Shown here: in pieces, positions 1-64,000 of the stretch
Layout of the letters: each line of letters opens with the position of its first letter
Position numbering within the stretch: position 1 is the stretch's first letter
Assembly: GCA_020628815.1 (NCBI GenBank)
Contig: JAHDEN010000001.1
Span: 36,288 to 100,287 of the forward strand
Length of the DNA: 64,000 nt
Reading direction: 5' to 3'
Source of the DNA: Chloroflexota bacterium
GTDB taxonomy: Bacteria; Chloroflexota; Anaerolineae; Promineifilales; Promineifilaceae
Translations under genes and position numbers: made by a program
Notes under the pieces: generated by a model
Told to the model about the DNA's origin: nothing
The model's input: the letters and a program-made list of their open reading frames with translations, nothing else
Databases searched by the model: none

Positions 1-1
1 A

Positions 2-2380
2 ATGTGCTTTACGCCAAATGCAACACCAACTGCAGAAGCTGATTTATGGTTCAACACCATCGCGACAGCAGATGCGACAAACAGCTGTGCAAATGTTGAG
101 TTTGAGGCGGAAAGCGGCGCGATGTACGGATTTACCACGGTAGCAGATCCTTCTGCAAGCGGTGGTAGCTACGTCCATACAGAAAACGCAGGTATTTTCG
201 ATTATCCAGTGTCGTCCAGCCGAATGATTACCTACTCGGTTAACATTCCGGCAACCGGCACCTACCAAGTGTTTGGTGATGTTCAAGGGTTAAACGGCAA
301 AAGCGATTCGTTCTATTTCCAAATCGATAATGAATCACCCATTCCTTGGCACATCAAACCAAGCAACAGCTTCTATCAGTTTTATGTTGCAGACTTCGTT
401 AACGGCTGGCACAACTTGTCTTTAGAACTAGAGGCAGGCGAGCATATCGTAACCATCTACAATCGTGAAGATGGCAGCCGTTTAGACAAACTGACTTTTG
501 ACTGTATCGAAGCTCAAGAAACCCCAGGATCTGTATTAGCTAGCACAACAATCACATACACGTTGTTGGCACGTGGTGCCGGTTTTGACCATGCGCTTAT
601 GCACAATCTACCTTTTGCAGAAGGTGGTCAATACTCACTCACAACATACGATGGTGACGGAGTTCAGCTATCAGCTGTAGACGGTTTGTTTGATGAAAAC
701 CAGCCGATTGAGATCTTCGCATCTTCAAAAGTAGGATTGCCACCAATTGATTCGGGTGACGAATACAACACCCAAACCAACACCCGTGGTGATCAAGAGC
801 AGATGGTTAAAGGACACAGTGCGGTCTTAACCTTCTCGATCAACAGTCCAGAAAAGTATCTGCAAGATGACTTAACCGGATTTCCTTGGGACCTTTATCT
901 GCCTGTCCATGACACAGATCAAGAGATCCATCTGCAAATTCCAGGACACATGGAAAACAGCCAGATGGTTAACACCACCTTCGACGCGGGCTCGCCCATG
1001 GTTGGCTACAACCTGCCATTTGGCTTTGTATTTGAAGAAGAATGGACTTGGCCGCTAGAATTTGAAGGGATTTGGAAAGCATATCCAGACTTCGTTAAGT
1101 TTATGAGCACCGGGTTCAACCAAAAACAAGATTGGTATACGGCCGAAAACGCCTTTGGACCATTCTTGTGGAACAACCGCAACACGCGCCAGCCCTTGTT
1201 GCCACTAACCAATGAAGATGTTGAATCTCGTTACTTTGCCAGCCCAGTAGTTGCTGACATCGATGACGACAAGGTTCCTGAAGTCATTGTTGGTGATTTG
1301 ATTGGCAGCAAAGTGTCTGTCTTCGACCTCGGCCAAAAACTAATCTGGTCGGCCGAAACCGATGGTGGTATCCGGGCTGAAGTTGCTATCGAAGACATTG
1401 ACTTTGATGGAGATGTAGAACTACTTGTTGGCGATGAAAGTGGCAAGCTGTATGCATGGCATCACGACGGGACCCCTGTCGCTAACTTCCCAATCACCGT
1501 ATCTAGCGAGCGTTTGCTTTCAAGCCCAACTATCGCAGATATTAACGACGATGCTGAATACGATATCATCCAAGTTAGCTCTGACGGTAACATGTACGTG
1601 TACAAAGCAGATGGCACCTTGCAGTGGCAAGTAGCTTTAGCCGCAAATGCGGACAGCTTCGCCGCACAAGAGCGCAACGGACAAGCTGTAGTTGAAGATC
1701 TGAACGGTGACGGCGCACTCGAGATCGTTGTTCCATCAGCAGATGGCTCTGTCATGGCATTTGATGCGATGGGAGACCTAATCTGGACCTTTGGTGCAGA
1801 AGACAGCGTTTCATCAACCCCGATTGTAGCGAACTTTGACCCAGATCAACCTGGTTACGAAGTGATCTTCGGATCTGGTGACTCTTATTTGTATGTTTTG
1901 AATCAAGATGGCGAGTTAATCTGGAAACGGGCAACCGATTGGATTATTAGCTCAGCCCCTCTGCTTCACGACTTAGATTCAGACGGCTTCCCAGAAATTT
2001 TGGTAGGTGGAGAAGATCAGAAACTCCATGCATTCCACTTCTGGGCAGAGACTGTTGAAGGCTGGCCACAAGAGATTTATGGTGCGATCACTTCTGCTCC
2101 GGTAGCGGGTGACATCGACGCTGATGGCGAAGATGAAATCATGATCGGTGGTGAAGATGGTAAGCTTTACGCTTGGAACAGCGACGGATCTCCCGTCCCA
2201 TCATGGCCAAAACAGACGGGTGAATCATACAAAGGTGCTCCTGTCATCTTGAATGCTGACGACGATGCAGAAGAAGAAATCTTCGCGGCCGACTTTAGCG
2301 GCGCCCTGTTAACTTGGGGAATCGATGAAGAAGATCCAATCGTTATTTACAGAGCATATTTACCATCTGTTGAGCGGTAA
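2..2380 (+). CDS. Secreted FG-GAP/VCBS-repeat beta-propeller protein, C-terminal 792 aa (5' end lies outside the window); a CBM-like module followed by integrin-alpha-like repeats
   Basis: Open frame from the window edge to TAA. Repeated FG-GAP-type motifs (DIDDDKVPEVIVGD, DLNGDGALEIVV, DIDADGEDEIMIGG). The N-terminal 'FEAESGAMYGF..ASGGSYVH..DKLTF' segment resembles a CBM6/35-like sugar-binding module. Collinear and clearly similar by eye to the last ~790 aa of the next gene. Confidence 0.85.
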   Translation: MCFTPNATPTAEADLWFNTIATADATNSCANVEFEAESGAMYGFTTVADPSASGGSYVHTENAGIFDYPVSSSRMITYSVNIPATGTYQVFGDVQGLNGKSDSFYFQIDNESPIPWHIKPSNSFYQFYVADFVNGWHNLSLELEAGEHIVTIYNREDGSRLDKLTFDCIEAQETPGSVLASTTITYTLLARGAGFDHALMHNLPFAEGGQYSLTTYDGDGVQLSAVDGLFDENQPIEIFASSKVGLPPIDSGDEYNTQTNTRGDQEQMVKGHSAVLTFSINSPEKYLQDDLTGFPWDLYLPVHDTDQEIHLQIPGHMENSQMVNTTFDAGSPMVGYNLPFGFVFEEEWTWPLEFEGIWKAYPDFVKFMSTGFNQKQDWYTAENAFGPFLWNNRNTRQPLLPLTNEDVESRYFASPVVADIDDDKVPEVIVGDLIGSKVSVFDLGQKLIWSAETDGGIRAEVAIEDIDFDGDVELLVGDESGKLYAWHHDGTPVANFPITVSSERLLSSPTIADINDDAEYDIIQVSSDGNMYVYKADGTLQWQVALAANADSFAAQERNGQAVVEDLNGDGALEIVVPSADGSVMAFDAMGDLIWTFGAEDSVSSTPIVANFDPDQPGYEVIFGSGDSYLYVLNQDGELIWKRATDWIISSAPLLHDLDSDGFPEILVGGEDQKLHAFHFWAETVEGWPQEIYGAITSAPVAGDIDADGEDEIMIGGEDGKLYAWNSDGSPVPSWPKQTGESYKGAPVILNADDDAEEEIFAADFSGALLTWGIDEEDPIVIYRAYLPSVER

Positions 2381-2414
2381 ACACCGTTTTTAAGCAGATA
2401 ACATAGCAATCCAA

Positions 2415-2448
2415 GGGGATGGCGCACAACAAGCGCCGTCCCCTTTTT
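2415..2448 (+). terminator. Rho-independent terminator after the first giant-protein gene
   Basis: GGGGATGGCGC / loop ACAACAA / GCGCCGTCCCC, followed by TTTTT. Confidence 0.7.
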
Positions 2449-2950
2449 GCTTTAGCATCTCATTTAAGACAGAAGATTAAATACGCTCAAAGCGTACCCC
2501 GTGACTGTGTAAAAGTTCTTCACTCCCTACAGGTCAGTACAAACTCTCCATTGGATTACACCCTCAAACCATTTATGATTTTTCTGCAATAGACACGGCA
2601 CGCTCTAAGAATCACTTCTCTTTTCAGTGCTGTTTACCAATTTCCTACTAGGAACAATCGGGGACCCTGACGGGGCTAGATGTCAAAACCGTCAGAATTT
2701 TCGAAAGGTAATCTATTTAACATTCGCGGTGTTAGCAGAGCCTCTTTTGCTAGCGCCAATTTTTGGTCAGGTGATTCCACACCCAGCCAACCTATGCACA
2801 GCAGGTCATTACCTCTTAATTGCCTGAACATAAAGCTATCGTTGTTTAAGAAGGCAGCGAGTTCATCTCTAGCGATTTAGTTCAATTTATATATTGCGTC
2901 TACGTATGTTTTTCCATGTCTTGTGGGACGGCATCGGCGCAGGATGACTT

Positions 2951-5900
2951 ATGTTCTCAAAAAAATCAGCTTTTCTATTCATTTTTTCGCTTTTGATTTC
3001 AGCAACTGCGGTATTTGCCAACACATCGTTTGCAGATCCAAATGCTGGAACTTTGACCCTAACCCACGGGGTCGGAGATCAAGAGCCCCTATTAGGCGGA
3101 ACAGTCAGTTTCGACATTACTTTAGGGAACACTGGATCCGATCCGGTGACTGACAAAGGTTACAATGTAACTATCTCGAGTACCTTACCCGTTAGCGTCA
3201 CGTACGTTAGCGCAACAATAAGTCCAACTTACATTGAAGAACAAGCCGATGGATCAACATTGCTGTTTTGGGACAATATTGCGGACTTAGAGGTAAACGA
3301 AGAATTGGGTCTATCTATCACAGGGTCGCTTAGCCCAGATATTACAATCGCAGATACGATCACAAACACTGTTTTGGCTAGCTTCAACAATGCGCCTGAC
3401 AACAGTCTGGCATGGCAAGAAGTTACCTCTCAGGTTTTAGCTTTACCACAAGCGATCGACATCGAGACAGTTGCGATTCAGTCAACGGCCGATGAGCAAG
3501 CAACCGGTGCGGGAGAATACGATGGGAGTGCAGACTGGCCTTACCAATACAAAGCGACGATTAAAAATAATAATGTGGGGTCCACAGAAGATGTAGTGGC
3601 GACGGTTATTTTACCGGCCGGTGTTGCGTACTTGGGCGATGTTTCAATCAGCCCAAATCCAAACAACAGCTCAACCACGCCAGACATCTCATTAAACGAA
3701 GATGGATCACTAACTTTAGAATGGGATCTTGGCACGTTGACTACAGCTCAATATGCCACTCCTGTAGAGATTTTGTTCGATGTGGCTATTCCACACAACT
3801 TCCGCACCAGCGATGATTTTCTAGCTCTTGCAGGTCCTTTTGCGGGACCAATGAGCGGTGGGATCATTCCTGAAGATCAAGTGATGGAAGTAACCTATGA
3901 AGCGACAGGTATGTACGATTCAGCCTCAACGGCCGATGGAACCACATCTACCCCAGATGATGACGCACCCGTTATCGTGATTGCTGAATATTTAACTATT
4001 TCAAAATCCGCTTCGCCAACCGTTGTAGGCATCGGTGACACCGTCACATTTAATATCGACTATTTTGTCTCTGAATACTACACAACAACCAGCGTGGTCA
4101 TCACAGACATCTTGCCTGATGGAATGACGTTTGTAAGCTCATCACTCTTCCCAAGCAGCATCACAGAAGATTCTCCGGGAGCGGGCCAAACAACCATCGT
4201 CTTTGATATTCCTACGCCTAATACCATTCCGGGATCAAGCGGAACAATTGAAATTACCGCAACGGTAGACGAAACCTATGAGCGTGCACCTTATGCAGGC
4301 CAACCGATTGTTTCGGCCGACAGCCTGACCAATCAGTCAACCCTTGGCAACGATTGGGAAGACATTGTGGTTGAGGACCGATCAGACGCTGGGATTCCTG
4401 ACCAGTCAAACGCAACTGTCACAACTAGAAAACCAACCCTAACCAAAGATGTAAAAGATCCTGTAACCGGTTTATGGGGTGATGAGAGCTACGGATTTAC
4501 CGGCGACACAATTTATTTCAGAATCAACTTTGCCCAAGCGGCCGATGTTGATGGCAAAGAAGTTGTTATTCGAGATTTCTTGCCACGCGGCATGACCTTT
4601 GTTGGCTCAACGGACACTTACACCTCAAGTGGCACATTTACGAGCGCAGGCAGCTGTACAACCAACGTCAGCTCTCCTACGATTGGTGATCTAAATGGTT
4701 TGCAATATCTAGAATGGAGATTGTGCGATGTTGACCAAGGCAGCACTTGGGAAACGCAATTTGGTGCGATCTTAGGCGATATGCCAGACGTTCAACCCAA
4801 CTGGATCGTCGGTAACTTCGGAAAATTAAGCTTCCAAAATACATATGGAGATGGGTTCAGCGAACGGGACTTTGCAACGGTTGATTACCGTGCACCGGAT
4901 CTAGTTTTAACTAAATCATCGACCCCAAGCAGCTCATTAAACGGCGGCGATGCGGTTGCGTATACGATTACGGTAGAAAACCAAGGTGACGCCACGGCGT
5001 ACAACTTGAATCTGCTCGACATTTTGCCCGAGTGGCTGATTGTTTCAGCCAGCGGTGGCTCAGCCACACCTGCCAGCAGCAGCTTCACGGCCGACACAGG
5101 CGCTCAGGCTGGAAATGGTGGCACGGCAACTTGGTCACAAATCGCGAGTCTAGCGGTGGGTGAAAGCCAAACGTTTACATACAACGCCACGGTTAAAAAC
5201 GGTGTGATTCCGGGTGAAGCACTCACCAACATTGCGTCAGTGGCTTACAACAGCCGCAGCGACAATACAGGACACGCATGGACCCATTCCAGCGACCCTG
5301 AAGACAATCACACGGCCGACAACACCGTGTACGTTGAAGGTTTAACGATCACCAAATCGTTTGAACCAAACAACGTCACCATCGGTGATATTGTGACATG
5401 GACCTTAGATGTAAATGTTCCAGCAAACGTGCATGCACACTTCCCTGTGGTTGAAGAAAACAATTTGCCACAAGGGTTCGACTATGTTGCAAACAGCACC
5501 GTCATCAACAATGCCACATTATCAACGGCTCATGCTCAAAATCCATTGGATGATGGGTATCGCGACCTGCGTTGGTTCGTTGATTCAATTGACAACTCTT
5601 CCAGCGGGACTGTGCGCCAATTTTCAATTGAATTCCAGACACTGTTTACAGGGGTTCAAGGCACAAACACCGCCAACGAATTCCACATAGATAACTGTAA
5701 AAATTACAATAAGACCAATACGGCCTATGTAGGTTGGTATGGCACCTCTAATGGGTTTAGTGGTGGTCAAGCAGAAGATAGCATTAGCACATCTTATGAC
5801 TACAAAAGCCCTAAAGGAACAGCAAAAATCAAGCTGCAACAACCTTGTTTGAACATTGCCAAATCGGCCCAATACTCAAGCGTTGGTTCGGACGGCCAGT

Positions 5901-8900
5901 TCTACTACGAAATTGTTATTTCAAACAGTGGTGACAAACCGGCATTTGACGTAGAAATTTCAGACACGTTGCCAGCAGGCATCACGTATAACAGCACAAA
6001 TCCGGTTACGTTTGACCCGGCTCCAACAGATACGGGTACAACCCTAACAAATTCAGTTGGTGACACAGAGATTGAATTTACAATCAACGAAATCCCGGCC
6101 GACGGCACCGCCACAATTCGGTATTTCGTGAATACAGATCCGAAATTGTCAGCCTCGCTTGACCTAGTCAACACAGCCACCATTACCGAGTATTCAACCC
6201 AGCCAGGAACCCCGGCGGATACCAACAGTGATGGCTTGAACGATGAGCGGGTTTATTCGGGCCCAACCGCAACCGCGGCAATCCGAACCTATAACATTTC
6301 TATCAAGAAAGAATCAGATGCGCCTGAAGAATTCACCTATGGTTCAACGATCGTTTATACGTTAACCGTTCCAATGAATCCGATCAAAGCGTATATGTAT
6401 GATGTGGTTATTTCGGACCCATTGCCAGAAGGACTCGAGCCGGTCAGCACATCGGCCGGATCTTTTGACGGTAACACCTTAACCGCCACGTTTGCAGAAA
6501 TTGGTGAACTTCAGCAAGAAGTTATCGTCATCGAAGCACGTGTTCCTGCAGATAGTTCGCTACAAGACGGAGCGATCGTTAGCAACGCAGCATCTGTCAC
6601 AACAGACCAAGATTCAGCAGCCAGCAACACCACAACCGACAACTTTAGCGCACCCGCTCTGGTTGTAGACAAAGTGAGTGATCTGTTTGTTGTCTCTGAA
6701 GGGGACACGGTTGAATACACCATTACCCTGAAAAATGTTGGTACTGGCACAGCGTACAACATTGATTTAAGCGACATTTTACCCGCCAACCAAAGCTATT
6801 TGAATAGCGAAGACGGCAGTTGGACTATTGCTGAATTGGCTGGAAACAGCGAGCAAACGTTCACCTTCTCGACAAACGTAGACTACATCGTTCAAGGTGT
6901 GGGCTACACCAACAGCGCATACGCAGTTGGTGAAGATGCAGAAGGTGGCGCGATCCTGAGTGACAGCAGCAGCCGAGTACCGGCCGATGATGATCCACTT
7001 GATTTGGGTCAGGCAACGATTTATGGTGGCCCGCTCGAATGTAATTCTGAAATCAAAAACGTTGCGTTTGAAGACCTAAAAAATACCGGTTGGAGTGACT
7101 GGGATTACAACGACCTGATCGTAAAAATCGAGACTGAGTTGTGTTTCACCCCATCATCCAGAACACCAGTTGAATTAACCCAAGTTAATGCGTGTGAAAA
7201 TGTTTCTATCGAAGCTGAAAACGGCATCTTAAGTGGCTTCACGGTCATCAATGATGCGGCAGCTAGCGGCGGTTCATACATTCATATGCCTGACACAGAA
7301 GGTGAGTTTGACCCGGCCGATCCGGACGCAGCCACAAGCGCGACCTTCACATTTAACGTCAGCGTACCTGGCTCATACAAATTCACCGGTATCGCAGAAG
7401 GCACAAGCTTCTTTGCAGACTCGTTCTGGTTTGCGATTGATGACGAAGCACCTATCCAATGGGCAGTTCCACGTGATCAAGGCTTAACCGAAGTTGATGT
7501 AGCCGACTACGTGAACGACATTGATCCATACTCTGTTGATTTAGCCCCAGGCGATCACACCGTAACGATTTATAACCGCGAAGACGGCGCACGTTTAGAC
7601 AAACTAACCATGGTTTGCCAAGGCGTCTCTGAAACGTATGTACCTAACACATTGGCCACGGTAAACATTACCTACACGGCCGGTGCGCGCGGTGCTCACT
7701 TTAACCACACCTTGAAACATGATCTAGATGTTTCGGGCAGCGGCCAATCTCACTGGCAGCTATTTGACTCAAGCAACAATGTGTTGCAAAACGAACGTGG
7801 CAACTTTGGTAGTGAAGCAGACTTTGTGATCATTCCAGACACCCACGAGGCGCTACCACCGTATCATGCAGATGATAACGAGCGCCAAACAAACACACGC
7901 AAAGACCAACCTGAATATACAAAAGGGTATTGGGCCACTTTATCAGTCTCCTTGAACGATGCATCGATAAACCCGTTAGACGGGTTGCAGCAGCTACCTT
8001 GGGACGTGTATTTACCAGTTGAAGATACCGGCGAAGAAGTGCATTTGCTCGTTCCTGGTCACTTAGACAACCTACAGGTTGTTTCAGCCAGCTACGATGG
8101 GAATATCGGCTCGCCGCTGTTAGGGCAAAGCCTGCCGCTTGGATTCTCATTTGAAGAAAGCTGGCATTGGCCAACTGAATTCTCAGGAGTTTGGAAAGCA
8201 TATCCTGACTTCGTTGATTTTATCGAATCGGGCAGATCAGAATCATTGCAATGGTACGAACTAGAGAAATCGATCGACTGGTTTATCTGGGAAACCCATT
8301 TAGGTTCAGATGTTCCATTTGATGTTTTGGCCGAGCAGGTAACCAGCCGGTACCAAGGCAGCCCGATTGTGGCAGACCTTGATCTTGACGGAAACAACGA
8401 GATCATCGTTGGTGACTTAATCGGGAACGAAGTTGCTGTGTTCACAGGTGGACAATCTGTGGTCTGGAAAGCGGCTACCAACGGTGGTATCCGTGGCTCA
8501 GCAGCGGCCGGCAATCTGGATGATGACAATGAGCTAGAGGTTATCGCCCTAGCAGAAGACGGCATGCTTTACGGCTGGAACCATGACGGTTCAGTCCTTG
8601 ATGGATATCCGATCCAAATCATCGACGGCCGGTTGTTATCGTCACCCATCATTGTTGACCTTGAAGATGACGCCTCAAACGACATCTTGATCTCTGCATC
8701 AAACGGCCGGTTGTACGCCCGTAATGCAGACGGTAGCGCCAAATGGAACTCAAGCATCGGCGATATTGTAGATGCGTTTGGTAGCCAAAGCCTGAACAGC
8801 TCACCCGCTTATGGGGACTTAGACGGCGATGGTGACCTTGAAGTTGTGGTTGGCTCATACGACAAATGTATGTACGCCTTCGACCATTTAGGAACTGAAC

Positions 8901-9490
8901 TTTGGAAATTCTGCACAGACGACATCATCGTCTCGACACCGATCATCGCTGAATTCGCTCTTGACTCATCAGGAGACGAGGTCATCTTCGGCTCGGGCGA
9001 CCAGTATATTTATGTCATCAAGAAAGATGGCTCAATCTACTGGAAACGTGAAACCGGCTGGATCGTTCAAGGCTCCCCTATTGTCGAAGACATTAATGGA
9101 GATGGATTTGCCGATGTACTGATCGGAAGTGATGACGACAAGCTACACGCCAAAGACTTTGACGGTAGAGACATTCCAGGTTGGCCACGTGCGACCTCGG
9201 GTGACATTGTCGGCAAAGCCAGCATTGGTGACATCGACGGCGACGGCGAAGATGAAATTCTAGTGGGAAGTAGCGACGCTAACATCTACGCCTTTGAGAA
9301 AGATGGCTCGGCCGTATCAGGCGACTGGCCACAAGCTACCGACGCATCTATTAAAGGGGCGACCGTCATCGCAAATATGGATGACGACCCTGCTCTAGAA
9401 GTAGTTGCCACAGACTTTACCGGTAATTTGTATGTAATCGGCGCAGATCGTGATTTAATCAAGATTTTCTTGCCGGTCATCACCCGTTAG
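2951..9490 (+). CDS. Giant secreted surface protein (2179 aa): signal peptide, ~9 DUF11-type conserved repeat domains, DUF4114-like motif, CBM-like module, C-terminal FG-GAP beta-propeller
   Basis: N-terminal signal peptide MFSKKSAFLFIFSLLISATAVFANTSFA. Repeated 'TYTITVxNxG...A.N..l.D.LP.G' units (e.g. VAYTITVENQGDATAYNLNLLDILPEWL, VEYTITLKNVGTGTAYNIDLSDILPANQSY). WSDWDYNDLIVKIE (DUF4114 signature). FG-GAP motifs DLDGDGDLEVVVGS, DINGDGFADVLIGS, DIDGDGEDEILVGS. Confidence 0.9.
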   Translation: MFSKKSAFLFIFSLLISATAVFANTSFADPNAGTLTLTHGVGDQEPLLGGTVSFDITLGNTGSDPVTDKGYNVTISSTLPVSVTYVSATISPTYIEEQADGSTLLFWDNIADLEVNEELGLSITGSLSPDITIADTITNTVLASFNNAPDNSLAWQEVTSQVLALPQAIDIETVAIQSTADEQATGAGEYDGSADWPYQYKATIKNNNVGSTEDVVATVILPAGVAYLGDVSISPNPNNSSTTPDISLNEDGSLTLEWDLGTLTTAQYATPVEILFDVAIPHNFRTSDDFLALAGPFAGPMSGGIIPEDQVMEVTYEATGMYDSASTADGTTSTPDDDAPVIVIAEYLTISKSASPTVVGIGDTVTFNIDYFVSEYYTTTSVVITDILPDGMTFVSSSLFPSSITEDSPGAGQTTIVFDIPTPNTIPGSSGTIEITATVDETYERAPYAGQPIVSADSLTNQSTLGNDWEDIVVEDRSDAGIPDQSNATVTTRKPTLTKDVKDPVTGLWGDESYGFTGDTIYFRINFAQAADVDGKEVVIRDFLPRGMTFVGSTDTYTSSGTFTSAGSCTTNVSSPTIGDLNGLQYLEWRLCDVDQGSTWETQFGAILGDMPDVQPNWIVGNFGKLSFQNTYGDGFSERDFATVDYRAPDLVLTKSSTPSSSLNGGDAVAYTITVENQGDATAYNLNLLDILPEWLIVSASGGSATPASSSFTADTGAQAGNGGTATWSQIASLAVGESQTFTYNATVKNGVIPGEALTNIASVAYNSRSDNTGHAWTHSSDPEDNHTADNTVYVEGLTITKSFEPNNVTIGDIVTWTLDVNVPANVHAHFPVVEENNLPQGFDYVANSTVINNATLSTAHAQNPLDDGYRDLRWFVDSIDNSSSGTVRQFSIEFQTLFTGVQGTNTANEFHIDNCKNYNKTNTAYVGWYGTSNGFSGGQAEDSISTSYDYKSPKGTAKIKLQQPCLNIAKSAQYSSVGSDGQFYYEIVISNSGDKPAFDVEISDTLPAGITYNSTNPVTFDPAPTDTGTTLTNSVGDTEIEFTINEIPADGTATIRYFVNTDPKLSASLDLVNTATITEYSTQPGTPADTNSDGLNDERVYSGPTATAAIRTYNISIKKESDAPEEFTYGSTIVYTLTVPMNPIKAYMYDVVISDPLPEGLEPVSTSAGSFDGNTLTATFAEIGELQQEVIVIEARVPADSSLQDGAIVSNAASVTTDQDSAASNTTTDNFSAPALVVDKVSDLFVVSEGDTVEYTITLKNVGTGTAYNIDLSDILPANQSYLNSEDGSWTIAELAGNSEQTFTFSTNVDYIVQGVGYTNSAYAVGEDAEGGAILSDSSSRVPADDDPLDLGQATIYGGPLECNSEIKNVAFEDLKNTGWSDWDYNDLIVKIETELCFTPSSRTPVELTQVNACENVSIEAENGILSGFTVINDAAASGGSYIHMPDTEGEFDPADPDAATSATFTFNVSVPGSYKFTGIAEGTSFFADSFWFAIDDEAPIQWAVPRDQGLTEVDVADYVNDIDPYSVDLAPGDHTVTIYNREDGARLDKLTMVCQGVSETYVPNTLATVNITYTAGARGAHFNHTLKHDLDVSGSGQSHWQLFDSSNNVLQNERGNFGSEADFVIIPDTHEALPPYHADDNERQTNTRKDQPEYTKGYWATLSVSLNDASINPLDGLQQLPWDVYLPVEDTGEEVHLLVPGHLDNLQVVSASYDGNIGSPLLGQSLPLGFSFEESWHWPTEFSGVWKAYPDFVDFIESGRSESLQWYELEKSIDWFIWETHLGSDVPFDVLAEQVTSRYQGSPIVADLDLDGNNEIIVGDLIGNEVAVFTGGQSVVWKAATNGGIRGSAAAGNLDDDNELEVIALAEDGMLYGWNHDGSVLDGYPIQIIDGRLLSSPIIVDLEDDASNDILISASNGRLYARNADGSAKWNSSIGDIVDAFGSQSLNSSPAYGDLDGDGDLEVVVGSYDKCMYAFDHLGTELWKFCTDDIIVSTPIIAEFALDSSGDEVIFGSGDQYIYVIKKDGSIYWKRETGWIVQGSPIVEDINGDGFADVLIGSDDDKLHAKDFDGRDIPGWPRATSGDIVGKASIGDIDGDGEDEILVGSSDANIYAFEKDGSAVSGDWPQATDASIKGATVIANMDDDPALEVVATDFTGNLYVIGADRDLIKIFLPVITR

Positions 9491-9500
9491 ACAGAAAAAT

Positions 9501-9540
9501 GAGATCAAAGTCGGATACCCTCCGGCTTTGATCTCTGCTT
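9501..9540 (+). terminator. Probable terminator hairpin after the giant gene
   Basis: GAGATCAAAGTCGG / loop ATACCCT / CCGGCTTTGATCTC (one G-T pair). The T-run is weak (TGCTT). Confidence 0.5.
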
Positions 9541-9644
9541 AAATACCATAGTGAAAGGAGCGTAAATCGCAAAATTTTATAAAAATCGTTCAAACTTAAG
9601 CACCGCCCAAACAAGCGGCTGCATTTAAACAAAAAAGTCGACCT

Positions 9645-10730
9645 ATGAGTGTATCGTTACCCGACAACAACATCCTGATTATTGATAAGCACACAAAAGA
9701 TGTTGAACCCCTCAAAGTTATTTTAGGAATTTATGGTTATACCGTTACCGTTTGTAACGACAGCATACTAGCCCTGCATAAAGCCCTGCGTAAATCCCCA
9801 GACCTAGTCTTAATCGAAGCATCAATGTCTACAGTAGATGAGTTTGAACTGATCAAGTTTTTACGCCACTACGAAGATACGGAAGAAGTTCCGATCATTT
9901 ATTTAAGTGATCAGGATAACTCTGAAACAAAAATGCAGGCGTTTGCATTGGGCGCTGATGATTACATCGCAAAGCCGTATCAAATAGATGAGGTTGTCGC
10001 CCGCATTAGTATTCATCTAAACAAAATTGAAAAACAAAAAGCCCTGAAAAATAAAATCACCGAGCTAGAGGCCTACACCAATTCTGTAGCCAACGACATC
10101 AAAAGCCCGTTGGGGGTCATGAACGGTTTTGCCGACCAATTAAGAACCTATTGGGACGATTATGACGACGGTAGTAAAAGGACCTTTTTAGATGTAATTG
10201 ATCGTAATTCAAGAAAAATCTCTGAAATTGTCGAAGAACTATTAACCTTTACCGATGTCAGCCGAGCGGATATTTTGATCGAGCCCCTAAACATGACAGA
10301 AGTGATTGAAAACGTGATGGCACGGCTTGCACAGAGCGAAGAAAAATATTTGGGGAAGATGATTGTTCCCGATCAATGGCCCATTGTTGTGGGATACGGA
10401 CCTTGGGTTGAAGAGGTTTGGATCAACTACATTGCAAACGCAATTAAATGTTGTGGGCAAGATGCTGATATTGAATTGGGATTCTCAAATGCAGGATCGG
10501 AATTTACCAAGTTTTGGGTGAAAGATTCTGGACCAGGATTATCAAAACAAGAGGCAGAGGCTGTCTTTCAAAAATATACCCGTCCCAATCAAAACGATAA
10601 AAACGGGTCTGGGCTGGGGCTTTCTATCGCCAAACGGATTGTAGAAAAACTGGGTGGCGAAGTTGGTGTTACAAGCAAATTGGGAGAAGGATCTACGTTC
10701 GAGTTTAGCCTACCTCTCCAAAAAATTTAA
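9645..10730 (+). CDS. Receiver domain fused to a histidine-kinase-like HisKA/HATPase core, with both phospho-acceptor residues substituted
   Basis: REC-like N-terminus with conserved K (YIAKPY), but DLVLIEASMS where DLVLLDxxMP is expected. The H-box reads VANDIKSPL (Asn in place of His). The N-box (NYIANAIK), G1 (KDSGPGL) and G2 (GSGLGLS) motifs are intact. Confidence 0.85.
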   Translation: MSVSLPDNNILIIDKHTKDVEPLKVILGIYGYTVTVCNDSILALHKALRKSPDLVLIEASMSTVDEFELIKFLRHYEDTEEVPIIYLSDQDNSETKMQAFALGADDYIAKPYQIDEVVARISIHLNKIEKQKALKNKITELEAYTNSVANDIKSPLGVMNGFADQLRTYWDDYDDGSKRTFLDVIDRNSRKISEIVEELLTFTDVSRADILIEPLNMTEVIENVMARLAQSEEKYLGKMIVPDQWPIVVGYGPWVEEVWINYIANAIKCCGQDADIELGFSNAGSEFTKFWVKDSGPGLSKQEAEAVFQKYTRPNQNDKNGSGLGLSIAKRIVEKLGGEVGVTSKLGEGSTFEFSLPLQKI

Positions 10731-10733
10731 GCC

Positions 10734-11480
10734 CTAACGGACCCGGTTCAGCAACCCCTCGGCCGAATATCTCGCTACAACAATCTCCTCATCAGAAAGA
10801 GCCATCCCATTTGTACCTGAATACAACAGACGCCCCGCGTCATCAAGCACATGGTGCAGCCCCAAAATATGGCCGATCTCATGCGACGTCACCCGCTCAT
10901 CAAACACACTGGGGGTATCCATTACAAAAAAGGCGTTTGAGTTTGAGGGGTTAATACCGTTGGGGCCACCCAGTTGTTGGGTGTAAAAACCGACGATTGG
11001 CGCAAAGCTGGGCAAATCGATATCGCCTGAATTAACCGCATTGAAAAAGCTAAAAAAATCTCGATTGTTGAGCCGCAAAAGCAAATCCTGTGGCACCGTT
11101 GCCCGCTGGATGGTTTGCACCTCAAGCTCAATGTTGGCCTGGCTCCAAATCTCGTTAACCCGTTCGTAGATCTGCTCAATATCAGCGACAGTCCGGCCGC
11201 TTGAAAGCTCTCCATCTGCATCATCCAAAATATAAATCGCGATCGGGATCACAATCGTCTCAAGTTCAGGGTCGGCCGTGGGTTCAGGAATCGCAGTTGC
11301 TGTAGGCTCCGTCGGTTCCGGTTCGGCCGTAGCAACCGTGGCAGCCGTGGGTGCCAGCGTGGGGATGGTTTCTGGCGAGTCGAGAGTGGGTTGAACGGCC
11401 GGAGGTGTTGAACAGGCAACCGCCATCCCAACAAATAAAAGCAATCCGATAAAAAAAGAAATTTGTTTCAACAAAGTCAT
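10734..11480 (-). CDS. Secreted zinc metalloprotease lipoprotein (metzincin-like HExxHxxGxxH)
   Basis: HEIGHILGLHH zinc-binding motif. Signal peptide with lipobox (LLFVGMAVAC). Start chosen at the internal ATG at 11480, which is preceded by AAAGGGG. The ORF track extends to 11528. Confidence 0.8.
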   Translation of the reverse strand: MTLLKQISFFIGLLLFVGMAVACSTPPAVQPTLDSPETIPTLAPTAATVATAEPEPTEPTATAIPEPTADPELETIVIPIAIYILDDADGELSSGRTVADIEQIYERVNEIWSQANIELEVQTIQRATVPQDLLLRLNNRDFFSFFNAVNSGDIDLPSFAPIVGFYTQQLGGPNGINPSNSNAFFVMDTPSVFDERVTSHEIGHILGLHHVLDDAGRLLYSGTNGMALSDEEIVVARYSAEGLLNRVR

Positions 11481-11530
11481 GCCCCTTTTGACAAGATAAA
11501 TAGAAACGACCTTACTCAATAACAGCAAAT

Positions 11531-12343
11531 CTACCCAATCCCCTCACGAATCTGAGCAGCATGTGCCTTTATAAACCCGATATCTCCTGTATACAGCTGA
11601 TCATGCTGGTCTTGAATATGGGCTGCAAAAGTCTCGTTTCCGGCCGCCGCTTGTGCGTGCATGTAAGCGATCATCGTTTCTAGCCGACGAATGGTCATAT
11701 CTGTTAACCGGCTTCGCTCCTGTGGACCAAGCTGATACGCATCGCAAAACAGTTTTGCCCGGCCGATTTTCTCTTCCAAGCTGCCAAAGGTTTCAGGGTT
11801 ATGCGCCCCGGTCAATGGTGCCCAACGATAAACCGCGTAAGCCACATCCCATAAACGCGGGGCTGGATGGGCCGTATCAAAATCGATGATGCCGACAATT
11901 TCCTGTCCCTGTTGCACCACGTTGTAAGGGGCATAATCCCCGTGGCACAGCGCCTCAAACGGCTCCTGAGCTGGCAGCATCCACGGCAGGCCAACAGTTG
12001 CTGATGACAAAAATGAGACTGTCGCATCATGGTAGCTGCGCAACAGCTTAGCGGCCGATTGCAACGCCATTTCAGAACGTGCTGCCTCACCTGACAAGCT
12101 ATTGAAAACAGTCCCTTCAACAAAAGAGACTCGCTCATTTCCCTGTTCGTCAAAGCCCAACGGTTTGGGAGCCGCGTCAAACCCAACCTCGTTTAAATGG
12201 GCCAGCAACGTTTGCACAGCCGTTGACCAGTCACCTGCCGGCCGCACAACCACATCGCCGTCTTTAAAAATTTGATTGGCTCGCCCCCCTTCTAATTCTT
12301 GTTTCTCTTGATCCATCATTTTGGTCCAGCTATTCGGCCGCAT
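11531..12343 (-). CDS. Phosphotransferase-family (APH/choline-kinase-like) small-molecule kinase
   Basis: Catalytic-loop-like HGDYAPYNVV and IIDFDTAHPAPRLWDVAY motifs typical of the aminoglycoside phosphotransferase fold. The start is uncertain; ATG codons at 12319/12316 would avoid the overlap with aguA. Confidence 0.7.
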   Translation of the reverse strand: MRPNSWTKMMDQEKQELEGGRANQIFKDGDVVVRPAGDWSTAVQTLLAHLNEVGFDAAPKPLGFDEQGNERVSFVEGTVFNSLSGEAARSEMALQSAAKLLRSYHDATVSFLSSATVGLPWMLPAQEPFEALCHGDYAPYNVVQQGQEIVGIIDFDTAHPAPRLWDVAYAVYRWAPLTGAHNPETFGSLEEKIGRAKLFCDAYQLGPQERSRLTDMTIRRLETMIAYMHAQAAAGNETFAAHIQDQHDQLYTGDIGFIKAHAAQIREGIG

Positions 12344-13433
12344 ATTGCGGCTGAGTCACACAGGCGATATTCCCCCCGCCCAACAAAATCTCACGTGCGT
12401 TTTTAAGCCCGATCACCCGTTTATCCGGAAATAATCGACCCAGCAATTCTTGGGCCGGTTGATCGTGCGGATCATCAAATTCTGGCACAACCACAACAGA
12501 GTTCCCCACATAATAATTAATGTACGACCCCATCACTTTATACCCTGCCAGCCGCTGTGTTGCGTCGGCCGTCACATCAACCTGTTCAGCTTCAGCCTGT
12601 GACCATACGGCCGGGGCTGGCTGGTGAATTTTGTGGATGGTGAGCCTGCGCCCCCTGGCATCTGTCGCTTGGCTCAAGATTTCAAACGCCTCAGCATACA
12701 CTTCATATTGCGGGTCATTTTCATCATCGGTCCAAGACAGCAGAAGTTCGGCCGGGGCCACAAAACAAGCCAAGTCGTCAATATGGCCGTCCGTTTCGTC
12801 AAACTTACACCCGCGCGGCAGCCACAAAACTTTGTCTATCCCCATGTAATCAGAAAATATCTGCTCCGCCTCACCCTTTGTCATGCCGGGATTTCGGTTC
12901 GGGTTCAAAATGACTGACTCAGTTGTTAACAGCGTTCCCTGTCCATCACACTGCAATCCCCCACCTTCAGTCACCATCGGGCCGCGATATCGATCAATCC
13001 ACTCGATCTCGCACATTTTAGCGGCCGCCATATCATCTTTATCCCACGGGAAGTAAAGCCCCTCGTCTAAGCCACCCCAAGCATTAAACCCCCAGTCCAG
13101 CCCTCGAACTTCCTTGGTTTGATTATTGACCAGGAACAGCGCCCCCATATCACGAAACCAAGCATCGTTCGCGCTCAATTCCACTACGCGAATATTATCA
13201 GGCAGCATCCCCCTTGCGTTGTTAAATTGATCATGATCCACCGCAACAGTTACCCGCTCGCTCGTCGCAATTGCAGTTGCTAGCTCTACCCAAACTTTTT
13301 GAACCGGCTTACCACCATTGCGCCACACATCGCTCCGGCTCGGCCAACCAAGCCAGCAACCGGCCTTTTTCTCAAATTCACCCGGCATGCGAAATCCATC
13401 TGCGCGTGGAGTTGTTTTACATAATCTAGACAT
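12330..13433 (-). CDS. aguA: Agmatine deiminase
   Basis: N-terminal DGFRMPGEFE..CWLGWP and C-terminal GGGNIACVTQ (catalytic Cys motif) of the agmatine deiminase / PAD_porph family. Length 367 aa. Confidence 0.85.
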   Translation of the reverse strand: MSRLCKTTPRADGFRMPGEFEKKAGCWLGWPSRSDVWRNGGKPVQKVWVELATAIATSERVTVAVDHDQFNNARGMLPDNIRVVELSANDAWFRDMGALFLVNNQTKEVRGLDWGFNAWGGLDEGLYFPWDKDDMAAAKMCEIEWIDRYRGPMVTEGGGLQCDGQGTLLTTESVILNPNRNPGMTKGEAEQIFSDYMGIDKVLWLPRGCKFDETDGHIDDLACFVAPAELLLSWTDDENDPQYEVYAEAFEILSQATDARGRRLTIHKIHQPAPAVWSQAEAEQVDVTADATQRLAGYKVMGSYINYYVGNSVVVVPEFDDPHDQPAQELLGRLFPDKRVIGLKNAREILLGGGNIACVTQPQYAAE

Positions 13434-13631
13434 AATATTTTTCTCTTTAAACCAACATGAGAATCGCTCTTAAAGACCCTTGGGTTTAGGGTGATATAGG
13501 TACTAGAAAAGTACCCATCTCCCCCAACTATGGGGCCAAAACAGACCTATTTCACCTGCACTTAACTGGGCAACAAAAGTATATTTCTGAACAAACCAAT
13601 CCGGTAGATCTTTATCCAAGAAATAGCGTCT

Positions 13632-16600
13632 GTGTACCCGCTTGCAAAAGCCTTTGCACGAGATGATTTTGACCCACCAGACCCACCAATGGAACAAGCG
13701 CGCAGTTTCATCAAAGAGCATAAAATCCTATTACTTGCCATCTTTCTGTGCCTCTCGTATCACGGAGGCATGGTGTTTTGGACGTTCCGGGGAACGTATG
13801 ACGCATGGGTGCATATTTTCTTTGCAGATCACTGGCGCAGAACCTTATTTGATCACTGGAACTACCGCTGGTACACCGGCTTCCCCATGGTCGGGTATCC
13901 GCCGGGGTCTCAGCAAACGGTGGGAATGCTGTCCAAGCTAATCGGCCTTGAGTCTGCCTTTGCCGTGGTTCAGCTTTTTGCCGTCACCAACTGCACCGTC
14001 GGAATTTATCGCTTTTCAAAAATTTGGGCCACCGATCCCAAAGCGCCAGGATATGCCGCCCTCTACTTTGTTTTCTGCTCCAGCATTACAGAAACTATCC
14101 ATACCTTTGGCCAGCTGCCCACAACTTTTTCGCTCGGTTTTATTCTAAACACCATCCCGTTTATGTATCGCTGGCTGCGCAAAGGTGAGTTTCATATTTT
14201 GCTGGTTGCCTGGATATTTAATGCGGCGACCACGGCCGGGCATCATGTAACCACTCTGTTCGGGGCAGTCTTTTTCTTGGCACCCGTGATGGTGTTGGCC
14301 ATCGTCGAAGATCTGCAAATTCCCGTGCCAGGTGAGACAGAAGAACACCCATCGATCCTGACCCGCAAAAATTTATGGCCGCTGATTTGGCGCAGGGTGA
14401 GGCGGGTTTTGCCGACAGTGCTACGCTGTGGAGTCTACGGTGTGGGGATGATCGCCCTGCTCGTCATCGTTGTACTCCCCTACTGGATCTGGTCGATCAA
14501 CGATCCGATTACGCAGGTTTCAATTCCGCACAGCTCGCGCGACTCGTTTTTGGTCAACACGTCGGCCGGGCTTGTCTTCTGGCTTGTTCCGTATGGATTG
14601 GGGCTAATCGCCCTACCCTATGCGTTTTACAAAGGCTTTACCACCAAAGCGTGGCCGATGACCCTGTCACTCGCCATGCTCGTTTTGCTTGGAACAGGCG
14701 GCACCACCCCGATCCCAGAAATGCTGTTGGGCGGTGCGTTCCATGTTTTGACCCTCGACCGATTCACATTTTGGGCCACGATCACGGTTCAGCCATTGAT
14801 CGGCGAATTTATTCGCAGCTTGGTTGAAGGGCGGCTGGGGATGTATGTCACCCAGCAGTTTGGCAAGATCACCCTGCGTGTAACCCAAGGGGCTTTGCTG
14901 GCTGGATTTTTAGCCTTCTCGCTGTTTGCGGCCAACTTAACCCAGTTGCGCACCTTCCAACCGGACCCAATTGATATGGAGCCACTTGTTCGCTTTATCG
15001 AAAAGGACGAGCACTGGAAATGGCGCTACCTCACACTGGGATTTGGTGACCAGGTTGCTTGGCTAGGGGCGCAAACGACGGCCGTTAGTGTTGACGGCAA
15101 CTACCACTCTGCACGTCGTTTACCCGAACTCACCACAACCCCAATCGAACGGCTAGAAGGGGCTAAATTCCGCGGCATCCCTGGCATCGGATCGCTCCAG
15201 CAATTTTTGGCCACGCCTGATAAATATCGACTGAAGTTTGTTTTCTCAAACGATCAGTTTTATGACCCACTGCTCTATTTTTCAGGATGGCACCGAATCG
15301 GCCGCCTTGAAAACGGCATCATGATGTGGGAGCGGGCCGACATCCCCGCCCTGCCGGAAGAACTGCCCCGAAAAGAAATCCCCTACTGGCAACGAGCGAT
15401 GTTCGGCATTTTGCCTATGGGCTTTTTAGCTTTGGCTTTAACCGTCGCCAGCATGTTCATTTGGGGCAAGTACGCCGCCATGGCGATGGAAATCACCGGC
15501 ATCTTTCCGTTTATTCGCAAAGTTGGCCGGCCGGTTTCAACGCGGGCCGTACGGCTGTGGAACTGGATCGATGGGTCTCTGGAAAAGTGGTCGCGCCTAA
15601 AAGAACCGGCCAGCGGTGAGGAAGCCTGGTGGCACAAGTGGCTCGACCGAGCTCAAAACTTTGAACTGCCGATGGAGGCCGCCCCATCAGCCAAATTTGT
15701 CCGCTCGATGCTGCTGTTGCTGATGGTCATCACCATAGGCACTGGCATCTATCTAAAAGTTAGGCAGGTTCAGCTCGACCCGATCAAACAGGTTGAAGGG
15801 TATTACGACGATCTCGACTTCCGCCGTTTTCGCGACGCCCACGCCCGCCTTGCACCCGATTTGGTTAAGCCGTTTGATGATTGGCTGTTAGACATGACGT
15901 CTGTGGGCGGTATGCTCGCCTCGTATGCCAAGCTCGACAACATCAAGGTTCGCATCCTTGAAGAAGAAGAGGAGCGGATTTTGGTTGAGGTTGATCTTGA
16001 TTGGATCTCGTCCCTAAATGAATACAACTCAACCCATCAGTTGGAGCTGGTTAAACGGGAAGGGAACAACTGGTACATTGTGCCGCTGCCGTTAGACATT
16101 AAGCAGCAGCCTGACAAATTTTACCGGCAAGGGACGGTTGCTTGGCAGGTGAACTCTGGAGCCAGAGCGGAAAAGACGATTACGAGTTTTAAGCCGCTCG
16201 AAGACCGGCCGGAACTGCAAATTTTATCGTCTCGTTTGGTGTTAGAGGACGGCCGTTACTACGTGGTTGGAGAGCTGATCAACCTAGACGTTGATCCGGC
16301 CGACCTCACCGTATCCGGCCATCTGTTTGACAGTGAGGGCGAAACGATCTCGTGGTACAACGCTCAAAAAGTGATCAGCCACAAAATTTTCCCCAAAGAA
16401 ATCACCCCTTTCAGAGTTGACTTTGAAGGGGTTGCAGGGATGCGTGTGACGGACCGAGACAAAGTTGGCACCTTCCACCCAGATGACTACTCCCCCATCG
16501 ATCTTGAAAAACCGATTGACAGTTTTGTGGTGTACGCCAAAGCGGTTGTCACCCCTCATGATCTGAATCGGGACGTGGGTGTGCAAAATATCCAAATTAG

Positions 16601-17072
16601 CACAGAAGAAATTCCAGATGCGGTGTTTGACTATGTGAACTTTGACGAAGAAGTTGATGACCGCTTAGAAGGTCGTATCCCCGTATTTTTTGACGTTGAC
16701 AGTCGAGACGACGGCAAGCTGCGCGGGGTGATCAACGGCACCCTAATCAATCACGGCACAATCGAAGCGATCATCCCGCAGCTTTTGGTCACCTATTACA
16801 ACGAGGCGGATGAAGTAATGTGGGTCGATTCATTCTACTTAACCGAAAGTGTAAAGCCACAAAAAGAGCTGGATTTTGAGGTCAAACTGAAGCCGATTGA
16901 AAATGTGCGGTTAATCGACAACAACGGTAGCGATTTCTCCAACGTGTTGGACGATGGGGTGTATGAAGATTTTGATCTGGGTTTCCCTTGGATGGAGCGG
17001 ATCGAGGTCCCCGAAGAGTTAGGTTATTCATCCATTCGGGTGAGCGTAAATTATTTCATCGCAAGTCCGTAG
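13632..17072 (+). CDS. Large polytopic membrane protein (1146 aa): >=12 predicted TM helices in the N-terminal ~640 aa, plus a ~500 aa extracytoplasmic C-terminal domain; possibly GT-C-like
   Basis: Long ORF with many hydrophobic segments. The N-terminal 'YDAWVHIFFADHW...WNYRWYTGFPMVGYPPG' resembles loop motifs of GT-C-type glycosyltransferase-like membrane proteins (weak). GTG start at 13632, alternative ATG at 13689. Confidence 0.75.
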   Translation: MYPLAKAFARDDFDPPDPPMEQARSFIKEHKILLLAIFLCLSYHGGMVFWTFRGTYDAWVHIFFADHWRRTLFDHWNYRWYTGFPMVGYPPGSQQTVGMLSKLIGLESAFAVVQLFAVTNCTVGIYRFSKIWATDPKAPGYAALYFVFCSSITETIHTFGQLPTTFSLGFILNTIPFMYRWLRKGEFHILLVAWIFNAATTAGHHVTTLFGAVFFLAPVMVLAIVEDLQIPVPGETEEHPSILTRKNLWPLIWRRVRRVLPTVLRCGVYGVGMIALLVIVVLPYWIWSINDPITQVSIPHSSRDSFLVNTSAGLVFWLVPYGLGLIALPYAFYKGFTTKAWPMTLSLAMLVLLGTGGTTPIPEMLLGGAFHVLTLDRFTFWATITVQPLIGEFIRSLVEGRLGMYVTQQFGKITLRVTQGALLAGFLAFSLFAANLTQLRTFQPDPIDMEPLVRFIEKDEHWKWRYLTLGFGDQVAWLGAQTTAVSVDGNYHSARRLPELTTTPIERLEGAKFRGIPGIGSLQQFLATPDKYRLKFVFSNDQFYDPLLYFSGWHRIGRLENGIMMWERADIPALPEELPRKEIPYWQRAMFGILPMGFLALALTVASMFIWGKYAAMAMEITGIFPFIRKVGRPVSTRAVRLWNWIDGSLEKWSRLKEPASGEEAWWHKWLDRAQNFELPMEAAPSAKFVRSMLLLLMVITIGTGIYLKVRQVQLDPIKQVEGYYDDLDFRRFRDAHARLAPDLVKPFDDWLLDMTSVGGMLASYAKLDNIKVRILEEEEERILVEVDLDWISSLNEYNSTHQLELVKREGNNWYIVPLPLDIKQQPDKFYRQGTVAWQVNSGARAEKTITSFKPLEDRPELQILSSRLVLEDGRYYVVGELINLDVDPADLTVSGHLFDSEGETISWYNAQKVISHKIFPKEITPFRVDFEGVAGMRVTDRDKVGTFHPDDYSPIDLEKPIDSFVVYAKAVVTPHDLNRDVGVQNIQISTEEIPDAVFDYVNFDEEVDDRLEGRIPVFFDVDSRDDGKLRGVINGTLINHGTIEAIIPQLLVTYYNEADEVMWVDSFYLTESVKPQKELDFEVKLKPIENVRLIDNNGSDFSNVLDDGVYEDFDLGFPWMERIEVPEELGYSSIRVSVNYFIASP

Positions 17073-17106
17073 GCCGGGACATCGATTCACTATTTATCAT
17101 TCAAAA

Positions 17107-18414
17107 ATGTCTAAAAGCTCAGCCACTAATTTAGCCAATACCAGAGCAACCGGGTTACCTAAACCCCGTTGCTCTTTTTGGCGTTGGATGGTGCTGTGCG
17201 CCCTGTTTTTATCAGCGTGTAGCGAAGGGTCTGCCACAATTGATCCGGAACGTGAACTAACGCTAGATGCACCGAAAGGTCATCCGGTGGGGCAACCGCT
17301 CACGATCTCAGGAGAGCTTGCAGACGTTGAAGACGGCACAATCGGCCGCCTGTCTCTGTTGGGCAGCTACGGGGTTTGGCTGTACGAAAGCAGCTTTGAA
17401 AACGAGCAGATCGTTTTTAACATTCCGGCCGAAGAGACTGAGCAAGCCGGTTTTGTGACGGCCGTCTTCAAAGCCGAAGGCCTAACCCAGCGCGCCCGCT
17501 TTGAAATGATTCCGGGGGAAGCGATTGAACCACTCACCCCACTTGTCGGGCCGCGAACCATCACGGCCAACGGCGAAACATGGTCGATTGCCACCATCGT
17601 CCCCTTTGATAAATTCGCCAATCCAATTGGAGACGGAACAACCGCGACATTCACGATTTATCACCCCGGCAACGTGCTGGAAGAGTTTAAATCGACTACC
17701 CGCCACTTGGTTGCTTGGATGCGGGTCAACAGCAAGACCAAAGCGGGTAAAACCTTTGTCACCGCACAAATCGGGGATGCATATGGGAACGAGACGGAGC
17801 TAATTGAGACGGCCGACTGGCCGGTGCCGTTCACTATGACAAACGAACCGAAAGAAGTTGTGGCTGACGGCAAACAGCTAACCCAGGTGCGCACTAGCCG
17901 GATCGTTGATCAGTTTGGCAACGTGATGCCGGACGGCACGTTGGTGCAGTTTGTGGTTGAAGACGAAGACGGCAATCGACGTGTGTTGCCGTCTAAAACA
18001 GTAGATGGCTTTGCCCATTTGCCGTTGCAGGCCCCGTTGCGGCCGACCCGTTTTACCGTGGTCGGAACCGTTTTTGCGGTTGAAAGCGAGCCGCTGATTA
18101 TCAACTTTAAACCAGGGCCAGCCATCGGTGCGTTTCCGGTTGAAATGGCGGAAGGCAACGCCCAGTTTGACGGCTACATGACATTTAATGCTGGCCCTTT
18201 GCTGGGTGAGCGGGATCAATATATTCCAAATGGAACGCCGGTTTTATTCCGGCTAACCCATGAGACGGGCAAAACGATTGAAGAAGAAGTTGTTTCAGAT
18301 GATGGGTATGCGTTATTCGCCCATCGGCAGGCCCAACTGCTGACCGGCGCCTACACGCTGCAAGTGTATGTCGGCACAGGTGAAGGGCGGCTCACGTTTG
18401 AATACGGCCGCTAG
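17107..18414 (+). CDS. Lipoprotein of unknown function (435 aa), likely beta-rich with Ig-like repeats
   Basis: Signal peptide with lipobox (ALFLSAC). Lies 34 nt after the preceding gene and 16 nt before the next, suggesting an operon. Confidence 0.75.
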   Translation: MSKSSATNLANTRATGLPKPRCSFWRWMVLCALFLSACSEGSATIDPERELTLDAPKGHPVGQPLTISGELADVEDGTIGRLSLLGSYGVWLYESSFENEQIVFNIPAEETEQAGFVTAVFKAEGLTQRARFEMIPGEAIEPLTPLVGPRTITANGETWSIATIVPFDKFANPIGDGTTATFTIYHPGNVLEEFKSTTRHLVAWMRVNSKTKAGKTFVTAQIGDAYGNETELIETADWPVPFTMTNEPKEVVADGKQLTQVRTSRIVDQFGNVMPDGTLVQFVVEDEDGNRRVLPSKTVDGFAHLPLQAPLRPTRFTVVGTVFAVESEPLIINFKPGPAIGAFPVEMAEGNAQFDGYMTFNAGPLLGERDQYIPNGTPVLFRLTHETGKTIEEEVVSDDGYALFAHRQAQLLTGAYTLQVYVGTGEGRLTFEYGR

Positions 18415-18430
18415 CTGATAGCTAAATTTT

Positions 18431-21400
18431 ATGTCAAAAACGATGATCAAATTCATTTTATGGATGTTGCTCATCACCATTTTTGGTGGTGCCTTTTTGG
18501 GTTCCATTTATGGGATTGGGGCCCTCATCACCTACTTTAATACGGGGGCTGACCCGGCCGCCGCACTGAACATTCACCCCAATGTGCCGCTCGATTGGCC
18601 CGTAAACGTAGAATGGCTGCCGGACGATGCGGACACCGGCCGAGAGCTAGAACCCTTCATACGAGAAAATATCGAAGCCGCCTATATTCGCGCCTGGCTA
18701 CAGCAGGGATTTTCGTACACAAAAGGTGAGCCTCACGGCTTAAAAACATATTTTACCGGCCCCGCTTTGGCGATGGTTGAGGACAACATCAATCATGTAG
18801 CGGAGCAAGATCTGCTGCTGCAACAGGTTGCCACCGATCACTTGCTCCAGCTCCATTTTTACAGTGCGGATGGGACGATTGCGGTGTTTACAGATCGCCA
18901 AGCCCGGGTCGCCCAACATATTAAAGATGGCGCGGGTCAAGAGGTGATGGCTGAAGAAGATTTGGCCGCTTATCAAGTGGTCATGATGGTTGACGAGGGA
19001 AATTGGAAAGTGCGCCACTGGTTACGGCGTGACTTGCAGGATTTTGGAGCTGAGCGGCCGGTTGATGCTGAATCCACCCCTCCGGCCGATGAGCTGGTGC
19101 GGATCGAAAATGGACAGCTAATGTTGGGCGCTGAGCCATATGAAATTCGTGGCTTCAACTATTATCCGCAAGACAATACCTGGACCGACATGTGGACCAA
19201 CTATGAAGGGGATACGATCAGCAATGACATGGCCCTTATCTCTGGAATGGGGATGAACACCATCCGCATTTTTGTTCCATACGAGCAGTTTGGTATCGAC
19301 GAGCCGGTTGATAATGCTCCCGATCAGGTGCAGCGGTTGCGCGATATTTTGAACGAGGCATGGCGTCATGATTTGCGCGTTATCGTCACGCTGTATGACT
19401 TCAAATCTGACTATAACTTGCTAACTTGGCCCAAAGCGGACCGCCATATGGAGGAGCTACTCACAACGTTTAATCGGCATCCGGCCATTTTAGCGTGGGA
19501 CATTAAAAACGAACCTGATTTAGATTATGAGGCGGCCGGGGAAGAGTTAGTCAATATTTGGCTCAAGCATGCGGTTGACCAAGCCCGCATCTACGATCCG
19601 CATCATCTTATAACGATTGGATGGGCCCACGCTGAAAATGCGGACGAGATGGCGCAGATGGTCGATTTTGTATCGTTCCATTTTTACGCCCCGACATCTG
19701 AATTTATCGATACGGTTACCCGCTTAAAAATTAAAGTTGGAGCCGAAAAACCGATTTTGCTGGGGGAATTCGGACTGCCAACGTGGAACAGCCGCCTTTT
19801 CCCAAACGGGCACAGCGAAGAAGAACAATACAACTATCTGCGAGAGCTTTTGGAGCTGAAGGAGTCTGGCCCCACGGCCGGTTATTTGGCCTGGACGCTG
19901 TATGACTTTACCGATGTGCCAGCGCAGGTTGCGGGTCGCTTGCCGTGGAAACGGAGTCCGCAAAGGCAAATGGGGCTTATCCGACCGGACGGCACGCAAA
20001 AACCGGCGGCCGATCTTTTCAAACTCCCCCTGCCAGACAACCTGCTTTCTACCCCGCTTGAAGAGCCGGGTGGATTAAAGCCGTTTTACCAAACAGTGCT
20101 AATTGGGCTATTTATTATTGCCCTCATCGGAATTTATACTATAAGAAGAATTTGGCTTTATTTAGTCGATCGTTTTGGAGAGGAAATCGAAGTTGGGGAT
20201 GATGCCGATGCCCAAGAACCAGCTTCTGTTACAGAAGGCTCAATCGCATCTGGCCGCAAAATGCTCACCAAACTACGGCGATTGTGGCGAGCGCGCCGAC
20301 TTATCCGCTGGCGTAAACGGCGAGACCGGCGATATGCAAAATGGGATAGGCGCAAAGCCAGGCGAACACAACGGCGACACAGACGCAAAGGCAGACGACT
20401 GAAACTGGCCAACGTGGTGCGCATTCTCATCGGCCGGCCGGTCAAAGTAGACAACAGCATCGAAGCATATCTACACCACCCGTCAGCACCATCGGCCAAA
20501 AGCCAGACCGAGCTAGATCAGCTCCACAGTCAAGGATCAGAAACAATGGACAACAACGAATTTAAACCACTCATTGAAATTCCAGAAGGGGTCAAAGAAC
20601 TGCAACAAAAGTTGAATGACGGGGATATGACACCGCTGAGTGGTGAAAGCCATGCTCAAACAGACGAGAAACGGCTAAAAACCAAAGCTGAATTGATTCG
20701 CGAGCTGTTGGCCCCATCAAAACCCAAAAATGCTGAAGTGGATGATGAAGGGCTGACCCCAGAAGACGTTGTTGAATCCACATCAGACACATCTGCTCCG
20801 GCCGAAGAGGCTCTTGATTCGGCAGAGGCTGAAACGGTAGTTTCAATGAAAGTGCCATCTGAAGAAGAAGTTGAAGCGCTGAAAGCCGCAATCGACGAGG
20901 AACAGAGTGCAGATCAATCAGACCCTGAATCTAAAGAAAGCGAGGCAGCTTCGGCCGGTCAAGTCCAAGTTATTCGGGACGAGCTAAAACCGATCAAAAC
21001 CAATATCACCCTTGAAACGGTAACGCCAGACACCACAGAAATTTTCGATTTGGGACAGTATGACTTTGACCCATCTGAGTCACCCGTGCAGTTGGTGTAT
21101 GAAGGGGGTGAGGGTGAAGCCAAAGAGATCACGTTAGACAATTTGGATCCCGATACAACCGACATCTATTACTTGGGTAAAAACGCGGTTGAGCAGGTAA
21201 ATCTCGTCAAAGACCCGGTAGAACCGGTTGAAACAAATGAAACACACGGAGAGGGAGAGATAAAAACGTCAGCTGCACATTATGAAAATGCGCAAGCGTT
21301 GATCGATGGTGCAGATTACTCAACCGGAAACCCTGTGATCCATATCGATTTAAGCGCAGGCCCGGCCGATTTTGCAGGTGCAGAACCAGAAGTAAGCGAA

Positions 21401-21958
21401 ACGGCCGAAGAAAACGCTCCCGCCCAGCCGGGAGATGGGTTCGCGATAGACCATCTGGCGGTTCCGGCCGAAGAGAATGAATTCTCTCAAGAAAATCAAA
21501 CCGCTTGGCCCGCTGTCTCGCCCGATGAGCAACCGGAAGCAAAAATTGTTGAGGCGGTTCAGCCTGCTGAAAACACAGCAGAAAAAGAAGAAAAAGCGCC
21601 TGTTGAGCCAGAAGCAGCTGATGATTCTGCGAAAGCTACAGATCCAGAATCTACGCCAGCCCCTCAGCCAAGCAAAGAGCCAGATCCGATTGCACCGGAT
21701 ATGACCCCCTTAGCAGAGAGTGAAAAAGTGATTGTTGAAATCGATGAGCTTGAGTCAGATGATAAAAAGAACGAATCGAATGAGACGGCCGAAAAAGCGG
21801 AAAAAGCTCCTGCTGAGCCCGACCCCAAAGAGCTTGAGCCAGAAGCAGAATCGGCAGAAGCCGCGCCCAAAGAAGTTGCGCAGCCACCAAGCGAGCCTGA
21901 AGAACAAGGTGGGCTATCCAAAGAAGATATTGAGCGATTCTTTACTTGGGAAGATTAG
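18431..21958 (+). CDS. Membrane-anchored clan GH-A (GH5-like) glycoside hydrolase with a second TM helix, an Arg/Lys-rich segment and a ~500 aa acidic Glu/Pro-rich tail
   Basis: N-terminal TM helix. TIM-barrel motifs IRGFNYYP, NTIRIF, WDIKNEPD (acid/base Glu) and LLGEFGLP (nucleophile Glu). TM helix FYQTVLIGLFIIALIGIYTI. RRLWRARRLIRWRKRRDRRYAKWDRRKARRTQRRHRRKGRR at ~20261-20410, followed by low-complexity E/P/A/K-rich sequence to the stop. Confidence 0.8.
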   Translation: MSKTMIKFILWMLLITIFGGAFLGSIYGIGALITYFNTGADPAAALNIHPNVPLDWPVNVEWLPDDADTGRELEPFIRENIEAAYIRAWLQQGFSYTKGEPHGLKTYFTGPALAMVEDNINHVAEQDLLLQQVATDHLLQLHFYSADGTIAVFTDRQARVAQHIKDGAGQEVMAEEDLAAYQVVMMVDEGNWKVRHWLRRDLQDFGAERPVDAESTPPADELVRIENGQLMLGAEPYEIRGFNYYPQDNTWTDMWTNYEGDTISNDMALISGMGMNTIRIFVPYEQFGIDEPVDNAPDQVQRLRDILNEAWRHDLRVIVTLYDFKSDYNLLTWPKADRHMEELLTTFNRHPAILAWDIKNEPDLDYEAAGEELVNIWLKHAVDQARIYDPHHLITIGWAHAENADEMAQMVDFVSFHFYAPTSEFIDTVTRLKIKVGAEKPILLGEFGLPTWNSRLFPNGHSEEEQYNYLRELLELKESGPTAGYLAWTLYDFTDVPAQVAGRLPWKRSPQRQMGLIRPDGTQKPAADLFKLPLPDNLLSTPLEEPGGLKPFYQTVLIGLFIIALIGIYTIRRIWLYLVDRFGEEIEVGDDADAQEPASVTEGSIASGRKMLTKLRRLWRARRLIRWRKRRDRRYAKWDRRKARRTQRRHRRKGRRLKLANVVRILIGRPVKVDNSIEAYLHHPSAPSAKSQTELDQLHSQGSETMDNNEFKPLIEIPEGVKELQQKLNDGDMTPLSGESHAQTDEKRLKTKAELIRELLAPSKPKNAEVDDEGLTPEDVVESTSDTSAPAEEALDSAEAETVVSMKVPSEEEVEALKAAIDEEQSADQSDPESKESEAASAGQVQVIRDELKPIKTNITLETVTPDTTEIFDLGQYDFDPSESPVQLVYEGGEGEAKEITLDNLDPDTTDIYYLGKNAVEQVNLVKDPVEPVETNETHGEGEIKTSAAHYENAQALIDGADYSTGNPVIHIDLSAGPADFAGAEPEVSETAEENAPAQPGDGFAIDHLAVPAEENEFSQENQTAWPAVSPDEQPEAKIVEAVQPAENTAEKEEKAPVEPEAADDSAKATDPESTPAPQPSKEPDPIAPDMTPLAESEKVIVEIDELESDDKKNESNETAEKAEKAPAEPDPKELEPEAESAEAAPKEVAQPPSEPEEQGGLSKEDIERFFTWED

Positions 21959-21973
21959 CCAAAGGCTTGAGAT

Positions 21974-22603
21974 TCAAATCTTGTTTCCTAGTTCTGAGCG
22001 CAGCTTAGACTGCACCTCTTCAATCGAAACAGACGCGTCGATCTCGCACCACCGGCCGGGGTCAGCCGCAATCATCGCCCGATACCCCTGCTCCACCCGA
22101 TCATAAAACGCCTTTTTTTGCAGATCCATCCGGTTCATTTCCAGATTGCCTACCTCTCGCCTGCGCAGCCCTTCCTCCACATCAACATACAGAAAGAACG
22201 ATAAATCCGGTTTAAGTCCCCCCGTTGCAAAGCGGGTGATCATTTGCAGATCATCCATGTTTAGCCCCCGGCCGTATCCCTGATACGCATAGGTGCTATC
22301 GGTGTATCGATCACACAGCACAATGGTTCCCTCAGCCAGTGCCGGCCGGATGAGCTCTTCGACATGTTGCGCACGGTCGGCCGAGTAGAGCAAAATTTCG
22401 GCCGTGCTCGTCATCGCCTTGTTGTTGACATCGTGCAGCACATGGCGGATTTGGGTCCCGATATCGGTCCCACCCGGCTGGCGAGTCACAATCACCGTTT
22501 TCCCCTGTGACTCTAAGTATTCGGCCAATAATTTAATTTGGGTCGTTTTACCGCTCCCTTCGCTTCCTTCAAACGTGATAAACATATTTTGTATTTTACC
22601 CAA
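21974..22603 (-). CDS. tmk: Thymidylate (dTMP) kinase
   Basis: P-loop FEGSEGSGKTTQ, the DRY motif region (LCDRYTDSTYAYQG) and a length of 209 aa. Ends in TGA. Confidence 0.9.
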   Translation of the reverse strand: MGKIQNMFITFEGSEGSGKTTQIKLLAEYLESQGKTVIVTRQPGGTDIGTQIRHVLHDVNNKAMTSTAEILLYSADRAQHVEELIRPALAEGTIVLCDRYTDSTYAYQGYGRGLNMDDLQMITRFATGGLKPDLSFFLYVDVEEGLRRREVGNLEMNRMDLQKKAFYDRVEQGYRAMIAADPGRWCEIDASVSIEEVQSKLRSELGNKI

Positions 22604-22706
22604 TCAATTTCGGATTTACGATTTTGGATAACGATCAAATTAGCATCTGCACCTTTCTGGGAACCGGAGGTAAAATTTTCTACATACCGATCAATACACT
22701 CAAGGA

Positions 22707-25034
22707 TTGAACACCCAGATGGAAACCTCTTTTTTACCCCGCAACTCACTCTTTACCACCTGCCTGCTCTCCATCTTTTTATGGGTTGGGTGCGGAAACT
22801 CAGACCCCATCCCCCCACCCCCTGAACCAACGGCCGCACCAACAGAAACGGCTGTACCAACTCCAACGGCCGAGCCTGATCCCTTTGCCATCAGCAATTT
22901 GGCCGGAACCGAATTGGTCTTCCCCACCTCGCTACAGTTTGGCCCCGACGGCCGTCTGTATGTCGCACAACGCAACGGGCAAATCAAGGCTTACACCGTG
23001 GTGCGCAACGGGGCAAACAACTATTCAGTCACCCAAACCGAGACCATCGATCTGATCCGCACCATCCAAAATCACAACGACGACGGCTCACCCCACATCG
23101 GCCGGGATCGTCAACTAACCGGTCTTTACATATTAGGCACGGCCGAAAATCCCCGCCTTTACGTCACGTCTAGCGACTATCGAGAAGGGGGTGGCATCGA
23201 AGGCCAAGACTACGGGCTAGACACAAATTCCGGCGTGATCAGCCTGCTCTCTTGTGTGGATGGGGTGACCCGCGCCAACGGGTGTGAGGGGTGGGAAAAA
23301 GTTGACCTTGTGCGCGGCCTGCCCCGTTCTGAGCAAAATCATTCAACCAACGGAATATTGGTACTCCCAGAGCAAAACGTGATCTATGTGGCTCAGGGTG
23401 GTTTTACCGATACCGGTGCCCCATCCCGCTCGTTGGGCTTCACGGCCGAAACCGCGCTCTCGGCCGCGATCCTCAAAATCGACCTGGACTTGATCATGAG
23501 CCTGCCCACCCAAACCGACCCGTGGGGACAAGCGTACAAATACAATTTGCCCACGCTCAACACCGTTTTATCGCCAAATGGGCCGCACGATTTTGGTGAT
23601 CCTTGGGGTGGCAATGATGGGTTGAATCAGGCTGTCATAGTCGAAAATGGCCCGGTTCAGCTCTTTGCCAGCGGCTTTAGAAACCCATTTGACCTGCTAC
23701 TCACCTCGGCCGGACATTTGCTTACCGTAGACAACGGCTCAAATTTTGATTGGGGCGGCTATCCCGAATATGAAGAAAGCTATGGGTGTACCAATAACGT
23801 TCTGGATGGAGATCCTGGCTCAACAACACCAGGGCCAAATCCGGCCGATTACCCATCCAGCATAAAGCTGCACGATGGGCAAAACGGGACCAGTGTTAGC
23901 GACCGGCAGCCGGATAAACCGGCCGAAAATATCGCGGGGCTGCACCTGATCACAGAAGGGTATTACGCCGGACACGCCAACCCGACCCGAGGCAATCCGG
24001 CCGGAGCTGGCATCTATCTGCACGACAACACCACCGATGTGGGTGAATGGCTGGGGCCAGATGATCGGCGCCTGCCTGAAGCATGGCCTCCGGTTCCGGC
24101 TGATCGCGCCAATCCGGTTGAATGTGATTTTCAAGGTCCGATTGTGGATGATTCCGCAATCGCAAATTTAGGCCCTTCGACCAACGGATTGACCGAATAC
24201 ACCGCATCCAACCTAAATGGCGCCCTGCAAGGGGTGATTTTGGGGCCGTCATACACCAACGATATTTTTCAGGTTCGCCTGACCAAAGATGGTAAGGTGG
24301 CGACCAATTGCCCCACTGACCTAATGGAACCCTGCTTAGATCCGTTTGCCAGCGGCTTTGGATCGGTCCCGCTTGATATCCGTGCGATTGGGGATAGCGG
24401 CGTTTTCCCCGGCACGGTGTGGGTCACAAATCATCTGTCTGGGGTGATTAATATTTTCGAGCCACGAGATTACACGGCCGATCAACCGGTTCAACTCCCG
24501 GCCGGTACACCTGCCCCCGAACCTGAACCCGAAGAACGACCTTTTGTCTATGTGGAAGGGGAGTTGGTTGCCTGTGTCAACATCGGTGGCCCCGAAATAG
24601 TTGGGCAAGATGGGCGCACCTTCATGGCCGAGGATGCCAATCCCGCTTGGATACGGGACGGTAAACAATCAGAAACAATTACAGATATAGCAAATACAGA
24701 AGATGATGCGCTTTTCCAGACAGACCGCTGGGGGCCAATGGAGCTTTTTATTCCTGTACCTGAGCCAGGCGTTTATATTGTGGAGCTGTTCTTTGCAGAG
24801 ATTTTTTACGGGGTGAACACCGATTCGGCCGAAGACCAGCGGGTGTTTAACGCAAACATAGAAGGGTTCCCTGCGCTGCGCGATTATGATATCAATCAAG
24901 CGGCCGGTGGCCCCGCAATCGCGATTGTGGAGGCGTTTGAAACAACCACGTTTGATACAAACGTAAACATAAGCTTGCTAAAAGGACCGGCCGATAATCC
25001 CAAGCTTTCGGCCGTTTGCGTGACCCAACCTTAA
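22707..25034 (+). CDS. Lipoprotein: soluble glucose/sorbosone-dehydrogenase-like beta-propeller fused to a C-terminal malectin-like carbohydrate-binding domain
   Basis: Lipobox (FLWVGC). 'LQFGPDGRLYVAQRNGQIKAY' and 'GFRNPFDL' are typical of SGDH-type propellers. The C-terminal 'VELFFAEIFYGVNTDSAEDQRVFNANIEG' is typical of malectin domains. Confidence 0.75.
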   Translation: MNTQMETSFLPRNSLFTTCLLSIFLWVGCGNSDPIPPPPEPTAAPTETAVPTPTAEPDPFAISNLAGTELVFPTSLQFGPDGRLYVAQRNGQIKAYTVVRNGANNYSVTQTETIDLIRTIQNHNDDGSPHIGRDRQLTGLYILGTAENPRLYVTSSDYREGGGIEGQDYGLDTNSGVISLLSCVDGVTRANGCEGWEKVDLVRGLPRSEQNHSTNGILVLPEQNVIYVAQGGFTDTGAPSRSLGFTAETALSAAILKIDLDLIMSLPTQTDPWGQAYKYNLPTLNTVLSPNGPHDFGDPWGGNDGLNQAVIVENGPVQLFASGFRNPFDLLLTSAGHLLTVDNGSNFDWGGYPEYEESYGCTNNVLDGDPGSTTPGPNPADYPSSIKLHDGQNGTSVSDRQPDKPAENIAGLHLITEGYYAGHANPTRGNPAGAGIYLHDNTTDVGEWLGPDDRRLPEAWPPVPADRANPVECDFQGPIVDDSAIANLGPSTNGLTEYTASNLNGALQGVILGPSYTNDIFQVRLTKDGKVATNCPTDLMEPCLDPFASGFGSVPLDIRAIGDSGVFPGTVWVTNHLSGVINIFEPRDYTADQPVQLPAGTPAPEPEPEERPFVYVEGELVACVNIGGPEIVGQDGRTFMAEDANPAWIRDGKQSETITDIANTEDDALFQTDRWGPMELFIPVPEPGVYIVELFFAEIFYGVNTDSAEDQRVFNANIEGFPALRDYDINQAAGGPAIAIVEAFETTTFDTNVNISLLKGPADNPKLSAVCVTQP

Positions 25035-25190
25035 GCCATTTGCGAGCTGCGTAACTTTAGCGTTACAGTAGTGACTATACTTGTAGTGTTAAATGGGTTA
25101 CACCACAAGAAAGATCGTAAGGAATAATACTAACAGCCTATCGGAAAAGCAGACCTGTGTGGAAGAGGTCACAACCCATAACAAAAAGCT

Positions 25191-26363
25191 ATGAATCGAG
25201 CGGTACACTCTTGGATAAATGAACAGCGCCTACGGATTGTCAAAGATACTTTGCGCAAGCTGCCGTTTGATGTATCCAAAGATCTGATCCCCACCCTGCT
25301 CGAAACCCTGCAGCTTTGTTTCGACAAAGATGATTCGGAGCAAACCCAACATATCCAAGAATGGATGCAGCGCCATAAAGACGACCTTAATCGGCAAATC
25401 CATGAGTGGACCACCATCATAAGCACGCTAAAACAGCAAATCATCTCTTCGCTTAAAGACCATTTAGCGGCCGACATCGTCTTGTCAGAATTCCCCACCA
25501 TCGACCGGACGATGACGCTGGCTATGGGGCAAATCAGCCGGGTCGCAGACAATCGTTCACAAGCTGACATGCTGGATCAAATGATCATGCTCAAAGAGCA
25601 GCTGTCGATGCTCGAGAAGAATCGCAAACGCTTTATCCATTTGGCCGCTCATGAGCTTAAAACCCCGCTAACCCTGCTCGAAGGGTATTCGAAGATGTTC
25701 CACGATCATATAAAAGCGGATGATCTTCAGCTCAACATGTACTTGGGGGGTATCGAAAATGGGATTGATCGGCTGCGCGAAATTATTAACGACATGATTG
25801 ATGTGAGCCTGATCACATCGGGCAATTTCACAATTACCCGTCAGCCGGTTTCACTCGGATCGGTTCTGACAAAAGTCATCAATAATATTAATCGGGAATT
25901 TAAAGGGCGCAGTGTGCATGTAGAAGTTGCCCCTCTCGAGAAAAATCATGTGGTGATGGGTGATCCAGAGCGATTGGTTCAAGCGTTTTTCAAGCTGATC
26001 AGCAATGGGGTTAAGTACACGCCAGACGGCGGTACAGTCAAGATCGATCTGGTTCCGCTAACGCGCCGCAGCAATTCGGCCGGTAAACATGCCATGATCG
26101 ATGTCAGAATTGCAGATACCGGTGTGGGTATTTCCCATCAAGTCTTGCCAAAAGTTTTTGAGCCATTTACGGGGGACGGGGACATTAACCTACATTCAAC
26201 CAGCAAAACTAAATTTATGGGCGGTGGCCCGGGATTAGGTTTACCGATTGCAAAAGGGGTTATCGAAGCGCATGACGGAACGCTGTGGGTTGAAAGTGAT
26301 GGATATGACTATGTTGGCTGTCCCGGCAGCACGTTCCACGTTGAGCTCCCCATCGTTGAATAA
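25191..26363 (+). CDS. Cytoplasmic sensor histidine kinase
   Basis: H-box LAAHELKTPL, N-box ISNGVKYTP, G-boxes DTGVGI and GGGPGLGLPIAKG. No TM segment. Confidence 0.85.
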   Translation: MNRAVHSWINEQRLRIVKDTLRKLPFDVSKDLIPTLLETLQLCFDKDDSEQTQHIQEWMQRHKDDLNRQIHEWTTIISTLKQQIISSLKDHLAADIVLSEFPTIDRTMTLAMGQISRVADNRSQADMLDQMIMLKEQLSMLEKNRKRFIHLAAHELKTPLTLLEGYSKMFHDHIKADDLQLNMYLGGIENGIDRLREIINDMIDVSLITSGNFTITRQPVSLGSVLTKVINNINREFKGRSVHVEVAPLEKNHVVMGDPERLVQAFFKLISNGVKYTPDGGTVKIDLVPLTRRSNSAGKHAMIDVRIADTGVGISHQVLPKVFEPFTGDGDINLHSTSKTKFMGGGPGLGLPIAKGVIEAHDGTLWVESDGYDYVGCPGSTFHVELPIVE

Positions 26364-26400
26364 AGCCTGTCAGCTATTAGCGTAACGAAAGGCTCCCCTA

Positions 26401-26739
26401 CTAAAAGAATTCGTTCAAAAGAGGCATATATTTGTGGAGCAAATCTGTGTAGATCTCTTTGCGTGCCACTTCCTCAGCCTCTTTGATCACACAAATCGTA
26501 TTGACCTCATATTTATTAAACTGATAGCTCATTGGGTGGAATTTAAAGCTCCCTGCAATGTCATGTCCGCTGCCTACGAAAAATGGCTCATGGGTTACTT
26601 TCCCCTCAGCCTCAACTCGTTTCGTCACAATGTAAACTCCACCAATCCCAGCTTTAAAGGTGGTTTTAAACGGGAAAACGATGGTTTTGTATTCTTTGCC
26701 AGAATGTCCGACAAATATGGTTGACGTGTATTTTGCCAT
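26401..26739 (-). CDS. Small protein (112 aa), possibly a degenerate GIY-YIG-like fold
   Basis: AAGGA ribosome-binding site upstream of the ATG. Lies 35 nt downstream of the NurA-like gene. Motifs GGVYIV...FFVGSGHDI...H and E..YTDLLHKYMPLLN resemble GIY / YIG / E..P.lN elements, but the conserved Arg is not evident. Confidence 0.55.
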   Translation of the reverse strand: MAKYTSTIFVGHSGKEYKTIVFPFKTTFKAGIGGVYIVTKRVEAEGKVTHEPFFVGSGHDIAGSFKFHPMSYQFNKYEVNTICVIKEAEEVARKEIYTDLLHKYMPLLNEFF

Positions 26740-26774
26740 TGCTCAAACTAATCCTTGATGTCAATTTTAACGGT

Positions 26775-28007
26775 TTAAAGTTGATGCGGCCGTTGACCGC
26801 CACGCGCGATATCTTTTGTGAGCTGCTTGGCGGTTGATTCAGTTGCCACCCCAAACTGGTCCATCATCCGGCCGATTCTAAATTCTAGTTCGGCCTGATC
26901 TTGCTTACCCACAACCGCCATTTCGTCTGCACGGGTGAGCACATACGGATATCGGCCCAGAATTTTACACTGATCAACAATTAACTCATGAATCGTTTGC
27001 ACAGCTATTTCATCTTGTGCCACCCATAAAGGCAGATCAACCCGAGCGATATTGGGTGCATCTTCTCGGTCAGACGTATTCAGGTAGAAAAAGCATATCT
27101 CGTTGTCACGGCCGGCTTTTTTAAAACGGGTATTGGCGTGTGACACATCGGCAAAGACGATGCTGCGGGCACCCGGCCGCAATAAACGGCCAAATAGGTC
27201 AGCATCGGTTATCCCTTCCCAATGGCCCAAACTGTCCGGCTCATCGGCCGACCAAGCTGGGTGGATTTGGTGCAACATCACCATGACAGAGCTTTTTAGC
27301 GGCCGGTCGATATACCCCACCAATAACCCGCCAGAATCCTTGATCTTTTTCATCCCCGCCTGCCACTCTTTAATCACCTTCTCTTTAAACTGCGGGGCGA
27401 TTTCTCCAATGGGAACGTACAACAGCCGCTGATCCATAATCGATAAAAGCGGTCCGTCTCCATGCCGATTTTCAAACGTTTGCCGCGCCAATTCATTCAT
27501 TTCAGCCTGATCTCGTTCAATCGAGACACCGGTTGGGTTAAAGAATCGGGAGTCATCTAGCTCGTGTGATTTGGGAAAATGGAGTTCAGGGGTTGAGAAA
27601 ACTTGAGGCGCTACAGGGGTCCCATGCTGATAAACGATACCCCCCGTATTGATCAGATAATAAACGTATGGCGCATGTCGATCTGGCACAATCTGTGAGC
27701 CGTCTACTGAAATAACTGTCGCTTTGGTTGGTAGATGATCCCCATTAGCCTCAAGAACAGCGTCTAACGGGTTGGCCTGGGGTGCAAGCGGCCGGGCAGA
27801 ACCCCGATACGGCCGGTGATTGGTTGCCTGCAAAACATCTTGAACAATCCGCTGATAGGCATCTTCAAACGCATCCCACGCGGTTGCATTGTTGTGCAAA
27901 AACTCAACCGCTTCATCCAATAGCGTTTGACGTGTTTCAAAGCGACTACCGGCCGCGCGAGCCATCTGCTCAATATCGTTTGTGAGTTGTTGAAAATCCA
28001 GTGACAT
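26775..28007 (-). CDS. NurA-domain nuclease-like protein
   Basis: 'VISVDGSQI', 'GYIDRP' and 'YPYVLTRADEMA' match the NurA motif order (DGS ... D ... Y.L..AD). Length 410 aa. There is no HerA-like ATPase next to it. Confidence 0.6.
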   Translation of the reverse strand: MSLDFQQLTNDIEQMARAAGSRFETRQTLLDEAVEFLHNNATAWDAFEDAYQRIVQDVLQATNHRPYRGSARPLAPQANPLDAVLEANGDHLPTKATVISVDGSQIVPDRHAPYVYYLINTGGIVYQHGTPVAPQVFSTPELHFPKSHELDDSRFFNPTGVSIERDQAEMNELARQTFENRHGDGPLLSIMDQRLLYVPIGEIAPQFKEKVIKEWQAGMKKIKDSGGLLVGYIDRPLKSSVMVMLHQIHPAWSADEPDSLGHWEGITDADLFGRLLRPGARSIVFADVSHANTRFKKAGRDNEICFFYLNTSDREDAPNIARVDLPLWVAQDEIAVQTIHELIVDQCKILGRYPYVLTRADEMAVVGKQDQAELEFRIGRMMDQFGVATESTAKQLTKDIARGGQRPHQL

Positions 28008-28253
28008 AGTTGTGATCGACTGTTAGGGTGATGTTTTTATGAAATGCGATTGTAGCACGAATGATCTATTTCTTCGACGAGATTAGACCTCAATCAGGTA
28101 TACGCAAGAATTGGTTGCCCGTTTCAGATTGATGTTGATAATCTTTGAAAAGAATTTATTCAGTAGATGCCAAAATATACAGTTAAATGCGTGCTGAATA
28201 ACTCTAAAATAAATATACCCCCACGCCTTTGTGGTTGAAATCAGGAGAAAACA

Positions 28254-29148
28254 ATGAGCGAAGAACTAAGATTTGACGGCCGTGTAGCTATCGTCACCGG
28301 AGCAGGTGGCGGATTGGGCGCTGAGTATGCAAAAATTTTAGCCGCACGCGGTGCCAGCGTGGTTGTGAACGACCTTGGTGGCTCTGTCAACGGACAGGGT
28401 GGCGATAACTCTGCGGCCGATCGCGTCGTCAACGAGATCAAAGCGGCCGGTGGTGAAGCTGTTGCCAACTACGAAAGCGTTGAAGACGGTGAACGGATTG
28501 TTGAGCAAGCGATGGACACATTTGGCAAAATCGACATTCTCATCAACAACGCCGGGATTCTGCGCGACAAATCTTTTGCAAAAATGAGCGAAGAGGAATG
28601 GTCTTCTGTCTATCGGGTTCATCTGTATGGCTCTTTCAAAACCCGCGGCTTGGCCCCACATGCGTGCGGGCGGCTACGGCCGGATGGTGATGGCCGCTTC
28701 ATCTTCAGGCGCATATGGCAACTTTGGTCAAGCCAACTATGGCGCCATGAAAATGGGATTGATCGGTCTAATCCGTACCCTAGCCATTGAAGGAATGAAG
28801 TACGACATCAAATCAAACGCTATTTTGCCCTACGGTGGCACCCGCATGACTGAAGGACTCGTCCCTGAAAATGTGTACAAAGCGACAGCGCCTGAAAATG
28901 CGGCTCCAATGGTGGCGTATTTGTGTCACGAAAGCTTTAAAGATAGCGGCCAAGCGTATGAAGTGGGCGGTGGATTTATGTCTCAAATCAGATGGCAGCG
29001 CTCAAAAGGGCATCTTTTCCCGTTAGATGGTGGCATTACAATCGAAAATATCGCAGCCAATTGGGACAGCGTAACTGACTTTAGTCAACCCGCTTACCCC
29101 ACATCTGCGGCCGATGCCTATGCTGAAATCATCAAAAACGCTGGCTAG
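28254..29148 (+). pseudogene. Short-chain dehydrogenase/reductase (MFE-2-type hydroxyacyl-CoA dehydrogenase-like) interrupted by a +1 frameshift
   Basis: Frame A gives TGAGGGLG...NNAGILRD...VHLYGSFK. Frame B continues [15 protein letters not shown]...[18 protein letters not shown] (catalytic YxxxK). The switch falls at the AAAACCC run, 28638-28644. Confidence 0.7.
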
Positions 29149-29164
29149 TAATCAGTAAAAAGTG

Positions 29165-29223
29165 ATAAGTAGAAAGTATGAAGCCCCTGTGAAGCTACTG
29201 CCGGCTTCATACTTCTTACTTAT
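29165..29223. repeat. Imperfect 21-bp inverted repeat (hairpin) between the SDR and thioesterase genes
   Basis: ATAAGTAGAAAGTATGAAGCC ... 17 nt ... GGCTTCATACTTCTTACTTAT. Confidence 0.5.
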
Positions 29224-29235
29224 AACTTCACGCTC

Positions 29236-29664
29236 ATGAAAGACTTGCTCGCCCCATACAACTACACCCTTGAGCTGCCCGTTTTGTGGGGACATATGGA
29301 TAGCATGGGGCATGTGAACAACACCGTCTATTTTCGGTACATGGAAAGCGCCCGCTTAGAATACATTTTACGCTTTGAGCCAGAGCGCTTTGGGGCCGGT
29401 ATGATTTTAGGGTCTACAAGTTGTAAATTTGTTTTCCCCCTCACCTACCCTGACACCATTACGGTTGGAGCCAAAATTGTAAAGCTCGAAAAGTACAAGG
29501 CCCATATGGAGCAAATTATTGTCAGCCATACTCATCAACGGGTAGCGTCCGTCGGCACGGCCGTTTTGGTTGGATATGATTACGAAACACTGGCAAAGGC
29601 ACCCCTTCCAGAATCTGTGCGACAAATCATGATTGAATTAGATGACCCTGAAATAATCGATTAA
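29236..29664 (+). CDS. 4HBT/YbgC-type acyl-CoA thioesterase (hotdog fold)
   Basis: 'VLWGHMDSMGHVNNTVYFRYME' is the typical thioesterase N-terminal motif. Length 142 aa. Confidence 0.8.
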   Translation: MKDLLAPYNYTLELPVLWGHMDSMGHVNNTVYFRYMESARLEYILRFEPERFGAGMILGSTSCKFVFPLTYPDTITVGAKIVKLEKYKAHMEQIIVSHTHQRVASVGTAVLVGYDYETLAKAPLPESVRQIMIELDDPEIID

Positions 29665-29769
29665 ACAAGACGAGCCGTAATCTTTTTAAACATTTTCTTC
29701 CAGCCAAAAATCAAAACAGAAAAAACAGATTCTATCGAAAAAGAATAAGGCATAAGTTTAGCTTGCCTC

Positions 29770-30663
29770 CTAATTTTGGCTCACTGCATCCGCCACAAAA
29801 TCAAATTCCAGCTCTATTTCCTCAACTACCCCGTGATAATCAAAGCCGTTATCAGCATTGTTTAAAATATTGTAATCGCTACGATTTACAGTTGTTTTGG
29901 CTTTGCCTCGCAACTCCTCTAAGGAGTCAACCAAAAGCTCTACACCAAATGTTGCCTGCTGGGTTGTTCCCCGAATGGTTAAATTCCCCGTTACGCTGAA
30001 GGTATAAAGCTGCCCTACTTCAACTTCTTCCGGCAAACCAGATAAAGCACTGGGGGCAAATTCTCCAAACTCATAGATGTCTTGAGCTGTTAGCAATACA
30101 CAGCAACGAATCGATAGATCTCTTTGGGGATCATCGGTTACAAGTGAACGTAGATTTACTCGGATCACGCCAAGTTGCGAATTAGCAGGCGTATTAAAAT
30201 CAACAATAATGTCACCCGCTATCTGGTTTGTCCGGCCGACTGCTGTTCCCTCTGGAAAAGTCTCATAAACTGAAAATCTAGCCTCAGATTGATCTGAATC
30301 GATACGAAAAAGTTGAGGGGCCAATGTGGGTTCCGCTGTGGGCGTAGGTTCGATTGTTGGTTCTAATGAGGGTTCGAGTGGTGGCTCATTCTTGATTTCC
30401 TCTGTTACAGCACCTTCTTCTTGCACAACAGGAGCCAAGAGCTCTTGGGTAGGTAGTGGCACTTCAGCGATAACGGTCTGAGTTGATGCAGAAACCGGAG
30501 CAGCTAATGTGGGAGCACTAATTGGCTGGCTCGGCTCGGCCGTACCTCCAGTGATTGTGATGAAGGCAAAAAGCGAGACCAAACCACCAAAGATCGCTCC
30601 TGCGCCAAACAAAGCCATATTATACAAAAGGTTTTTTCGAAAAGTATTTTTTGATTGATTCAT
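29770..30663 (-). CDS. Membrane-anchored YceI-like domain protein
   Basis: N-terminal TM helix and a Pro/Thr/Glu-rich linker. 'FRIDSDQSEARFSVYE...GRTNQIAGDIIVD' resembles the YceI family. Confidence 0.65.
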   Translation of the reverse strand: MNQSKNTFRKNLLYNMALFGAGAIFGGLVSLFAFITITGGTAEPSQPISAPTLAAPVSASTQTVIAEVPLPTQELLAPVVQEEGAVTEEIKNEPPLEPSLEPTIEPTPTAEPTLAPQLFRIDSDQSEARFSVYETFPEGTAVGRTNQIAGDIIVDFNTPANSQLGVIRVNLRSLVTDDPQRDLSIRCCVLLTAQDIYEFGEFAPSALSGLPEEVEVGQLYTFSVTGNLTIRGTTQQATFGVELLVDSLEELRGKAKTTVNRSDYNILNNADNGFDYHGVVEEIELEFDFVADAVSQN

Positions 30664-30916
30664 AATTGTATTTGTAGTTAGGATCTACAGGCCGAGTAAA
30701 TTTCTTAATTTTCAGAACCCAGTTGAAAAATGATGCGTTCAAATGTTTCAAATTTCGATTTCTCGAATTAAAGTTTTTCTTGAGGACCTATCTTATCGAA
30801 TCAAGATTAATCATTAAACCGCAATATAGCGTAGGGCTCCTCAGTCATTTGGCGGATGCGTTACTTAACCGGAGTAGGTAGGCTTTTGAAACAAACTCTT
30901 TATTCAAAACGAAACT

Positions 30917-31366
30917 ATGATGACACAAAACATAAAATCTAATCCGCTTGCCTCAATCATCGAGGAATATGGATATTATCTAACGCTCATTGTGGCCTTG
31001 GTTGCTACGCTGGGGAGCCTTTATTTCAGCGAGGTGCGTCAATTTGAACCCTGCCGACTGTGTTGGTTTCAGCGAATCATGATGTATCCAATTGGAATTC
31101 TTGCCGTGGTTGGCATTATCAAACAGGATGAGTATTTGCCCAATTACATTCTCCCTCTTTCGGTCATAGGCATTGGCATCTCCATCTATCATATTTTGAT
31201 TCAGAACGGAATAATCGTGCAATCTTCAGGTTGTACAACCGTGCTTTGCTCAATTAAATACATCAATTGGCTTGGCTTTATTTCAATCCCGGTTTTAGCA
31301 GGGGCCGCATTTCTACTCATCAACATTTTGATGTTGACTAGCCTGAAATTTGCTAATTCAGAATAA
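30917..31366 (+). CDS. bdbC: Disulfide bond formation protein, DsbB/BdbC family
   Basis: Four TM segments. First-loop motif 'EPCRLCWFQRIMMYP' and a second Cys pair (SSGCTTVLC). Confidence 0.8.
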   Translation: MMTQNIKSNPLASIIEEYGYYLTLIVALVATLGSLYFSEVRQFEPCRLCWFQRIMMYPIGILAVVGIIKQDEYLPNYILPLSVIGIGISIYHILIQNGIIVQSSGCTTVLCSIKYINWLGFISIPVLAGAAFLLINILMLTSLKFANSE

Positions 31367-31414
31367 TGAAGAGCAATCTCATTTCATGATTTATTTTTGA
31401 ATATTGACAATAGC

Positions 31415-32038
31415 TTAATGTTCTTGAGCATGCGAACCATGATCTGAAAGCTGAGCGTCAAACCATTGGTGGGTTGCGATTTTAAGCCTCTCATTAGCCG
31501 TAGAGTAACTTATTTTTCCACCTTCTAGCAGTGGCTGATACACAACTTCAAGATGCTCAAATCCCGCCTCTAACTCAGCCAGCCCCGGCATATCGTGCCC
31601 GTGGATGAGAGCGGGATCGCCAAAATCACCTGTTTGGAAACGCTCGGCTTCCTCTGCCAAATGAGCCTGAATCAGTTCGATTTGACTCAAATCGCCGTCA
31701 TCAGAAAGAACCTGCTGAACGCCACCAAACTCTGTTTTTTCGAAAATATGCGTGGTCCGCTCAAGATCAAACGGCATCACTTTTAAGCTACGTTCCGCAA
31801 TCTCTGCTTGCCTATCAGATATCATTTCAGCATGTAGTTCATCCGAATGGACCATGCCTTCTGTATGCACCATTCCTTGTGTGTGAATCATAGGTTCGTT
31901 TGCTTGACTGCTGCCCACACCTAGGAAATCAAAGCTGAACAAGATAGCAACGACGGCAATCGTCGTGAGGAAAACTGTTGCAAGGATTATGATCGCCTGG
32001 CGATTATTTCCACTTTTATTTGTGATGGGTTGATTCAT
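31415..32038 (-). CDS. Membrane-anchored His-rich protein of unknown function
   Basis: N-terminal TM helix. His-rich repeat IHTQGMVHTEGMVHSDELH and a C-terminal HGSHAQEH. Overlaps the MarR gene end by 23 nt. Confidence 0.6.
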   Translation of the reverse strand: MNQPITNKSGNNRQAIIILATVFLTTIAVVAILFSFDFLGVGSSQANEPMIHTQGMVHTEGMVHSDELHAEMISDRQAEIAERSLKVMPFDLERTTHIFEKTEFGGVQQVLSDDGDLSQIELIQAHLAEEAERFQTGDFGDPALIHGHDMPGLAELEAGFEHLEVVYQPLLEGGKISYSTANERLKIATHQWFDAQLSDHGSHAQEH

Positions 32039-32453
32039 TGATCGCCTCCACGAGTAGGTTTATTGAGTTAAAAATTACTGTTTGAGAATCAGGTGGAATA
32101 TGAGTCAGGATTTGTTCATATTTTTTTTGCCTCGCTTCAGCAACATCGGCTGCAAGAATTTCCCCTTTTTCAGTTAAACACCAAACCCACGCCCTTCCAT
32201 CATTCAAATCTCTTTCTCGGTTTACCCACTCACGCTTTAACATTTGCTTGAGCAAGCGACTTACCGTGCTTTTCGCTAAATTTAAGCGTTCAACCAAAAC
32301 TTGCTGGGGCAGCTGCTTGTCGGCTGAAAGCTCCATGAGAACATAAGCTTCTCCGATACTAAGCGGCTTGCCACATGGAGTCTCGCCGTTTTTGTGTAAT
32401 CCAAAGGCTCTGACAAATGAAATAATTTGCTCTTCAAGGTGTTTACTATTCAT
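32016..32453 (-). CDS. MarR-family transcriptional regulator
   Basis: Winged-helix region 'LNLAKSTVSRLLKQMLKREWVNRERDLNDGR'. Start placed at the ATG at 32453; the ORF track extends to 32489. Confidence 0.8.
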   Translation of the reverse strand: MNSKHLEEQIISFVRAFGLHKNGETPCGKPLSIGEAYVLMELSADKQLPQQVLVERLNLAKSTVSRLLKQMLKREWVNRERDLNDGRAWVWCLTEKGEILAADVAEARQKKYEQILTHIPPDSQTVIFNSINLLVEAINESTHHK

Positions 32454-32549
32454 AATTAGTTCGATCTTACAACTAGTTAGTTCGAACAAGCAACTATTTT
32501 CCGCAAATTGATACTACTCTTTATAATTTTCTCAAGAATAGGTTCAGTT

Positions 32550-33935
32550 TTATTTTTCGAGCTGTACACTTATTAGTGTCATACCAGACTCACTTTCAAA
32601 GTAGATTTCACTTCCTATGCTGTGAGCTCTCTCTTGCATCCCGCGTAAACCAAAATGCTTTGAGACATTACTTAAAACATTTTGTTGAATACCGGTACCA
32701 TTATCAACAATTGAGAGTTGAATTAATTTTGGCTTGAACTCTAATTTTGCTGACAAATTGCTCCCGTTTGAATGCTTTAGGCTGTTGTTTAACCCCTCTT
32801 GCGCAATACGATAAAGGGCCAACTCTTCGTCCATAGATAGTCTTTGAATATTGCCTGCTGATTGAAACTGAATTGATATCCCCTCTCGGCCGATACCAAG
32901 AGACTTAACCAGCATATCGAGTGCGGGCACCAAACCAAGCTCGTCTAAATAGGACGGCCGTAAATCTTGAATCATTGCTCTTAAGTTAGACGAAGTCAGT
33001 GCGATTTGTTCTCGCAAAGGCTCACTTTCGCTTGGTTGAATATCAAGCAACTGAACCAGTTGATCGATATGTATCAGCGACTGGATTGTGTCATCATGTA
33101 GCTCTTGAGCCAACCGTTTTCGCTCTTCTTCTTGACCAGACTGAATCATAGTCGCATACCGGTGTAGTGAATTCTGGTTTTCACCAAGTTTTTGAACCAT
33201 GCTCTCAAGCTCGGCATACAATTCATTAATCTCTTGGATACCAGAGACAAGGGGGACTTTCTGATCATAATTGCCATTTCCGACTTCTTGAGCGTAAGAG
33301 TTTAAGATCGCGAGCGGCTTAAGTACCCACCGATTAGTGCTCCACATGATCAAGAAAAAGATAAAAACAAGTGGGATCAAAAGTAGTGGAATAAGCAGTG
33401 TTAAATTTAAGCGAGCAAATCGGCCGCCGTCCCAGAATTCCTCAATCACAAAAGCCCATCCCAAGCTCTCAACAGGTCCATATGAGATTAGATGAATCGA
33501 ATCTGGAAACGGCTCACTTATCGCACCACTCTCCCCATTCAACGCTTCATCAACACCTGGATGTGTAACCAGATGGCGAGAAGGATGCACGTCGCCTGAG
33601 TAGTAAATAACGTTCTTTTGTTGATCAACAATTAAAATCGCCTGATCTGTTTGATCATTTTTTAAGATAGCTAACTCATGCGCCAACATCTCGGCTTGAA
33701 ATGCACCATCCCCTGCAGACAACTGATCAGCTTTGCTCTCTAAAAGGGCAATAGCAAATTGCGCCTCCTGAGCATTCCGACTCTCAACCAACAGCTCCAT
33801 TTCTGCCCGGTGTAATAACATGCTCCAAAGGGCAAAACCGGTTAAGAGAAGCATGATGGGCAAAAAAATCAAAGGGATTGACTGCAGAGACAAAATCCGC
33901 TTGGGAGCATGGAATAAATTATTGGCGCGTTTCAA
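32550..33935 (-). CDS. NarL-class sensor histidine kinase (two TM helices, extracytoplasmic sensor, HAMP, HisKA_3, HATPase)
   Basis: H-box 'RLAQELHDDTIQSL', N-box 'QEGLNNSLKHS' and 'DNGTGI'. Two hydrophobic segments flank a ~150 aa domain. Confidence 0.85.
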   Translation of the reverse strand: MKRANNLFHAPKRILSLQSIPLIFLPIMLLLTGFALWSMLLHRAEMELLVESRNAQEAQFAIALLESKADQLSAGDGAFQAEMLAHELAILKNDQTDQAILIVDQQKNVIYYSGDVHPSRHLVTHPGVDEALNGESGAISEPFPDSIHLISYGPVESLGWAFVIEEFWDGGRFARLNLTLLIPLLLIPLVFIFFLIMWSTNRWVLKPLAILNSYAQEVGNGNYDQKVPLVSGIQEINELYAELESMVQKLGENQNSLHRYATMIQSGQEEERKRLAQELHDDTIQSLIHIDQLVQLLDIQPSESEPLREQIALTSSNLRAMIQDLRPSYLDELGLVPALDMLVKSLGIGREGISIQFQSAGNIQRLSMDEELALYRIAQEGLNNSLKHSNGSNLSAKLEFKPKLIQLSIVDNGTGIQQNVLSNVSKHFGLRGMQERAHSIGSEIYFESESGMTLISVQLEK

Positions 33936-33961
33936 TCTTCTTGGTCCTATTAGGCCGATGG

Positions 33962-34624
33962 TTAAATTTTAATAACTCCCATATTGGTTGCCTTACTAAG
34001 GGCCTCGGTCCGATTTGATACATCTAACTTCCGATAAATATTTGCCAAATGGCTCTGCACCGTGCGACTGCTAATCCCTTTTTCAACCCCTATTTGCTTA
34101 TTCGTCTTCCCGTTTTTCAACATCTGCAACATCTCCACCTCCCGATCTGTGAGTGGATTTTTTGTTTCTTGAGCAAGTTGACCAATCAACTTTTGGGCAA
34201 TGGCTGGGGACAAGGCTGATCGGCCGCCATGAATCGATTTTATAGCAGAGATTAACTCTATTGGGGTTGCAGATTTCAGCATGTAACCATCGGCACCAGT
34301 GGATAAAACTGCGGAAATATACGGATCATCATCATAAGCAGATAGGATCAAGACCCGAATGTTTGGGTATGTATGCCGGATAAATTTAGTTGTTTCTATC
34401 CCGTTCATTTCCGGCATTTTTATATCTAAAATAGCAACATCAACTTTTGAGTTGCAGGTAGAAAGATAATCGATGACCTCTTGACCATTCGAAGCTTCAT
34501 AGATGACCTGAACTTCATCCGTCTTTTCAACAAACTGACGAATGCCCGCTCTGACCATCGCATGATCGTCGGCTAACACCGCTCGTATTTTCATTGATTT
34601 ATTTATCATGTCTGATTCAATCAT
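33962..34624 (-). CDS. NarL/LuxR-family response regulator
   Basis: REC motifs (LADDH, VAILDIKMPEMNG, YMLK) and a C-terminal LuxR helix-turn-helix (LTDREVEMLQMLKNGKTNKQIG). Its ATG overlaps the upstream gene's TGA (ATGA). Confidence 0.9.
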   Translation of the reverse strand: MIESDMINKSMKIRAVLADDHAMVRAGIRQFVEKTDEVQVIYEASNGQEVIDYLSTCNSKVDVAILDIKMPEMNGIETTKFIRHTYPNIRVLILSAYDDDPYISAVLSTGADGYMLKSATPIELISAIKSIHGGRSALSPAIAQKLIGQLAQETKNPLTDREVEMLQMLKNGKTNKQIGVEKGISSRTVQSHLANIYRKLDVSNRTEALSKATNMGVIKI

Positions 34625-35013
34625 TCGATCAATTCGTCCAGAGTTGGTTTCAAAAGATCGGCCGGTTGCGAGCCAAAAAATCGATTAGTTATCTCCCCAT
34701 CTTCCGAAATAAGAGCAACGGACGGGTGGCCCCGGAGTGCTAGGTCATTTTGAATTTTCTGATTTGCGGGCTCATTTGCATCAAACCGATAAAATTTAAT
34801 TGATGGATACTCTTCTTCAAGCCCATTCACGATGGGAGCAAACTCTTCTCACGGCGCTCACGGGTCGGTAAAGAATAAGACAAAGGCGGGGCCATCGAAA
34901 GTGACTTCTTGTGCAGACTCAACTTCGGCCGAATCTGGCTCAGATCGAGAACAACTTGCTAACCCGATCGCTAATAAACTAAAAAAAAATGCAATAAATT
35001 TCCACTTTGTCAT
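34621..35013 (-). CDS. Thioredoxin-fold lipoprotein with two in-frame TGA codons at the CxxC positions (putative UxxU selenoprotein, 130 aa)
   Basis: Minus-strand translation from the ATG at 35013: MTKWKFIAFFFSLLAIGLASC (lipobox) ...GPAFVLFFTDP-[TGA 34860-34858]-A-P-[TGA 34851-34849]-EEFAPIVNGLEEEY...LRGHPSVALISEDGE (cis-Pro loop). This aligns with FWAxWCGPCxxxAPxl of thioredoxins. There are no other stops and the frame is preserved. The ORF track shows only the distal 69 aa. Confidence 0.6.
34816..34842 (-). promoter_or_regulatory. Candidate bacterial SECIS-like hairpin downstream of the two TGA codons
   Basis: mRNA UUUG-CU-CCCAU [CGUGA] AUGGG-CU-UGAA: a 5-bp upper stem, a 2x2 internal loop, a 4-bp lower stem (two G-U pairs) and a GU-containing apical loop that starts 17 nt and 26 nt after the two UGAs. 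Confidence 0.3.
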
Positions 35014-35026
35014 ATTGATTTACTTG

Positions 35027-35530
35027 TTATCTTTGAGCTTGAAGTTCCTGAATGCTAGGAGACCATGTGCTTTTAATATAACCCAATACCGCATCAATTT
35101 CCTCGTCGCTTAACATGTCTTCATAGGCAGGCATGTTACTTTCAGCCTGCATATTTGGGTCAAGTTCTCGGGTCCCATATCGGATACGGTCGAGCAAATA
35201 CTGGTCATTGTGATGCCACGTATGTCCATCTTCGTCATGCGGTGGTGCTCTGAATGTCCCATCTGCGTTGCGCTGTTGCCAATCTTCTTGACCTTCAAGA
35301 TTCTCTCCGTGACACGACGCACAATTTTCTGCATAAACAATTTTACCAAGTTCTAAACCATCGGCGCTTAAAAGGGTTGAGCCAACCATGATTGATTCAG
35401 CCGCCCGATTTTCATCACGCCTAATCGCCAATATTCCCATACCAAACATGATAACTGTGGCAAAAATGATAATGGGGAGAATTGGGGCACCACTTTTATT
35501 TGAAGACCGATTTTTTTTGTTCTTTGCCAT
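35027..35530 (-). CDS. Membrane-anchored class I c-type cytochrome
   Basis: N-terminal TM helix, heme-binding CASCHG motif and a distal Met ligand region (SNMPAY). Ends 13 nt upstream of the Trx-like gene start. Confidence 0.8.
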   Translation of the reverse strand: MAKNKKNRSSNKSGAPILPIIIFATVIMFGMGILAIRRDENRAAESIMVGSTLLSADGLELGKIVYAENCASCHGENLEGQEDWQQRNADGTFRAPPHDEDGHTWHHNDQYLLDRIRYGTRELDPNMQAESNMPAYEDMLSDEEIDAVLGYIKSTWSPSIQELQAQR

Positions 35531-35657
35531 CGATATGTTTGAAATTTACCTTTACGATTCTAGGCAGATGTATTTTAGATGTGCCATTGGCCCGCATCCG
35601 GCATTGCAGAAATTGCATAATTCCTAAACGCTAGTCGTAAAGCTCTTCTATCATTAT

Positions 35658-36212
35658 TTAAGCTTCGGCCGTGGATTGAAAAGCTGACACAGCTAGAATA
35701 ACCAGCAACGGAACCTCAATAACCTTAGTTAAAATCGCCACAAAATCATAGTGATCATGGGTTAGAAAATATCCCAAAATTGTCACCAGTGTGTACATCG
35801 CCAGCACAATCGACACTATCCGCTTTTGAATTGGAATAAATTGCTTTGGTATAGCCCATAAGATACCTAAGCCTAAAAAGCCGATTCCATTGAGAAGCAG
35901 TAGAGTGTCTCCCCAAACTGAGCCAACCATTAGATGAATCACACCTGTTGCTCCAGCTAAGGCTAAGCCGATGAGTGTCATCATGCCGGGCCGGGGAGAG
36001 AATAAGAATGCCCCTCCGGCCGCTAACAAGACAGCTCCAAGAATTCCGCCGATGATGAAACTGATATTGCTTGTACCAGACGCATGATCGTCTAAAACTT
36101 CGGCCGAAGTTTCTTCTTCTGGATCATCGCCATGCGATAAAACTGGAACAGCAAAAAGCAGACTTGAGAGCACAATAAGTAGAACACCAATTTTTTTAGA
36201 TTTTTTAATCAC
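35658..36212 (-). CDS. Integral membrane protein of unknown function (signal peptide plus 4-5 TM helices)
   Basis: Signal-like N-terminus ending VLSHGDDPEEE, followed by several hydrophobic helices. Same strand as, and upstream of, the cytochrome c gene. Confidence 0.65.
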   Translation of the reverse strand: MIKKSKKIGVLLIVLSSLLFAVPVLSHGDDPEEETSAEVLDDHASGTSNISFIIGGILGAVLLAAGGAFLFSPRPGMMTLIGLALAGATGVIHLMVGSVWGDTLLLLNGIGFLGLGILWAIPKQFIPIQKRIVSIVLAMYTLVTILGYFLTHDHYDFVAILTKVIEVPLLVILAVSAFQSTAEA

Positions 36213-36397
36213 TGAGGAAGCACCTTTGAACTAAATTATTACTGTAGAGTAGGCCTTTTATCTGCAGTGTACATCGGGTATTTAGCGGATAGCGACTAGG
36301 CCAAATGGCGGAAATATCTTGAATCGAAGTATAATACGACCGTGGGAGAGGCCAAACATGATAAGATCTAATTTTTCTCTAGAAAAAGGAATCACAT

Positions 36398-36718
36398 ATG
36401 AATGGACAGTTCGTAAATATAATAATCTTTGGGCTAATGATAAACCTCTTCATGTGGGCATACGGAGTATGGAAAAAGCTTAATTGGTCTGAATTTTTTC
36501 GGGACAATTATCTTCTTCCCCTATTCCTTACCGCTTGCGGCACATTGACCGGGTACCAGTATGGCTTAACGCTTGGTTCCTCTCTACTAATCGGTTTTAC
36601 TTTGGCAATATTGATTTGTCTCTTTTATGGGGTGCGATTTCATTCTGAATACACGCTTTATAAAACAAAGCCTTCACTCAACCTGCAATCACTCTTTAGC
36701 CGCACATCCAGCTCTTAA
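36398..36718 (+). CDS. Small membrane protein (106 aa, 3 TM helices)
   Basis: Hydrophobic ORF followed by a strong terminator. Confidence 0.5.
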   Translation: MNGQFVNIIIFGLMINLFMWAYGVWKKLNWSEFFRDNYLLPLFLTACGTLTGYQYGLTLGSSLLIGFTLAILICLFYGVRFHSEYTLYKTKPSLNLQSLFSRTSSS

Positions 36719-36750
36719 ACAATCCAGAATTAAGATTACGGATTGAAACA

Positions 36751-36790
36751 AAAAAGCCGCCTCGCAAATTATTGCGAGGCGGCTTTTTTG
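36751..36790. terminator. Bidirectional rho-independent terminator
   Basis: AAAAAA-GCCGCCTCGCAA-ATTA-TTGCGAGGCGGC-TTTTTT, between convergent genes. Confidence 0.85.
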
Positions 36791-36838
36791 TTTCATGGAG
36801 CAGGATTAATTGTCTTCGGCCGATGCAGTTACACAGGT

Positions 36839-37459
36839 TTAGCCAGCAAGCTCGTTCGAAAACTCAGTAAGCCGTGTTTTGACCCCATCTCCTAGATAGT
36901 CTAGAAAAATATCTGCAATTTGCTCTGGGGAGTAACGCCCTTCTGGGTTGTACCAAGATATGGCTAGATTAATGGCGCCAAATGCTAAAAGACGAAACAT
37001 CTCTAGATCGATGCCTTCAGCAATAACATCTTTTTCGCGTGCTTCAAGCAGCAGTTTGTCCCAATAGCGGTCGTAAGCGTCACGCTTGGCGATCACTTCG
37101 GTGCGCCATTCTGGGCTTAGGTGGCGCAAATCTTTCAGCAGCACATAGGCGAAATCTTGATAGTCTAGGCTCGCCCGCATGTGGGTCCGGAAAGCGGCCC
37201 GCAGTTTTTCCCAAATTTGTTCTTGCTCGCTCACGGCCGTCTCAACCGCTTCGATCAGATTGGTTAATGACAGATGCATGATGGCCAATAAAATCTCTTC
37301 TTTATTTTTGAAATGATAATAAAGTGCGGCCGAAGTCATCTCGAGAGATTCACTGATATCACGAATGCTGGTAGCGATGTACCCTTTTTCGCGAAAAAGC
37401 TTAGCAGCTTGTGCAATTATTTCTTCTTGGCGGCTTGAAATCTTATTAAGTTTAATCAT
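36839..37459 (-). CDS. TetR/AcrR-family transcriptional regulator
   Basis: N-terminal helix-turn-helix 'AAKLFREKGYIATSIRDISESLEMTSAALYYHFKNKEE'. Confidence 0.9.
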   Translation of the reverse strand: MIKLNKISSRQEEIIAQAAKLFREKGYIATSIRDISESLEMTSAALYYHFKNKEEILLAIMHLSLTNLIEAVETAVSEQEQIWEKLRAAFRTHMRASLDYQDFAYVLLKDLRHLSPEWRTEVIAKRDAYDRYWDKLLLEAREKDVIAEGIDLEMFRLLAFGAINLAISWYNPEGRYSPEQIADIFLDYLGDGVKTRLTEFSNELAG

Positions 37460-37561
37460 GGGTCTCTCTAAAAAAATTTAGTTACTGAGCATTTGATAAG
37501 TTAACACAAAGCCGTAAGCATAGGCAAGTTCAAGTCGTGCCGATATTAACCGCAGAGCTTG

Positions 37562-38182
37562 TTACAAAACCATATTTATTCGATGGGAGAGCTCTGCGAG
37601 CATGGTGCTTGTAGCCCCCCAAATTTTATGGTCAGCATAAGCAAAAAACGGCACCTCAAACGGGCCGGTAGGCAAGCCTACATCGATTGGCTCTCGGCGG
37701 CGGTTGGTTTCACCTAAAAAGTGTGAATACGGGATTTCAAGGACTTCAGCAACCTCTGCCTCGCTAAGGGTGTATGTCGGCCGTTGATCTATCCATCCTG
37801 CAAAACAGTGCACGTAGAAACGTGACGGCGGAATGTACAGCGGGTCGATCCGGCCGACAATGGTGATCTTATCGCTCTCCACCCCGACCTCTTCCCATGT
37901 TTCACGCAGTGCCGTCTGTTCTAACGTTTCACCGGGATCTTGCTTGCCGCCAGGAAAAGCGATTTGGCCCGGGTGGCTACGCATTGTGGTCGGCCGTCTT
38001 AGCAGGATGGTGCTGAGCGACTCCCCATCTGGAAAGAACAGGGCCAAAACCGCACCAATGCGATGATCGGCCGGCGGTGGTGCCAAAGCACGGTCGGCCG
38101 GAACCATGGGCAAACGAACCGGTACCGGATCAAAATCTGGCTGGTTTAAAGCATTTTTTAAGAGTGAAACATCGAAATTCAT
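37562..38182 (-). CDS. NUDIX hydrolase, CoA pyrophosphatase type
   Basis: 'LLRRPTTMRSHPGQIAFPGGKQDPGETLEQTALRETWEEVG' combines the CoAse signature with the Nudix box. Confidence 0.8.
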   Translation of the reverse strand: MNFDVSLLKNALNQPDFDPVPVRLPMVPADRALAPPPADHRIGAVLALFFPDGESLSTILLRRPTTMRSHPGQIAFPGGKQDPGETLEQTALRETWEEVGVESDKITIVGRIDPLYIPPSRFYVHCFAGWIDQRPTYTLSEAEVAEVLEIPYSHFLGETNRRREPIDVGLPTGPFEVPFFAYADHKIWGATSTMLAELSHRINMVL

Positions 38183-38232
38183 TCAAGTATTTTCTAGCAA
38201 TCGTTTTAAAAAAGAAAACAATCGCACAATCC

Positions 38233-38268
38233 AAAAAAAAAAGACCTCCACAAGGAAGGTCTTTTTTT
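38233..38268 (-). terminator. Rho-independent terminator downstream of the OmpR-type regulator gene
   Basis: AGACCTCC/GGAAGGTCT hairpin (one bulge), flanked by an A-run and a T-run. Confidence 0.7.
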
Positions 38269-38296
38269 GAAACATAGCTTGTCTCAGAGGTGTATT

Positions 38297-39007
38297 TTAG
38301 TTCTTGGGGAAGATATATCCCGTACCACGACGTGAAATCACGTAATATGGTTTTGAATGATCCTTCTCGATTTTGCGGCGCAAGCGATGTACATGAACGT
38401 GCAAACGATCTTCGTATGCCGTTTCAAGTGGCCAAATGCGTCGGAGCAAAAAGTCAGTTGTAACTGTCTTGCCCGCATTCCGGATCAAAATATACAAAAT
38501 CTTTGTTTCGGTTGGGGTCATTGATGTCTCTTTGCCATCGACGTAAACACGACGGGCTGAGAAGTCTACACTCAGGTAGTCATCAATTTTAACCATAGGG
38601 TCTAGCGTGTAAGCAAAGTCCCCCATCCGCAAAAGCACCCGACGAATGCGCGCTAGAAGTTCGTTCGGCCGGAACGGCTTCACAACATAATCTTCAGCGT
38701 ACATTTCAATACCTTTCACAATCGTATCTTCTTCATTGATTGCGGTGAGCATCACAACCGGCACATCGCTAAATTCATGTAGCGCTTTGCAAAACTCAAA
38801 CCCATTCATCATCGGCATATTTAAGTCAACAAGGGCTAAATGGGGCAATCCGGCTCTTTGGATAACGGTTAAGGCTTCTTGACCAGATGTGGCCGTCATC
38901 ACTTGATAACCGTCGCGTTCAAGTGTTAGCTTTACAATTTGTAATGTTTGTTCGTTGTCGTCAACGGCTAGGATTCGTTTAATCCCTGAGTTGTTTTCAG
39001 TCTGCAT
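38297..39007 (-). CDS. OmpR/PhoB-family response regulator
   Basis: REC motifs (VDDNE, LALVDLNMPMMNG, YVVKPF) and a winged-helix C-terminus (LTPTETKILYIL..., RLRRKIE). Confidence 0.9.
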   Translation of the reverse strand: MQTENNSGIKRILAVDDNEQTLQIVKLTLERDGYQVMTATSGQEALTVIQRAGLPHLALVDLNMPMMNGFEFCKALHEFSDVPVVMLTAINEEDTIVKGIEMYAEDYVVKPFRPNELLARIRRVLLRMGDFAYTLDPMVKIDDYLSVDFSARRVYVDGKETSMTPTETKILYILIRNAGKTVTTDFLLRRIWPLETAYEDRLHVHVHRLRRKIEKDHSKPYYVISRRGTGYIFPKN

Positions 39008-39195
39008 TAGAAATAATCCTTAAAATCTTTCGGTCCTTAAGATAAGCATATCCTACCTTACGGTTTATGTCATCTAACTCCGTAATTAAATTCGTGAAAA
39101 TTAGGTCAAATCTCCTATTTTTAAGCTGTTTTTAAGTTTTGTCTTTTGTAAGAAGCACAAGCATTCGTGTGGGGTTCAAGTTAGGCTTAATTAAG

Positions 39196-39777
39196 ATGTT
39201 TTTCACTATTTTAAGCGCACTTTCTCGCCTTATCCTCAAATTAGGGGGATGGACCTTAGAGGGATCACGCCCTCCGGCCGACAAGTACATTATGCTGGCG
39301 TCGCCACATACATCATTTGTCGATGGTTTTTTAATGGTGCTGGCTGGTTTTGGCCTCGGTATCAGACCATCCTACTTGGTTAAAGCTGCATATACCAAGG
39401 GATTTTTTGGACAATTTACGTTGTGGTCTGGGGGGATTCCGGTTTTATCGGGTGCGGGTGCGAATAAAGTGAAAGAAGTAATTGAAATTGCGAATAAAGC
39501 TGAAAAAATCGAGCTTTTAATCGCCCCGGCCGGGACCCGTGCTAAACGGGATGCTTGGCGTAGCGGCTTTTTCCATATTGCACGCGGGACTAATTTACCG
39601 ATTTACTTGTCATATCTTGATTTTGGGAAACGCTGTGCGGGGGTTGATATTCGGCCGATCATTTTGTCTGGAGACACTCGCAAAGATATGGACTTGATTC
39701 GTGCATTCTATGCTGACATGAAAGGCAAGCATCCTGAACAGATGACGCCCATCTATATTAAAGAAGAAGAAAATTAG
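39196..39777 (+). CDS. PlsC-family acyltransferase
   Basis: HxxxxD motif (SPHTSFVDG) and APAGTR block. The ORF could start at the TTG at 39139. Confidence 0.7.
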   Translation: MFFTILSALSRLILKLGGWTLEGSRPPADKYIMLASPHTSFVDGFLMVLAGFGLGIRPSYLVKAAYTKGFFGQFTLWSGGIPVLSGAGANKVKEVIEIANKAEKIELLIAPAGTRAKRDAWRSGFFHIARGTNLPIYLSYLDFGKRCAGVDIRPIILSGDTRKDMDLIRAFYADMKGKHPEQMTPIYIKEEEN

Positions 39778-39856
39778 CGGCTGTTAACCATTTGGTGCTG
39801 GCTTGATAAAATAGGCTTCTAAATCAGCTAAATTTCGTAATTTTACTCGAGGAAAG

Positions 39857-40606
39857 ATGTCCAATTCGACGCCAACCACAAAACTTCAAAAAGAACATGT
39901 AACCATTCGTCGGTACACCGATCAACCTGTATCGGATGAGATGGTAAAAGAAATCATTGATGCCGCTCGTCGCGCCCCTACTAGCAGCAACATGCAAACC
40001 TACAGCGTCGTTGTGGTTCAAAATCCTGAAACAAAAAAACAGCTGGCCGTTTTGGCCGGTGGGCAAAAACATGTTGAGACTTGCCCCGTCTTTTTTGCGT
40101 TTTGTGCTGATATTAGCCGCTTAGATGCCGCCTGCAAGATGCATGGACAAGAGCTGGTGCGTGGGTTAGAAACCACCCTTGTTTCATCAGTCGATGCGGC
40201 TTTGGTCGGTATGAGTGCCAACATTGCGGCCGAATCATTTGGCTTGGGCGTGGTGATGATCGGTGGAATGCGCAATCATCCAGAAGATGCTGCAAAGCTT
40301 TTGGGGCTACCTGACGGCTGCTATGTCGTGTACGGCATGTGCATCGGCTGGCCAGATGAAGAACATGTGCCCGGTCAAAAACCCCGTTTACCGCATGAGC
40401 TTGTGGTCCATTATGAGCAGTACAGCTCGGCCGACCCGGCTGAAAAGCTGGCGGAGCATGACAAAGAATTAGCAGAGCATTATGAGACGCAAGGGCGCAA
40501 TTTGGACGCGGCCGCATTTACGGGGCCTATCGCAAATCGGCTAAATAGCCCACGCCGGACCAATTTACGGCCGGAGCTTGAACGGCTTGGATTTAAGTTT
40601 GAGTAG
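39857..40606 (+). CDS. NfsA-like NADPH nitroreductase
   Basis: 'IRRYTDQPVSDEMVKEIIDAARRAPTSSNMQTYSVVVV' is the typical nitroreductase N-terminus. Length 249 aa. Confidence 0.8.
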   Translation: MSNSTPTTKLQKEHVTIRRYTDQPVSDEMVKEIIDAARRAPTSSNMQTYSVVVVQNPETKKQLAVLAGGQKHVETCPVFFAFCADISRLDAACKMHGQELVRGLETTLVSSVDAALVGMSANIAAESFGLGVVMIGGMRNHPEDAAKLLGLPDGCYVVYGMCIGWPDEEHVPGQKPRLPHELVVHYEQYSSADPAEKLAEHDKELAEHYETQGRNLDAAAFTGPIANRLNSPRRTNLRPELERLGFKFE

Positions 40607-40877
40607 ATTTTGAACGGAGAGCTTAAAATAACGTTACTCAACCGTATTCAAGAGCAAAATCACACTAATTAAAATAGTTAACCCGAGTTTTGCTTAAGCT
40701 CGGAACGTCTGAAAATAGTCTTTACAAATTATTTGAGCCCAAATATCTAACTTGAAATCAACTAGAACGATGTCATCTAAGGCCCAAAGGCCCGATGATA
40801 CCGTTCTTTTGGAAGACAACTTGCGTCTTGGCTCTTATCCAAAATTGAGGTTAGTTAATACTCTTTCATGTGGCGAT

Positions 40878-40945
40878 GTCATTCCAGCGGAGGCGGGTAT
40901 CCAGCGCAAAGCCTGGCACTAGATTCCTGCCTATGCAGGAATGAA
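40878..40945. repeat. REP/MITE-like imperfect palindromic element
   Basis: GTCATTCCAGCGGAGGCGGGTATCCAG ... CTAGATTCCTGCCTATGCAGGAATGA. The arms are inverted complements. Translation gives the 'VIPAEAGIQ ... IPAYAGM' pseudo-peptide seen for a widespread bacterial intergenic palindrome family. Confidence 0.45.
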
Positions 40946-40987
40946 GCACTCTTGGTTGACTTTTAAGATACGGTTACGGCAGCGTCA

Positions 40988-42235
40988 TTAGTCTCCCACT
41001 GCTGGCTGAGCCTTAACCAGTGGCGAATGATCAGCGATTGGCAAATGGATCAAAAACGCAAAGATGGCCAACCCGATCCCCATGATCCAAACCGGCATGT
41101 AGGTCCCCTGCGTATCAAAAAATCGGCCCCCCAGCCAAACGCCTAAAAACGAGCCGATTTGATGGCCAAAGAAAATAAATCCATACAGCGTAGATAAATA
41201 GCGCGAGCCGAAAATTTGGGCGACAAGACCGCTCGTTAGCGGCACCGTTGCCAAATAAAGCAGTCCAAATACAGAGCCAAAAATCAGGGCAGACGCATTG
41301 CTAACCGGAATCAGAATAAAGGCGGCAAACACAATTGCCCGGCCGAGGTAAATACCGCTTAGCAGATATTTTTTGCGATAGCGGTCCCCAAGCCAGCCTG
41401 AAATAGGCGAGCCGATCATATTAAATAGACCGATCAAAGAGAGAGCCAATGCGCCAATTCGGGTCGCAATGCCTAAATCTGACAAATAAGCGGGCAGATG
41501 GGTGCTCACAAATGCGACATGAAAGCCACAGGTAAAAAAGCCCAGAAACAAGAGCCAATAGTTGCCGCTCTTGCCCGCATTTAGCAACACCCCCATGAGG
41601 CTGTTTTTCTCAGCCGAACTGCCATCCAATGCGTTATCAGCAGCTTGATCATCCCCGTCGTCCTGCGGCGCACCCGGGAACCAAGAGGCGACAATCACGA
41701 TGATTAAAACCATCACCCCCATAAACATAAATGTGGTTTGCCAGCCGACGACCGTGCGCAGCTGCTCCATCCCAAACACAACTACAAACATGCCAAAAGA
41801 ACCGGCCGCTGTGATGAGGCCAAATGCGGTGCTGCGCCGTTCAGGGGGCACAACTTTGGCCACAGCCCCCAAAGCAACAACGTAGGTCGTTGCGCTCAGC
41901 GCCATCCCGATTAAAACCCCAAACGAGGTGTATAGGGTAAACACGCTGGGGTCGATTGCGAACCAAAAAATAGCGACGCTGTAGAGCAATCCCCCCCCGA
42001 TAGCAACCCACCGTGAGCCAAAGCGGTCGGCCAAAATGCCCACCAACGGAAAGCCATAAATTAATTGCTGGATGGCGATTGCCAAGCTAAAGGTTTCCCG
42101 GGTGATATCAAGCTCTTCGACCAGCGGCCGTAGAAAAATGCCAAAGCTTTGGCGGATTCCCACGCTAATAATGATGATTACAATAGCGATTTGAACCACA
42201 TAGGTTCGATTTGATCGGTTATTAAAGGTCGACAT
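40988..42235 (-). CDS. MFS transporter (12 TM)
   Basis: Twelve hydrophobic segments. The 'GILADRFGSRW' loop 2-3 motif is typical of the MFS. Confidence 0.85.
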   Translation of the reverse strand: MSTFNNRSNRTYVVQIAIVIIIISVGIRQSFGIFLRPLVEELDITRETFSLAIAIQQLIYGFPLVGILADRFGSRWVAIGGGLLYSVAIFWFAIDPSVFTLYTSFGVLIGMALSATTYVVALGAVAKVVPPERRSTAFGLITAAGSFGMFVVVFGMEQLRTVVGWQTTFMFMGVMVLIIVIVASWFPGAPQDDGDDQAADNALDGSSAEKNSLMGVLLNAGKSGNYWLLFLGFFTCGFHVAFVSTHLPAYLSDLGIATRIGALALSLIGLFNMIGSPISGWLGDRYRKKYLLSGIYLGRAIVFAAFILIPVSNASALIFGSVFGLLYLATVPLTSGLVAQIFGSRYLSTLYGFIFFGHQIGSFLGVWLGGRFFDTQGTYMPVWIMGIGLAIFAFLIHLPIADHSPLVKAQPAVGD

Positions 42236-42239
42236 AGCT

Positions 42240-43787
42240 TTATAGTTTCTCGGCAGGCTCCCGTGGGTTTTCTTTGGGCGCGGTTAACAATAATATTCCC
42301 AAACTGGCTAAAACCAAAACGGCCGAAATAAACATATTGGTGCGAAATCCATCGACAAAAGCAAACCGGACAATCTGTTCAATTTGAGCCGCTGTTTGAG
42401 CCGTTAACTCGGCCGGGATCACCAGTTCGCCCAAACTGCGGGCCTGCGCCACAAGCTCCGCTTCAGCTTGCTCGGGCAACCCTAATGGGGCGATGCGGCT
42501 CGCCAAGCCGCTCCGAAATCGGCCGACCATCACAGCGCCTAAAATCGCTACAGACAGCATTTGTCCTAATCTTGATGCCGCATTATTCACCCCAGACGCG
42601 ATCCCAGATCGGTTAGATGGCAACGCCTGTAACCCCAAACTTGTGATCGGGACAACCAAAAAGCCCAGCCCGATGCCGTATACCAAAATGCCCGGCAGCC
42701 AGTGGGTCCAATACGACTGATCCACGCTGGGCCACATCAGCAAAAAGAAGGCGGCCGCGATAATCAGATTGGCGATCACAATCAAAGGGCGAGCCCCGAT
42801 ACGATCGATGAGCTTACCCATTTGGCGCGCCATCAGAAACAGTGCGATTGTGATTGGCATGATGGCTAAACCAGCCTGTGCGGCCGAATACCCCTGCACC
42901 TGCTGCAGGTTTAGCGTAATAAAGAAAAACGGCCCACCTAAGCCAAAATACAAGATGATGGTCATTAGGTTTATGCCGGTAAATTCAGGAATTTTAAATA
43001 GATTTAACGGGATCAAGGGGGCCTGCACCCAAGATTCAACCCAAACAAAAGAGATGACTCCAAGCACACCAACAATGATCGAGCCGATAATCAGCGGGGA
43101 TCCCCAGCCGAAGTTTGGCCCCTCGATCAGTGCAAAAAGCAGTCCGCTTAATCCCAACATCAATGCTATAAGCCCCAGCCAGTCGATACGGCCGTCAATC
43201 TCATCATTTTTATTTTCAGGCACGAAGCGCCAGGCCACAAAAACGGCTATCAACCCCAATGGCAGGTTGATATAGAAAACGGAGCGCCATGAAGCAAAAT
43301 CAACCAACCAGCCTCCCACAACCGGCCCGGCAACTGTAATCAGCGGTGAAAAGGTTCCCCAAATGCCCAACATACGGCCGCGTCGTTCCGGTGCCACAAC
43401 GGCGTTGATAATGGCCAATCCGCCCGGTGCCACAAGTGATCCGCCAACCCCCTGCAAAAAACGGCCGGCGATCAGCCAATTGGCCGTGGGGGCCACCCCA
43501 CACATCAAAGATGCCCCGATAAAAATTACCATGCCGATGATATAGATGCGAACCCGGCCGAAGATATCTCCTAGCACGCCCCCAATCAGCATCAAGACAG
43601 ACAGGACCAGCAAATAGATATCCAAAATCCACTGCAAGGCACCAATATCGGCGTTTAACGATTTTTGAATCGCGGGCAAAGCGACATTAACAGCAGACTG
43701 ATCTAAAAAAACAATCCCCGAGCTGAGGATTGCAAGTGTAAGCGCCATTTTTTCCACAAATGGTATTTGGGAGATGCGTTCGGCCAT
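42240..43787 (-). CDS. MFS transporter, DHA2 (EmrB/QacA-like, 14 TM) family
   Basis: 'GGVLGDIFGRVRIY' motif A, ~14 hydrophobic segments, 515 aa. Confidence 0.85.
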   Translation of the reverse strand: MAERISQIPFVEKMALTLAILSSGIVFLDQSAVNVALPAIQKSLNADIGALQWILDIYLLVLSVLMLIGGVLGDIFGRVRIYIIGMVIFIGASLMCGVAPTANWLIAGRFLQGVGGSLVAPGGLAIINAVVAPERRGRMLGIWGTFSPLITVAGPVVGGWLVDFASWRSVFYINLPLGLIAVFVAWRFVPENKNDEIDGRIDWLGLIALMLGLSGLLFALIEGPNFGWGSPLIIGSIIVGVLGVISFVWVESWVQAPLIPLNLFKIPEFTGINLMTIILYFGLGGPFFFITLNLQQVQGYSAAQAGLAIMPITIALFLMARQMGKLIDRIGARPLIVIANLIIAAAFFLLMWPSVDQSYWTHWLPGILVYGIGLGFLVVPITSLGLQALPSNRSGIASGVNNAASRLGQMLSVAILGAVMVGRFRSGLASRIAPLGLPEQAEAELVAQARSLGELVIPAELTAQTAAQIEQIVRFAFVDGFRTNMFISAVLVLASLGILLLTAPKENPREPAEKL

Positions 43788-43862
43788 GCGGGAAGAGTAT
43801 CCCGACCAAATTTTTTAGACCAACCGAAATGATAGAAAGAGGGAGATCAATGCAAACTGACT

Positions 43863-45161
43863 TTATCTGCGGGGAGTGACCTTGATACGCAACCCATTTT
43901 CCGGCGCAATAGTGATTAAAGCGCGCGGTTTCACTTTTTGATCAGGCTCAAGCTCAATCTTAAAATGCTGAAACAGCTGGATCAAAATCATCTGGGCTTC
44001 GATCATGGCGAATTGGGCCCCAATGCACACTCTGGGGCCAGCCCCAAACGGCAAGTTGGCATAGCGGGGTATGCTGCCCGCTTTTGTTGGATGGAACCGC
44101 TCGGGGTCAAACCGTTCAGGGTCTGGGTAATACGCTTCCTGACGATGGAGTGAATATGGGGAGATCACCATCCATGTCCCTTTTTTAACTTGGTAGTCGC
44201 CGATAATGCTGTTTTTCTGGACTTCACGATAGGCCAAGGACCAAACGGCCGGGTACAGTCTCAAAGACTCTTTCAGCACCATTTCGCAATATGGCAACCG
44301 CTCTAAATCATCTAATTTAGGTGACCGGCCGTCAAGCACATCATCAATTTCGGCCGTGAGTAACGCTTGGATCTCAGGGTGCTTTCCCAGCAGGTAAAAG
44401 GTCCATGTCAGGGTGTTTGCCGTTGTCTCGTGACCCGCGCTAAACAGGTTATTGACTTCATCAAAGATCTGCTGCTTCGCCATCGGCCGGCCGTTTTCAT
44501 CACGCGCATTCAGCAAGGTTGTTAGCAAATCGTTGTGATCAATATTGGTGCGCATCCGCTCCTCGATAATCGGCATCAACACATCCTGCAATATTTGGTT
44601 ATTTTTCTTGAAAGCCCGATTCCCTCGGGTTGGGAGCCAAAGCGGCACTTTAAACCCCAACCAAAATTCCTTTTCCATCCATATTTGGTTACTCGAAATC
44701 GCATTTGCAGCCCGCTGGGCATCTTTGGCCATTGTGCGGCGATCTGCATTAAATAGCGTTTTCGAGACGATAAACATCGTGAGCCGCATCATGTCGTCGT
44801 GGATGTCTCGATTGGGATTTCGCCACCATTCTTTTAGCAAATCAAGGGTGTAATCTACCATCACACGGCTGTACGCTTCCATCCGTTTATGATGAAACAG
44901 GGATTGCATCATTTTACGCTGCCCCGCGTGGAATTTTCCCGCGCTCGGAACCAATCCGTTCCCCAAGGCTTTACCTAAGGTAGCTCGAAACGGGGCCGCT
45001 TTAGGAAACTCGGCCGCTCGTTTAACCAGCACCTCGCGTACCAAATCTGGATGATGCAGCATCAGCAGACGCTTGGGCCCCATGCGCAGTTCTACAAGCT
45101 CGGGGTATTCCGCCACATAGCGACGCATGGCGGCTAAAACATCTTGTTTAAATTCAGGCAT
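43863..45161 (-). CDS. Cytochrome P450
   Basis: Heme loop FGAGPRVCIGAQFA, ExxR (ESLR) and the I-helix AGHETT. The conserved N-terminal region appears to continue upstream of the annotated ATG (see findings). Confidence 0.9.
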   Translation of the reverse strand: MPEFKQDVLAAMRRYVAEYPELVELRMGPKRLLMLHHPDLVREVLVKRAAEFPKAAPFRATLGKALGNGLVPSAGKFHAGQRKMMQSLFHHKRMEAYSRVMVDYTLDLLKEWWRNPNRDIHDDMMRLTMFIVSKTLFNADRRTMAKDAQRAANAISSNQIWMEKEFWLGFKVPLWLPTRGNRAFKKNNQILQDVLMPIIEERMRTNIDHNDLLTTLLNARDENGRPMAKQQIFDEVNNLFSAGHETTANTLTWTFYLLGKHPEIQALLTAEIDDVLDGRSPKLDDLERLPYCEMVLKESLRLYPAVWSLAYREVQKNSIIGDYQVKKGTWMVISPYSLHRQEAYYPDPERFDPERFHPTKAGSIPRYANLPFGAGPRVCIGAQFAMIEAQMILIQLFQHFKIELEPDQKVKPRALITIAPENGLRIKVTPRR

Positions 45162-45571
45162 ATGCCCCAGTGGATGATAGTTTATATCCCTTGGGGCGAT
45201 TTTATAGCTTGGTTTGGGTGGTGCGAGCTCGATCTTGTGGTTTTCTCTCCTCTAAAAAAACTTTAGTCGATACGGGTGTTGCCTGTTGATTGTCTAAAAA
45301 CAATCTAGCTTTGATCACCGGATAGGTGATGAATCTTTGTGTGGTATGCAGGCACACAACTTAAGCAGGTGGTTGGATTATGACAGCTTCAACAAATCTT
45401 GCATCTAAAAATCGAGTTGTTGCGCAGATAACCGGTTTTTTGAGAAGAAAAAGCGCTTTTTGACAGATAGCCTCAAATATCTGTTTAATCTGCTTGAGAC
45501 TCGACTCTTAATGTTTGTTTCTAACATCCTTTTGCTACAATCATCCAAATTTTTAGCAACAGGATTATCAA

Positions 45572-46756
45572 ATGGAAATTGTCTCTCCCGAATCAGTTGG
45601 TGTCAGCTCAGAAAGGCTAGGTCTCATCGACAAAAAGTTTAAGAAATATTGTGAAGATGGCAAAACGGCCGGGATTGTCACGTTAGCCGCTCGTTATGGG
45701 AAGGTGTTTCATCATGATGTTTGGGGGATGCAAAATTTAGAATCAAACACCCCGATGGCACTGGACTCGATTTTTCGGATTTATTCGATGACCAAACCGA
45801 TTGTTAGTGTTGCGCTGATGCAGCTCCACGAAGAAGGGCGCTTCCACCTGAATGATCCCATCAGCCAATTTGCCCCCATGTTTACTGACCTGGAGGTTTT
45901 GAACAGCGACGGCAGCGTTGAAAAAGCTGAACCGGTCACCTTCTGGCATCTGCTGACCCACACCAGCGGTATGAGTTACGGCTTTCGAGATGATCATCCG
46001 CTTGAAAAAATGTATCGGGATGCGGACCTGTTTGAGCGAGAGCTAACGCTTGAGGGGATGATGCAGCGCATCGCCAAATTGCCGCTGCGCTTCCAGCCAG
46101 GGTTTGACTGGCATTACTCCGTTTCAACCGATGTCGTGGGCTATTTGGTTCAAGTCATTTCAGGGCAGCCGCTGGGTGACTATTTGCAAGAAAATATTAT
46201 CCAGCCGCTGGGCATGGTTGATACGAGCTATGAGATTCCTGACGAAAAACTGCCCAGATTAACCAGCCTGTATGGCAGTTTGCAACCGGAAGATCCCTAC
46301 ATGAAGCTGCTTGATCCCCCTGAAACAAGCTTTCACCGGCCGCCTGTGCTAAACCAGCGTGGCGGCAGTGGTTTGCTGTCAACGGCCGCAGATTACATCA
46401 AATTTGCTCAAATGGTTGCAGACGGCGGAACCTATGAAGGCAAACGGTATTTGGGGCGCAAAACAATTGAGCTCATGACAAGCAACCATCTACCCCTGCG
46501 CATGCTCCCGCTGGCTGTCACAAATGAGTTTCCCGGGGTTGGTTTTGGCCTTGGCTTTCATAACATCGTCAACGTAGCTGATACGCAAATGCAAGGCTCG
46601 GTTGGCAATCATGGCTGGAGCGGCGCGGCCGACACCAATTTCTGGATCGATCCGGTTGAAAAACTGATCGGGATGAGCTTTATGCAATATCTTCCGTCAC
46701 GCACTATTGCGGCTCGAGATGATTTTTCCAACTTTCTGTATCAAGCTTTAGAGTAG
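45572..46756 (+). CDS. Beta-lactamase-family serine hydrolase
   Basis: SxxK motif (YSMTKP), HTSG, and a length typical of class C / esterase EstB-like proteins. Confidence 0.8.
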   Translation: MEIVSPESVGVSSERLGLIDKKFKKYCEDGKTAGIVTLAARYGKVFHHDVWGMQNLESNTPMALDSIFRIYSMTKPIVSVALMQLHEEGRFHLNDPISQFAPMFTDLEVLNSDGSVEKAEPVTFWHLLTHTSGMSYGFRDDHPLEKMYRDADLFERELTLEGMMQRIAKLPLRFQPGFDWHYSVSTDVVGYLVQVISGQPLGDYLQENIIQPLGMVDTSYEIPDEKLPRLTSLYGSLQPEDPYMKLLDPPETSFHRPPVLNQRGGSGLLSTAADYIKFAQMVADGGTYEGKRYLGRKTIELMTSNHLPLRMLPLAVTNEFPGVGFGLGFHNIVNVADTQMQGSVGNHGWSGAADTNFWIDPVEKLIGMSFMQYLPSRTIAARDDFSNFLYQALE

Positions 46757-46854
46757 GCCTGACCCAAGTCACCCGACTCAAATCCCAAAGAAACAAACAT
46801 CCGAATCGTTTAAACTACTCTCCAGAACTATGAACCAACGGTTCTGGAGAGAAT

Positions 46855-47796
46855 ATGCGCTTTCGATTTTTGCTTTTTATTTCGGCGTTCGCCATCCTAT
46901 TAGCCGGTTTTGCACTGATGGGTCCCGCCGCCGCCGAGCCGGTCCCCCCGGCCGATTTTGATTTCCCCTACGCCGAGGACGGGAATTTTGATCATATCCT
47001 GTTTGTCTACGAAGATTTTGACGAGAATGAAGGGGGATATTTTGAACCAGAGGCCGGTCTGCAAACGACCGGTTGGGGAGAGTATCTTGATATTTTGACC
47101 CCCGGAACCACCATTGAGGGAGAGTTTGAGTGGATTACAGATAACACCATCGACGGCCGGGCATTCCGTTGCGCCTTAACCGGTGGAGATGCTTTTAACA
47201 ACTATTTTTGTGCAAATAACGTGGCTCGTCTAAACGGCAGCGTGGGGGACTATCCTTATGCAGGCTTAAATTGGCTAGAGTTTGAAATGGACTTTTACGT
47301 TGAGGGACACATCGACTGCACGTTTAGCACCAAATCAGACATGGAAGGGATTGAATGGGTATGGCAATTTACAGAGCCGCCCGACAGCTACGGTTTTGGC
47401 ATAGTCTACGCCCCGTACCGAGGGCAACTGCGCCATTGGACCGAACAGGGAACTTGGGAGCCTTTTGATCCGCCGATTGAATATATCTGTATAGAGGGGA
47501 ACCAGTGGCACCATGTTAAGTTTGTAACCAGCATGCTGTTTGACAAAATTAACTACCACTACATGATTTTAGATGATCAGGTTATCGATTTTAATGGGCA
47601 ACAGCTCGACAAATTCCCGACTTTTGAAGAATGGAAAGACACCTTCATTCAGATGGGGATTCAGGTTGATTCAACGTTTGGAGTGGATGATCCGGCCAGA
47701 GCACGGCCGGTTGCAATGGTCGTTGACAATGTGACTTTAACAGGGCTAAAGTTAACCTTCGACAACCACATTTACCTGCCAGCGGTCCAAAAATAA
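46855..47796 (+). CDS. Secreted protein of unknown function (313 aa) ending in IYLPAVQK
   Basis: Signal peptide MRFRFLLFISAFAILLAGFALMGPAAA. No recognisable catalytic motif. Confidence 0.7.
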   Translation: MRFRFLLFISAFAILLAGFALMGPAAAEPVPPADFDFPYAEDGNFDHILFVYEDFDENEGGYFEPEAGLQTTGWGEYLDILTPGTTIEGEFEWITDNTIDGRAFRCALTGGDAFNNYFCANNVARLNGSVGDYPYAGLNWLEFEMDFYVEGHIDCTFSTKSDMEGIEWVWQFTEPPDSYGFGIVYAPYRGQLRHWTEQGTWEPFDPPIEYICIEGNQWHHVKFVTSMLFDKINYHYMILDDQVIDFNGQQLDKFPTFEEWKDTFIQMGIQVDSTFGVDDPARARPVAMVVDNVTLTGLKLTFDNHIYLPAVQK

Positions 47797-47916
47797 ACGT
47801 CGATATTCAGGCAATTTAATACGTGTTGCGTGTTGCGTAGCAGGCAGAATCAACCCGCTACGCAACATGCTTTTAAGTATCAATTTGGATCGTGCTAAAA
47901 CTTTATCCCTTCAACC

Positions 47917-48867
47917 ATGTTCCATATTCGCCCGTTTAATTTCTCTGACGCTGATTATGCTAACTGCGTACAGCTACGAAACAGCATCTATTCAGATACC
48001 CCCACAACTGTAGATATTTGGAAAAACAATGACCAAATTCGCCCTGAAAATCTTTGCTATCATTTTTTTGTAGCCGAAGGAGCGGATGGGCAAATTGTAG
48101 GAATGGCCCAATGTGCCAAGACAAATGCTGAAAGCGGCACCTTTAGCTTGGGGCTTATCGGCCGAGATGAGAGTTGGCACAACGGAGTGATGGGTGAATT
48201 GCTGACATGGGTTAAACAGGCGGCCCCGCAGGTTCAGGTGAATGGGCTTGTTCAAAAAATCCAAGAGTCTGATGAGCCAAAGCTGAGCTTCTTAAAATCC
48301 CAAGGATTTCAGCAAATCATGCGCTATCCGCTTTCAGCTTTAGATGTAAACGGCTTTGATCCAGATCGTTTTACCGACAAACTGAAGCTGGTTGAGCAAT
48401 CGGGCATACGTGTCAGCCAGCTCCCGGCCGGTTGGGAGAACGATCCCCATTGGCAAAAGCTGGTCCACGACGTTGACTGGAAACTAATGCTAGACGTGCC
48501 GCACCATGAGCCACGCATCAAAGACAGCTTAGAGCAGTTCATCAAAAACGAATTGTTGCACCCAAACGGGATGCCTGACAGCTATTTTTTAGCGTGGGAT
48601 GGGGAGAAACCGGTGGGATTGACCTGCTTTATCAAACGAGGCGGCCGGACTCAAACCGTTTCAACCGCCTTAACCGGCGTTCTTCGTTCGCATCGTCGGA
48701 TGGGAGTTGCTACAGCGCTCAAGGTTCATTCGATCCGGTATGCCCGTTCAATCGGCTGTCATACCATCCTCACCAAAAACGCAGAGACAAATCCCATGTA
48801 TCAAATTAATGTTTCACTAGGGTTTGAAGCCAAACCAGCTTGGTTAGACATGAAATTAGCCGTTTAA
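47917..48867 (+). CDS. GNAT-family N-acetyltransferase (two-domain)
   Basis: C-terminal 'LTGVLRSHRRMGVATALK' acetyl-CoA-binding (Q/RxxGxG/A-like) motif. Length 316 aa. Confidence 0.7.
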   Translation: MFHIRPFNFSDADYANCVQLRNSIYSDTPTTVDIWKNNDQIRPENLCYHFFVAEGADGQIVGMAQCAKTNAESGTFSLGLIGRDESWHNGVMGELLTWVKQAAPQVQVNGLVQKIQESDEPKLSFLKSQGFQQIMRYPLSALDVNGFDPDRFTDKLKLVEQSGIRVSQLPAGWENDPHWQKLVHDVDWKLMLDVPHHEPRIKDSLEQFIKNELLHPNGMPDSYFLAWDGEKPVGLTCFIKRGGRTQTVSTALTGVLRSHRRMGVATALKVHSIRYARSIGCHTILTKNAETNPMYQINVSLGFEAKPAWLDMKLAV

Positions 48868-48988
48868 AGCCCTGTTTACAGCCGTGAAGCCAACTCAAAC
48901 GATACACGAATAAAACGCATGGATTTGAACAGTGTCCGTACCCAACCGCGCCTAAAGTAGCTATAATCCCGGCTGGAATAGGGACATT

Positions 48989-51187
48989 ATGAACACAAAC
49001 CAACACTCTCCCAAAACAAAACAGTTTAGGATCTTATCGGCGCTTCTATTTTTAGTAATCGGTCTGTTTGCTGTGCCGGTGCGCGGTGCTGAAAATCTAA
49101 CCATTTCACTCATTGGATTAGAAGCTGGATTTCCAGAGATTCGGGCCAATGTACGAATTTTGGGCAGCGACAACCGGGTTGTTGAAGAAATTAATCCGGC
49201 CGATATCGAGATTTATGAAAACGGAACCCGCATCAACGAATTTGAAGTTGTGCCTGCCCAAACAAGCCCACAGCTTATTGCGATCTTAGTCGATTCAGGC
49301 ATCAACACGACGTATGAGCGGGATTATGGGGATGCAAGCATTCGAGCAGCGTTTGGCGGGCTCATCAGTGAGCGGATCATCGATAGCCAAGAAGACAAAG
49401 TTATCCTAACTGAGCAAATCGCAGATGGTGGGATTGATCAAACGATTCTGCATGTTACGGCGGCCGATAACCCGGCCGATGTCATGCAAGGGTTTGAGTC
49501 GATTTCGTTCACCCCGGCCAATGAGCCAACCGAAGCCTTTATCGGAATCGATGAAACGCTGACCGAAATTTCAACCAGCCTTGAAGGGCAAGCCGGAACA
49601 CCTTCGTCCCTCATCTTTTTCTACCACAATGTCAACTGGCCCCCACAAACCCAACAGGTGCGGTTAGCACGGGCGATGGCTGACAAAGCGCTGGCTCAAG
49701 GGACACGCATTTATGTGATCCATGCAAATCCTAGAAACGATTTCTCTGAACCGTTTGAGGAGATGGCTCAGCTATCAGGCGGCAAGTACATCAACTTAGC
49801 GGCCGATGATGTGTTGACTGAGAGGTTTGCAGAAATCTATGAAGACCTGGAACCGCAGTCACAAACCTACGTTTTGCGCTTTAACAGCAATTCGATCAAT
49901 CCGGGTGAACGGGAGATCGCGATTGTGCCAGCCGGTGAACCGGTCAGCAAATCTCAGGCTGTCGGGTCGGTCAATCTAAGTTCAAATCCAGTCTCTATCC
50001 TTGTCGAAAGCAACCCAGATATTGTGCGCACACCTGCACAAGTCGGCGATGAAATCCGCTTTACCCCCAGCTCAACTCCGATTTTGGCACAGGTTGAAAG
50101 CTGGCCTTATATTTTGGGGGATGACGACTTAACGTTGGCAGAGTTGATTGTGAATGGGGTGCCGGTTCAAACGATTGAAAATCCAGAGCCAACCAATATT
50201 GTTTTCGATCTAAACATTAATCAGATTGAAATCGACTCGACCCTGCTTGTTCAGGTTCGCTTATCAGATAAAAACGACCTGGTTTTCAAAAGCGAAACGC
50301 AACAGCTACTGATTGAAGTAGAGGAATTTGAGCCAACAGCGGTTCCCACAGAGCCACCTGCGGCCGGGTCAGGCACAGCGGCCGGATCTGAATCTTCAGA
50401 ACCTGTGCCGACGCCAACACCGTTTGTCGTTGTTAGTTCAGAATCAGCGGATCAATCACCCAGTTTTCTAAGCTGGTTGCCGTGGGCACTCACCGCTCTT
50501 TTGCTCTTGGCCCTCATTGGGGTCATTATCTTTTTTAACCGCCGCCTCAATCAGCTCGGGGCCGGTGTAGCACGCGAAGCTTATCGGCGTGGTGGTCTTC
50601 TTTTGCTAACACGTACAATCATCACCGGCCCTATTCGTGGCAACGAGGTGATTGCTCGTCTAAAAGTATTAAAAGGGCCGGAAGGGTTGGTTGGCAATAA
50701 AGTTGACATTTACACCCACAATGTCAACATCGGCCGTGATCCACGCAGGTGTGATATTGTGTTGTATGATGGGGACGATTTAAGCAGCGTCAGTTCACTG
50801 CACGTCATCATTCAATTTGACCAAGGTGCTTTCAAGATTACCGATGCGTCGACCAATGGAACCAAATTAAATGGGAAACAATTAGAGTCCGACTTGCCTG
50901 CCGACCTGAAAAACGGAGATACAATTATTTTGGGAGATCTGTTTAAACGAGGGGCAGAACTCAAATTTGAAGTTCCTAGAAACACCAAAAACAAAAAGAA
51001 TGCCAAAAGTGAAAAGCAACAGGCATCTCTCTCAAAGCTAAACGCCATTGATAAGAACGCCAATGAAGAACTTATCGAGGTAATCGAGCAGGCTGAACCA
51101 GAACAACCAAAAGCAGGCCAAACACCGGCCGCATCATCTAAAAGTCAGGATGATAATGACGAAAATTGGATGGACGAGCTTGAATAG
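48989..51187 (+). CDS. Transmembrane FHA-domain protein with an extracytoplasmic vWA-like region
   Basis: Signal peptide. 'LIAILVDSGIN' is a degenerate MIDAS-like motif. TM helix LPWALTALLLLALIGVIIFF. C-terminal FHA motifs (IGRDPRRCDIVLYD..VSSLHVII..ITDASTNGTKLNG). Confidence 0.8.
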   Translation: MNTNQHSPKTKQFRILSALLFLVIGLFAVPVRGAENLTISLIGLEAGFPEIRANVRILGSDNRVVEEINPADIEIYENGTRINEFEVVPAQTSPQLIAILVDSGINTTYERDYGDASIRAAFGGLISERIIDSQEDKVILTEQIADGGIDQTILHVTAADNPADVMQGFESISFTPANEPTEAFIGIDETLTEISTSLEGQAGTPSSLIFFYHNVNWPPQTQQVRLARAMADKALAQGTRIYVIHANPRNDFSEPFEEMAQLSGGKYINLAADDVLTERFAEIYEDLEPQSQTYVLRFNSNSINPGEREIAIVPAGEPVSKSQAVGSVNLSSNPVSILVESNPDIVRTPAQVGDEIRFTPSSTPILAQVESWPYILGDDDLTLAELIVNGVPVQTIENPEPTNIVFDLNINQIEIDSTLLVQVRLSDKNDLVFKSETQQLLIEVEEFEPTAVPTEPPAAGSGTAAGSESSEPVPTPTPFVVVSSESADQSPSFLSWLPWALTALLLLALIGVIIFFNRRLNQLGAGVAREAYRRGGLLLLTRTIITGPIRGNEVIARLKVLKGPEGLVGNKVDIYTHNVNIGRDPRRCDIVLYDGDDLSSVSSLHVIIQFDQGAFKITDASTNGTKLNGKQLESDLPADLKNGDTIILGDLFKRGAELKFEVPRNTKNKKNAKSEKQQASLSKLNAIDKNANEELIEVIEQAEPEQPKAGQTPAASSKSQDDNDENWMDELE

Positions 51188-51198
51188 AGTGCAACTTT

Positions 51199-52188
51199 AT
51201 GACCTTTAACATAGGGGATAAGTTAGAAGCGTATACAATCGAAAAGTGTCTTTCGGATACCGGAGGCATGGCGAAGATCTTTTTAGCATATGAAGAAGAT
51301 CGGCCGACTCGCCGCGTGGTTTTGAAAGTACAGCGCACCGGGATGGAAGAAAGTCGAATGTTCCAAGACCTACTGCGCCAAGAGTCCGCTATGCTGCGTT
51401 CGCTGCGCCATCCTGGCATCGTGCGCACTTTGCCCATGCGGATTGATAAGAAAGAAGTGGTCTACGAGGCGCGTGCGGCTAGCTTTGAAGGGACCCCATG
51501 GTATTACGCTATGGAATATTTGGGCGGCTACTCTCTGGCCAAACACATCGATCAATTTCCTGAAGACTCTCGTTTAAGCACACGTAATCCGAACCAAGAT
51601 TTAGGCCTGTACACGATTGATTGGTCGATCGAGCTGTTTTATCAGCTGGTCCAAGTTGTGGATTACATGCATGAAAAGAAGATTGCTCATACAGATCTTA
51701 AACCGGACAACATTATTCTGCGTCATATCCCTTCTTTAAATTTAGTTCCACAGCCGGTTGTCATTGATTTTGGTAGCGCGTGTCGGTTTGACCAGATGAC
51801 TGATTTAACTGCGTCGGTCGGGTATTCGCCACCTGAGGTCATTAAGGCTGTTAAGTATAAAAAAGGGATTGATGAAGCGGAAAACATCTATCCCGATAAA
51901 ATTGATGTGTGGGCGTTAGGGGTTATTTTGTTTGAGCTGCTCACCGGCCGCAACATGAATAGAAGTGCAAAAGGTGGAATTTTAGATACATCCTTAATCT
52001 CGATCCGGTCTAAAAAAATCAGCCGATATCGCATTGATGCACATGCCTCTATCGACAAACTCATTTCAGCCATTCTGAATAACGATCCACAGAAAAGACC
52101 ATCGGTCAAGCAAATTCTGAAGGCTTTAGACGAGAAAATCTACTCGATCCGCCCCCCTAGAATAGATAATCGGCCGATAAATTCTTAG
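51199..52188 (+). CDS. Ser/Thr protein kinase (cytoplasmic, non-RD type)
   Basis: VVLKV (catalytic Lys), HTDLKPDNIIL (Thr replaces the Arg of HRD), VIDFGSA, SPPE. Starts 11 nt after the FHA gene. Confidence 0.8.
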   Translation: MTFNIGDKLEAYTIEKCLSDTGGMAKIFLAYEEDRPTRRVVLKVQRTGMEESRMFQDLLRQESAMLRSLRHPGIVRTLPMRIDKKEVVYEARAASFEGTPWYYAMEYLGGYSLAKHIDQFPEDSRLSTRNPNQDLGLYTIDWSIELFYQLVQVVDYMHEKKIAHTDLKPDNIILRHIPSLNLVPQPVVIDFGSACRFDQMTDLTASVGYSPPEVIKAVKYKKGIDEAENIYPDKIDVWALGVILFELLTGRNMNRSAKGGILDTSLISIRSKKISRYRIDAHASIDKLISAILNNDPQKRPSVKQILKALDEKIYSIRPPRIDNRPINS

Positions 52189-52545
52189 ATGATCCTGGAC
52201 GGTAATTTTCTGCCTATTTTGAAAATTTAGTTAAAATTAAAGCGATTATTCAGCAAGTTAAAATTTCGCTGTCAGTGTCTACGCCACAGGATGATGTTCC
52301 TAAGAAAATGACAACCCGCTTCGCTTTAAAATGATATTTACATAAAATCGAACCGTTGTCTAAAATTGATTAGATAGGAAATTTGATCAGTTTTTGGAGT
52401 AAATGCGACTTATGTCGGGAAAATATTCCTAATTTAAGTTTAAACTGCCTTCAAAAAATGACCATTTCGGATTAAAATTAAGCTGGTGGGTTCAACTGCA
52501 ACTCAATCAAATTTTTATTTCTGTATCTAAGAATTATTTATTTCG

Positions 52546-54579
52546 ATGCCAAAAATTATTAGCGGATACCATTTTGATACAGGTACCCGGGAGCTTTATG
52601 AAGACAGGGTACGCGCAGGTAGCATTAAACGTGCAAACGGTGATTTGCTGGATTATGCTATCGTGGCGGATGGTGTCGGCGGTGAGAATAATGGGGAGCG
52701 CGCGGCGCAATTGGCGTTAGACGCCACAATTGTCTATCTGCAAAACGGCTTAGAAAAATCAATCCCAGCTCTGCTCAGTAAAGCCTTGCACAGTGCGAAC
52801 CATGAGGTTTTCTGGAGCACAAAAAGTAATAAGGGGACAAGCACTACATTAACGGTAGCCGTCATCCTTAATGGACAAACGCTATACATAGCCAATGTTG
52901 GGGATAGTGAGGCTTATCTAGTGCGTGGGAGCAAGGTCTCGAAGCTTACGCTGGACCATTCGTTTAAAAATATTATTCCGATTCAAGACAAAATGAGTCG
53001 CGAGGCGGCCGCATCAAGCCCCCGTGCCAATGTGCTCATGCATGCGATCGGGCTTGAAGAGACGGTTCCGGTTGACATCGGTTTCCACATCAAAGATGAC
53101 TTAACCGAGCAGGAATATAAAAAAGCCCAATTGCGAGGCAAAAAAGGACTCCCCATCAAAAAAGGGGACACCGTCATCGTTTGCTCAGATGGGCTTACCG
53201 GTTTGTCACCAACAGACGGCCGGCCGCTCATTCAAGATGAAGAGATCCTTCAGGTTGTTAGTGCTCAAGAAGGGAATCGAGCCGCCAGAGGGCTGGTTTC
53301 GTTTGCTCTCGGCCGGGATGCTGATGACAATGTTTCTGTCGCACTGCTGCAAACAGACGACCCTGACCGCAAAGAAAAGGCCGTTAATCGGCAGCAACAA
53401 ATCAGAAAGAATGCAGCACTTTTTTATGGCGGGATCGCCTTGGCCACAATCGCTCTGTTTTCAGTCATCGCATTCTTCTTTTTCCAAGGTCGCTCAACAG
53501 AAACTTTAAATGCAGAGCAAACGCGCATCGCCTTAGTGCAAAATCAGACCGCAACTTATAATGCGTTTCTACAAGAAACCCGTGACGCTAATGATGCGCA
53601 ATTGGCAGCCGAGGCAACCGCAATACGGGCAACCGCCGATCAACGGGACCTGAATGGTCAGCTTGCTATTCAGCAAACGGAAACTGTTTCGGCCATTATT
53701 GCTGCAACCCAAACGGCTCAACCCACCGCAACGCCCCTTCCAACTAGCACCCCCCGGCCGACCTTAATCCCTGGCCAGATTGGTTTCTTCCGTGGCAAGA
53801 GCCAAGATGATTTGCAACCTCTATTCGAGGATGAAGCGGTCATTGCTGTCGAAAATTCTGAAGTTCAAATTAATCATTTAGATGTTGAAGAGGAAGATGC
53901 CAGCATTTATTTGAGCAGCGGCGGAGAAATTGAGTTTAGCCAAGTAAGCCGTCAGGTTGAATTCCGCATTTTTGAAGAGAGCAACATCTTAGTTGAAACC
54001 GGCCGCTATCAAAGTGGTGCAGAGGCCGAAGTAAGAGCAACAGACAACGATGTTCTTTTTAGCGTTGTAGGATCTTGCATGGGTGTTAATTACTCTGAAC
54101 AAGAAGAGTTGATTGTGGCAGCCTGCTTTGAAGGCGAATGTGATTTCCGCATTGATCGCGACGATACTGTTTCAATCCCAACCGGTGATCTGGTGACGCT
54201 TAACCCAGCAGATTTGAGCCTAGAACCCCAATTTAGCCCGATTCCGCCCAACTTAGCGGTGAACTACCGAACGCTCTTGAGTGATTTCCCAGGTGGCTTG
54301 TTAGACGTCCCTCAATGTCTCCAACCTTATCTACCTGTGCCACCAACACCGACCCCGACGCCAACAATTTCGCTTCCAACAGAAACTCCGACCCCGGTTG
54401 AAGTCGATTCAGGTGGTGGCAACAACGGTGGCGGAAATAGCGGCGGAGGCAACAATGGTGGCGGCGGTGGTGGATCCCAAAATACGCCGGTTCCCCCTCC
54501 AACTGCAGCTCCACCACCAACAGAAAGTGCCCCTCAACGGCCGACCGCGGTTCCAGAGCGACCAACCGCAGCACCTTAG
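52546..54579 (+). CDS. PP2C-family Ser/Thr phosphatase with a TM helix and a large extracytoplasmic domain; Pro-rich and Gly/Asn-rich tail
   Basis: PP2C motifs (YEDR, VADGVGG, ANVGDSEAY, SDGL, DDNVS). TM helix FYGGIALATIALFSVIAFFFF. C-terminal GGGNNGGGNSGGGNNGGGGGGS and PxxT repeats. Confidence 0.85.
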   Translation: MPKIISGYHFDTGTRELYEDRVRAGSIKRANGDLLDYAIVADGVGGENNGERAAQLALDATIVYLQNGLEKSIPALLSKALHSANHEVFWSTKSNKGTSTTLTVAVILNGQTLYIANVGDSEAYLVRGSKVSKLTLDHSFKNIIPIQDKMSREAAASSPRANVLMHAIGLEETVPVDIGFHIKDDLTEQEYKKAQLRGKKGLPIKKGDTVIVCSDGLTGLSPTDGRPLIQDEEILQVVSAQEGNRAARGLVSFALGRDADDNVSVALLQTDDPDRKEKAVNRQQQIRKNAALFYGGIALATIALFSVIAFFFFQGRSTETLNAEQTRIALVQNQTATYNAFLQETRDANDAQLAAEATAIRATADQRDLNGQLAIQQTETVSAIIAATQTAQPTATPLPTSTPRPTLIPGQIGFFRGKSQDDLQPLFEDEAVIAVENSEVQINHLDVEEEDASIYLSSGGEIEFSQVSRQVEFRIFEESNILVETGRYQSGAEAEVRATDNDVLFSVVGSCMGVNYSEQEELIVAACFEGECDFRIDRDDTVSIPTGDLVTLNPADLSLEPQFSPIPPNLAVNYRTLLSDFPGGLLDVPQCLQPYLPVPPTPTPTPTISLPTETPTPVEVDSGGGNNGGGNSGGGNNGGGGGGSQNTPVPPPTAAPPPTESAPQRPTAVPERPTAAP

Positions 54580-54608
54580 AGCCGAAAGTAACACACCCCC
54601 TTTATTCG

Positions 54609-55334
54609 CTAAATTGCTAAATCTAATAGCTGATCATAAAGCGGTTGGCATTCAGCCAACAGTGGTTTTAACTGGTCTGGAAACGCAGTCTCTTTAGGCT
54701 TATATTTCATAAATCCAGTTGATCTGTGGACGCTATCGTACCAAGCAGGTGCCCAAGCACCATCTTCAGGACGAGCCCCAGCTGGCCAGCTCAGCATCGC
54801 TGGGTCAAAGGGAATCCCAACATGCTCACACATCTTAGACAGCACGCCTTCAGGGTCCTGCAGCACTCGTTTTGAATCAATAATAATGGGAGTCTGACCG
54901 TTATCGATCAAATATTTCCACAGGCGCATATTGTCAGCATATCCAACATCTCGCATCGTTGGTGCTGAAACCTGATGAGCATACGATGGGAGCATATCCA
55001 CAGGATTCCGAATTAAGATCACGTTGGTCATCTTTTGCAGAAAATCCCAAGGCATATTTACAAGATGATGGGTCATCTGCTTGAAAAATATCACTGGGGT
55101 TTCAGGGTCTGCCAGCATAATCTTTTGTAAAACATCACGATAGTCGGCCGACTGTGTCTTTAATGTCTCCGCAGCTAAAGGATGATATTCATCCGCATCG
55201 GTAGTGCTCAAATAATGAGCATACAAAGGCTCATCTACAACCGTTGTGTCGCTTCGCTGAGCAAAGCTATACATGAGCGCTGTTGATATGTTTCTGGGGC
55301 CTGACCACACATTTAATCGTAAAAATTGACTCAT
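54609..55334 (-). CDS. Sulfotransferase-like P-loop-fold protein (putative)
   Basis: 'VWSGPRNISTALMYSF..DEPLY' N-terminus recalled from the sulfotransferase-family annotation. The functional assignment is weak. Confidence 0.45.
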   Translation of the reverse strand: MSQFLRLNVWSGPRNISTALMYSFAQRSDTTVVDEPLYAHYLSTTDADEYHPLAAETLKTQSADYRDVLQKIMLADPETPVIFFKQMTHHLVNMPWDFLQKMTNVILIRNPVDMLPSYAHQVSAPTMRDVGYADNMRLWKYLIDNGQTPIIIDSKRVLQDPEGVLSKMCEHVGIPFDPAMLSWPAGARPEDGAWAPAWYDSVHRSTGFMKYKPKETAFPDQLKPLLAECQPLYDQLLDLAI

Positions 55335-55529
55335 TAGAATTTTTTTTGGTGAATAAAGCTAATTACTTTTGGGACCGATTCAATATTCTATGCAACATTT
55401 TTTATTTAGCATATCGGCCCTTACGCTAAACTATTAGTCATACTCTTTGGGCAAACGGACCTATATACATAGGGCTACAAATCAATCAAAATTGGAAGCT
55501 GATATCTAAATTAATTCACTTGTGATTCT

Positions 55530-58220
55530 ATGTTTCAAAATCCAGCCGTTAGCTTCTATATTATTCTATTTATCGGGCTCCTTTTACTTGGCACGACCAT
55601 CTATTCATTTCGGGCCAGTAAAAATTGGGTAGGATACAGCTTTTCTATTTTCATGCTGACGCTAACCGCCATGGCATTGATGGAGCTATTTACGATTCTT
55701 AATGTAGGGAAACCGCTTATTTGGGGGCTTAGCCGTCGTATCTCGCTCTCTTTTTCAATTCTATTTGTCCCATACACTCTAATTCAATTCACTTACGCAT
55801 TAGCAAATGACAATGCCAGAATTCCACCAAAATATCTTTCTGGGTTGCATGGTTATTTTGCAGCAGTCTTACTTCTCCTTTTCACCAATTCGCGGCATGG
55901 GCTAATTTTGTTCGAAGGCCACCTCATCGAACCGGCCGTGCGCTCATCCTTCCAAAGTGTAAATGGGCCATTACTCATCCCGGTGTTGGCCATCTCACTA
56001 CTAGGCTATCTCTATTCAATCAGCCTGTTATTTAATCTGGCCAAGCGAAGTAGAGGCAATCTCAAAAAACAGTCCATCTTTTTAATCGGTGCAATCTGCT
56101 TACCTCTGGTAGTTAGTATCGGGCAAATTGCTACAGATCAAATCAACTTGGTAATTTCCCCCACAGTTGTCGGGTTTTGTATTTGCGGGCTCATTTCTAC
56201 ATTTGTTCTTTTTACACTCAATCTCAATAACGTTGTCGTCTTTGCACGAGACACCGTAATTGAGCAAATGGAAGATGGCGTTCTTGTTCTAGATCATCAG
56301 GAAGTGATCCAGTTCGTCAATCCAGCGCTTTGCAAAATGGTTGGATGGGGCTTTAATAAAATCGTAGGTAAAAACGTCTTTGAGCTATTGTCCTATATTC
56401 AGGTTGAAGGCTTTTTTGACGAGCAAAGCATAAACGATTGGGAAGATAAAACCCTTGTTTCGATGAACCACTTTGAGCTAAATACTCCGATGGTCTTAGA
56501 AATCCGAAAAAATCTTTTTTACGGCCAAGCGGGCGAAAAGATCGGCACCATGCTCATATGGCAAGATGTAACGGCCAGATACAATGCAGAAGTCGCGATG
56601 GCTGAAGCTCGATCCCTAGCAGAAGATGCAAACCGAGCCAAATCCGCCTTTCTTGCCAACATGAGCCATGAAATTCGAACCCCCCTTAATGGCATTTTGG
56701 GGATGGCGGGCCTGCTTAAAGACACAGAGCTAACTCCAGAACAACTAGATTTTTGCCAAACAATTGTTGGCAGTGGTCAGTCTCTTCTAACAATTATTAA
56801 CGATATTCTTGACTTCTCGAAAATTGAAGCTGGAAAATTAGATCTGGAGGAAGAACCGTTCTTTCTACATCGTTGCGTAGAAGAGGTATTAGACATATTG
56901 GCATCAAAAGCAGAAGAAAAAGATATTGAGTTAGCCTTTATGCCAGAGGGGGTTGTTCCAACAACGATTTTAAGCGATGTCACCCGTTTGAGACAGGTCT
57001 TGTTAAACCTGATTGGAAACGCGATTAAGTTCACAAGTGAAGGTGAGGTGGTTATCTACCTTTCGGCCGAGCGAAAGCTTAGCACTGAAAATCCGTGGCT
57101 GTTTCACTTTCGTGTAAAAGATACCGGCATTGGGATCCCCGAAGACAAAATCAATCGGTTGTTCAAAACCTTTAGTCAAGTAGATGAATCGACCACGAGA
57201 AAGTTCGGCGGGACAGGTTTAGGCCTTGCAATCAGCAAAAAGCTGGCCGAAATGCTTGGGGGAGATATGTGGGTTGAGAGTGAGCTAGGCAAAGGCTCCA
57301 CGTTCCACTTTACCGTTGCAGCCAATGCATCTTTCGATCAACCGCCTGAACATCTCACAAACAATGAAACCCCATTGTTTGGCAAGCAGATTTTGGTTGT
57401 AGATGACAATCTAACCAATCGGAAGATAATCGAAATCCAACTCAGAAACTGGGGAGTAGTCTCTACTTTGGCCGCATCAGGTGAAGAGGCGCTGTCGCTT
57501 TTAGACTCCGAGGGACCAAATCAATTCGACATGGCGATCTTAGACATGCACATGCCGGAAATGAACGGGCTGGAACTGGCCCAAGAGGTACGCAAAAATC
57601 GAAGTAAAGATAAATTCCCGCTAGTCATGCTCACCTCACTCGGCCGAATTAATGATGATAAAAATGCTGAATTTTCATCCTACTTGACAAAGCCTGTAAA
57701 AGCCGCCCATCTATTCACTGCGCTTGTGAAAGCGACAAAGCCGAACCTAATCCAAGACGTGGACGAAAATGAAGTTTCGAATCCTAATGAACAAGCGGTT
57801 GCAGGCTTTGGTGAAAATCTAGCTGATCATGCCCCGCTCTCAATTCTTCTGGCAGAAGATAACATCGTTAATCAAAAGGTTGCGCTGAGAATGTTTGAAC
57901 GGCTAGGCTACAAGATAGAAATGGCGAACAACGGCCGTGAAGCGCTTGAACTGTTAGAGCAAAAGCAATTCAATGTGGTATTTATGGATATGCAAATGCC
58001 AGAGATGAATGGGACTGAGGCGACAGAGAAGATTCGAAACGAATGGCAAGATCGTGCTCAACCCTGGATTGTTGCAATGACAGCAAATGCTATGGTCGGA
58101 GATAGAGAAAAATATTTAGAGCTTGGGGTTGACGATTATGTAAGCAAACCGGTCAACAAAGATTCGTTAGAGGAAGCGCTAAAAAGAGCGGCTAAAAGTC
58201 TAAAACTTACTACTCGATAA
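55530..58220 (+). CDS. Hybrid sensor histidine kinase (N-terminal 7TM region, PAS, HisKA, HATPase, two receiver domains)
   Basis: ~7 hydrophobic helices. PAS-like 'MEDGVLVLDHQEVIQFVNPA'. H-box MSHEIRTPLNG, G-boxes DTGIGI/GGTGLGLAI. Two REC domains (ILDMHMPEMNG, FMDMQMPEMNG). Confidence 0.9.
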   Translation: MFQNPAVSFYIILFIGLLLLGTTIYSFRASKNWVGYSFSIFMLTLTAMALMELFTILNVGKPLIWGLSRRISLSFSILFVPYTLIQFTYALANDNARIPPKYLSGLHGYFAAVLLLLFTNSRHGLILFEGHLIEPAVRSSFQSVNGPLLIPVLAISLLGYLYSISLLFNLAKRSRGNLKKQSIFLIGAICLPLVVSIGQIATDQINLVISPTVVGFCICGLISTFVLFTLNLNNVVVFARDTVIEQMEDGVLVLDHQEVIQFVNPALCKMVGWGFNKIVGKNVFELLSYIQVEGFFDEQSINDWEDKTLVSMNHFELNTPMVLEIRKNLFYGQAGEKIGTMLIWQDVTARYNAEVAMAEARSLAEDANRAKSAFLANMSHEIRTPLNGILGMAGLLKDTELTPEQLDFCQTIVGSGQSLLTIINDILDFSKIEAGKLDLEEEPFFLHRCVEEVLDILASKAEEKDIELAFMPEGVVPTTILSDVTRLRQVLLNLIGNAIKFTSEGEVVIYLSAERKLSTENPWLFHFRVKDTGIGIPEDKINRLFKTFSQVDESTTRKFGGTGLGLAISKKLAEMLGGDMWVESELGKGSTFHFTVAANASFDQPPEHLTNNETPLFGKQILVVDDNLTNRKIIEIQLRNWGVVSTLAASGEEALSLLDSEGPNQFDMAILDMHMPEMNGLELAQEVRKNRSKDKFPLVMLTSLGRINDDKNAEFSSYLTKPVKAAHLFTALVKATKPNLIQDVDENEVSNPNEQAVAGFGENLADHAPLSILLAEDNIVNQKVALRMFERLGYKIEMANNGREALELLEQKQFNVVFMDMQMPEMNGTEATEKIRNEWQDRAQPWIVAMTANAMVGDREKYLELGVDDYVSKPVNKDSLEEALKRAAKSLKLTTR

Positions 58221-59982
58221 CGGGCAACATAACAGACACATCATCAAATTGAACAACACTGGTTTTTGCATCTTCATTCAACGGGGTGGCCAAATAAAAT
58301 CCGATCTGCCCTTTGTGATCCATTTCAGAATTTACAGGGATTCTCTCTACAAACTGATTGTTGATAAATAAATCCATTTCATCTGCGCGCACTTCAACTC
58401 GCAGATTATTCCAATTGCTGTACGGTTCAATTGTCGAAGATGGTATCCACGGTGAGCCACTTTGCTCTTTCAAGGCTACCCACACCCCATCGGTCAAGTT
58501 CCAAACGCTCCACTGCCCCAGGCCATTCACCCCGAACACGTGATAGTCACGAGGAGACTTGTAATTAAACACAAGTCCATATCCTGTTTCTAACGGGCCA
58601 TCTTTATGAATAATATTTGCGCTAAATGTGTATTGCTCGTATTCAGGGCTCTCAACAGGAACAGCCGAAACGACACTATCGGCTTTTTCAATCCGCATTT
58701 CATAAACGCCGTCAACCAATTGGATCCAGCGAGGAGCACCGCCAGTGGGCCAAACAAGATCGTTGTTATCAAAGGAATCGGTCAATTCAACTAGGCCGCC
58801 TACCACTTCACCACCTGTTCCAGCTTCTACTTCTGGTGACCGCCCAGCGCGACGATTGAGGAAGATTGATCCAAAAACAAGAAGTAGAACCAGCCCGGCC
58901 GCGCCTGCTTTCATGCGCCAGTCAATTTGACTAAATTGATATATCCACCTAAACCAGCCTGTTAACCGAACCTTTGTGATTTCAACCCAGTTATTTTCAG
59001 ATGCACCATGAATGGGAGAAACAACTAATGAGTTATCTGCTTCTGCGTCATTTAATTGAGCATATTTAGGACTATTCAACAGGTTTTGAATCTCATCAGC
59101 TAGCTCTTGCCCAGATTGATACCGATCATCCCCATTTTTCTGAGCCGCACGATTCACAATATATGAAACCGCCTCGTCAACTTCAGGATTGATTTCACTC
59201 ATCGATGGCAACGGCTCATTAATGTGCTTCATGAGGATGCCATACAAGTTCTCGGAGTTAAACGGGAGTTCGCCAGTCAGTAACTGATACAACACGATGC
59301 CCAAGGAATATATGTCGCTGCGTTTATCTCCACGATCTCCCGTAATCATTTCAGGTGGGATGTAAGTCGGCGTGCCGCTGGTAGCCCCATCGGCCGTCAT
59401 TCGGTTCTGGTGCAGTAACGTTGCAATTCCGAAGTCGGTAAGAACATAGCGGCCGTCAGTGCCGATCAAAATATTTCCAGGTTTCACATCTCGGTGAATG
59501 ATCCCAAACTTGTGAGCATAATCTAAAGCTTCAGAAATATCTCGGGCGATTTCAAGCGCCTGCTTAACCGGAATGGGTTTAAATTTATCTTTTGAGATTT
59601 CGCGAGCTTTTAGCTGTTGATCAAGCGCCCCACCGTCAATATACTCCATCGAAATAAAACTAACTTCATCCGAAGCCTCAAAATCGTAAACTTGCACGAT
59701 GTTGGGATGCTTCATGCTCGCAATCGCTTGGGCTTCAAGCAAAAAGCGTTCGCGCACAGTTTTTTCAATGGTTAGATGCTGATGCAGAACTTTAAGCGCG
59801 ACATTACGACCCAAGGGTTCTTGAACCGCTTTGTATACAGTCGCCATACCGCCTTGCCCCAAGACTTCCCCGATTTTATATTTTCCTATCGTGTCGCCTG
59901 ACTTTATTTTCAAGCCTAACTTTCCTTGATTGCGATTTGAAATTGACCGTTTTTGTGAATCAATTATATGGCTGAAGGCCAA
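58210..59982 (-). CDS. PknB-like Ser/Thr protein kinase with a TM helix and a LamG/DUF1080-like ectodomain
   Basis: GQGGMATVYKA, VALKV, HRDVKPGNIL, DFGIA, PTYIPPE. TM helix AGAAGLVLLLVFGSIFL. The C-terminal ~200 aa end in VQFDDVSV. TTG start as in the ORF track. The 3' end overlaps the convergent hybrid HK gene by 11 nt. Confidence 0.85.
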   Translation of the reverse strand: MAFSHIIDSQKRSISNRNQGKLGLKIKSGDTIGKYKIGEVLGQGGMATVYKAVQEPLGRNVALKVLHQHLTIEKTVRERFLLEAQAIASMKHPNIVQVYDFEASDEVSFISMEYIDGGALDQQLKAREISKDKFKPIPVKQALEIARDISEALDYAHKFGIIHRDVKPGNILIGTDGRYVLTDFGIATLLHQNRMTADGATSGTPTYIPPEMITGDRGDKRSDIYSLGIVLYQLLTGELPFNSENLYGILMKHINEPLPSMSEINPEVDEAVSYIVNRAAQKNGDDRYQSGQELADEIQNLLNSPKYAQLNDAEADNSLVVSPIHGASENNWVEITKVRLTGWFRWIYQFSQIDWRMKAGAAGLVLLLVFGSIFLNRRAGRSPEVEAGTGGEVVGGLVELTDSFDNNDLVWPTGGAPRWIQLVDGVYEMRIEKADSVVSAVPVESPEYEQYTFSANIIHKDGPLETGYGLVFNYKSPRDYHVFGVNGLGQWSVWNLTDGVWVALKEQSGSPWIPSSTIEPYSNWNNLRVEVRADEMDLFINNQFVERIPVNSEMDHKGQIGFYLATPLNEDAKTSVVQFDDVSVMLPVIE

Positions 59983-60136
59983 TTGCAGGATATCAACTTC
60001 AATATTCTACGCTTTTACTCAAAAACAGCATGAGAAATAAAGGTTAATTTAAACCAAATTATGCCAAAATCGTACAAATCTACTTGAAAAAATTGTATGA
60101 AACCAAGCTTACGGTTTAACTTGTAAAATTACCTTA

Positions 60137-60165
60137 TTGACTCTCTTTAGGCAGACGCTTATAAT
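60137..60165 (+). promoter_or_regulatory. Sigma-70-type promoter for the serS leader
   Basis: TTGACT - 17 nt - TATAAT (consensus -35 and -10). Confidence 0.7.
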
Positions 60166-60171
60166 TCGGCA

Positions 60172-60409
60172 AAATTCAAAATTTATCAACTGTGACGAAG
60201 ATAAGTATTTTGCAGTTTGTTTCCAGAGAGTTAGCGGCGGTGCAAGCTAATAACAAAAGCAATTGAAATCTACTTCTGAGTTGTTTGCGCAAAACGCAAA
60301 CCGGTTAGGACCGTTATATCCTCCAGAGTATAGTCAAAGCTTAGAGCAATGACTTAAAATTCAGGTGGTACCGCGACGCCCCTTCGCCCTGAAGCGAAGG
60401 GGCGTTTTG
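60172..60409 (+). promoter_or_regulatory. T-box riboswitch leader (Ser specifier) with an intrinsic terminator
   Basis: AGAGAG and GGUGCAA Stem-I elements. GAAA-UCU-A specifier candidate at 60269-60271. T-box sequence AAAUUCAGGUGGUACCGCG (60355-60375). Terminator CGCCCCTTCGC/GCGAAGGGGCG+TTTT (60377-60409). Confidence 0.8.
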
Positions 60410-60477
60410 TATTTATTCGCCAAATTGATCATACAATTTTGGCGGTCAAGTTAGCTAAAAGCTAAAAAGGTAACCAC

Positions 60478-61845
60478 ATGATAGACATAAATTTGATTCG
60501 AAATCAGACCGATTGGGTGCGTGAGCAATTGGTCAAGTTAAATGACACCAAGGCACCGATAGACACCGTCTTAGAGCAAGACACTATCCGCCGAGAGGTA
60601 ATTGCAGAGGTTGAAGAGCTGCGACGGGAGCGGAATGTAGCCAGTAAAGCGATTGGCAAAGCGATGGGTGGCTTGAAAAAAATGGAAGCCGACCTTAAAA
60701 AAGCTCAGGCGGCCGGTGAAGCTACGGCTGAGTTAGAAGCTCAAGTTGCTCAGGCTCAAAAAGAAGCGGAAGCTGCCAAAGATAAACCACGCAAGATCGG
60801 GGATCGTATTGATGAGCTGCAAGAAAAGCTAAACAAAGCTGAAGCCCGTTTACGAGAAGCGATGCTGTGGGTGCCGAACATGCCGCACGAAAGTGTTCCG
60901 GTGGCGATGAGTGACGAAGAAAATGTAAATGGGGCACCACAGGGAACACCCATCCCACAATTTGATTTTGAACCGATACCCCATTGGGATTTGGGACCAC
61001 AGTTAGGGCTGATTGACTTTGAGCGAGGGGTAAAACTGAGCGGAAGCCGGTTTTATGTTTTACAAGGGGTTGGTGCCCGGCTGCAGCGGGCGGTGATCCA
61101 GTTTATGCTCAACCATCATGTAGATGAGCATGGCTACACGGAGATTTATCCGCCGTTTATGGTACGTAGCGAAATGTTTGAAGGGGCGGCTCAGCTACCT
61201 AAATTTGCTGAAAACATTTATCGTGATGCTGAAGAAGATTTCATGTTCTTGGGCACGGCCGAAATCGCGCTAACAAATTTGCATAGAGATGAGATTTTAG
61301 AGCATACGGATTTACCGAAAAAGTATGTCGCTTATACACCTTGTTTCCGACGTGAAAAAATGAGCGCCGGCCGAGATGTACGCGGCATCAAGCGTGGCCA
61401 TCAGTTTGATAAGGTGGAAATGTACCGCTTTACCAAGCCAGAAGACAGCTATGCGGCGCTTGAAGAACTCCTGACCGAAGCGACAGATATCGCTGAAGCG
61501 TTGGAGTTGCCGTACCGCATCGTTGATATTGTAAGTGGCGACCTTGGGTTTGCGGCCGCCAAGAAATATGATGTTGAGATTTGGGCGGCCGGTTGCCAAG
61601 AGTGGCTTGAAGTGAGCAGCGCCAGTAACTGTGAAGGGTTCCAAGCTCGCCGGGCCAATATTCGGTATCGGCCGGATGAAGGTGGACGGCCGCAGTATGT
61701 TCATACCCTAAATGCCAGCGGGCTAGCATTGCCCCGCGTCATGATCGCCATCATGGAAAACAATCAGCAAAAAGATGGCAGCATTGTAATACCCAAGGTT
61801 TTGCGTCCATACATGGGTGGCCTAGAGGTAATCGAACCGGCATAA
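60478..61845 (+). CDS. serS: Seryl-tRNA synthetase
   Basis: Class II motifs (FRRE, GHQFDKVE, ASNCEGFQARR, LNASGLALPR), an N-terminal coiled-coil arm, and a length of 455 aa. Confidence 0.95.
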   Translation: MIDINLIRNQTDWVREQLVKLNDTKAPIDTVLEQDTIRREVIAEVEELRRERNVASKAIGKAMGGLKKMEADLKKAQAAGEATAELEAQVAQAQKEAEAAKDKPRKIGDRIDELQEKLNKAEARLREAMLWVPNMPHESVPVAMSDEENVNGAPQGTPIPQFDFEPIPHWDLGPQLGLIDFERGVKLSGSRFYVLQGVGARLQRAVIQFMLNHHVDEHGYTEIYPPFMVRSEMFEGAAQLPKFAENIYRDAEEDFMFLGTAEIALTNLHRDEILEHTDLPKKYVAYTPCFRREKMSAGRDVRGIKRGHQFDKVEMYRFTKPEDSYAALEELLTEATDIAEALELPYRIVDIVSGDLGFAAAKKYDVEIWAAGCQEWLEVSSASNCEGFQARRANIRYRPDEGGRPQYVHTLNASGLALPRVMIAIMENNQQKDGSIVIPKVLRPYMGGLEVIEPA

Positions 61846-61857
61846 ATTTGTCATCAG

Positions 61858-61916
61858 TTGGCTGTTATCAAATACGGAAGGGTTGCTATACTCCAAGCCA
61901 TTGATAACAGCCAACA
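61858..61916. repeat. Perfect 15-bp inverted repeat (hairpin with a 29-nt loop) downstream of serS
   Basis: GTTGGCTGTTATCAA (61858-61872) and TTGATAACAGCCAAC (61902-61916). No T-run follows. Confidence 0.6.
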
Positions 61917-62039
61917 ACAACTAGTGTTTCAACCATGCTACTATGATGGATTAGAAAAGCGAAGAAACACTTAAAGTCACGACGTTTCCGATAAGATTAC
62001 CGATCATTTTATCCTAGTCGTGACACTAGCGAGGTAAAC

Positions 62040-62705
62040 ATGGACTATAAACTTAAGCTTGTCAGCTTTAAATTATGACCTTACGTTCAGCGTTCGGTCA
62101 TAACGCTAAACCATTTGGGAGTTCCCTATGATATTGAGTACATCGATTTAGCTAACAAACCAGACTGGTTTTTAGAGATTTCGCCATTGGGAAAAGTGCC
62201 TGTTGTACAGGTAAATGACGGGGCATCGATATTTGAGTCTGCCGTGATCAACGAATTTGTCTCAGAAATCAATCCGCCCGTTATGCATCCGGCCGATCCT
62301 GTTGAAAAAGCTCGTAACCGGGCATGGATCGAATACGGGTCGGGCATGTTGGGCACAAATTTTCGATTACGGAATTCGAAAACGGCCGAAGAGTTTGCTG
62401 AAAATCGCAGCAAATTAATCGACCAGCTCAAAAAGGTTGAAGAACAAATAGATGAAGGCCCTTTCTTTAACGGGGAGGAATTTAGCCTCATCGACAGTTC
62501 GTACACACCTTTGTTTATGCAGCTGGATCTGATGAATAAGATTCATAACTTTGACATTTATGCAGAGACCCCAAAAGTCGGCCGATGGGCTGAGATGATG
62601 CTGTCTTTAGACGCGGTCAAAAGTTCAGTTGTCGAGGATTTTCCTGAGCTATTTACAGCCAGCATTTCTAAACGGGATGGATACTTGGGCCAGTTTTTGA
62701 ACTAG
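62040..62705 (+). CDS. Glutathione S-transferase-family protein with an in-frame TGA at the catalytic Cys position (putative selenoprotein, 221 aa)
   Basis: The ATG at 62040 is preceded by GAGG. Translation MDYKLKLVSFKL-[TGA 62076-62078]-PYVQRSVITLNHLGVPYDIEYIDLANKPDWFLEISPLGKVPVV matches the 'SFKLCPYVQR...DLANKPDWF..SPLGKVP' N-terminal domain of Cys-type GSTs. It is in the same frame as the track ORF 62115..62705. Confidence 0.65.
62085..62111 (+). promoter_or_regulatory. Candidate bacterial SECIS hairpin 6 nt downstream of the GST TGA
   Basis: GUUCAGCGUU [CGGUCAU] AACGCUAAAC: 9 bp with one C-A mismatch. The apical loop contains GGUC, as in the E. coli fdhF SECIS loop, and starts 16 nt after the UGA. 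Confidence 0.45.
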
Positions 62706-62767
62706 GCAAGCAGCCATAATCAAGCAAGGCAGACCCATACGGTCATTCACACTTGAACAGATTTTCA

Positions 62768-62803
62768 ACCTCGGGGGTTTTTAAGGCTCCCGAGGTTTTT
62801 TTT
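62768..62803 (+). terminator. Rho-independent terminator after the GST gene
   Basis: ACCTCGGG ... CCCGAGGT followed by TTTTTTTT. Confidence 0.75.
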
Positions 62804-62994
62804 ATAGATTAGGGCTTACGCATTTGGTGTTACAAGTTTGATTTTTGCGTAAATCCTATAGATTTAGCATTTGCTTCGAAAGCTCTTCAAGAGCAAACGT
62901 CCTAAAACACAACTTGTCACTTGCTTGCCTCCAACTTCTCACCCTTCCCTCATCACATTCGGCCGCACAACCTGCTATAATCTGATCCGCATTT

Positions 62995-64000
62995 ATGGAT
63001 GAAGAAGAAGAAACCTCTGGAACCCCGGAGGATGAGTCGTCTCGACCCGACGAAAACAAATCAGCTGAGCTTGAACATGAGGTGCGTTGCCCTACATGTG
63101 ATTTTCGCTTAAGCGAAAAAGCTGACCGCTGCTTAATGTGCGGCGCAGAACTGGCTCCTGAAATCTTCTTAACCGAAGAAGAGCGACTTGAAGCCAAGCA
63201 AGCGGTAGAAGAGGCGATAGCTGCCGTAAAAGAAGCGGAAGAGGCGGCTGAAATCGAGGCGGCCGCGACTGCATCCCCTCCCAAAGCAAAACGTTCATCC
63301 CCTAAAATGGCAAAAATGCCGGGGTTAAATTGGCGGCCGACCCCGCTGTTTGGCATCGGGCTTTTCTTTTTCTTATTTACGGCCGTTGTGGGCACCTTTG
63401 GATTTCTAAATCCGAACGCCATACCGGTTAGCCTGCTCCCATCCCTCACCCCAACAGAAGCCCCGCTGGTTGTGTTGCCGTCCCAAACCCCAACATTGGT
63501 TCCCTCGGCCACACCCTTAATCACGAACACCCCCAGCCCAACTGTTATTCCCACGGTTACCCCAACACCACTGCCCACAAACACCCCCGAGCCACTCCGC
63601 ACCTATCAGGTGCTGTCTGGGCAAACATTGGTCGGGATCGCATCTCTGTTTGGCTATACGTTAGACTCTTTCTTCCAAGCCAATAACTTTACAGATCAAT
63701 CGATCATTATCGAAGGTCAAGAGATTTTTGTGCCTTGGCCCACGGCTACGCCGCCACTACAACCGATTTTCTATGATATCGGCGGGCAAACGTTGATTAT
63801 CGACCCATCTAACTGTCCACCATTCTACGAAATTCAGGAAGGGGACAGTCTGTTTAGTCTGGCATCTCGCAATGACATTCCTCTCGATGCGCTGCTTGAG
63901 ATGAATTATTTGACCGTTGACTCGATTGTGCAGCCGGGTGATCCGATCTGTATTCCACAAATTTTAGAAGGGGCTGTGTTTATTCCTACACCTGGCCCAT
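62995..64000 (+). CDS. Zinc-ribbon / TM / LysM-repeat protein (3' end outside the window)
   Basis: My own translation from the ATG at 62995: MDEEEETSG...CPTCDFRLSEKADRCLMCG (zinc ribbon), TM helix LFGIGLFFFLFTAVVGTFGF, a Pro/Thr linker and two LysM-like units (YQVLSGQTLVGIASLFGY..., YEIQEGDSLFSLASRNDIPLDALLEMN). It is absent from the ORF track because it runs off the window. Confidence 0.8.
   Translation, partial: MDEEEETSGTPEDESSRPDENKSAELEHEVRCPTCDFRLSEKADRCLMCGAELAPEIFLTEEERLEAKQAVEEAIAAVKEAEEAAEIEAAATASPPKAKRSSPKMAKMPGLNWRPTPLFGIGLFFFLFTAVVGTFGFLNPNAIPVSLLPSLTPTEAPLVVLPSQTPTLVPSATPLITNTPSPTVIPTVTPTPLPTNTPEPLRTYQVLSGQTLVGIASLFGYTLDSFFQANNFTDQSIIIEGQEIFVPWPTATPPLQPIFYDIGGQTLIIDPSNCPPFYEIQEGDSLFSLASRNDIPLDALLEMNYLTVDSIVQPGDPICIPQILEGAVFIPTPGP

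Follow-up and report, generated by a model that had tools for sequence, protein, structure and literature searches.

Does the abundance of the palindrome CGGCCG in a 64-kb stretch of DNA (the window) from an uncultured member of Chloroflexota close to Promineifilaceae and Ardenticatenaceae follow from the composition and coding content of the sequence, or does it reflect a force acting on the word itself?

Abundance and expected counts

Direct counting recovers 196 copies of CGGCCG, the EagI/XmaIII recognition site, in 64 kb at 47.5% G+C, or 3.1 per kb (Table 1). Base composition predicts 11.5 copies per 64 kb, giving an observed/expected ratio (O/E) of 17.1. CGGCCG ranks first among all hexamers of the window, and the second-ranked palindromic hexamer has an O/E of 2.6. 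The extreme over-representation claimed in an initial sequence-only reading is confirmed as a real observation, and its estimate of about one site per 5 kb by chance was approximately right. Its counts of 16 sites at positions 2951–9490 and 9 sites at 30.9–36.3 kb also hold; the 22 sites it placed between 22,000 and 25,000 number 21, reaching 22 only with a site at 25,009.

The excess belongs to the hexamer: 196 of the 400 GGCC tetramers lie within CGGCCG, and the remaining 15 NGGCCN words, when pooled, are at expectation (O/E 1.06). Across 2-kb bins the O/E ranges from 5.8 to 31, with no bin lacking enrichment. The counts are Poisson-like in bins of 0.5–2 kb (variance/mean 0.9–1.2), and no periodicity, clustering or preferred spacing was detected at 0.5–4 kb within the 64-kb window.

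Table 1. Location of CGGCCG sites and site-rich genes in the window
Feature	Position	Strand	Basis
All CGGCCG copies, dispersed (n = 196)	1..64000		direct count and longest-ORF calls
Densest stretch, 22 sites, spanning tmk and the malectin-domain gene	22053..25014		count
tmk; permitted-context occupancy 0.83	21974-22603	minus	gene call
Malectin-domain protein gene; permitted-context occupancy 0.81	22707-25034	plus	gene call
Giant surface-protein gene; 16 sites, 55% of 29 permitted contexts filled	2951..9490	plus	count
serS (seryl-tRNA synthetase); 7 sites	60478..61845	plus	count
Intergenic site TTCGGCCGAT; flanking ORFs end at 36718 and 36839	36817..36822		longest-ORF calls
Further intergenic CGGCCG sites	34659 and 34926		longest-ORF calls
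Overlapping double site CGGCCGGCCG	20431..20440		spacing of 4 bases
Same overlapping arrangement as CGGCCGGCCG	44484-44493; 53217-53226		three 4-base spacings in total

Reading frames, non-coding DNA and occupancy

Two features could suggest an artefact, whether of base composition, of codon usage, of amino-acid pairs or of a mobile element or dispersed repeat that contains the word: frame 1 (NCG-GCC-GNN) holds 61% of the coding sites, and sites are denser where the local G+C is higher (r = 0.63). The expectations that incorporate such effects, however, fall far below the observed count. Markov models of orders 1, 2 and 3 predict 15.4, 28.5 and 55.2 copies, respectively; order 4 predicts 138.6, using counts of CGGCC and GGCCG that are themselves largely motif-derived. 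Shuffling of synonymous codons within each gene yields 28.7 ± 5.0 copies (maximum 44 in 200 shuffles) versus 192 observed in coding sequence. The excess thus survives both corrections, for lower-order Markov structure and for codon usage, that had been named as ways in which it might be explained away.

The excess over codon shuffling is about 6.5-fold in all three frames (6.4, 6.9 and 6.4; observed 32, 117 and 43 versus expected 5.0, 16.9 and 6.8), and it is confined neither to one frame nor to one amino-acid pair, as claimed earlier. The two examples offered for that claim are correct, with ACG-GCC-GAG at 22867 and GAC-GGC-CGT at 22949. According to the gene calls, some 191–192 of the 196 sites (97%) are intragenic and 5 lie outside genes, a split that is approximate because the genes are our own longest-ORF calls; two of the five probably fall in a frameshifted or mis-started gene. 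An intergenic site reported at 36827–36832 does exist, at coordinates ten bases lower (Table 1). Non-coding copies exceed expectation both in the window (5 versus 0.40) and in a pool of 12 loci (20 versus 2.65). The excess is present in all three frames and in non-coding DNA, and the earlier proposal that codon or dipeptide preference fails to explain it holds.

At the protein level, amino-acid contexts able to encode CGGCCG are commoner than in controls. The permitted contexts, in which the word is synonymously possible, are filled in 32 of 47, 117 of 202 and 43 of 63 cases by frame, that is 58–68% and about 62% overall. Control loci fill 52 of 1148. None of 77 other loci (two other Anaerolineae and 75 unrelated, some of similar G+C) showed enrichment, the median O/E being 0.45. 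Together with the equal fold-excess across frames, its presence in non-coding DNA and the near-random flanks described below, these counts refute the artefact reading, to which we assign a negligible probability. CGGCCG is neither a repeat element nor a by-product of coding: about 60% of the positions that the proteins tolerate have been filled by a force that works at the level of double-stranded DNA, whatever the frame and coding status.

The recognised unit

Positions −8 to +8 around CGGCCG are near-random, with a weak bias towards T or C at −1 and A or G at +1. The octamer TCGGCCGA, described earlier as frequent, accounts for 20 of the 196 sites; that description was overstated, and the octamer is not the unit in this genome.

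Within the hexamer, recognition is strict. Each of the 18 neighbours differing by one base is outnumbered by CGGCCG, from 6- to 98-fold; the perfect word is favoured about 37-fold over one-off variants, and one-off and two-off variants occur in the background ratio. All six positions are driven, each being synonymous in some frame. The two synonymous positions available in each frame tend to match both or neither (odds ratios 160, 18.5 and 72); contexts with both, one or neither matching number 545, 149 and 191 in strongly enriched loci versus 52, 537 and 559 in controls. The force acts solely on the perfect six-of-six match.

The only depleted neighbours are the central variants CGNCCG and CGGNCG (O/E ∼0.6), where the methylated base of a GG(m5C)C-type site would lie. 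This depletion favours a functionless word inflated by repair, in which an m5C methyltransferase marks CGGCCG and a Vsr-like endonuclease corrects T:G to C:G. The precedent is Dcm/Vsr acting on CCWGG in E. coli, a methylase site whose excess stems from biased repair of the deamination product (Bhagwat & McClelland 1992 and Merkl et al. 1992, cited in PMC4687349). Correction of a single base pair, however, would be unable to lift CGGCCG above neighbours that differ elsewhere, and synonymous positions corresponding to all six bases are driven. Taken as a class, CGGNCG stands at 4.6 times expectation, and the central T and A variants expected from deamination (CGGTCG, O/E 0.58; CGACCG, O/E 0.74) are no rarer than the central transversions. 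The 8- and 10-mer forms found in relatives (below) would require recognition beyond a 6-bp methylase site, and no vsr or dcm homologues were found in the window or in the related and viral loci examined. Repair bias at one base cannot by itself produce the observed pattern, and we consider this explanation unlikely.

Spread, dialects and conservation among relatives

CGGCCG is enriched in all 13 related loci, on samples of 10–21 kb per genome, with serS as the marker for phylogenetic spread. The O/E reaches 15–22 in L001–L003, L084, L085 and L088, 10–13 in L089–L091 and 4–5 in L092–L094; L215, the thirteenth, carries 5 sites inside serS. Some relatives lengthen the core to the lineage-specific 8- or 10-mer palindromes ACGGCCGT, AACGGCCGTT or GCGGCCGC; AACGGCCGTT exceeds expectation about 800-fold, with 18 copies in 21 kb of L093. 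Judged from these loci, the specificity of the word has drifted between lineages towards the three longer forms.

Among mobile DNA sampled from IMG/VR, a phage contig with TerS and TerL (L161) carries CGGCCG, including 7 sites within TerL, as does a conjugative-like contig. The occurrence of the word on such contigs, its even dispersal at about 3 per kb and the presence of lineage dialects on a shared core, which look like those of the DNA uptake sequences (DUS), raise the possibility of a 'self' tag comparable to DUS, USS or Chi. On this reading, CGGCCG-bearing DNA, methylated or unmethylated, would be preferred in uptake or recombination, and molecular drive would carry the word through the clade's gene pool. 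The known uptake sequences, DUS in Neisseriaceae and USS in Pasteurellaceae, are 9–12 nt long, non-palindromic and often paired as terminators, and probably spread through biased uptake and recombination. A 6-mer would discriminate poorly, since any DNA of 50% G+C contains one roughly every 4 kb, and no uptake or T4SS genes are present in the window. A tag of this kind appears fairly unlikely.

Site positions were compared between relatives, as the sequence-only reading had proposed, and proved conserved. Where both species permit the word, orthologues retain 44 of 50 sites at a four-fold-site identity of 0.33–0.49, a retention that high equilibrium occupancy would equally yield. Positions empty in one species are filled in another in 6 of 6 cases. 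In the tmk/malectin stretch, the orthologues of L084 and L085 retain sites wherever the amino acids permit, and the serS alignment of 9 genomes is concordant, with three columns holding a site in 6–8 genomes at a protein identity of 70–89%. Synonymous positions are saturated between the compared species, yet the sites persist; the force has been upheld across species.

Conservation above the synonymous background could also be expected of binding sites for a nucleoid or chromosome-architecture protein, whose density and spacing would be under selection; Xu et al. put this forward for HIP1, which is periodic at 10–90 kb (PMC5861425). CGGCCG, however, is Poisson-distributed without preferred spacing within 64 kb, the filling of all six unoccupied positions in another species points to a uniform equilibrium rather than position-specific sites, and DNA-binding proteins usually accept near-matches, from which one-off variants of CGGCCG gain nothing. 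An architectural role is very unlikely.

Proposed mechanism

All-or-none recognition of a palindrome of 6–10 bp is the behaviour of type II restriction-modification-like enzymes, which makes a methyltransferase the most likely agent. CGGCCG is a HIP-type hyper-abundant recognition word, one of a family of CGGCCG-core palindromes common to the clade around Promineifilaceae and Ardenticatenaceae, and is probably maintained by a putative orphan methyltransferase together with a downstream process that favours the site. A resident CGGCCG-specific DNA methyltransferase, probably an orphan, would mark the sites, and a second process would act in their favour. One candidate is Elhai's ratchet, meaning biased repair or a site-directed shielding from mutation; the other, of which a recent report exists for HIP1, is that methylated DNA carrying the site is taken up or recombined preferentially. 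Under either, CGGCCG would stay at high equilibrium occupancy. The equilibrium counts fit selection, biased repair or conversion alike. Neither the window nor ∼250 kb of related loci nor the viral loci with enrichment yielded a DNA methyltransferase, Vsr or restriction gene; this DNA is a small fraction of each genome.

A different modification is suggested by Streptomyces lividans, whose phosphorothioate sites map to the CGGCCG palindrome (GpsGCC), with GGCC preferred within cGGCCg (PMC6435447); CGGCCG might accordingly be the consensus of a Dnd-type backbone modification. Enrichment of the consensus is not known for phosphorothioate systems, in which a minority of consensus sites is modified, and there are no dnd genes in the window or the related loci examined. 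We regard this as highly improbable.

Comparison with known systems

Several better known classes share some features with the CGGCCG word. REP, REPIN and MITE repeats are likewise abundant and palindromic; they are 20–150 nt long, extragenic, structured and mobilised as units. Membership is rejected for CGGCCG, with its conserved unit of 6 nt, random flanks and 97% intragenic copies. DUS and USS resemble it in having about 1–3 copies per kb, mostly intragenic, with lineage dialects; CGGCCG is a perfect palindrome of 6–10 nt, not concentrated at terminators, and with its 6-nt palindromic unit and intragenic location it is not assigned to the uptake sequences either. The effect of Dcm/Vsr on CCWGG is modest and concerns one base, whereas CGGCCG is in 17-fold excess with six positions driven.

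The closest resemblance is to HIP1 (GCGATCGC), a short G+C-rich palindrome over-represented 15- to 300-fold in cyanobacteria. HIP1 is found in each of the three frames and in non-coding DNA, its conservation between genomes goes beyond that of codons, and its lineage variants add differing extensions to a common 6-bp core, CGATCG (PMC4390886, PMC5861425). It provides the precedent for frame independence, conservation, variants, methyltransferases and an effect on transformation (PMC4390886, PMC5861425, bioRxiv 10.1101/2024.09.10.611283, 10.64898/2026.06.24.733823), and its periodicity lies at the scale of 10–90 kb (Xu et al. 2018; PMC5861425). CGGCCG shares the hyper-abundance (∼15-fold or more) and outlier status of such words, an excess beyond codon usage and peptide motifs in all frames and in non-coding DNA, dispersal as single words outside longer repeats or mobile elements, group-wide variants on a common core (ACGGCCGT/AACGGCCGTT, GCGGCCGC) and conservation between genomes above the synonymous background. 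In both words the central positions tolerate change least, and both cores are type II enzyme sites. The HIP1-like reading of the window, made from the sequence alone, is supported by the frame-independent excess, the 58–68% occupancy, the unconserved flanks and the clade-wide distribution with palindromic extensions.

The two words also differ. The HIP1 core is CGATCG/GATC in cyanobacteria, and that of the present word is CGGCCG in Chloroflexota; the unit in this window, unlike HIP1, is the bare hexamer, at a higher density. One-off variants of HIP1 ('HIP1*') are reported to be weakly conserved, whereas those of CGGCCG show no favouring. HIP1 has the associated methyltransferases DmtA and DmtC/Slr0214, of which no counterpart was found in the DNA examined here. 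HIP1 proper, as GCGATCGC or a derivative of the CGATCG core, is rejected: CGATCG occurs 11 times (O/E 0.79) and the host is a member of Chloroflexota.

Cyanobacteria also carry alternative HIPs: GGCGCC in Calothrix, GCsGC in Cyanothece PCC 7822, rCCGGy in Oscillatoria PCC 10802, GGGATCCC in Yellowstone Synechococcus and CAGGCCTG in Synechococcus PCC 6312 (PMC4390886, PMC5861425), the last with the same GGCC centre as CGGCCG. They show that HIPs can have different sequences and that one iterated palindrome may replace another within a lineage. The alternatives are all cyanobacterial and mostly from single strains, whereas the CGGCCG core is common to a multi-family clade with several dialects. 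A full-text literature search, in which subscription papers were thinly covered, returned no earlier description of an iterated palindrome of the CGGCCG type. CGGCCG extends the HIP type of iterated palindrome to a new core and a new phylum, and its roughly 17-fold excess, found in every frame and again in relatives, makes it look like a second, independent instance of HIP1-type palindromes outside cyanobacteria.

Abundance of CGGCCG in the window

The window (47.5% G+C) contains 196 copies of the palindrome CGGCCG in 64,000 bases, making it the top-ranking hexamer by count, above A/T-rich words. The expected number is 11.5 from base composition and 15.4, 28.5 and 55.2 from Markov models of order 1, 2 and 3; the order-4 expectation, which rests on the pentamers CGGCC and GGCCG, themselves mostly derived from the motif, is 138.6, still below the observed count. 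Among the 64 palindromic hexamers compared, the observed/expected ratio (O/E) is 17.1 for CGGCCG vs 2.6 for the runner-up. In the ranking of hexamers at large, those with the next-highest O/E are, without exception, sub-words overlapping CGGCCG. The tetramer GGCC has a C...G flank in 196 of 400 cases, and the remaining fifteen NGGCCN words, taken together, are at expectation (O/E 1.06). The sites are evenly spread: the variance/mean of site counts is 0.9-1.2 in bins of 0.5-2 kb, and O/E ranges from 5.8 to 31 across 2-kb bins, none of which is unenriched. Local site counts made by the sequence-only reading were correct to within one site; the intergenic site that it placed at 36827 does exist, at the slightly different position listed in the table.

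Coordinates of features in the window and at related loci
Feature	Location	Strand	Description
Propeller ORF	window:2-2380		FG-GAP/beta-propeller and DUF4842 domains; upstream of the surface-protein gene
Surface-protein gene	window:2951-9490	+	2179 aa; DUF11 repeats, isopeptide-forming fimbrial domain, LruC domain
Agmatine deiminase gene	window:12330-13433	-	marker for related loci
NurA-domain nuclease gene	window:26775-28007	-	9 CGGCCG sites; no HerA partner recognisable among the neighbouring ORFs scanned
Short-chain dehydrogenase	window:28254-29148	+	apparently split into two overlapping ORFs (28254-28790 and 28627-29148); could be a frameshift, pseudogene or assembly error
'Non-coding' CGGCCG	window:29108		within the second dehydrogenase piece
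Intergenic CGGCCG	window:36817-36822
Signalling cluster	window:48989-59982		FHA-domain protein, two Ser/Thr protein kinases, PP2C phosphatase, sulfotransferase, hybrid histidine kinase
T-box leader	window:60183-60394	+	RF00230, 119 bits; directly upstream of serS
serS	window:60478-61845
Opposite-strand overlap	window:62856-63999		two long ORFs; the minus-strand ORF (248 aa) has no family match
LysM ORF	window:62995-63999	+	LysM domains; probably the real gene of the overlapping pair
L015	L015:1-21089		Anaerolineae MAG JAUZRW010000011.1
L093	L093:1-21362		Ardenticatenaceae MAG JACKBV010000004.1
L110	L110:1-13185		IMG/VR 3300033417_000002
L161	L161:1-9283		IMG/VR 3300025615_000033

Coding and non-coding sites

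Genes were called crudely, as the longest non-overlapping ORFs, giving 45 genes that cover 90% of the window. They carry 191-192 CGGCCG sites on both strands: 32 as CGG-CCG (Arg-Pro), 116-117 as NCG-GCC-GNN and 43 as NNC-GGC-CGN. Shuffling synonymous codons within each gene, which preserves the protein sequence and the gene's own codon usage, yields 28.7±5.0 sites (maximum 44) vs 192 observed; the expectations per frame (5.0, 16.9 and 6.8) correspond to an enrichment of 6.4- to 6.9-fold in each. Permitted contexts, where the amino acids allow CGGCCG via synonymous codons, are filled in 32 of 47, 117 of 202 and 43 of 63 cases in the respective frames. Occupancy per gene is 0.4-1.0 in nearly all genes with enough contexts, the AT-richer block at 30-40 kb included. 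This block was considered as foreign, motif-free DNA, which its similar occupancy and its O/E of 9.6-31 per 2-kb bin reject. The non-coding DNA of the window (6.6 kb, 39.6% G+C) holds 5 sites vs 0.40 expected, two of which are probably inside the split short-chain dehydrogenase gene and a mis-started LysM gene; non-coding DNA pooled over 12 related loci holds 20 sites vs 2.65 expected.

The Markov, shuffle and occupancy tests rule out composition, Markov, codon and dipeptide explanations. A Markov or codon-usage expectation that reproduces the count, and confinement to one frame or amino-acid pair, had been named by the sequence-only reading as grounds against the motif; both fail, given the codon shuffle, the equal enrichment of the frames, the occupancy of contexts and the non-coding excess. 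A translation- or RNA-level cause is excluded as well, since the excess affects every frame and either strand and extends to non-coding DNA.

A trace is visible in the proteins themselves. Site-capable contexts are 1.10-, 1.43- and 1.32-fold as frequent as in amino-acid shuffles at enriched loci, vs 0.98-, 1.17- and 0.97-fold at control loci. The force behind CGGCCG is strong enough to mark protein sequences, and its shaping of both synonymous codon choice and amino-acid contexts matters for codon-usage and selection analyses of these bacteria, which abound in wastewater and sediment.

All-or-none preference for the hexamer

The flanks of the sites are near random from -8 to +8, with a mild preference for T/C at -1 and A/G at +1, and TCGGCCGA, which had been taken for a frequent form, accounts for only 20 of the 196 sites. 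The hexamer is the unit in the window genome, outside any longer repeat; the flat flanks exclude a repeat element or repeat mobility.

All 18 words differing from CGGCCG at one position (one-off neighbours) are 6- to 98-fold rarer than CGGCCG. Depletion is confined to the central-position variants CGNCCG and CGGNCG, at an O/E of about 0.6. Variants at the outer positions reach or exceed their expected counts, led by the transitions CAGCCG/CGGCTG and TGGCCG/CGGCCA. A single-base repair bias of the VSP type cannot lift a site over neighbours that differ at other positions, and is therefore excluded as a sufficient cause by the rarity of all 18 and by the CGGNCG class, which stands at 4.6 times expectation.

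Across the three frames, all six positions of the motif come to lie at a synonymous third codon base, two in each frame, and these two match the motif either together or not at all (odds ratios 160, 18.5 and 72). Permitted contexts at nine strongly enriched loci comprise 545 full sites, 149 one-off and 191 two-off words, compared with 52, 537 and 559 at 18 control loci of similar G+C. The full:one-off ratio is thus 3.66 vs 0.10, a shift of about 37-fold, whereas the one-off:two-off ratio is unshifted (0.78 vs 0.96). This indicates that the force sees only the perfect hexamer, and it acts at all six positions. Such all-or-none discrimination is the manner of type II restriction-modification enzymes.

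Conservation between species

Two further loci, L084 and L085, were found via a malectin-domain protein (65-66% identity) and have a CGGCCG O/E of 21.6 and 17.5. Among orthologous genes of the window, L084 and L085, identity at four-fold degenerate third positions is 0.33-0.49, essentially saturated. Where one species has a site and the context is permitted in the other, the site is kept in 44 of 50 cases. Contexts permitted but empty in one species are filled in the other in six cases of six, which rejects a position-specific function of the sites: conservation resembles a uniformly high equilibrium occupancy, not selection at particular positions. The same picture is seen for agmatine deiminase in four species and for seryl-tRNA synthetase (SerRS) in nine genomes, three SerRS alignment columns carrying a site in 6-8 of the nine. 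Empty permitted contexts most often hold CGGCTG/CAGCCG. The L085 contig comes from a MAG labelled 'Cellvibrionaceae bacterium' (Gammaproteobacteria); its proteins (P0003, P0128) are 65-85% identical to those of the window, and the contig or the entire bin is probably Chloroflexota under a wrong label.

Phylogenetic spread and dialects

The closest relatives of the window's agmatine deiminase in the genome collection are from three Chloroflexota/Anaerolineae MAGs (83-89% identity), and CGGCCG is the top hexamer at all three loci (O/E 15-17.5); the median O/E of the other 77 loci recovered, from many phyla, is 0.45. The nearest relatives found have about 75-81% nucleotide identity, none being closer, and a metagenome scan with the malectin-domain protein recovered only distant, high-G+C relatives unenriched in CGGCCG.

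We sampled the spread of the motif with SerRS as a marker, using contigs at decreasing identity (2-21 kb per genome; taxon labels as given by depositors). The O/E is 17.1 in an Anaerolineae MAG at 87% identity (L088) and 13.3, 10.4 and 12.0 at 74-76% (L089, L090 and L091, the last a 'Ca. Promineifilaceae' MAG). At 70-71% it is 4.5, 5.4 and 4.2 in Promineofilum (L092), Ardenticatenaceae (L093) and an Anaerolineaceae-labelled complete genome (L094), and CGGCCG remains the commonest or joint-commonest hexamer in this tier. NCBI places Promineifilaceae and Ardenticatenaceae in the class Ardenticatenia.

Another Anaerolineae locus, L034, has 7 sites (O/E 1.2). The Anaerolineae locus L015 has no CGGCCG at all (O/E 0), for 79 permitted contexts and 3.6-5.4 sites expected. 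Such an absence could point to avoidance, contrary to what the window shows, and an EagI-like restriction system might lie behind it.

The preferred flanks differ between lineages: weakly T...A in the window's group, A...T in L089, L091, L093 and L094, and G...C in L090 and L092. At L093, ACGGCCGT makes up 30 of 38 sites (O/E 76), and the 21 kb of this locus hold 18 copies of the palindromic decamer AACGGCCGTT (O/E about 800), a much longer dialect of the window hexamer. These words lie in all three frames (T-A-V, N/Y/D-G-R and x-R-P-x) and at three intergenic spots. The CGGCCG-core palindromes are one family with dialects. The pattern is the same as that of the cyanobacterial highly iterated palindrome HIP1, whose CGATCG core likewise has variants (PMC4390886, PMC5861425).

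Phage and conjugative-like DNA

We scanned IMG/VR for two ACGGCCGT at most 30 bases apart; the resulting 120 loci, a motif-selected set that is uninformative on the prevalence of the feature in the clade's phages, include 14 of at least 3 kb with a CGGCCG O/E of at least 8. L161, a 9.3-kb contig (51.9% G+C), carries 38 CGGCCG and 18 ACGGCCGT (hexamer O/E 13.9) and encodes small (PF03592) and large (phrog_979, E=1.6e-43) terminases, with seven sites in the large-terminase gene. L110 (O/E 12.6) and L185 belong to one 100-kb contig with FtsK/SpoIIIE-like and lytic-transglycosylase genes, which looks conjugative-like.

An active restriction enzyme that cuts unmodified CGGCCG could be proposed as the main player. 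The host-like density of CGGCCG and ACGGCCGT in the phage L161 and the conjugative-like L110 argues against it, and is compatible with a process acting on, or favouring, any DNA resident in these cells. Such contigs could be matched to their hosts by the motif. More generally, a word excess of 17- to 800-fold is a marker strong enough to be of practical use in binning Chloroflexota contigs, phages and plasmids and in assigning their hosts.

Candidate mechanism

Taken together, the data show that the intact duplex word is preferred in all-or-none fashion and at each of its six positions, whatever the reading frame. The preference amounts to about 37-fold at equilibrium and is inherited within lineages, and the word specificity drifts from one lineage to another. 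A type II-like enzyme probably recognises the word, an orphan CGGCCG methyltransferase being the most plausible candidate. No DNA methyltransferase, restriction enzyme or Vsr was found among the window's 45 ORFs with NCBIfam and Pfam. Neither regular-expression scans for m5C and N4/N6 methyltransferase and Vsr motifs, nor Pfam, nor tblastn queries with the Dcm and Vsr proteins of E. coli matched any such gene in the window, in related loci or in enriched viral loci; these searches covered about 1-5% of each genome, and absence there is uninformative for the whole genome. The sole Dcm-like match is at L133, a viral locus without CGGCCG enrichment.

Two routes could lead from such an enzyme to the excess. 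Methyl-directed repair might render sites self-protecting, as in Elhai's ratchet, a model proposed for HIP1 (PMC4390886). Alternatively, DNA with methylated sites might be preferentially taken up or recombined, as recently reported for HIP1. The equilibrium data fit selection and drive alike. We tentatively put forward, as a possible but rather doubtful reading, an independently evolved Chloroflexota HIP system in Promineifilales, Ardenticatenales and neighbouring clades, in which a modification enzyme conserved in the clade would recognise a CGGCCG-core palindrome in all-or-none fashion, and the palindrome would act as a methylation-dependent 'self' mark biasing DNA uptake, recombination or repair. 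The dialects CGGCCG, ACGGCCGT, AACGGCCGTT and GCGGCCGC, into which the specificity of the mark would have diversified, would then partition gene flow between lineages and be copied by phages and conjugative elements.

Comparison with known systems

Neither uptake sequences, 9-12 nt long and not palindromic, nor REP/MITE repeats, nor the modest Dcm/Vsr effect match the CGGCCG feature. It has all the defining properties of the HIP class that were tested, and the one property it lacks is the sequence of HIP1 itself. The literature searched, with many subscription papers outside its scope and a prior description therefore possible, holds no report of hyper-abundance of CGGCCG, ACGGCCGT or AACGGCCGTT, nor of iterated palindromes in Chloroflexi/Chloroflexota or Ardenticatenia. 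We rate CGGCCG as a second family of HIP; both its core and its phylum are new.

HIP1 has been unsolved for thirty years and treated as a cyanobacterial peculiarity. The Chloroflexota palindromes provide a natural replicate, unrelated in sequence and alike in anatomy, being independent of frame, close to saturation, conserved and divided into dialects. Whatever causes HIP, be it an orphan methyltransferase, a repair ratchet, an uptake/recombination tag or chromosome architecture, should occur in both systems, and their shared component is now open to comparative genomics.

What the first reader, a model, noticed from the sequence alone, without database searches (positions are those of the whole stretch)
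2354..47793. Shared C-terminal octapeptide (I/Y)(F/Y)LPx(V/I)x(R/K)-COOH on three secreted proteins: a possible sorting or secretion tag
Three proteins with N-terminal signal peptides, or clear exoprotein architecture, end in near-identical tails immediately before the stop:
- ...VIYRAYLPSVER* (2354-2377).
- ...LIKIFLPVITR* (9464-9487).
- ...DNHIYLPAVQK* (47770-47793).

The first two are paralogs. The third (46855-47796) is unrelated in sequence and length, so shared ancestry does not explain the match.

The tail is too short to be a TM anchor and lacks the hydrophobic helix of the LPXTG, PEP-CTERM or GlyGly-CTERM classes. Other secreted proteins in the window lack it (the lipoproteins at 17107 and 22707). 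A terminal aromatic-Leu-Pro-x-aliphatic-x-basic carboxylate could be recognised by a dedicated protease, transpeptidase or export machinery. This interpretation is speculative.
Basis: seen in the sequence. Interest (0 to 1): 0.65.

Follow-up and report, generated by a model that had tools for sequence, protein, structure and literature searches.

The report
Known YLP-box tails on secreted proteins
Three exported proteins of this Chloroflexota bacterium end in the same short tail, which is real and far above chance. NCBI curators already list it as the "YLP-box putative sorting motif", and how it works is still unknown.

Summary
The first two proteins are paralogues (42% identity). The third is unrelated.

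The tail is not chance and not a local oddity.
- A codon pattern for YLPLVxR that did not ask for a stop codon was scanned over about 185,000 species genomes. In Chloroflexota, 28 of 35 hits lay within 3 codons of a stop. Elsewhere, 2 of 89 did (p = 5e-19).
- Carriers are unrelated exported proteins: C25 and M14 peptidases, LVIVD and FG-GAP propellers, beta-helices, DUF11, CARDB and CotH.
- Orthologues of all three window proteins keep the tail.
- In homologues of the FG-GAP propeller, the same end position carries type IX secretion (T9SS)-type C-terminal domains in other lineages.
- AlphaFold puts the tail outside the confidently folded propeller.

It is not new. NCBIfam models NF050076 (sort_motif_YLP) and NF053834 (ultrashort_CTERM) describe it. 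P0002 passes the NF053834 cutoff. P0001 and P0003 are divergent variants that the models do not report.

No partner enzyme was found and no paper describes the motif.

The parts
2..2380 (+). P0001: C-terminal 792 aa of a large exoprotein, 5'-truncated by the window edge. It has a CBM-like region, an LruC/DUF4842 domain and an FG-GAP beta-propeller.
   Evidence: In the AlphaFold model the propeller has pLDDT 92-98.
2327..2377 (+). Flexible C-terminal extension of P0001 (residues 776-792, DEEDPIVIYRAYLPSVER), which lies outside the propeller fold.
   Evidence: pLDDT below 50 and no secondary structure after the last propeller strand (769-772).
2354..2377 (+). Divergent YLP-box tail AYLPSVER, followed by a TAA stop.
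   Evidence: 14.5 bits on my own matrix. The NCBIfam models do not report it.
2951..9490 (+). P0002: a 2179-aa exoprotein. It has a signal peptide, about 8 DUF11 repeats, a CBM-like region, an LruC/DUF4842 domain and an FG-GAP propeller. It is a paralogue of P0001.
2951..3019 (+). Signal peptide of P0002 (MFSKKSAFLFIFSLLISATAVFA). The cleavage site is approximate.
   Evidence: Read directly. No signal-peptide predictor was available.
9458..9487 (+). YLP-box tail IKIFLPVITR, followed by a TAG stop.
   Evidence: NF053834 at 14.9-15.8 bits (cutoff 10) and NF050076 at 12.8 bits (cutoff 15); 15.4 bits on my own matrix.
46855..47796 (+). P0003: a 313-aa secreted protein with no Pfam or NCBIfam family. 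It is lineage-specific, with 3 homologues found.
46855..46935 (+). Signal peptide of P0003 (MRFRFLLFISAFAILLAGFALMGPAAA). The cleavage site is approximate.
   Evidence: Read directly.
47764..47793 (+). Divergent (Lys-type) YLP-box tail NHIYLPAVQK, followed by a TAA stop.
   Evidence: 17.5 bits on my own matrix. The orthologue P0004 ends KVYLPLVR and scores 17.0 bits on both NCBIfam models. Near-identical tails such as TIYLPAVLK occur in Chloroflexota C25 peptidases.

Best explanation
The three tails are instances of the Chloroflexota 'YLP-box' (NCBIfam NF050076 and NF053834). Two of them are divergent.

The YLP-box is an ultrashort module with consensus [R/K/H]-x-hydrophobic-[Y/F]-L-P-[L/V/A]-[V/I/T]-x-[R/K]. 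It sits 0-4 residues from the C-terminus. It is appended to many unrelated Sec-exported, multidomain surface or secreted proteins.

Shown:
- The tail's identity, its strong bias to the C-terminus and its restriction to Chloroflexota.
- Its modularity across folds and its association with N-terminal signal peptides.
- Its conservation in orthologues.
- In FG-GAP homologues, the T9SS-type domains of other lineages occupy the same end position.
- Its predicted lack of fold.

Inferred: after Sec export the exposed hydrophobic 7-mer, bracketed by basic residues, is read by an envelope factor that has not been identified. The factor would work in one of two ways:
(a) It docks the protein non-covalently, by beta-strand addition to a receptor.
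(b) It cuts inside the box and releases or transfers the protein, as ultrashort-signal transpeptidases do.

Either way, large enzymes and adhesins would be retained or matured on the Chloroflexota envelope without any membrane-spanning segment. I consider (a) and (b) about equally likely.
For: Curated identity:
- The P0002 tail passes the NF053834 cutoff (15.8 bits against 10). The tail of the P0003 orthologue passes both models.

C-terminal bias and lineage:
- The pattern YLPLVxR was scanned without requiring a stop. In Chloroflexota, 28 of 35 hits lie within 3 codons of a stop, on ORFs of up to about 1650 aa (two thirds are 400 aa or longer). In other phyla, 2 of 89 do. Fisher p = 5e-19.
- 31 of the 120 returned loci are Chloroflexota by their title.

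Modularity:
- Tagged proteins carry C25, M14, LVIVD, beta-helix, DUF11, CARDB, CotH/LTD, PPC and Kelch domains.

Export:
- 17 of 20 complete tagged ORFs have an N-terminal hydrophobic signal.
- In a cruder count, 21 of 34 tagged genes and 34 of 128 untagged genes have one, p = 2e-4.

Conservation:
- P0003 orthologues end VYLPLVR and IYVPVVVVGG.
- The closest homologues of P0001/P0002 end FLPVITRP, FLPLIGR, FLPLILK and YLPIMKRP.
- 93 of 120 Chloroflexota C25 peptidases end in the box although their domain architecture varies.

Positional equivalence:
- Among 120 FG-GAP homologues, 21 have YLP-like tails and 36 have Por_Secre_tail or FlgD_ig C-terminal domains. None has both.

Structure:
- The tail is outside the fold.
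Against: - No experiment and no publication exists.
- No candidate receptor or enzyme recurs next to tagged genes.
- The P0001 and P0003 tails are not reported by the NCBIfam models.
- An 8-residue signal with no membrane anchor has no characterised precedent among bacterial surface-sorting systems.
- The number of residues after the basic residue varies (0-12). This argues against simple recognition of the free carboxylate.
- Rare internal copies exist (L108).
Confidence: 0.6

Rival explanations
1. Passive membrane or translocon tether. The short hydrophobic stretch plus a terminal Lys or Arg acts as a minimal stop-transfer or interfacial anchor. It delays release from SecYEG or sticks the C-terminus to the membrane or to an anionic envelope polymer. 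No dedicated enzyme or receptor is involved.
For: - The box is a hydrophobic 7-mer flanked by basic residues.
- It occurs on exported proteins.
- No partner gene was found.
Against: - Seven residues with a central proline cannot span a bilayer as a helix.
- The strict conservation of Y-L-P (106/129/136 of 144) exceeds what plain hydrophobicity needs.
- Restriction to one phylum suggests a specific reader.
Confidence: 0.15
2. Extracytoplasmic degron or maturation signal. The tail is read by a C-terminal processing or tail-specific protease, or trimmed by a carboxypeptidase. This would control the turnover or activation of exported proteins rather than their location.
For: - The position is strictly near the C-terminus.
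- 79 of 144 tags end exactly at Lys or Arg.
- When there is an extension, 27 of 65 end in Pro, a residue that blocks carboxypeptidases.
- Many carriers are peptidases.
Against: - Known tail-specific proteases prefer small non-polar C-termini (established knowledge).
- The tag sits on many non-enzymes, such as adhesin-like repeat proteins.
- No S41 or PDZ-domain gene recurs nearby.
Confidence: 0.12
3. Structural element. The tail folds back as a final edge strand or beta-hairpin cap on whatever beta-rich domain ends the protein, and protects it from edge-to-edge aggregation.
For: - The tail commonly follows a beta-strand and a 2-5 residue polar turn.
- A proline within an edge strand is a known negative-design feature (established knowledge).
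Against: - AlphaFold leaves the P0001 tail unstructured with pLDDT below 50, next to a propeller with pLDDT 92-98.
- The same sequence follows at least 8 different folds and also PT-rich linkers.
- Homologous domains in other phyla do without it.
Confidence: 0.08
4. Chance resemblance, or a nucleotide-level or translation-termination element such as an arrest peptide or an mRNA signal.
For: The motif is short. Its position close to the stop codon could suggest a role in termination.
Against: - The three window tails use different synonymous codons.
- The matrix gap is 14.5-17.5 bits against 2.0 bits.
- Fisher p = 5e-19.
- The tail is associated with signal peptides.
Confidence: 0.03

Closest known systems
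NCBIfam NF050076 'sort_motif_YLP' and NF053834 'ultrashort_CTERM' (YLP-box putative sorting motif-containing protein)
   Same: - The same 10-11-position motif at the extreme C-terminus of exported Chloroflexota proteins.
- The P0002 tail and the tail of the P0003 orthologue pass the curated cutoffs.
   Different: - The P0001 tail (Ser at x1, Glu at x2) and the P0003 tail (Ala at x1, Lys at the end) are too divergent to be reported by the models.
- The family is only a curated motif. No mechanism, partner or publication was found.
Tripartite C-terminal sorting signals and their enzymes (LPXTG/sortase, PEP-CTERM/exosortase, PGF-CTERM/archaeosortase, GlyGly-CTERM/rhombosortase, MYXO-CTERM/myxosortase)
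   Same: - A modular, lineage-restricted C-terminal signature on many unrelated Sec-exported surface proteins.
- A proline-containing core followed by hydrophobic and then basic residues.
   Different: - The YLP-box has no transmembrane helix. Only 3 residues (positions x1, V and x2, mostly hydrophobic) lie between Pro and the basic residue, and 0-4 residues lie beyond it.
- No processing enzyme is known or was found nearby.
T9SS C-terminal domains (Por_Secre_tail; removed by the PorU sortase-like peptidase)
   Same: - They occupy the same terminal position on homologous FG-GAP propellers in other lineages.
- The carriers are the same kinds of large surface hydrolases and adhesins.
- C25 peptidases are classical T9SS cargo in Bacteroidota (established knowledge, not tested here).
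   Different: - The T9SS C-terminal domain is a folded Ig-like domain of about 80 residues, needed to cross an outer membrane.
- The YLP-box is an unfolded peptide of about 10 residues, in a phylum generally regarded as lacking a classical LPS outer membrane (established knowledge, not tested here).
Ultrashort C-terminal recognition signals of peptide transpeptidases (for example the Asn-His-Val signal of butelase-type asparaginyl ligases, or the AYDG signal of PatG) and C-terminal peptide ligands of PDZ domains (DegS with the OMP YxF tail)
   Same: They show that a handful of C-terminal residues can be enough for specific cleavage and transfer, or for docking. This is a resemblance in how it may work, drawn from my own knowledge.
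   Different: - The sequences, organisms and substrates are unrelated.
- PDZ ligands need a fixed hydrophobic last residue. The YLP-box ends in Lys or Arg, with a variable extension.

Membership tests
YLP-box putative sorting motif (NCBIfam NF053834 / NF050076) | Match to the curated HMM at or above its cutoff (NF053834: 10 bits; NF050076: 15 bits) | tested here: inconclusive
   - P0002 tail: NF053834 at 14.9-15.8 bits (passes), NF050076 at 12.8 bits (below cutoff).
- P0001 and P0003 tails: no match reported at E <= 10. HMMER's filters drop weak hits.
- P0003 orthologue P0004: 17.0 bits on both models.

YLP-box putative sorting motif (NCBIfam NF053834 / NF050076) | Position at the extreme C-terminus | tested here: met
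   All three tails end at the stop codon. In the wider sample, 79 of 144 tags end at the basic residue and 138 of 144 within 4 residues of it.
YLP-box putative sorting motif (NCBIfam NF053834 / NF050076) | The carrier is an exported protein (N-terminal signal peptide) | tested here: met
   P0002 and P0003 have clear signal peptides. The N-terminus of P0001 is outside the window, but P0001 is a paralogue of P0002.
YLP-box putative sorting motif (NCBIfam NF053834 / NF050076) | Chloroflexota host | tested here: met
   Named homologues of the window proteins come from Chloroflexota/Chloroflexi MAGs.
Sortase/LPXTG-type and exosortase-type tripartite sorting signals | The signature motif is followed by a hydrophobic transmembrane helix of about 15-20 residues and a basic cluster | tested here: not met
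   Only 3 residues lie between Pro and the terminal Lys/Arg, and nothing follows. No NCBIfam sorting-domain model of these classes matched.
T9SS C-terminal domain | A folded C-terminal domain of about 70-100 residues matching Por_Secre_tail (PF18962) or TIGR04183 | tested here: not met
   There is no such Pfam or NCBIfam hit in P0001-P0003. Homologues in other lineages do have one.

The most novel reading that the evidence does not exclude
The YLP-box is the substrate handle of an undiscovered surface-sorting system specific to Chloroflexota that needs no membrane-spanning segment. One possibility is an extracytoplasmic transpeptidase that cuts inside the box and attaches cargo to the wall or sheath. 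The other is a docking receptor that binds the box as an added beta-strand wherever it is exposed.
Probability: 0.35. Interest if true: 0.75.

Novelty: already known. Interest (0 to 1): 0.3.

Why it matters
Chloroflexota are abundant in wastewater, sediments, hot springs and oceans. Their cell envelope is poorly understood.

A tag of about 10 residues marks many of their large secreted hydrolases and adhesin-like proteins. If it is a real sorting signal, it would be by far the shortest one known that works without a transmembrane helix.

Its reader would be a new kind of envelope machinery, and could be a useful protein-ligation or surface-display tool.

For annotation, the window shows that divergent forms escape the current NCBIfam models. 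These forms end in Lys or have Ser or Ala at position x1, and they seem common in this lineage. The models therefore undercount carriers.

Tried and rejected
- Whole-genome work: the fetch from genomes and the genome search were closed. Public loci were used as a proxy.
- The look-up of encoding contigs on P0002 and P0003 found no record. The rest of the window's contig was therefore not read.
- Partner by neighbourhood: an all-against-all BLAST of 217 genes in 32 tag-bearing loci plus the window found no recurrent untagged family beyond ABC transporters and response regulators. A Pfam scan of 118 neighbours gave 117 families, none in more than 3 loci. No sortase, S41, CPBP or rhomboid was among the 25 families the tool listed.
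- The neighbourhoods of the P0009 and P0015 orthologues show a conserved polysaccharide and partner-switching cluster, but no peptidase.
- AlphaFold of P0003 with 4 sequences gave mean pLDDT 43.6 and is not usable.
- Literature: 5 full-text searches for motif strings, 'YLP-box', the model accessions, and Chloroflexota with sorting terms found nothing relevant.
- Two other 'LP' endings in the window (25191-26363 ...HVELPIVE and 9645-10730 ...FSLPLQKI) look like histidine-kinase-type C-termini (GSTF-x-LP; read directly from the sequence, no domain scan was run), not YLP-boxes.
- My recollection that the box is common near N-termini was not borne out. The counts were 96 C-terminal against 3 internal, one of the latter only 11 residues from the end.
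Full report
**1. The observation**

- P0001 (2..2380) is cut at its 5' end by the window edge. It ends ...IVIYRAYLPSVER*.
- P0002 (2951..9490, 2179 aa) ends ...LIKIFLPVITR*.
- P0003 (46855..47796, 313 aa) ends ...DNHIYLPAVQK*.

P0002 and P0003 begin with classical signal peptides, read directly from the sequence.

P0001 and P0002 are paralogues, with 42% identity over 800 residues. They share a CBM-like region, an LruC/DUF4842 domain and an FG-GAP beta-propeller.

P0003 has no family hit and no similarity to P0002.

The three tails use different synonymous codons, so the conservation is in the peptide and not in the DNA.

Two other ORFs in the window end in 'LP' strings (25191-26363 and 9645-10730). 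Their endings look like the ordinary histidine-kinase end 'GSTFxxxLP' (read directly from the sequence; no domain scan was run).

**2. Is it more than chance, and how general is it?**

I scanned one genome per species of bacteria and archaea for a codon-specific pattern encoding Y-L-P-L-V-x-R. The pattern deliberately did not require a stop codon.
- 31 of the 120 loci are Chloroflexota by their record title: Anaerolineae, Thermoflexia, Chloroflexia, Caldilineaceae, or unclassified Chloroflexota.
- In these, 28 of 35 hits have an in-frame stop within 3 codons after the Arg (13 directly after it). The ORFs run up to about 1650 aa, and two thirds are 400 aa or longer.
- In the other 89 loci only 2 hits do. 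Both are on small contigs labelled 'uncultured Gammaproteobacteria'. One of them looks like a misbinned Chloroflexota beta-helix protein.
- Fisher's exact p = 5e-19.

The same pattern in viral contigs gave mostly out-of-frame or internal hits.

A relaxed search of the neighbouring genes in the Chloroflexota loci found further, independently encoded tails: 4 strict matches in 744 ORFs. There were none in 4,330 ORFs of the non-Chloroflexota and viral loci.

A position matrix built from 140 tags outside the window scores the three window tails at 17.5, 15.4 and 14.5 bits. The next best window ORF scores 2.0 bits.

**3. Who carries it?**

The 19 full-length tagged ORFs that were scanned are unrelated extracellular proteins:
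- C25 gingipain-like and M14 peptidases
- LVIVD propellers
- right-handed beta-helices
- DUF11, CARDB, PPC and SdrD-B repeat proteins
- a CotH/lamin-tail protein
- a Kelch protein

17 of 20 complete tagged ORFs have an N-terminal hydrophobic signal. A cruder count over all genes in the loci gives 21 of 34 tagged against 34 of 128 untagged, p = 2e-4.

Tagged genes often sit next to each other. L073 holds three in a row.

**4. Conservation and module swapping**

- P0003 has only three detectable homologues. The full-length ones end KVYLPLVR and TIYVPVVVVGG.
- The nearest homologues of the P0001/P0002 propeller (35-44% identity, some named as Chloroflexi) end AFLPVITRP, AFLPLIGR, IFLPLILK, VYLPIMKRP and so on.
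- Among the 120 best propeller homologues, 21 have such a tail. Another 36 carry a Por_Secre_tail or FlgD_ig C-terminal domain, the T9SS type, ending ...KMVLLK. None has both.
- Others in that set end in a hydrophobic helix followed by basic residues.
- The YLP tail therefore occupies the slot that known sorting domains occupy in other lineages.
- A second, unrelated family gives the same picture inside the phylum. 93 of 120 close homologues of a Chloroflexota C25 peptidase end in the box, while the domains in front of it vary (PKD, TIG, DUF11, cadherin-like, Ig).
- That set also shows that Lys is as common as Arg at the last position. It contains tails almost identical to that of P0003 (TIYLPAVLK).

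**5. Anatomy of the tag (144 non-identical tags, not phylogenetically independent)**

Numbering: position 0 is the Tyr/Phe, and negative numbers count towards the N-terminus.

| Position | Residues observed |
|---|---|
| -3 / -2 | often His, Arg, Lys or an aromatic residue |
| -1 | Val, Ile or Leu |
| 0 | Tyr 106, Phe 28 |
| +1 | Leu 129 |
| +2 | Pro 136 (rarely Thr or Ala) |
| x1 | Leu, Val, Ala or Ile |
| +4 | Val, Ile or Thr |
| x2 | mostly hydrophobic |
| last | Arg 79, Lys 64 |

- 79 tags stop at the basic residue and 59 have 1-4 more residues.
- Where there is an extension, it starts most often with Asn and ends in Pro in 27 of 65 cases.
- Internal copies are rare: 3 against 96 C-terminal.

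AlphaFold was run on P0001 with 46 aligned homologues. It models the propeller at pLDDT 92-98. Residues 776-792, the tail, are left as coil at pLDDT below 50. The tail is therefore an appended flexible peptide and not the closing strand of the propeller.

**6. Comparison with what is known**

The first NCBIfam scan of the whole proteins listed no sorting model.

A note from an earlier agent of this scan said NCBI curates a 'YLP-box'. I tested this by scanning short C-terminal peptides. NF050076 'sort_motif_YLP' (11 positions, cutoff 15 bits) and NF053834 'ultrashort_CTERM' (10 positions, cutoff 10 bits) exist. Both are described as 'YLP-box putative sorting motif-containing protein'.
- Canonical tails from my loci score 16-21 bits.
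- The tail of the P0003 orthologue scores 17.0 bits on both models.
- The P0002 tail scores 15.8 bits (passes) on NF053834 and 12.8 bits (below cutoff) on NF050076.
- The P0001 and P0003 tails are not reported.

The window therefore holds one formally recognised YLP-box and two divergent ones.

The motif is catalogued but unexplained. Five full-text searches found no paper on it.

It fails the defining feature of the sortase, exosortase, archaeosortase and rhombosortase signals, which is a transmembrane helix. It also fails that of the T9SS C-terminal domain, which is a folded domain.

**7. Mechanism**

Shown:
- The proteins are exported.
- The peptide is flexible, modular, lineage-restricted and near the C-terminus.
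- In FG-GAP homologues it stands in the slot where known sorting domains stand.

Inferred: an envelope factor reads it.

I looked for that factor next to tagged genes and found nothing recurrent.

Two forms seem about equally likely to me.
- (a) Non-covalent docking by beta-strand addition. This fits the rare internal copies and the variable extension.
- (b) Cleavage or transpeptidation inside the box, with a leaving group of 1-5 residues. The ultrashort signals of peptide ligases are a precedent, from my own knowledge.

Rivals, with my estimated probability:
- Passive membrane or translocon tether: 0.15.
- C-terminal degron or maturation signal: 0.12. The Lys/Arg end and the Pro-capped extensions are suggestive.
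- Structural edge strand: 0.08. The AlphaFold result argues against it.
- Chance or a nucleotide-level element: 0.03.

**8. Verdict**

- The tag is already known as the YLP-box and its mechanism is untested.
- The added value here is modest:
  - an unbiased demonstration of the C-terminal and Chloroflexota specificity;
  - the positional swap with T9SS-type domains;
  - the predicted disorder of the tail;
  - the Lys-type and divergent variants that escape the curated models;
  - the proline-capped extensions.

Noticed in passing
window 58213-58233 (- strand), end of ORF 58210..59982: A Ser/Thr protein kinase has one predicted transmembrane segment and an extracytoplasmic C-terminal domain of about 200 aa. 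It ends ...VQFDDVSVMLPVIE*. This resembles the YLP-box core (hydrophobic-hydrophobic-L-P-V-I-x) but lacks the aromatic and the terminal basic residue. It may be a degenerate box on a membrane-anchored protein. It scores low on my matrix and is not reported by NCBIfam.
   Followed up: partly
tags collected from L051-L170 and P0007-P0246: When residues follow the terminal Arg or Lys of the box, the extension is 1-4 residues long. It usually starts with Asn, Gly or Asp, and it ends in proline in 27 of 65 cases (for example RNAP, KSP, RTTP, KDVAP). A C-terminal proline blocks most carboxypeptidases. The sequences are not phylogenetically independent.
   Followed up: partly
L171:123-13700 and L174:8699-22525: Orthologues of the window's LruC/FG-GAP YLP-box protein sit in a conserved cluster. 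It holds a GT-C-type glycosyltransferase (PF04188, Mannosyl_trans2) directly upstream, two further glycosyltransferases, a polysaccharide flippase and a STAS/SpoIIE/HATPase partner-switching module. This suggests a link to exopolysaccharide or sheath biogenesis. The window's own copies have different neighbours downstream.
   Followed up: no
L073:1-7492: Three tandem exported proteins each end in a YLP-box with a very similar pre-box segment (RTPVF[RK]-hydrophobic-YLPLV). The first is 5'-truncated, the second is a C25 cysteine peptidase and the third is an M14 carboxypeptidase.
   Followed up: partly
L119:3-1478 and L099: The only two non-Chloroflexota-labelled hits with a terminal YLPLVxR are on short contigs of MAGs labelled 'uncultured Gammaproteobacteria'. 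L119 encodes a beta-helix repeat protein that clusters with Chloroflexota tagged proteins, so the contig is probably misbinned.
   Followed up: partly
L023, L042, L049 (and L037, L047), viral contigs: Related IMG/VR contigs carry tiny frames of 16-23 codons that end ...AYLPLVLR* or ...SYLPLVLR*. They may be ends of frameshifted genes of Chloroflexota phages, or chance.
   Followed up: no
P0135, P0136, P0139, P0142, P0143, P0146, P0167, P0208, P0212 (C25 homologues): A subfamily of Chloroflexota C25 peptidases lacks the YLP-box. It ends instead in a conserved ...AGY-Y-P-QN--TC-T-T-P sequence, which may be an alternative C-terminal module.
   Followed up: no
L108:5445-5957 (- strand): An internal YLP-box (NDYLPLVMRSAP...) lies between an Fn3-like domain and the start of an 'NGDFE...W' domain. 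The frame stops 40 residues later. The MAG's isolate name (MFD series) suggests a long-read assembly, so a frameshift is possible. Earlier notes of this scan also report boxes at domain boundaries.
   Followed up: partly

What the first reader, a model, noticed from the sequence alone, without database searches (positions are those of the whole stretch)
30917..36212. Extracytoplasmic redox/signalling gene cluster built around the UxxU thioredoxin
The gene order on the minus strand is tight:
- 5-TM membrane protein (36212-35658).
- Membrane-anchored cytochrome c with CASCHG (35530-35027).
- UxxU thioredoxin lipoprotein, starting 13 nt after the cytochrome c stop.
- NarL-type response regulator, with an ATGA start/stop overlap at 34621-34624.
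- HAMP/HisKA_3 sensor kinase with an extracytoplasmic domain.
- MarR regulator.
- His-rich membrane-anchored protein, overlapping MarR by 23 nt.

A DsbB/BdbC-family quinone-linked oxidase is encoded about 50 nt beyond the His-rich gene, on the opposite (convergent) strand.

Every non-regulatory product is predicted to face the outside of the membrane. The arrangement suggests a dedicated, self-regulated extracytoplasmic thiol/selenol redox module, perhaps a BdbC/BdbD-like oxidase pair with a diselenide partner, cytochrome c-linked, and possibly responsive to metal or oxidant stress. I do not recognise this combination as a described system. The functional link is inference from adjacency only.
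Basis: inference. Interest (0 to 1): 0.65.

Follow-up and report, generated by a model that had tools for sequence, protein, structure and literature searches.

The report
Selenium thioredoxin–cytochrome c envelope operon
A marine Chloroflexota bacterium carries a conserved five-gene operon (a membrane protein, a copper-island-type cytochrome c, a thioredoxin with two selenocysteines and its own two-component regulator) that probably protects the cell envelope against copper or related redox stress, while the neighbouring MarR, His-rich and DsbB genes are not part of it.

Summary
They are not one system.

Block A runs from 36212 to 32550 on the minus strand. It encodes a 5-TM protein, a cytochrome c, a UAPU thioredoxin lipoprotein, a NarL-type regulator and a HisKA_3 kinase. 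This order recurs in six further complete loci, from Chloroflexota/Anaerolineae genome bins and unlabelled metagenome contigs, and in four cut ones. Protein identity to the window is 53-89%, and the flanks differ every time. One locus lies between Tn3-type transposase genes and one lies after an integrase gene.

Both TGA codons are kept in every copy. A small hairpin 12 nt after the second TGA has frozen synonymous sites, so the double selenocysteine is very probably real.

Block B (MarR, His-rich protein, YceI) lies on a separate contig from block A in one related genome. DsbB is in none of the 37 loci fetched. The proposed BdbC-diselenide pair is therefore not supported.

The cytochrome c is 39-53% identical to cytochromes on 280 proteobacterial plasmids. 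All 13 sampled lie in copper or metal islands, and 8 are immediately followed by a thioredoxin-fold gene.

Best reading: a self-regulated, probably mobile, copper/envelope-redox defence module. The mechanism is inferred.

The parts
35658..36212 (-). Block A gene 1. A membrane protein with a signal peptide, then a mature N-terminus HGDDPEEE with an Asp/Glu/His-rich tail, then five TM helices. It has no Cys. H93, H152, H154, D156, N108, K163 and E166 are invariant.
   Evidence: ORF. Weak DUF7475 hit. Only 17 relatives among 5.8 billion proteins. Alignment A4. AF2 model with pLDDT 78 has no significant PDB match.
35027..35530 (-). Block A gene 2. An N-terminally anchored mono-haem cytochrome c of the copper-island (copJ-position) type, carrying CASCH, APPHDEDGHTWHH and a Met-Pro motif.
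   Evidence: tblastn finds homologues on 280 plasmids.
34621..35013 (-). Block A gene 3. A thioredoxin-fold lipoprotein (lipobox LASC) with the active site U-A-P-U and a His before the cis-Pro (RGHPS). Its TGA stop overlaps the response-regulator ATG.
   Evidence: UAPU is kept in all homologous loci.
34849..34860 (-). The two in-frame TGA codons (34860-34858 and 34851-34849) read as selenocysteine, separated by GCG CCG (Ala-Pro).
   Evidence: Both TGAs are invariant in 9 distinct sequences.
34816..34842 (-). Candidate SECIS. The hairpin is CCCAU-CGUGA-AUGGG, 12 nt after the second UGA, with a possible lower stem UUUG/UGAA. The loop lies 20 and 29 nt from the two UGAs, so one hairpin could serve both.
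   Evidence: It is the consensus structure. Pair counts are: G-C to A-U covariation at the closing pair, and a C-to-U change that keeps a G.U pair. Synonymous sites are frozen only in these codons. On its own the hairpin is weak (-4.8 kcal/mol, z -0.8).
33962..34624 (-). Block A gene 4. A NarL/LuxR-type response regulator.
   Evidence: It is 73-89% identical across loci.
32550..33935 (-). Block A gene 5. A sensor kinase: TM1, an outer domain of about 135 aa (faint Cache-like signal), TM2, HAMP, HisKA_3, HATPase_c.
   Evidence: The outer domain gives only dCache_1 at E = 0.056.
32016..32489 (-). Block B. A MarR-family regulator, translationally coupled to the His-rich gene. It is not part of the conserved core.
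   Evidence: Its best NCBIfam hit is the zinc-dependent AdcR family, far below the cut-off. It is found with the His-rich gene but away from block A in L036.
31415..32038 (-). Block B. A membrane-anchored protein with MVHTxGMVHT Met/His repeats and a C-terminal multi-His domain of about 130 aa. The domain belongs to a widespread unnamed family that PGAP labels 'aspartate carbamoyltransferase'.
   Evidence: No Pfam, NCBIfam or PDB sequence match. At least 871 relatives. The AF2 model has pLDDT 84 and no PDB fold match.
30917..31366 (+). A BdbC-type DsbB disulfide oxidoreductase, convergent with the His-rich gene. It is a neighbour specific to this window, not a member of either conserved block.
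   Evidence: tblastn finds it in none of the 37 loci fetched. No ORF lies at the equivalent place in L036.
29770..30663 (-). Block B. A membrane-anchored YceI-domain protein. It follows MarR and the His-rich gene in MAG-171 too.
   Evidence: Its upstream region is conserved.

Best explanation
The eight genes form two separable units.

Unit A (36212 to 32550, minus strand) is a conserved five-gene operon found in a small group of marine Chloroflexota/Anaerolineae, and it is probably mobile. A NarL-type two-component system, whose kinase has an outward Cache-like sensor domain, controls three envelope proteins:
- A polytopic membrane protein without Cys. Its mature N-terminus starts with His and carries an Asp/Glu/His-rich tail, and it has a cluster of invariant His and Asp on the outer face.
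- A membrane-anchored mono-haem cytochrome c of the family found at the copJ position of proteobacterial copper-resistance islands.
- A thioredoxin-fold lipoprotein whose CxxC is Sec-Ala-Pro-Sec. Both UGAs appear to be decoded with one short SECIS hairpin.

Most likely function (inferred): defence of the cell envelope against copper or a similar soft-metal and thiol-oxidising stress. In this reading the two selenols, together with the invariant His before the cis-Pro, either bind Cu(I) or repair copper-damaged thiols. The adjacent cytochrome c is the selenoprotein's redox partner. The membrane protein binds or passes on the metal.

Unit B (MarR, His/Met-rich protein, YceI) is a second, independently conserved unit, probably also metal-related, that happens to abut unit A here. 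DsbB is an unrelated neighbour.

Shown: gene content, conservation, separability of the units, conservation of Sec coding, and the copper context of the cytochrome c family.
Inferred: co-transcription, copper as the signal, and every mechanistic step.
For: Conservation of the core:
- The order 5-TM, cytochrome c, split thioredoxin, response regulator, kinase recurs in L008, L009/L010, L011, L015, L029 and L001. It recurs up to a contig end in L007, L004 and L028.
- Gaps between genes run from -8 to 71 nt in relatives. Protein identity to the window is 53-89%.
- The upstream and downstream genes differ in every locus.
- L015 is bracketed by Tn3-family transposase genes. L009/L010 follow an integrase gene and precede a Cu-type P-type ATPase plus an HMA gene.

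Selenocysteine:
- Both TGAs are invariant in 9 distinct sequences, and in a 43%-identical relative, L016.
- The reading frame is conserved on both sides of the TGAs.
- Invariant residues in the eight codons after the second TGA use one codon each, apart from one pair-preserving change. Elsewhere, invariant residues use 2-6 codons.
- The closing pair of the hairpin covaries between G-C and A-U.
- A second TGA-containing gene with a clearer hairpin lies in the same window.

Separability:
- In MAG-171 the core is on contig 248 (L008). MarR, the His-rich gene and YceI are on contig 56 (L036).
- DsbB is found in no locus fetched.

Copper link:
- The cytochrome c has homologues on 280 plasmids at 39-53% identity over at least 60% of the query, with one short exception.
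- All 13 sampled loci lie among metal genes: multicopper oxidase, CopC/D, DUF411 (the copG position), CueR, Cu-ATPase, SCO or PCuAC in twelve; a DUF305 gene with DsbA and CcdA in the thirteenth.
- In 8 of the 13 the next gene is DsbA-, DsbE- or SCO-family.
- The Cupriavidus hit lies beside DUF411 in the cop cluster, where copJ lies. copJ is described as a putative cytochrome c and is listed among metal-induced cop genes (PMC12029693, PMC11647585).
- Thioredoxin-fold proteins that bind Cu(I) in copper defence are established for the Scs system (PMC10907172).
- Unchecked earlier notes of this scan on another Chloroflexota genome report the same UxxU family beside a small cytochrome c and copper genes.
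Against: - There are no transcript data. Only DNA runs hold the stretch.
- No recognised copper gene lies within or beside the module in the window. Among the related loci only L009/L010 have one.
- The two-component system is NarL/HisKA_3 type with a Cache-like sensor, not the CopRS/CusRS type usual for copper.
- The 5-TM protein and the thioredoxin have no relatives on the copper-island plasmids.
- The copper inference therefore rests on one protein family plus sequence motifs.
- The hairpin is short and no more stable than shuffled sequence.
- A haem c centre cannot reduce a diselenide on thermodynamic grounds (established chemistry). The direction and meaning of any electron transfer are open.
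- The module holds no CcdA/DsbD-type reductant supply.
Confidence: 0.5

Rival explanations
1. All eight genes form one extracytoplasmic thiol/selenol system. The BdbC-type DsbB re-oxidises the UxxU thioredoxin as a BdbC/BdbD-like pair, and MarR and the His-rich protein are further parts.
For: DsbB is a real BdbC-type protein 48 nt from the His-rich gene. MarR plus the His-rich gene follow the kinase in the window and in L011, with a remnant in L009. The whole 29-37 kb tract has lower G+C than its flanks.
Against: DsbB is absent from all 37 related loci, including those with MarR and the His-rich gene. In MAG-171, MarR and the His-rich gene lie on a different contig from the core. L008, L015 and L016 lack them. 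The thioredoxin is a 110-aa classic thioredoxin without the helical insert of DsbA/BdbD.
Confidence: 0.05
2. A dedicated cytochrome c maturation or repair function. The thioredoxin is a ResA/CcmG-like reductase that keeps the haem-binding cysteines of the neighbouring cytochrome c (or of cytochromes in general) reduced. The module is a regulated respiratory accessory, with copper at most an indirect stress.
For: The thioredoxin gene lies directly after a cytochrome c gene in all loci. In proteobacterial islands the homologous cytochrome c is followed by DsbE-family or TlpA genes, with CcdA nearby. c-type cytochrome assembly is a known target of copper toxicity (PMC4600104).
Against: The protein is PF00085 thioredoxin, not the Redoxin/AhpC-TSA (TlpA/ResA) family. 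No ccdA, resB or resC lies in any related Chloroflexota locus. A housekeeping maturation factor would not be expected on a patchy unit flanked by transposase genes.
Confidence: 0.17
3. The module handles another soft metal or metalloid (mercury, silver, selenite, tellurite or arsenite), or general oxidant stress, rather than copper. The UxxU site acts as a very high-affinity binding or reduction site.
For: UxxU sites are listed for a putative mercuric-reductase-like metal-binding protein (PMC13188914). Tn3-type elements and integrases flank some copies. A paralogue of the 5-TM protein lies two genes from a MerR-family regulator gene.
Against: No mer, ars or ter genes lie in any locus. The only informative family link, the cytochrome c, points to copper islands in 12 of 13 samples.
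Confidence: 0.15
4. The five genes travel together only because the genomes are closely related. The thioredoxin is a decaying pseudogene and there is no functional link.
For: All loci come from Chloroflexota or unlabelled metagenome contigs. The 5-TM family has only 17 members. The hairpin is not thermodynamically significant.
Against: The flanks differ in every locus while the five genes stay together down to 53-60% protein identity. Both TGAs and the frame on both sides are conserved in every copy. Synonymous sites are frozen at the hairpin. A pseudogene would accumulate varied lesions.
Confidence: 0.04

Closest known systems
Cytochrome c plus thioredoxin-fold gene pairs in proteobacterial copper-resistance islands (the copJ-position cytochrome c of the Cupriavidus cop cluster; the MCO-cytochrome c-DsbA arrangement on Roseobacter-group plasmids)
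   Same: The cytochrome c is homologous, at 39-53% identity on plasmids. CxxCH, APPH[DN]xxGHTW[HK]H and the Met-Pro motif are invariant. In 8 of 13 sampled loci it is directly followed by a thioredoxin-fold gene, often with overlapping stop and start codons.
   Different: There the partner is a Cys-containing DsbA-, DsbE- or SCO-family protein among multicopper oxidase, CopC/D, CopG, CueR and ATPase genes. Here the partner is a PF00085 thioredoxin with UxxU. The companions are a DUF7475-like membrane protein and a NarL-type two-component system, with no recognised cop genes in the operon. To my knowledge the function of the proteobacterial pair has not been tested either.
Scs system (ScsABCD) of Salmonella
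   Same: These are envelope thioredoxin-fold proteins with CxxC that bind Cu(I) and have thiol-oxidoreductase activity. They are induced as part of the copper stress response (PMC10907172).
   Different: There is no homology beyond the fold. Scs uses a DsbD-like ScsB as reductant supply and has no cytochrome c and no selenocysteine.
SelL / Prx-like UxxU selenoproteins
   Same: These have a thioredoxin-fold redox motif with two selenocysteines (UxxU), expected to form a diselenide. They are known from aquatic organisms and marine metagenomes (PMC2398784, which cites Shchedrina 2007; PMC13188914).
   Different: Those belong to the peroxiredoxin-like family. This one is a classic PF00085 thioredoxin, for which the two papers read here list only UxxC and CxxU. 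It is a lipoprotein in a fixed operon.
ResA/CcmG-CcdA cytochrome c maturation reductases
   Same: An extracytoplasmic, membrane-tethered thioredoxin-fold protein encoded next to a cytochrome c-related gene.
   Different: It belongs to a different thioredoxin subfamily. There is no ccdA or resBC in any locus, and the distribution is patchy and apparently mobile.
BdbC/BdbD (DsbB/DsbA) disulfide oxidase pair
   Same: A BdbC-type DsbB is encoded 48 nt from block B in this window.
   Different: The adjacency is unique to this genome, and the thioredoxin lacks the DsbA architecture.

Membership tests
Bacterial selenoprotein gene | The in-frame UGA aligns with a redox Cys of homologues, and the frame is conserved on both sides. 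| tested here: met
   UAPU aligns with the CxxC of thioredoxins and with CPAC and CSEC in distant Cys forms. Both TGAs and both flanking reading frames are kept in 9 distinct sequences plus L016.
Bacterial selenoprotein gene | A SECIS stem-loop shortly downstream of the UGA. The criterion recalled from bSECISearch, not checked here, is an apical loop about 16-37 nt from the UGA with G/U in the loop. | tested here: inconclusive
   The hairpin CCCAU-CGUGA-AUGGG has its loop 20 and 29 nt from the two UGAs. It shows frozen synonymous sites, one covarying pair and one G.U-preserving change. Its folding energy is no better than that of shuffles.
Bacterial selenoprotein gene | The genome encodes selA, selB, selD and tRNA-Sec. 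| not testable with these tools
No tRNA lies in the window. Indirect support comes from a second TGA-containing GST-like gene with the hairpin AGCGUU-CGGUCAU-AACGCU at 62040-62705.
Thioredoxin family (PF00085) | A profile match above the curated cut-off, a CxxC-position motif and a cis-Pro loop. | tested here: met
   34.7 bits against a cut-off of 23.5. 95 PDB thioredoxin chains match. RGHPS aligns with the cis-Pro loop.
SelL / Prx-like UxxU selenoproteins | A peroxiredoxin-like (AhpC/TSA, PF00578-type) domain carrying UxxU. | tested here: not met
   UxxU is present, but the only Pfam hits are Thioredoxin and Thioredoxin_8. There is no AhpC/TSA or Redoxin hit.
Copper-island (copJ-position) cytochrome c | A mono-haem CxxCH domain homologous to the cytochromes encoded in cop islands. 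| tested here: met
   39-53% identity to plasmid genes. Motifs are invariant in A6. The Cupriavidus hit lies beside DUF411 (the copG position) in the cop cluster.
Copper-island (copJ-position) cytochrome c | It lies among recognised copper homeostasis genes. | tested here: not met
   No cop, cue or cus gene lies in the window near the module. Among relatives only L009/L010 have a neighbouring P-type ATPase and HMA gene.
BdbC/BdbD-type oxidase pair | Conserved co-occurrence of the DsbB-type gene with its thioredoxin-fold partner. | tested here: not met
   DsbB is found in none of the 37 loci fetched.
ResA/CcmG-CcdA system II maturation | A TlpA/Redoxin-family thioredoxin-like protein encoded with ccdA and/or resBC. 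| tested here: not met
   The subfamily is wrong. No CcdA or ResB family appears among the called genes of any related locus.
DUF7475 (PF24287) | A profile match above the gathering score. | tested here: inconclusive
   28.7 bits against 31.3. Precomputed hits are recorded for several homologues. No paper mentions the family.
NarL-type two-component system | A receiver plus GerE regulator with a HisKA_3 kinase. | tested here: met

The most novel reading that the evidence does not exclude
The operon is a selenium-dependent, cytochrome c-coupled copper redox device that works without a multicopper oxidase. The Sec-x-x-Sec pair plus the invariant His before the cis-Pro forms a Se2N site, comparable to the Cys2His site of Sco proteins, that captures Cu(I) at the outer membrane face. 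The tethered cytochrome c oxidises the bound metal, or the selenols, and passes the electrons to the respiratory chain. The DUF7475-like protein takes up the resulting Cu(II) with its N-terminal His and acidic tail. The whole unit moves between genomes as a self-regulated cassette.
Probability: 0.12. Interest if true: 0.8.

Novelty: new variant of a known kind. Interest (0 to 1): 0.5.

Why it matters
If the reading holds, it gives a defined genetic context, and therefore a testable function, to a thioredoxin with two selenocysteines. That kind of site has been predicted for years but has no assigned role in bacteria.

It also ties the site to a cytochrome c family that recurs, uncharacterised, beside thioredoxin-fold genes in the copper-resistance islands of marine and soil Proteobacteria. 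A common logic (cytochrome c plus a thiol or selenol oxidoreductase in copper defence) would then span phyla.

In practical terms:
- The thioredoxin gene is split into fragments of about 50 and about 71 aa in every database entry seen, so annotation should be corrected.
- Two partner proteins, the DUF7475-like membrane protein and the multi-His domain labelled 'aspartate carbamoyltransferase', have confident models with no solved relative.

Tried and rejected
- RNA evidence: only four DNA runs hold the stretch, so co-transcription could not be tested.
- Minimum-energy folding downstream of the TGAs: not significant. The SECIS argument was moved to comparative evidence.
- Promoter and terminator scan: not above chance.
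- Genome and metagenome pattern scans for thioredoxin relatives: few loci. Two came from genome contigs, where one pattern was wasted on Cys codons. One came from metagenome contigs.
- Inverted repeats of a Tn3-type transposon around the core in L015: none of 25 nt or more. 'Mobile' rests on flanking transposase and integrase genes and on the variable flanks.
- PDB fold searches for the 5-TM protein and the His-rich domain: nothing significant. The best match for the 5-TM protein was TSPO at E = 0.8. The His-rich domain gave only meaningless Hsp70 and MreB rows.
- Plasmid contexts of the His-rich family: not clearly metal-related.
- 5-TM protein and thioredoxin against plasmids: no match.
- A TGA-to-Trp or TGA-to-Gly recoding of the organism: rejected. 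Ordinary genes in the window are open under table 11, and in this window the thioredoxin gene itself ends in TGA (TAA or TAG in L001 and L008).
- P0022, a distant 5-TM relative, could not be located.

Full report
**1. Observation**

On the minus strand:
- 5-TM protein, 35658-36212.
- Cytochrome c, 35027-35530.
- Thioredoxin, 34621-35013, starting 13 nt after the cytochrome c stop.
- Response regulator, 33962-34624, sharing ATGA with the thioredoxin stop.
- Kinase, 32550-33935.
- MarR, 32016-32489.
- His-rich protein, 31415-32038, overlapping MarR by 23 nt.

On the plus strand, DsbB (30917-31366) converges on the His-rich gene and ends 48 nt from it.

Profile searches confirm Cytochrom_C, Thioredoxin (with U read as C), Response_reg plus GerE, HAMP plus HisKA_3 plus HATPase_c, MarR, and a BdbC-type DsbB. 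The 5-TM protein only approaches DUF7475, at 28.7 bits against a cut-off of 31.3. The His-rich protein matches nothing in Pfam, NCBIfam or PDB sequences.

Outward topology was read from signal peptides, charged N-termini followed by TM anchors, and a lipobox. It is an inference from sequence. Consensus promoter and terminator scans are uninformative.

**2. The selenoprotein**

The thioredoxin frame is interrupted only by TGA at codons 52 and 55, giving F-T-D-P-U-A-P-U-E-E-F at the CxxC position.

The large protein database holds only C-terminal fragments of 71-72 aa from relatives. On their contigs each fragment is preceded by an N-terminal ORF of about 50 aa, and reading through gives UAPU again. 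Two Chloroflexota MAG contigs do the same. So do L009, L011, L015 and a 43%-identical metagenome copy, L016.

In nine distinct sequences both TGAs are invariant. The 15 nt CCCAUCGUGAAUGGG, 12 nt after the second TGA, form the consensus hairpin.
- Among invariant amino-acid columns, the eight after the second TGA (E, F, P, I, V, N, G, E) use a single codon each, except for one Pro CCC-to-CCU change that keeps a G.U pair.
- Elsewhere, invariant Pro, Ala, Val, Leu, Arg and Gly columns use 3-6 codons.
- The closing pair switches between G-C (5 sequences) and A-U (2) and is unpaired in 2, including the window.
- The loop lies 20 and 29 nt from the two UGAs, so one element could serve both.

By energy alone the hairpin is unremarkable.

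A second TGA-containing gene, GST-like, with a clearer hairpin lies at 62040-62705.

I put real double-Sec decoding at about 0.85.

The papers read here list UxxU for Prx-like/SelL proteins, an HMA-like metal-binding protein and FmdB. For PF00085 thioredoxins they list only UxxC and CxxU.

A profile search of 1.8 billion representatives returned three kinds of hit:
- Many fragments of 71-79 aa that start just after the motif.
- Four full-length proteins reading WxPW, on contigs of 572-701 bp. These are probably UxPU translated under table 4, which is an inference because their DNA could not be fetched.
- Cys forms, at only about 32% identity.

**3. Neighbourhood comparison**

The order 5-TM, cytochrome c, thioredoxin (UAPU), regulator, kinase is present in:
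- L008 (MAG-171).
- L009/L010.
- L011 (an Anaerolineae MAG).
- L015.
- L029.
- L001.

It is present up to the contig end in L007, L004 and L028.

Intergenic gaps in relatives run from -8 to 71 nt. The 127-nt gap between the 5-TM gene and the cytochrome c gene in the window is the largest. Identities to the window are:

| Protein | Identity to window |
|---|---|
| 5-TM | 58-79% |
| Cytochrome c | 53-82% |
| Thioredoxin | 54-77% |
| Response regulator | 73-89% |
| Kinase | 54-85% |

Upstream and downstream genes differ in every locus:
- The window has a TetR gene and a small membrane protein upstream.
- L007 has an MttB-like gene.
- L011 has a LysR gene.
- L009 has an integrase gene upstream, and a Cu-type P-type ATPase with an HMA gene downstream.
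- L015 has Tn3-family transposase genes on both sides, without detectable long inverted repeats.

The unit is therefore self-contained and has probably moved.

A paralogue of the 5-TM protein that lacks the His/acidic N-terminus stands alone, with DUF1801/CDGSH and MerR-family genes next to it, in the same MAG as L007. The distant L016 thioredoxin is not followed by a regulator.

**4. MarR, the His-rich protein and DsbB**

MarR plus the His-rich gene follow the kinase in the window and in L011. L009 keeps only a C-terminal remnant of 59-71 aa, behind an Rhs-like fragment. L008 and L015 have neither.

The closest His-rich homologue (69% identity) lies in MAG-171 on contig 56. There it overlaps MarR by 23 nt and is followed by a YceI gene like the one at 29770-30663. 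The five-gene core of that MAG is on contig 248.

Block B is thus an independent unit. DsbB is found in none of the 37 loci fetched, and nothing occupies its place in L036.

The His-rich C-terminal domain belongs to a family with at least 871 clusters. It is about 50-60% identical across phyla and has invariant His, Met and Asp residues. PGAP labels it 'aspartate carbamoyltransferase'. Its AF2 model is confident and has no PDB relative. The Anaerolineae forms add MVHTxGMVHT repeats, a motif type typical of Cu(I)-binding Met/His segments (my knowledge).

**5. What the core probably does**

The only core protein with informative relatives is the cytochrome c.

tblastn finds homologues on 280 plasmids, mostly Roseobacter-group plus Cupriavidus, Sinorhizobium, Burkholderia and Halomonas. 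Identity is 39-53% apart from one short 62% match. CxxCH, APPH[DN]xxGHTW[HK]H and the Met-Pro motif are invariant.

I read 13 annotated loci:
- All 13 are metal or copper islands. Twelve carry copper genes (multicopper oxidase, CopC/CopD, DUF411 at the copG position, CueR, Cu-ATPase, SCO or PCuAC). The thirteenth has a DUF305 gene with DsbA and CcdA.
- In 8 the cytochrome c gene is immediately followed by a thioredoxin-fold gene, often with overlapping stop and start codons: DsbA family in four, DsbE in two, SCO in two.
- In 10 such a gene lies within three to four genes.
- In Cupriavidus the hit lies beside DUF411 in the cop cluster, which is where copJ lies. copJ is described as a putative cytochrome c (PMC12029693) and is listed among metal-induced cop genes (PMC11647585).

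Thioredoxin-fold proteins that bind Cu(I) and repair thiols under copper stress are established for the Scs system (PMC10907172). c-type cytochrome assembly is a known copper target (PMC4600104).

Within the module, further hints point the same way. All are inferences from sequence:
- The mature 5-TM protein begins with His, followed by an Asp/Glu/His-rich tail of variable length. It has invariant His93, His152, His154 and Asp156 near the outer face and no Cys.
- The thioredoxin has an invariant His before the cis-Pro, which in the thioredoxin fold packs against the CxxC position.

Unchecked earlier notes of this scan on another Chloroflexota genome describe the same UxxU family beside a small cytochrome c and copper genes. 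That is a lead that agrees, not independent proof.

Against the copper reading:
- The operon itself holds no recognised cop gene.
- The two-component system is NarL type, and its outer domain gives only a faint Cache-like signal (dCache_1, E = 0.056).
- The 5-TM protein and the thioredoxin are absent from the plasmid set.
- There are no expression data.
- A diselenide is far too stable to be reduced by a haem c (established chemistry). The cytochrome is more plausibly an oxidant of the selenols or of bound Cu(I), or a client whose CxxCH the thioredoxin protects.

**6. Verdict**

There is a conserved, self-regulated, envelope-facing module joining a cytochrome c to a thioredoxin selenoprotein, and a metal link is likely. 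The module has five genes, not eight, and the DsbB pairing is an accident of this genome.

It is a new variant of a known kind: the cytochrome c plus thioredoxin-fold pair of copper islands, here with a double-Sec thioredoxin, an uncharacterised membrane partner and its own NarL-type system. My confidence by claim:

| Claim | Confidence |
|---|---|
| Anatomy of the two blocks | about 0.9 |
| Copper or soft-metal/envelope-redox function | about 0.5 |
| Any specific mechanism | about 0.2 |

Noticed in passing
window 28254-29148 (+): A short-chain dehydrogenase-like gene is split into two overlapping frames (28254-28790 and 28627-29148). This suggests a frameshift: a sequencing error, a pseudogene or programmed shifting.
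   Followed up: no
window 62040-62705 (+): A GST-like gene has TGA at codon 13 (KLUPYV) and the hairpin AGCGUU-CGGUCAU-AACGCU starting 10 nt downstream. It is a second selenoprotein candidate in the same window.
   Followed up: partly
window 29000-37000: A tract of about 8 kb holding both blocks has G+C of 0.40-0.44, against about 0.48 on either side. This fits acquired DNA.
   Followed up: partly
L015 129-2819 and 7764-11518: Tn3-family transposase genes lie on both sides of the five-gene core. The upstream one is open only if a TGA is read through. No inverted repeats of 25 nt or more were found.
   Followed up: partly
L009 6775-7263: After the kinase comes an Rhs-like C-terminal fragment (NRYSYVLNSPVNFNDPSGH), then a remnant of the last 59-71 residues of the His-rich protein. 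These are traces of a lost block B.
   Followed up: partly
L013 216-2178 (same MAG as L007): A paralogue of the 5-TM protein, without the His/acidic N-terminus, stands alone. The next genes, on the opposite strand, are a DUF1801/OmdA/zf-CDGSH gene and then a MerR-family regulator gene.
   Followed up: no
window 31415-32038 and relatives P0026-P0145: The multi-His C-terminal domain of about 130 aa belongs to a large family that is about 50-60% identical across phyla. NCBI names it 'aspartate carbamoyltransferase', apparently a misnomer. The confident AF2 model, two repeated hairpin-helix units, has no PDB relative.
   Followed up: partly
proteins P0152, P0155, P0183, P0202 (ENA contigs of 572-701 bp): Full-length relatives of the thioredoxin read W-x-P-W where this gene has U-A-P-U. 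They are probably TGA translated as Trp by a table-4 gene model on very short contigs.
   Followed up: partly
L018 2067-2309 (Indioceanicola plasmid): A 'GDCCVxC domain-containing (seleno)protein' is annotated in the same copper island as the cytochrome c-SCO pair.
   Followed up: no
alignment A6 (cytochrome c family): An invariant His-rich motif, APPH[DN]xxGHTW[HK]H, is shared by the Chloroflexota and proteobacterial copper-island cytochromes. It is a possible second metal site.
   Followed up: no
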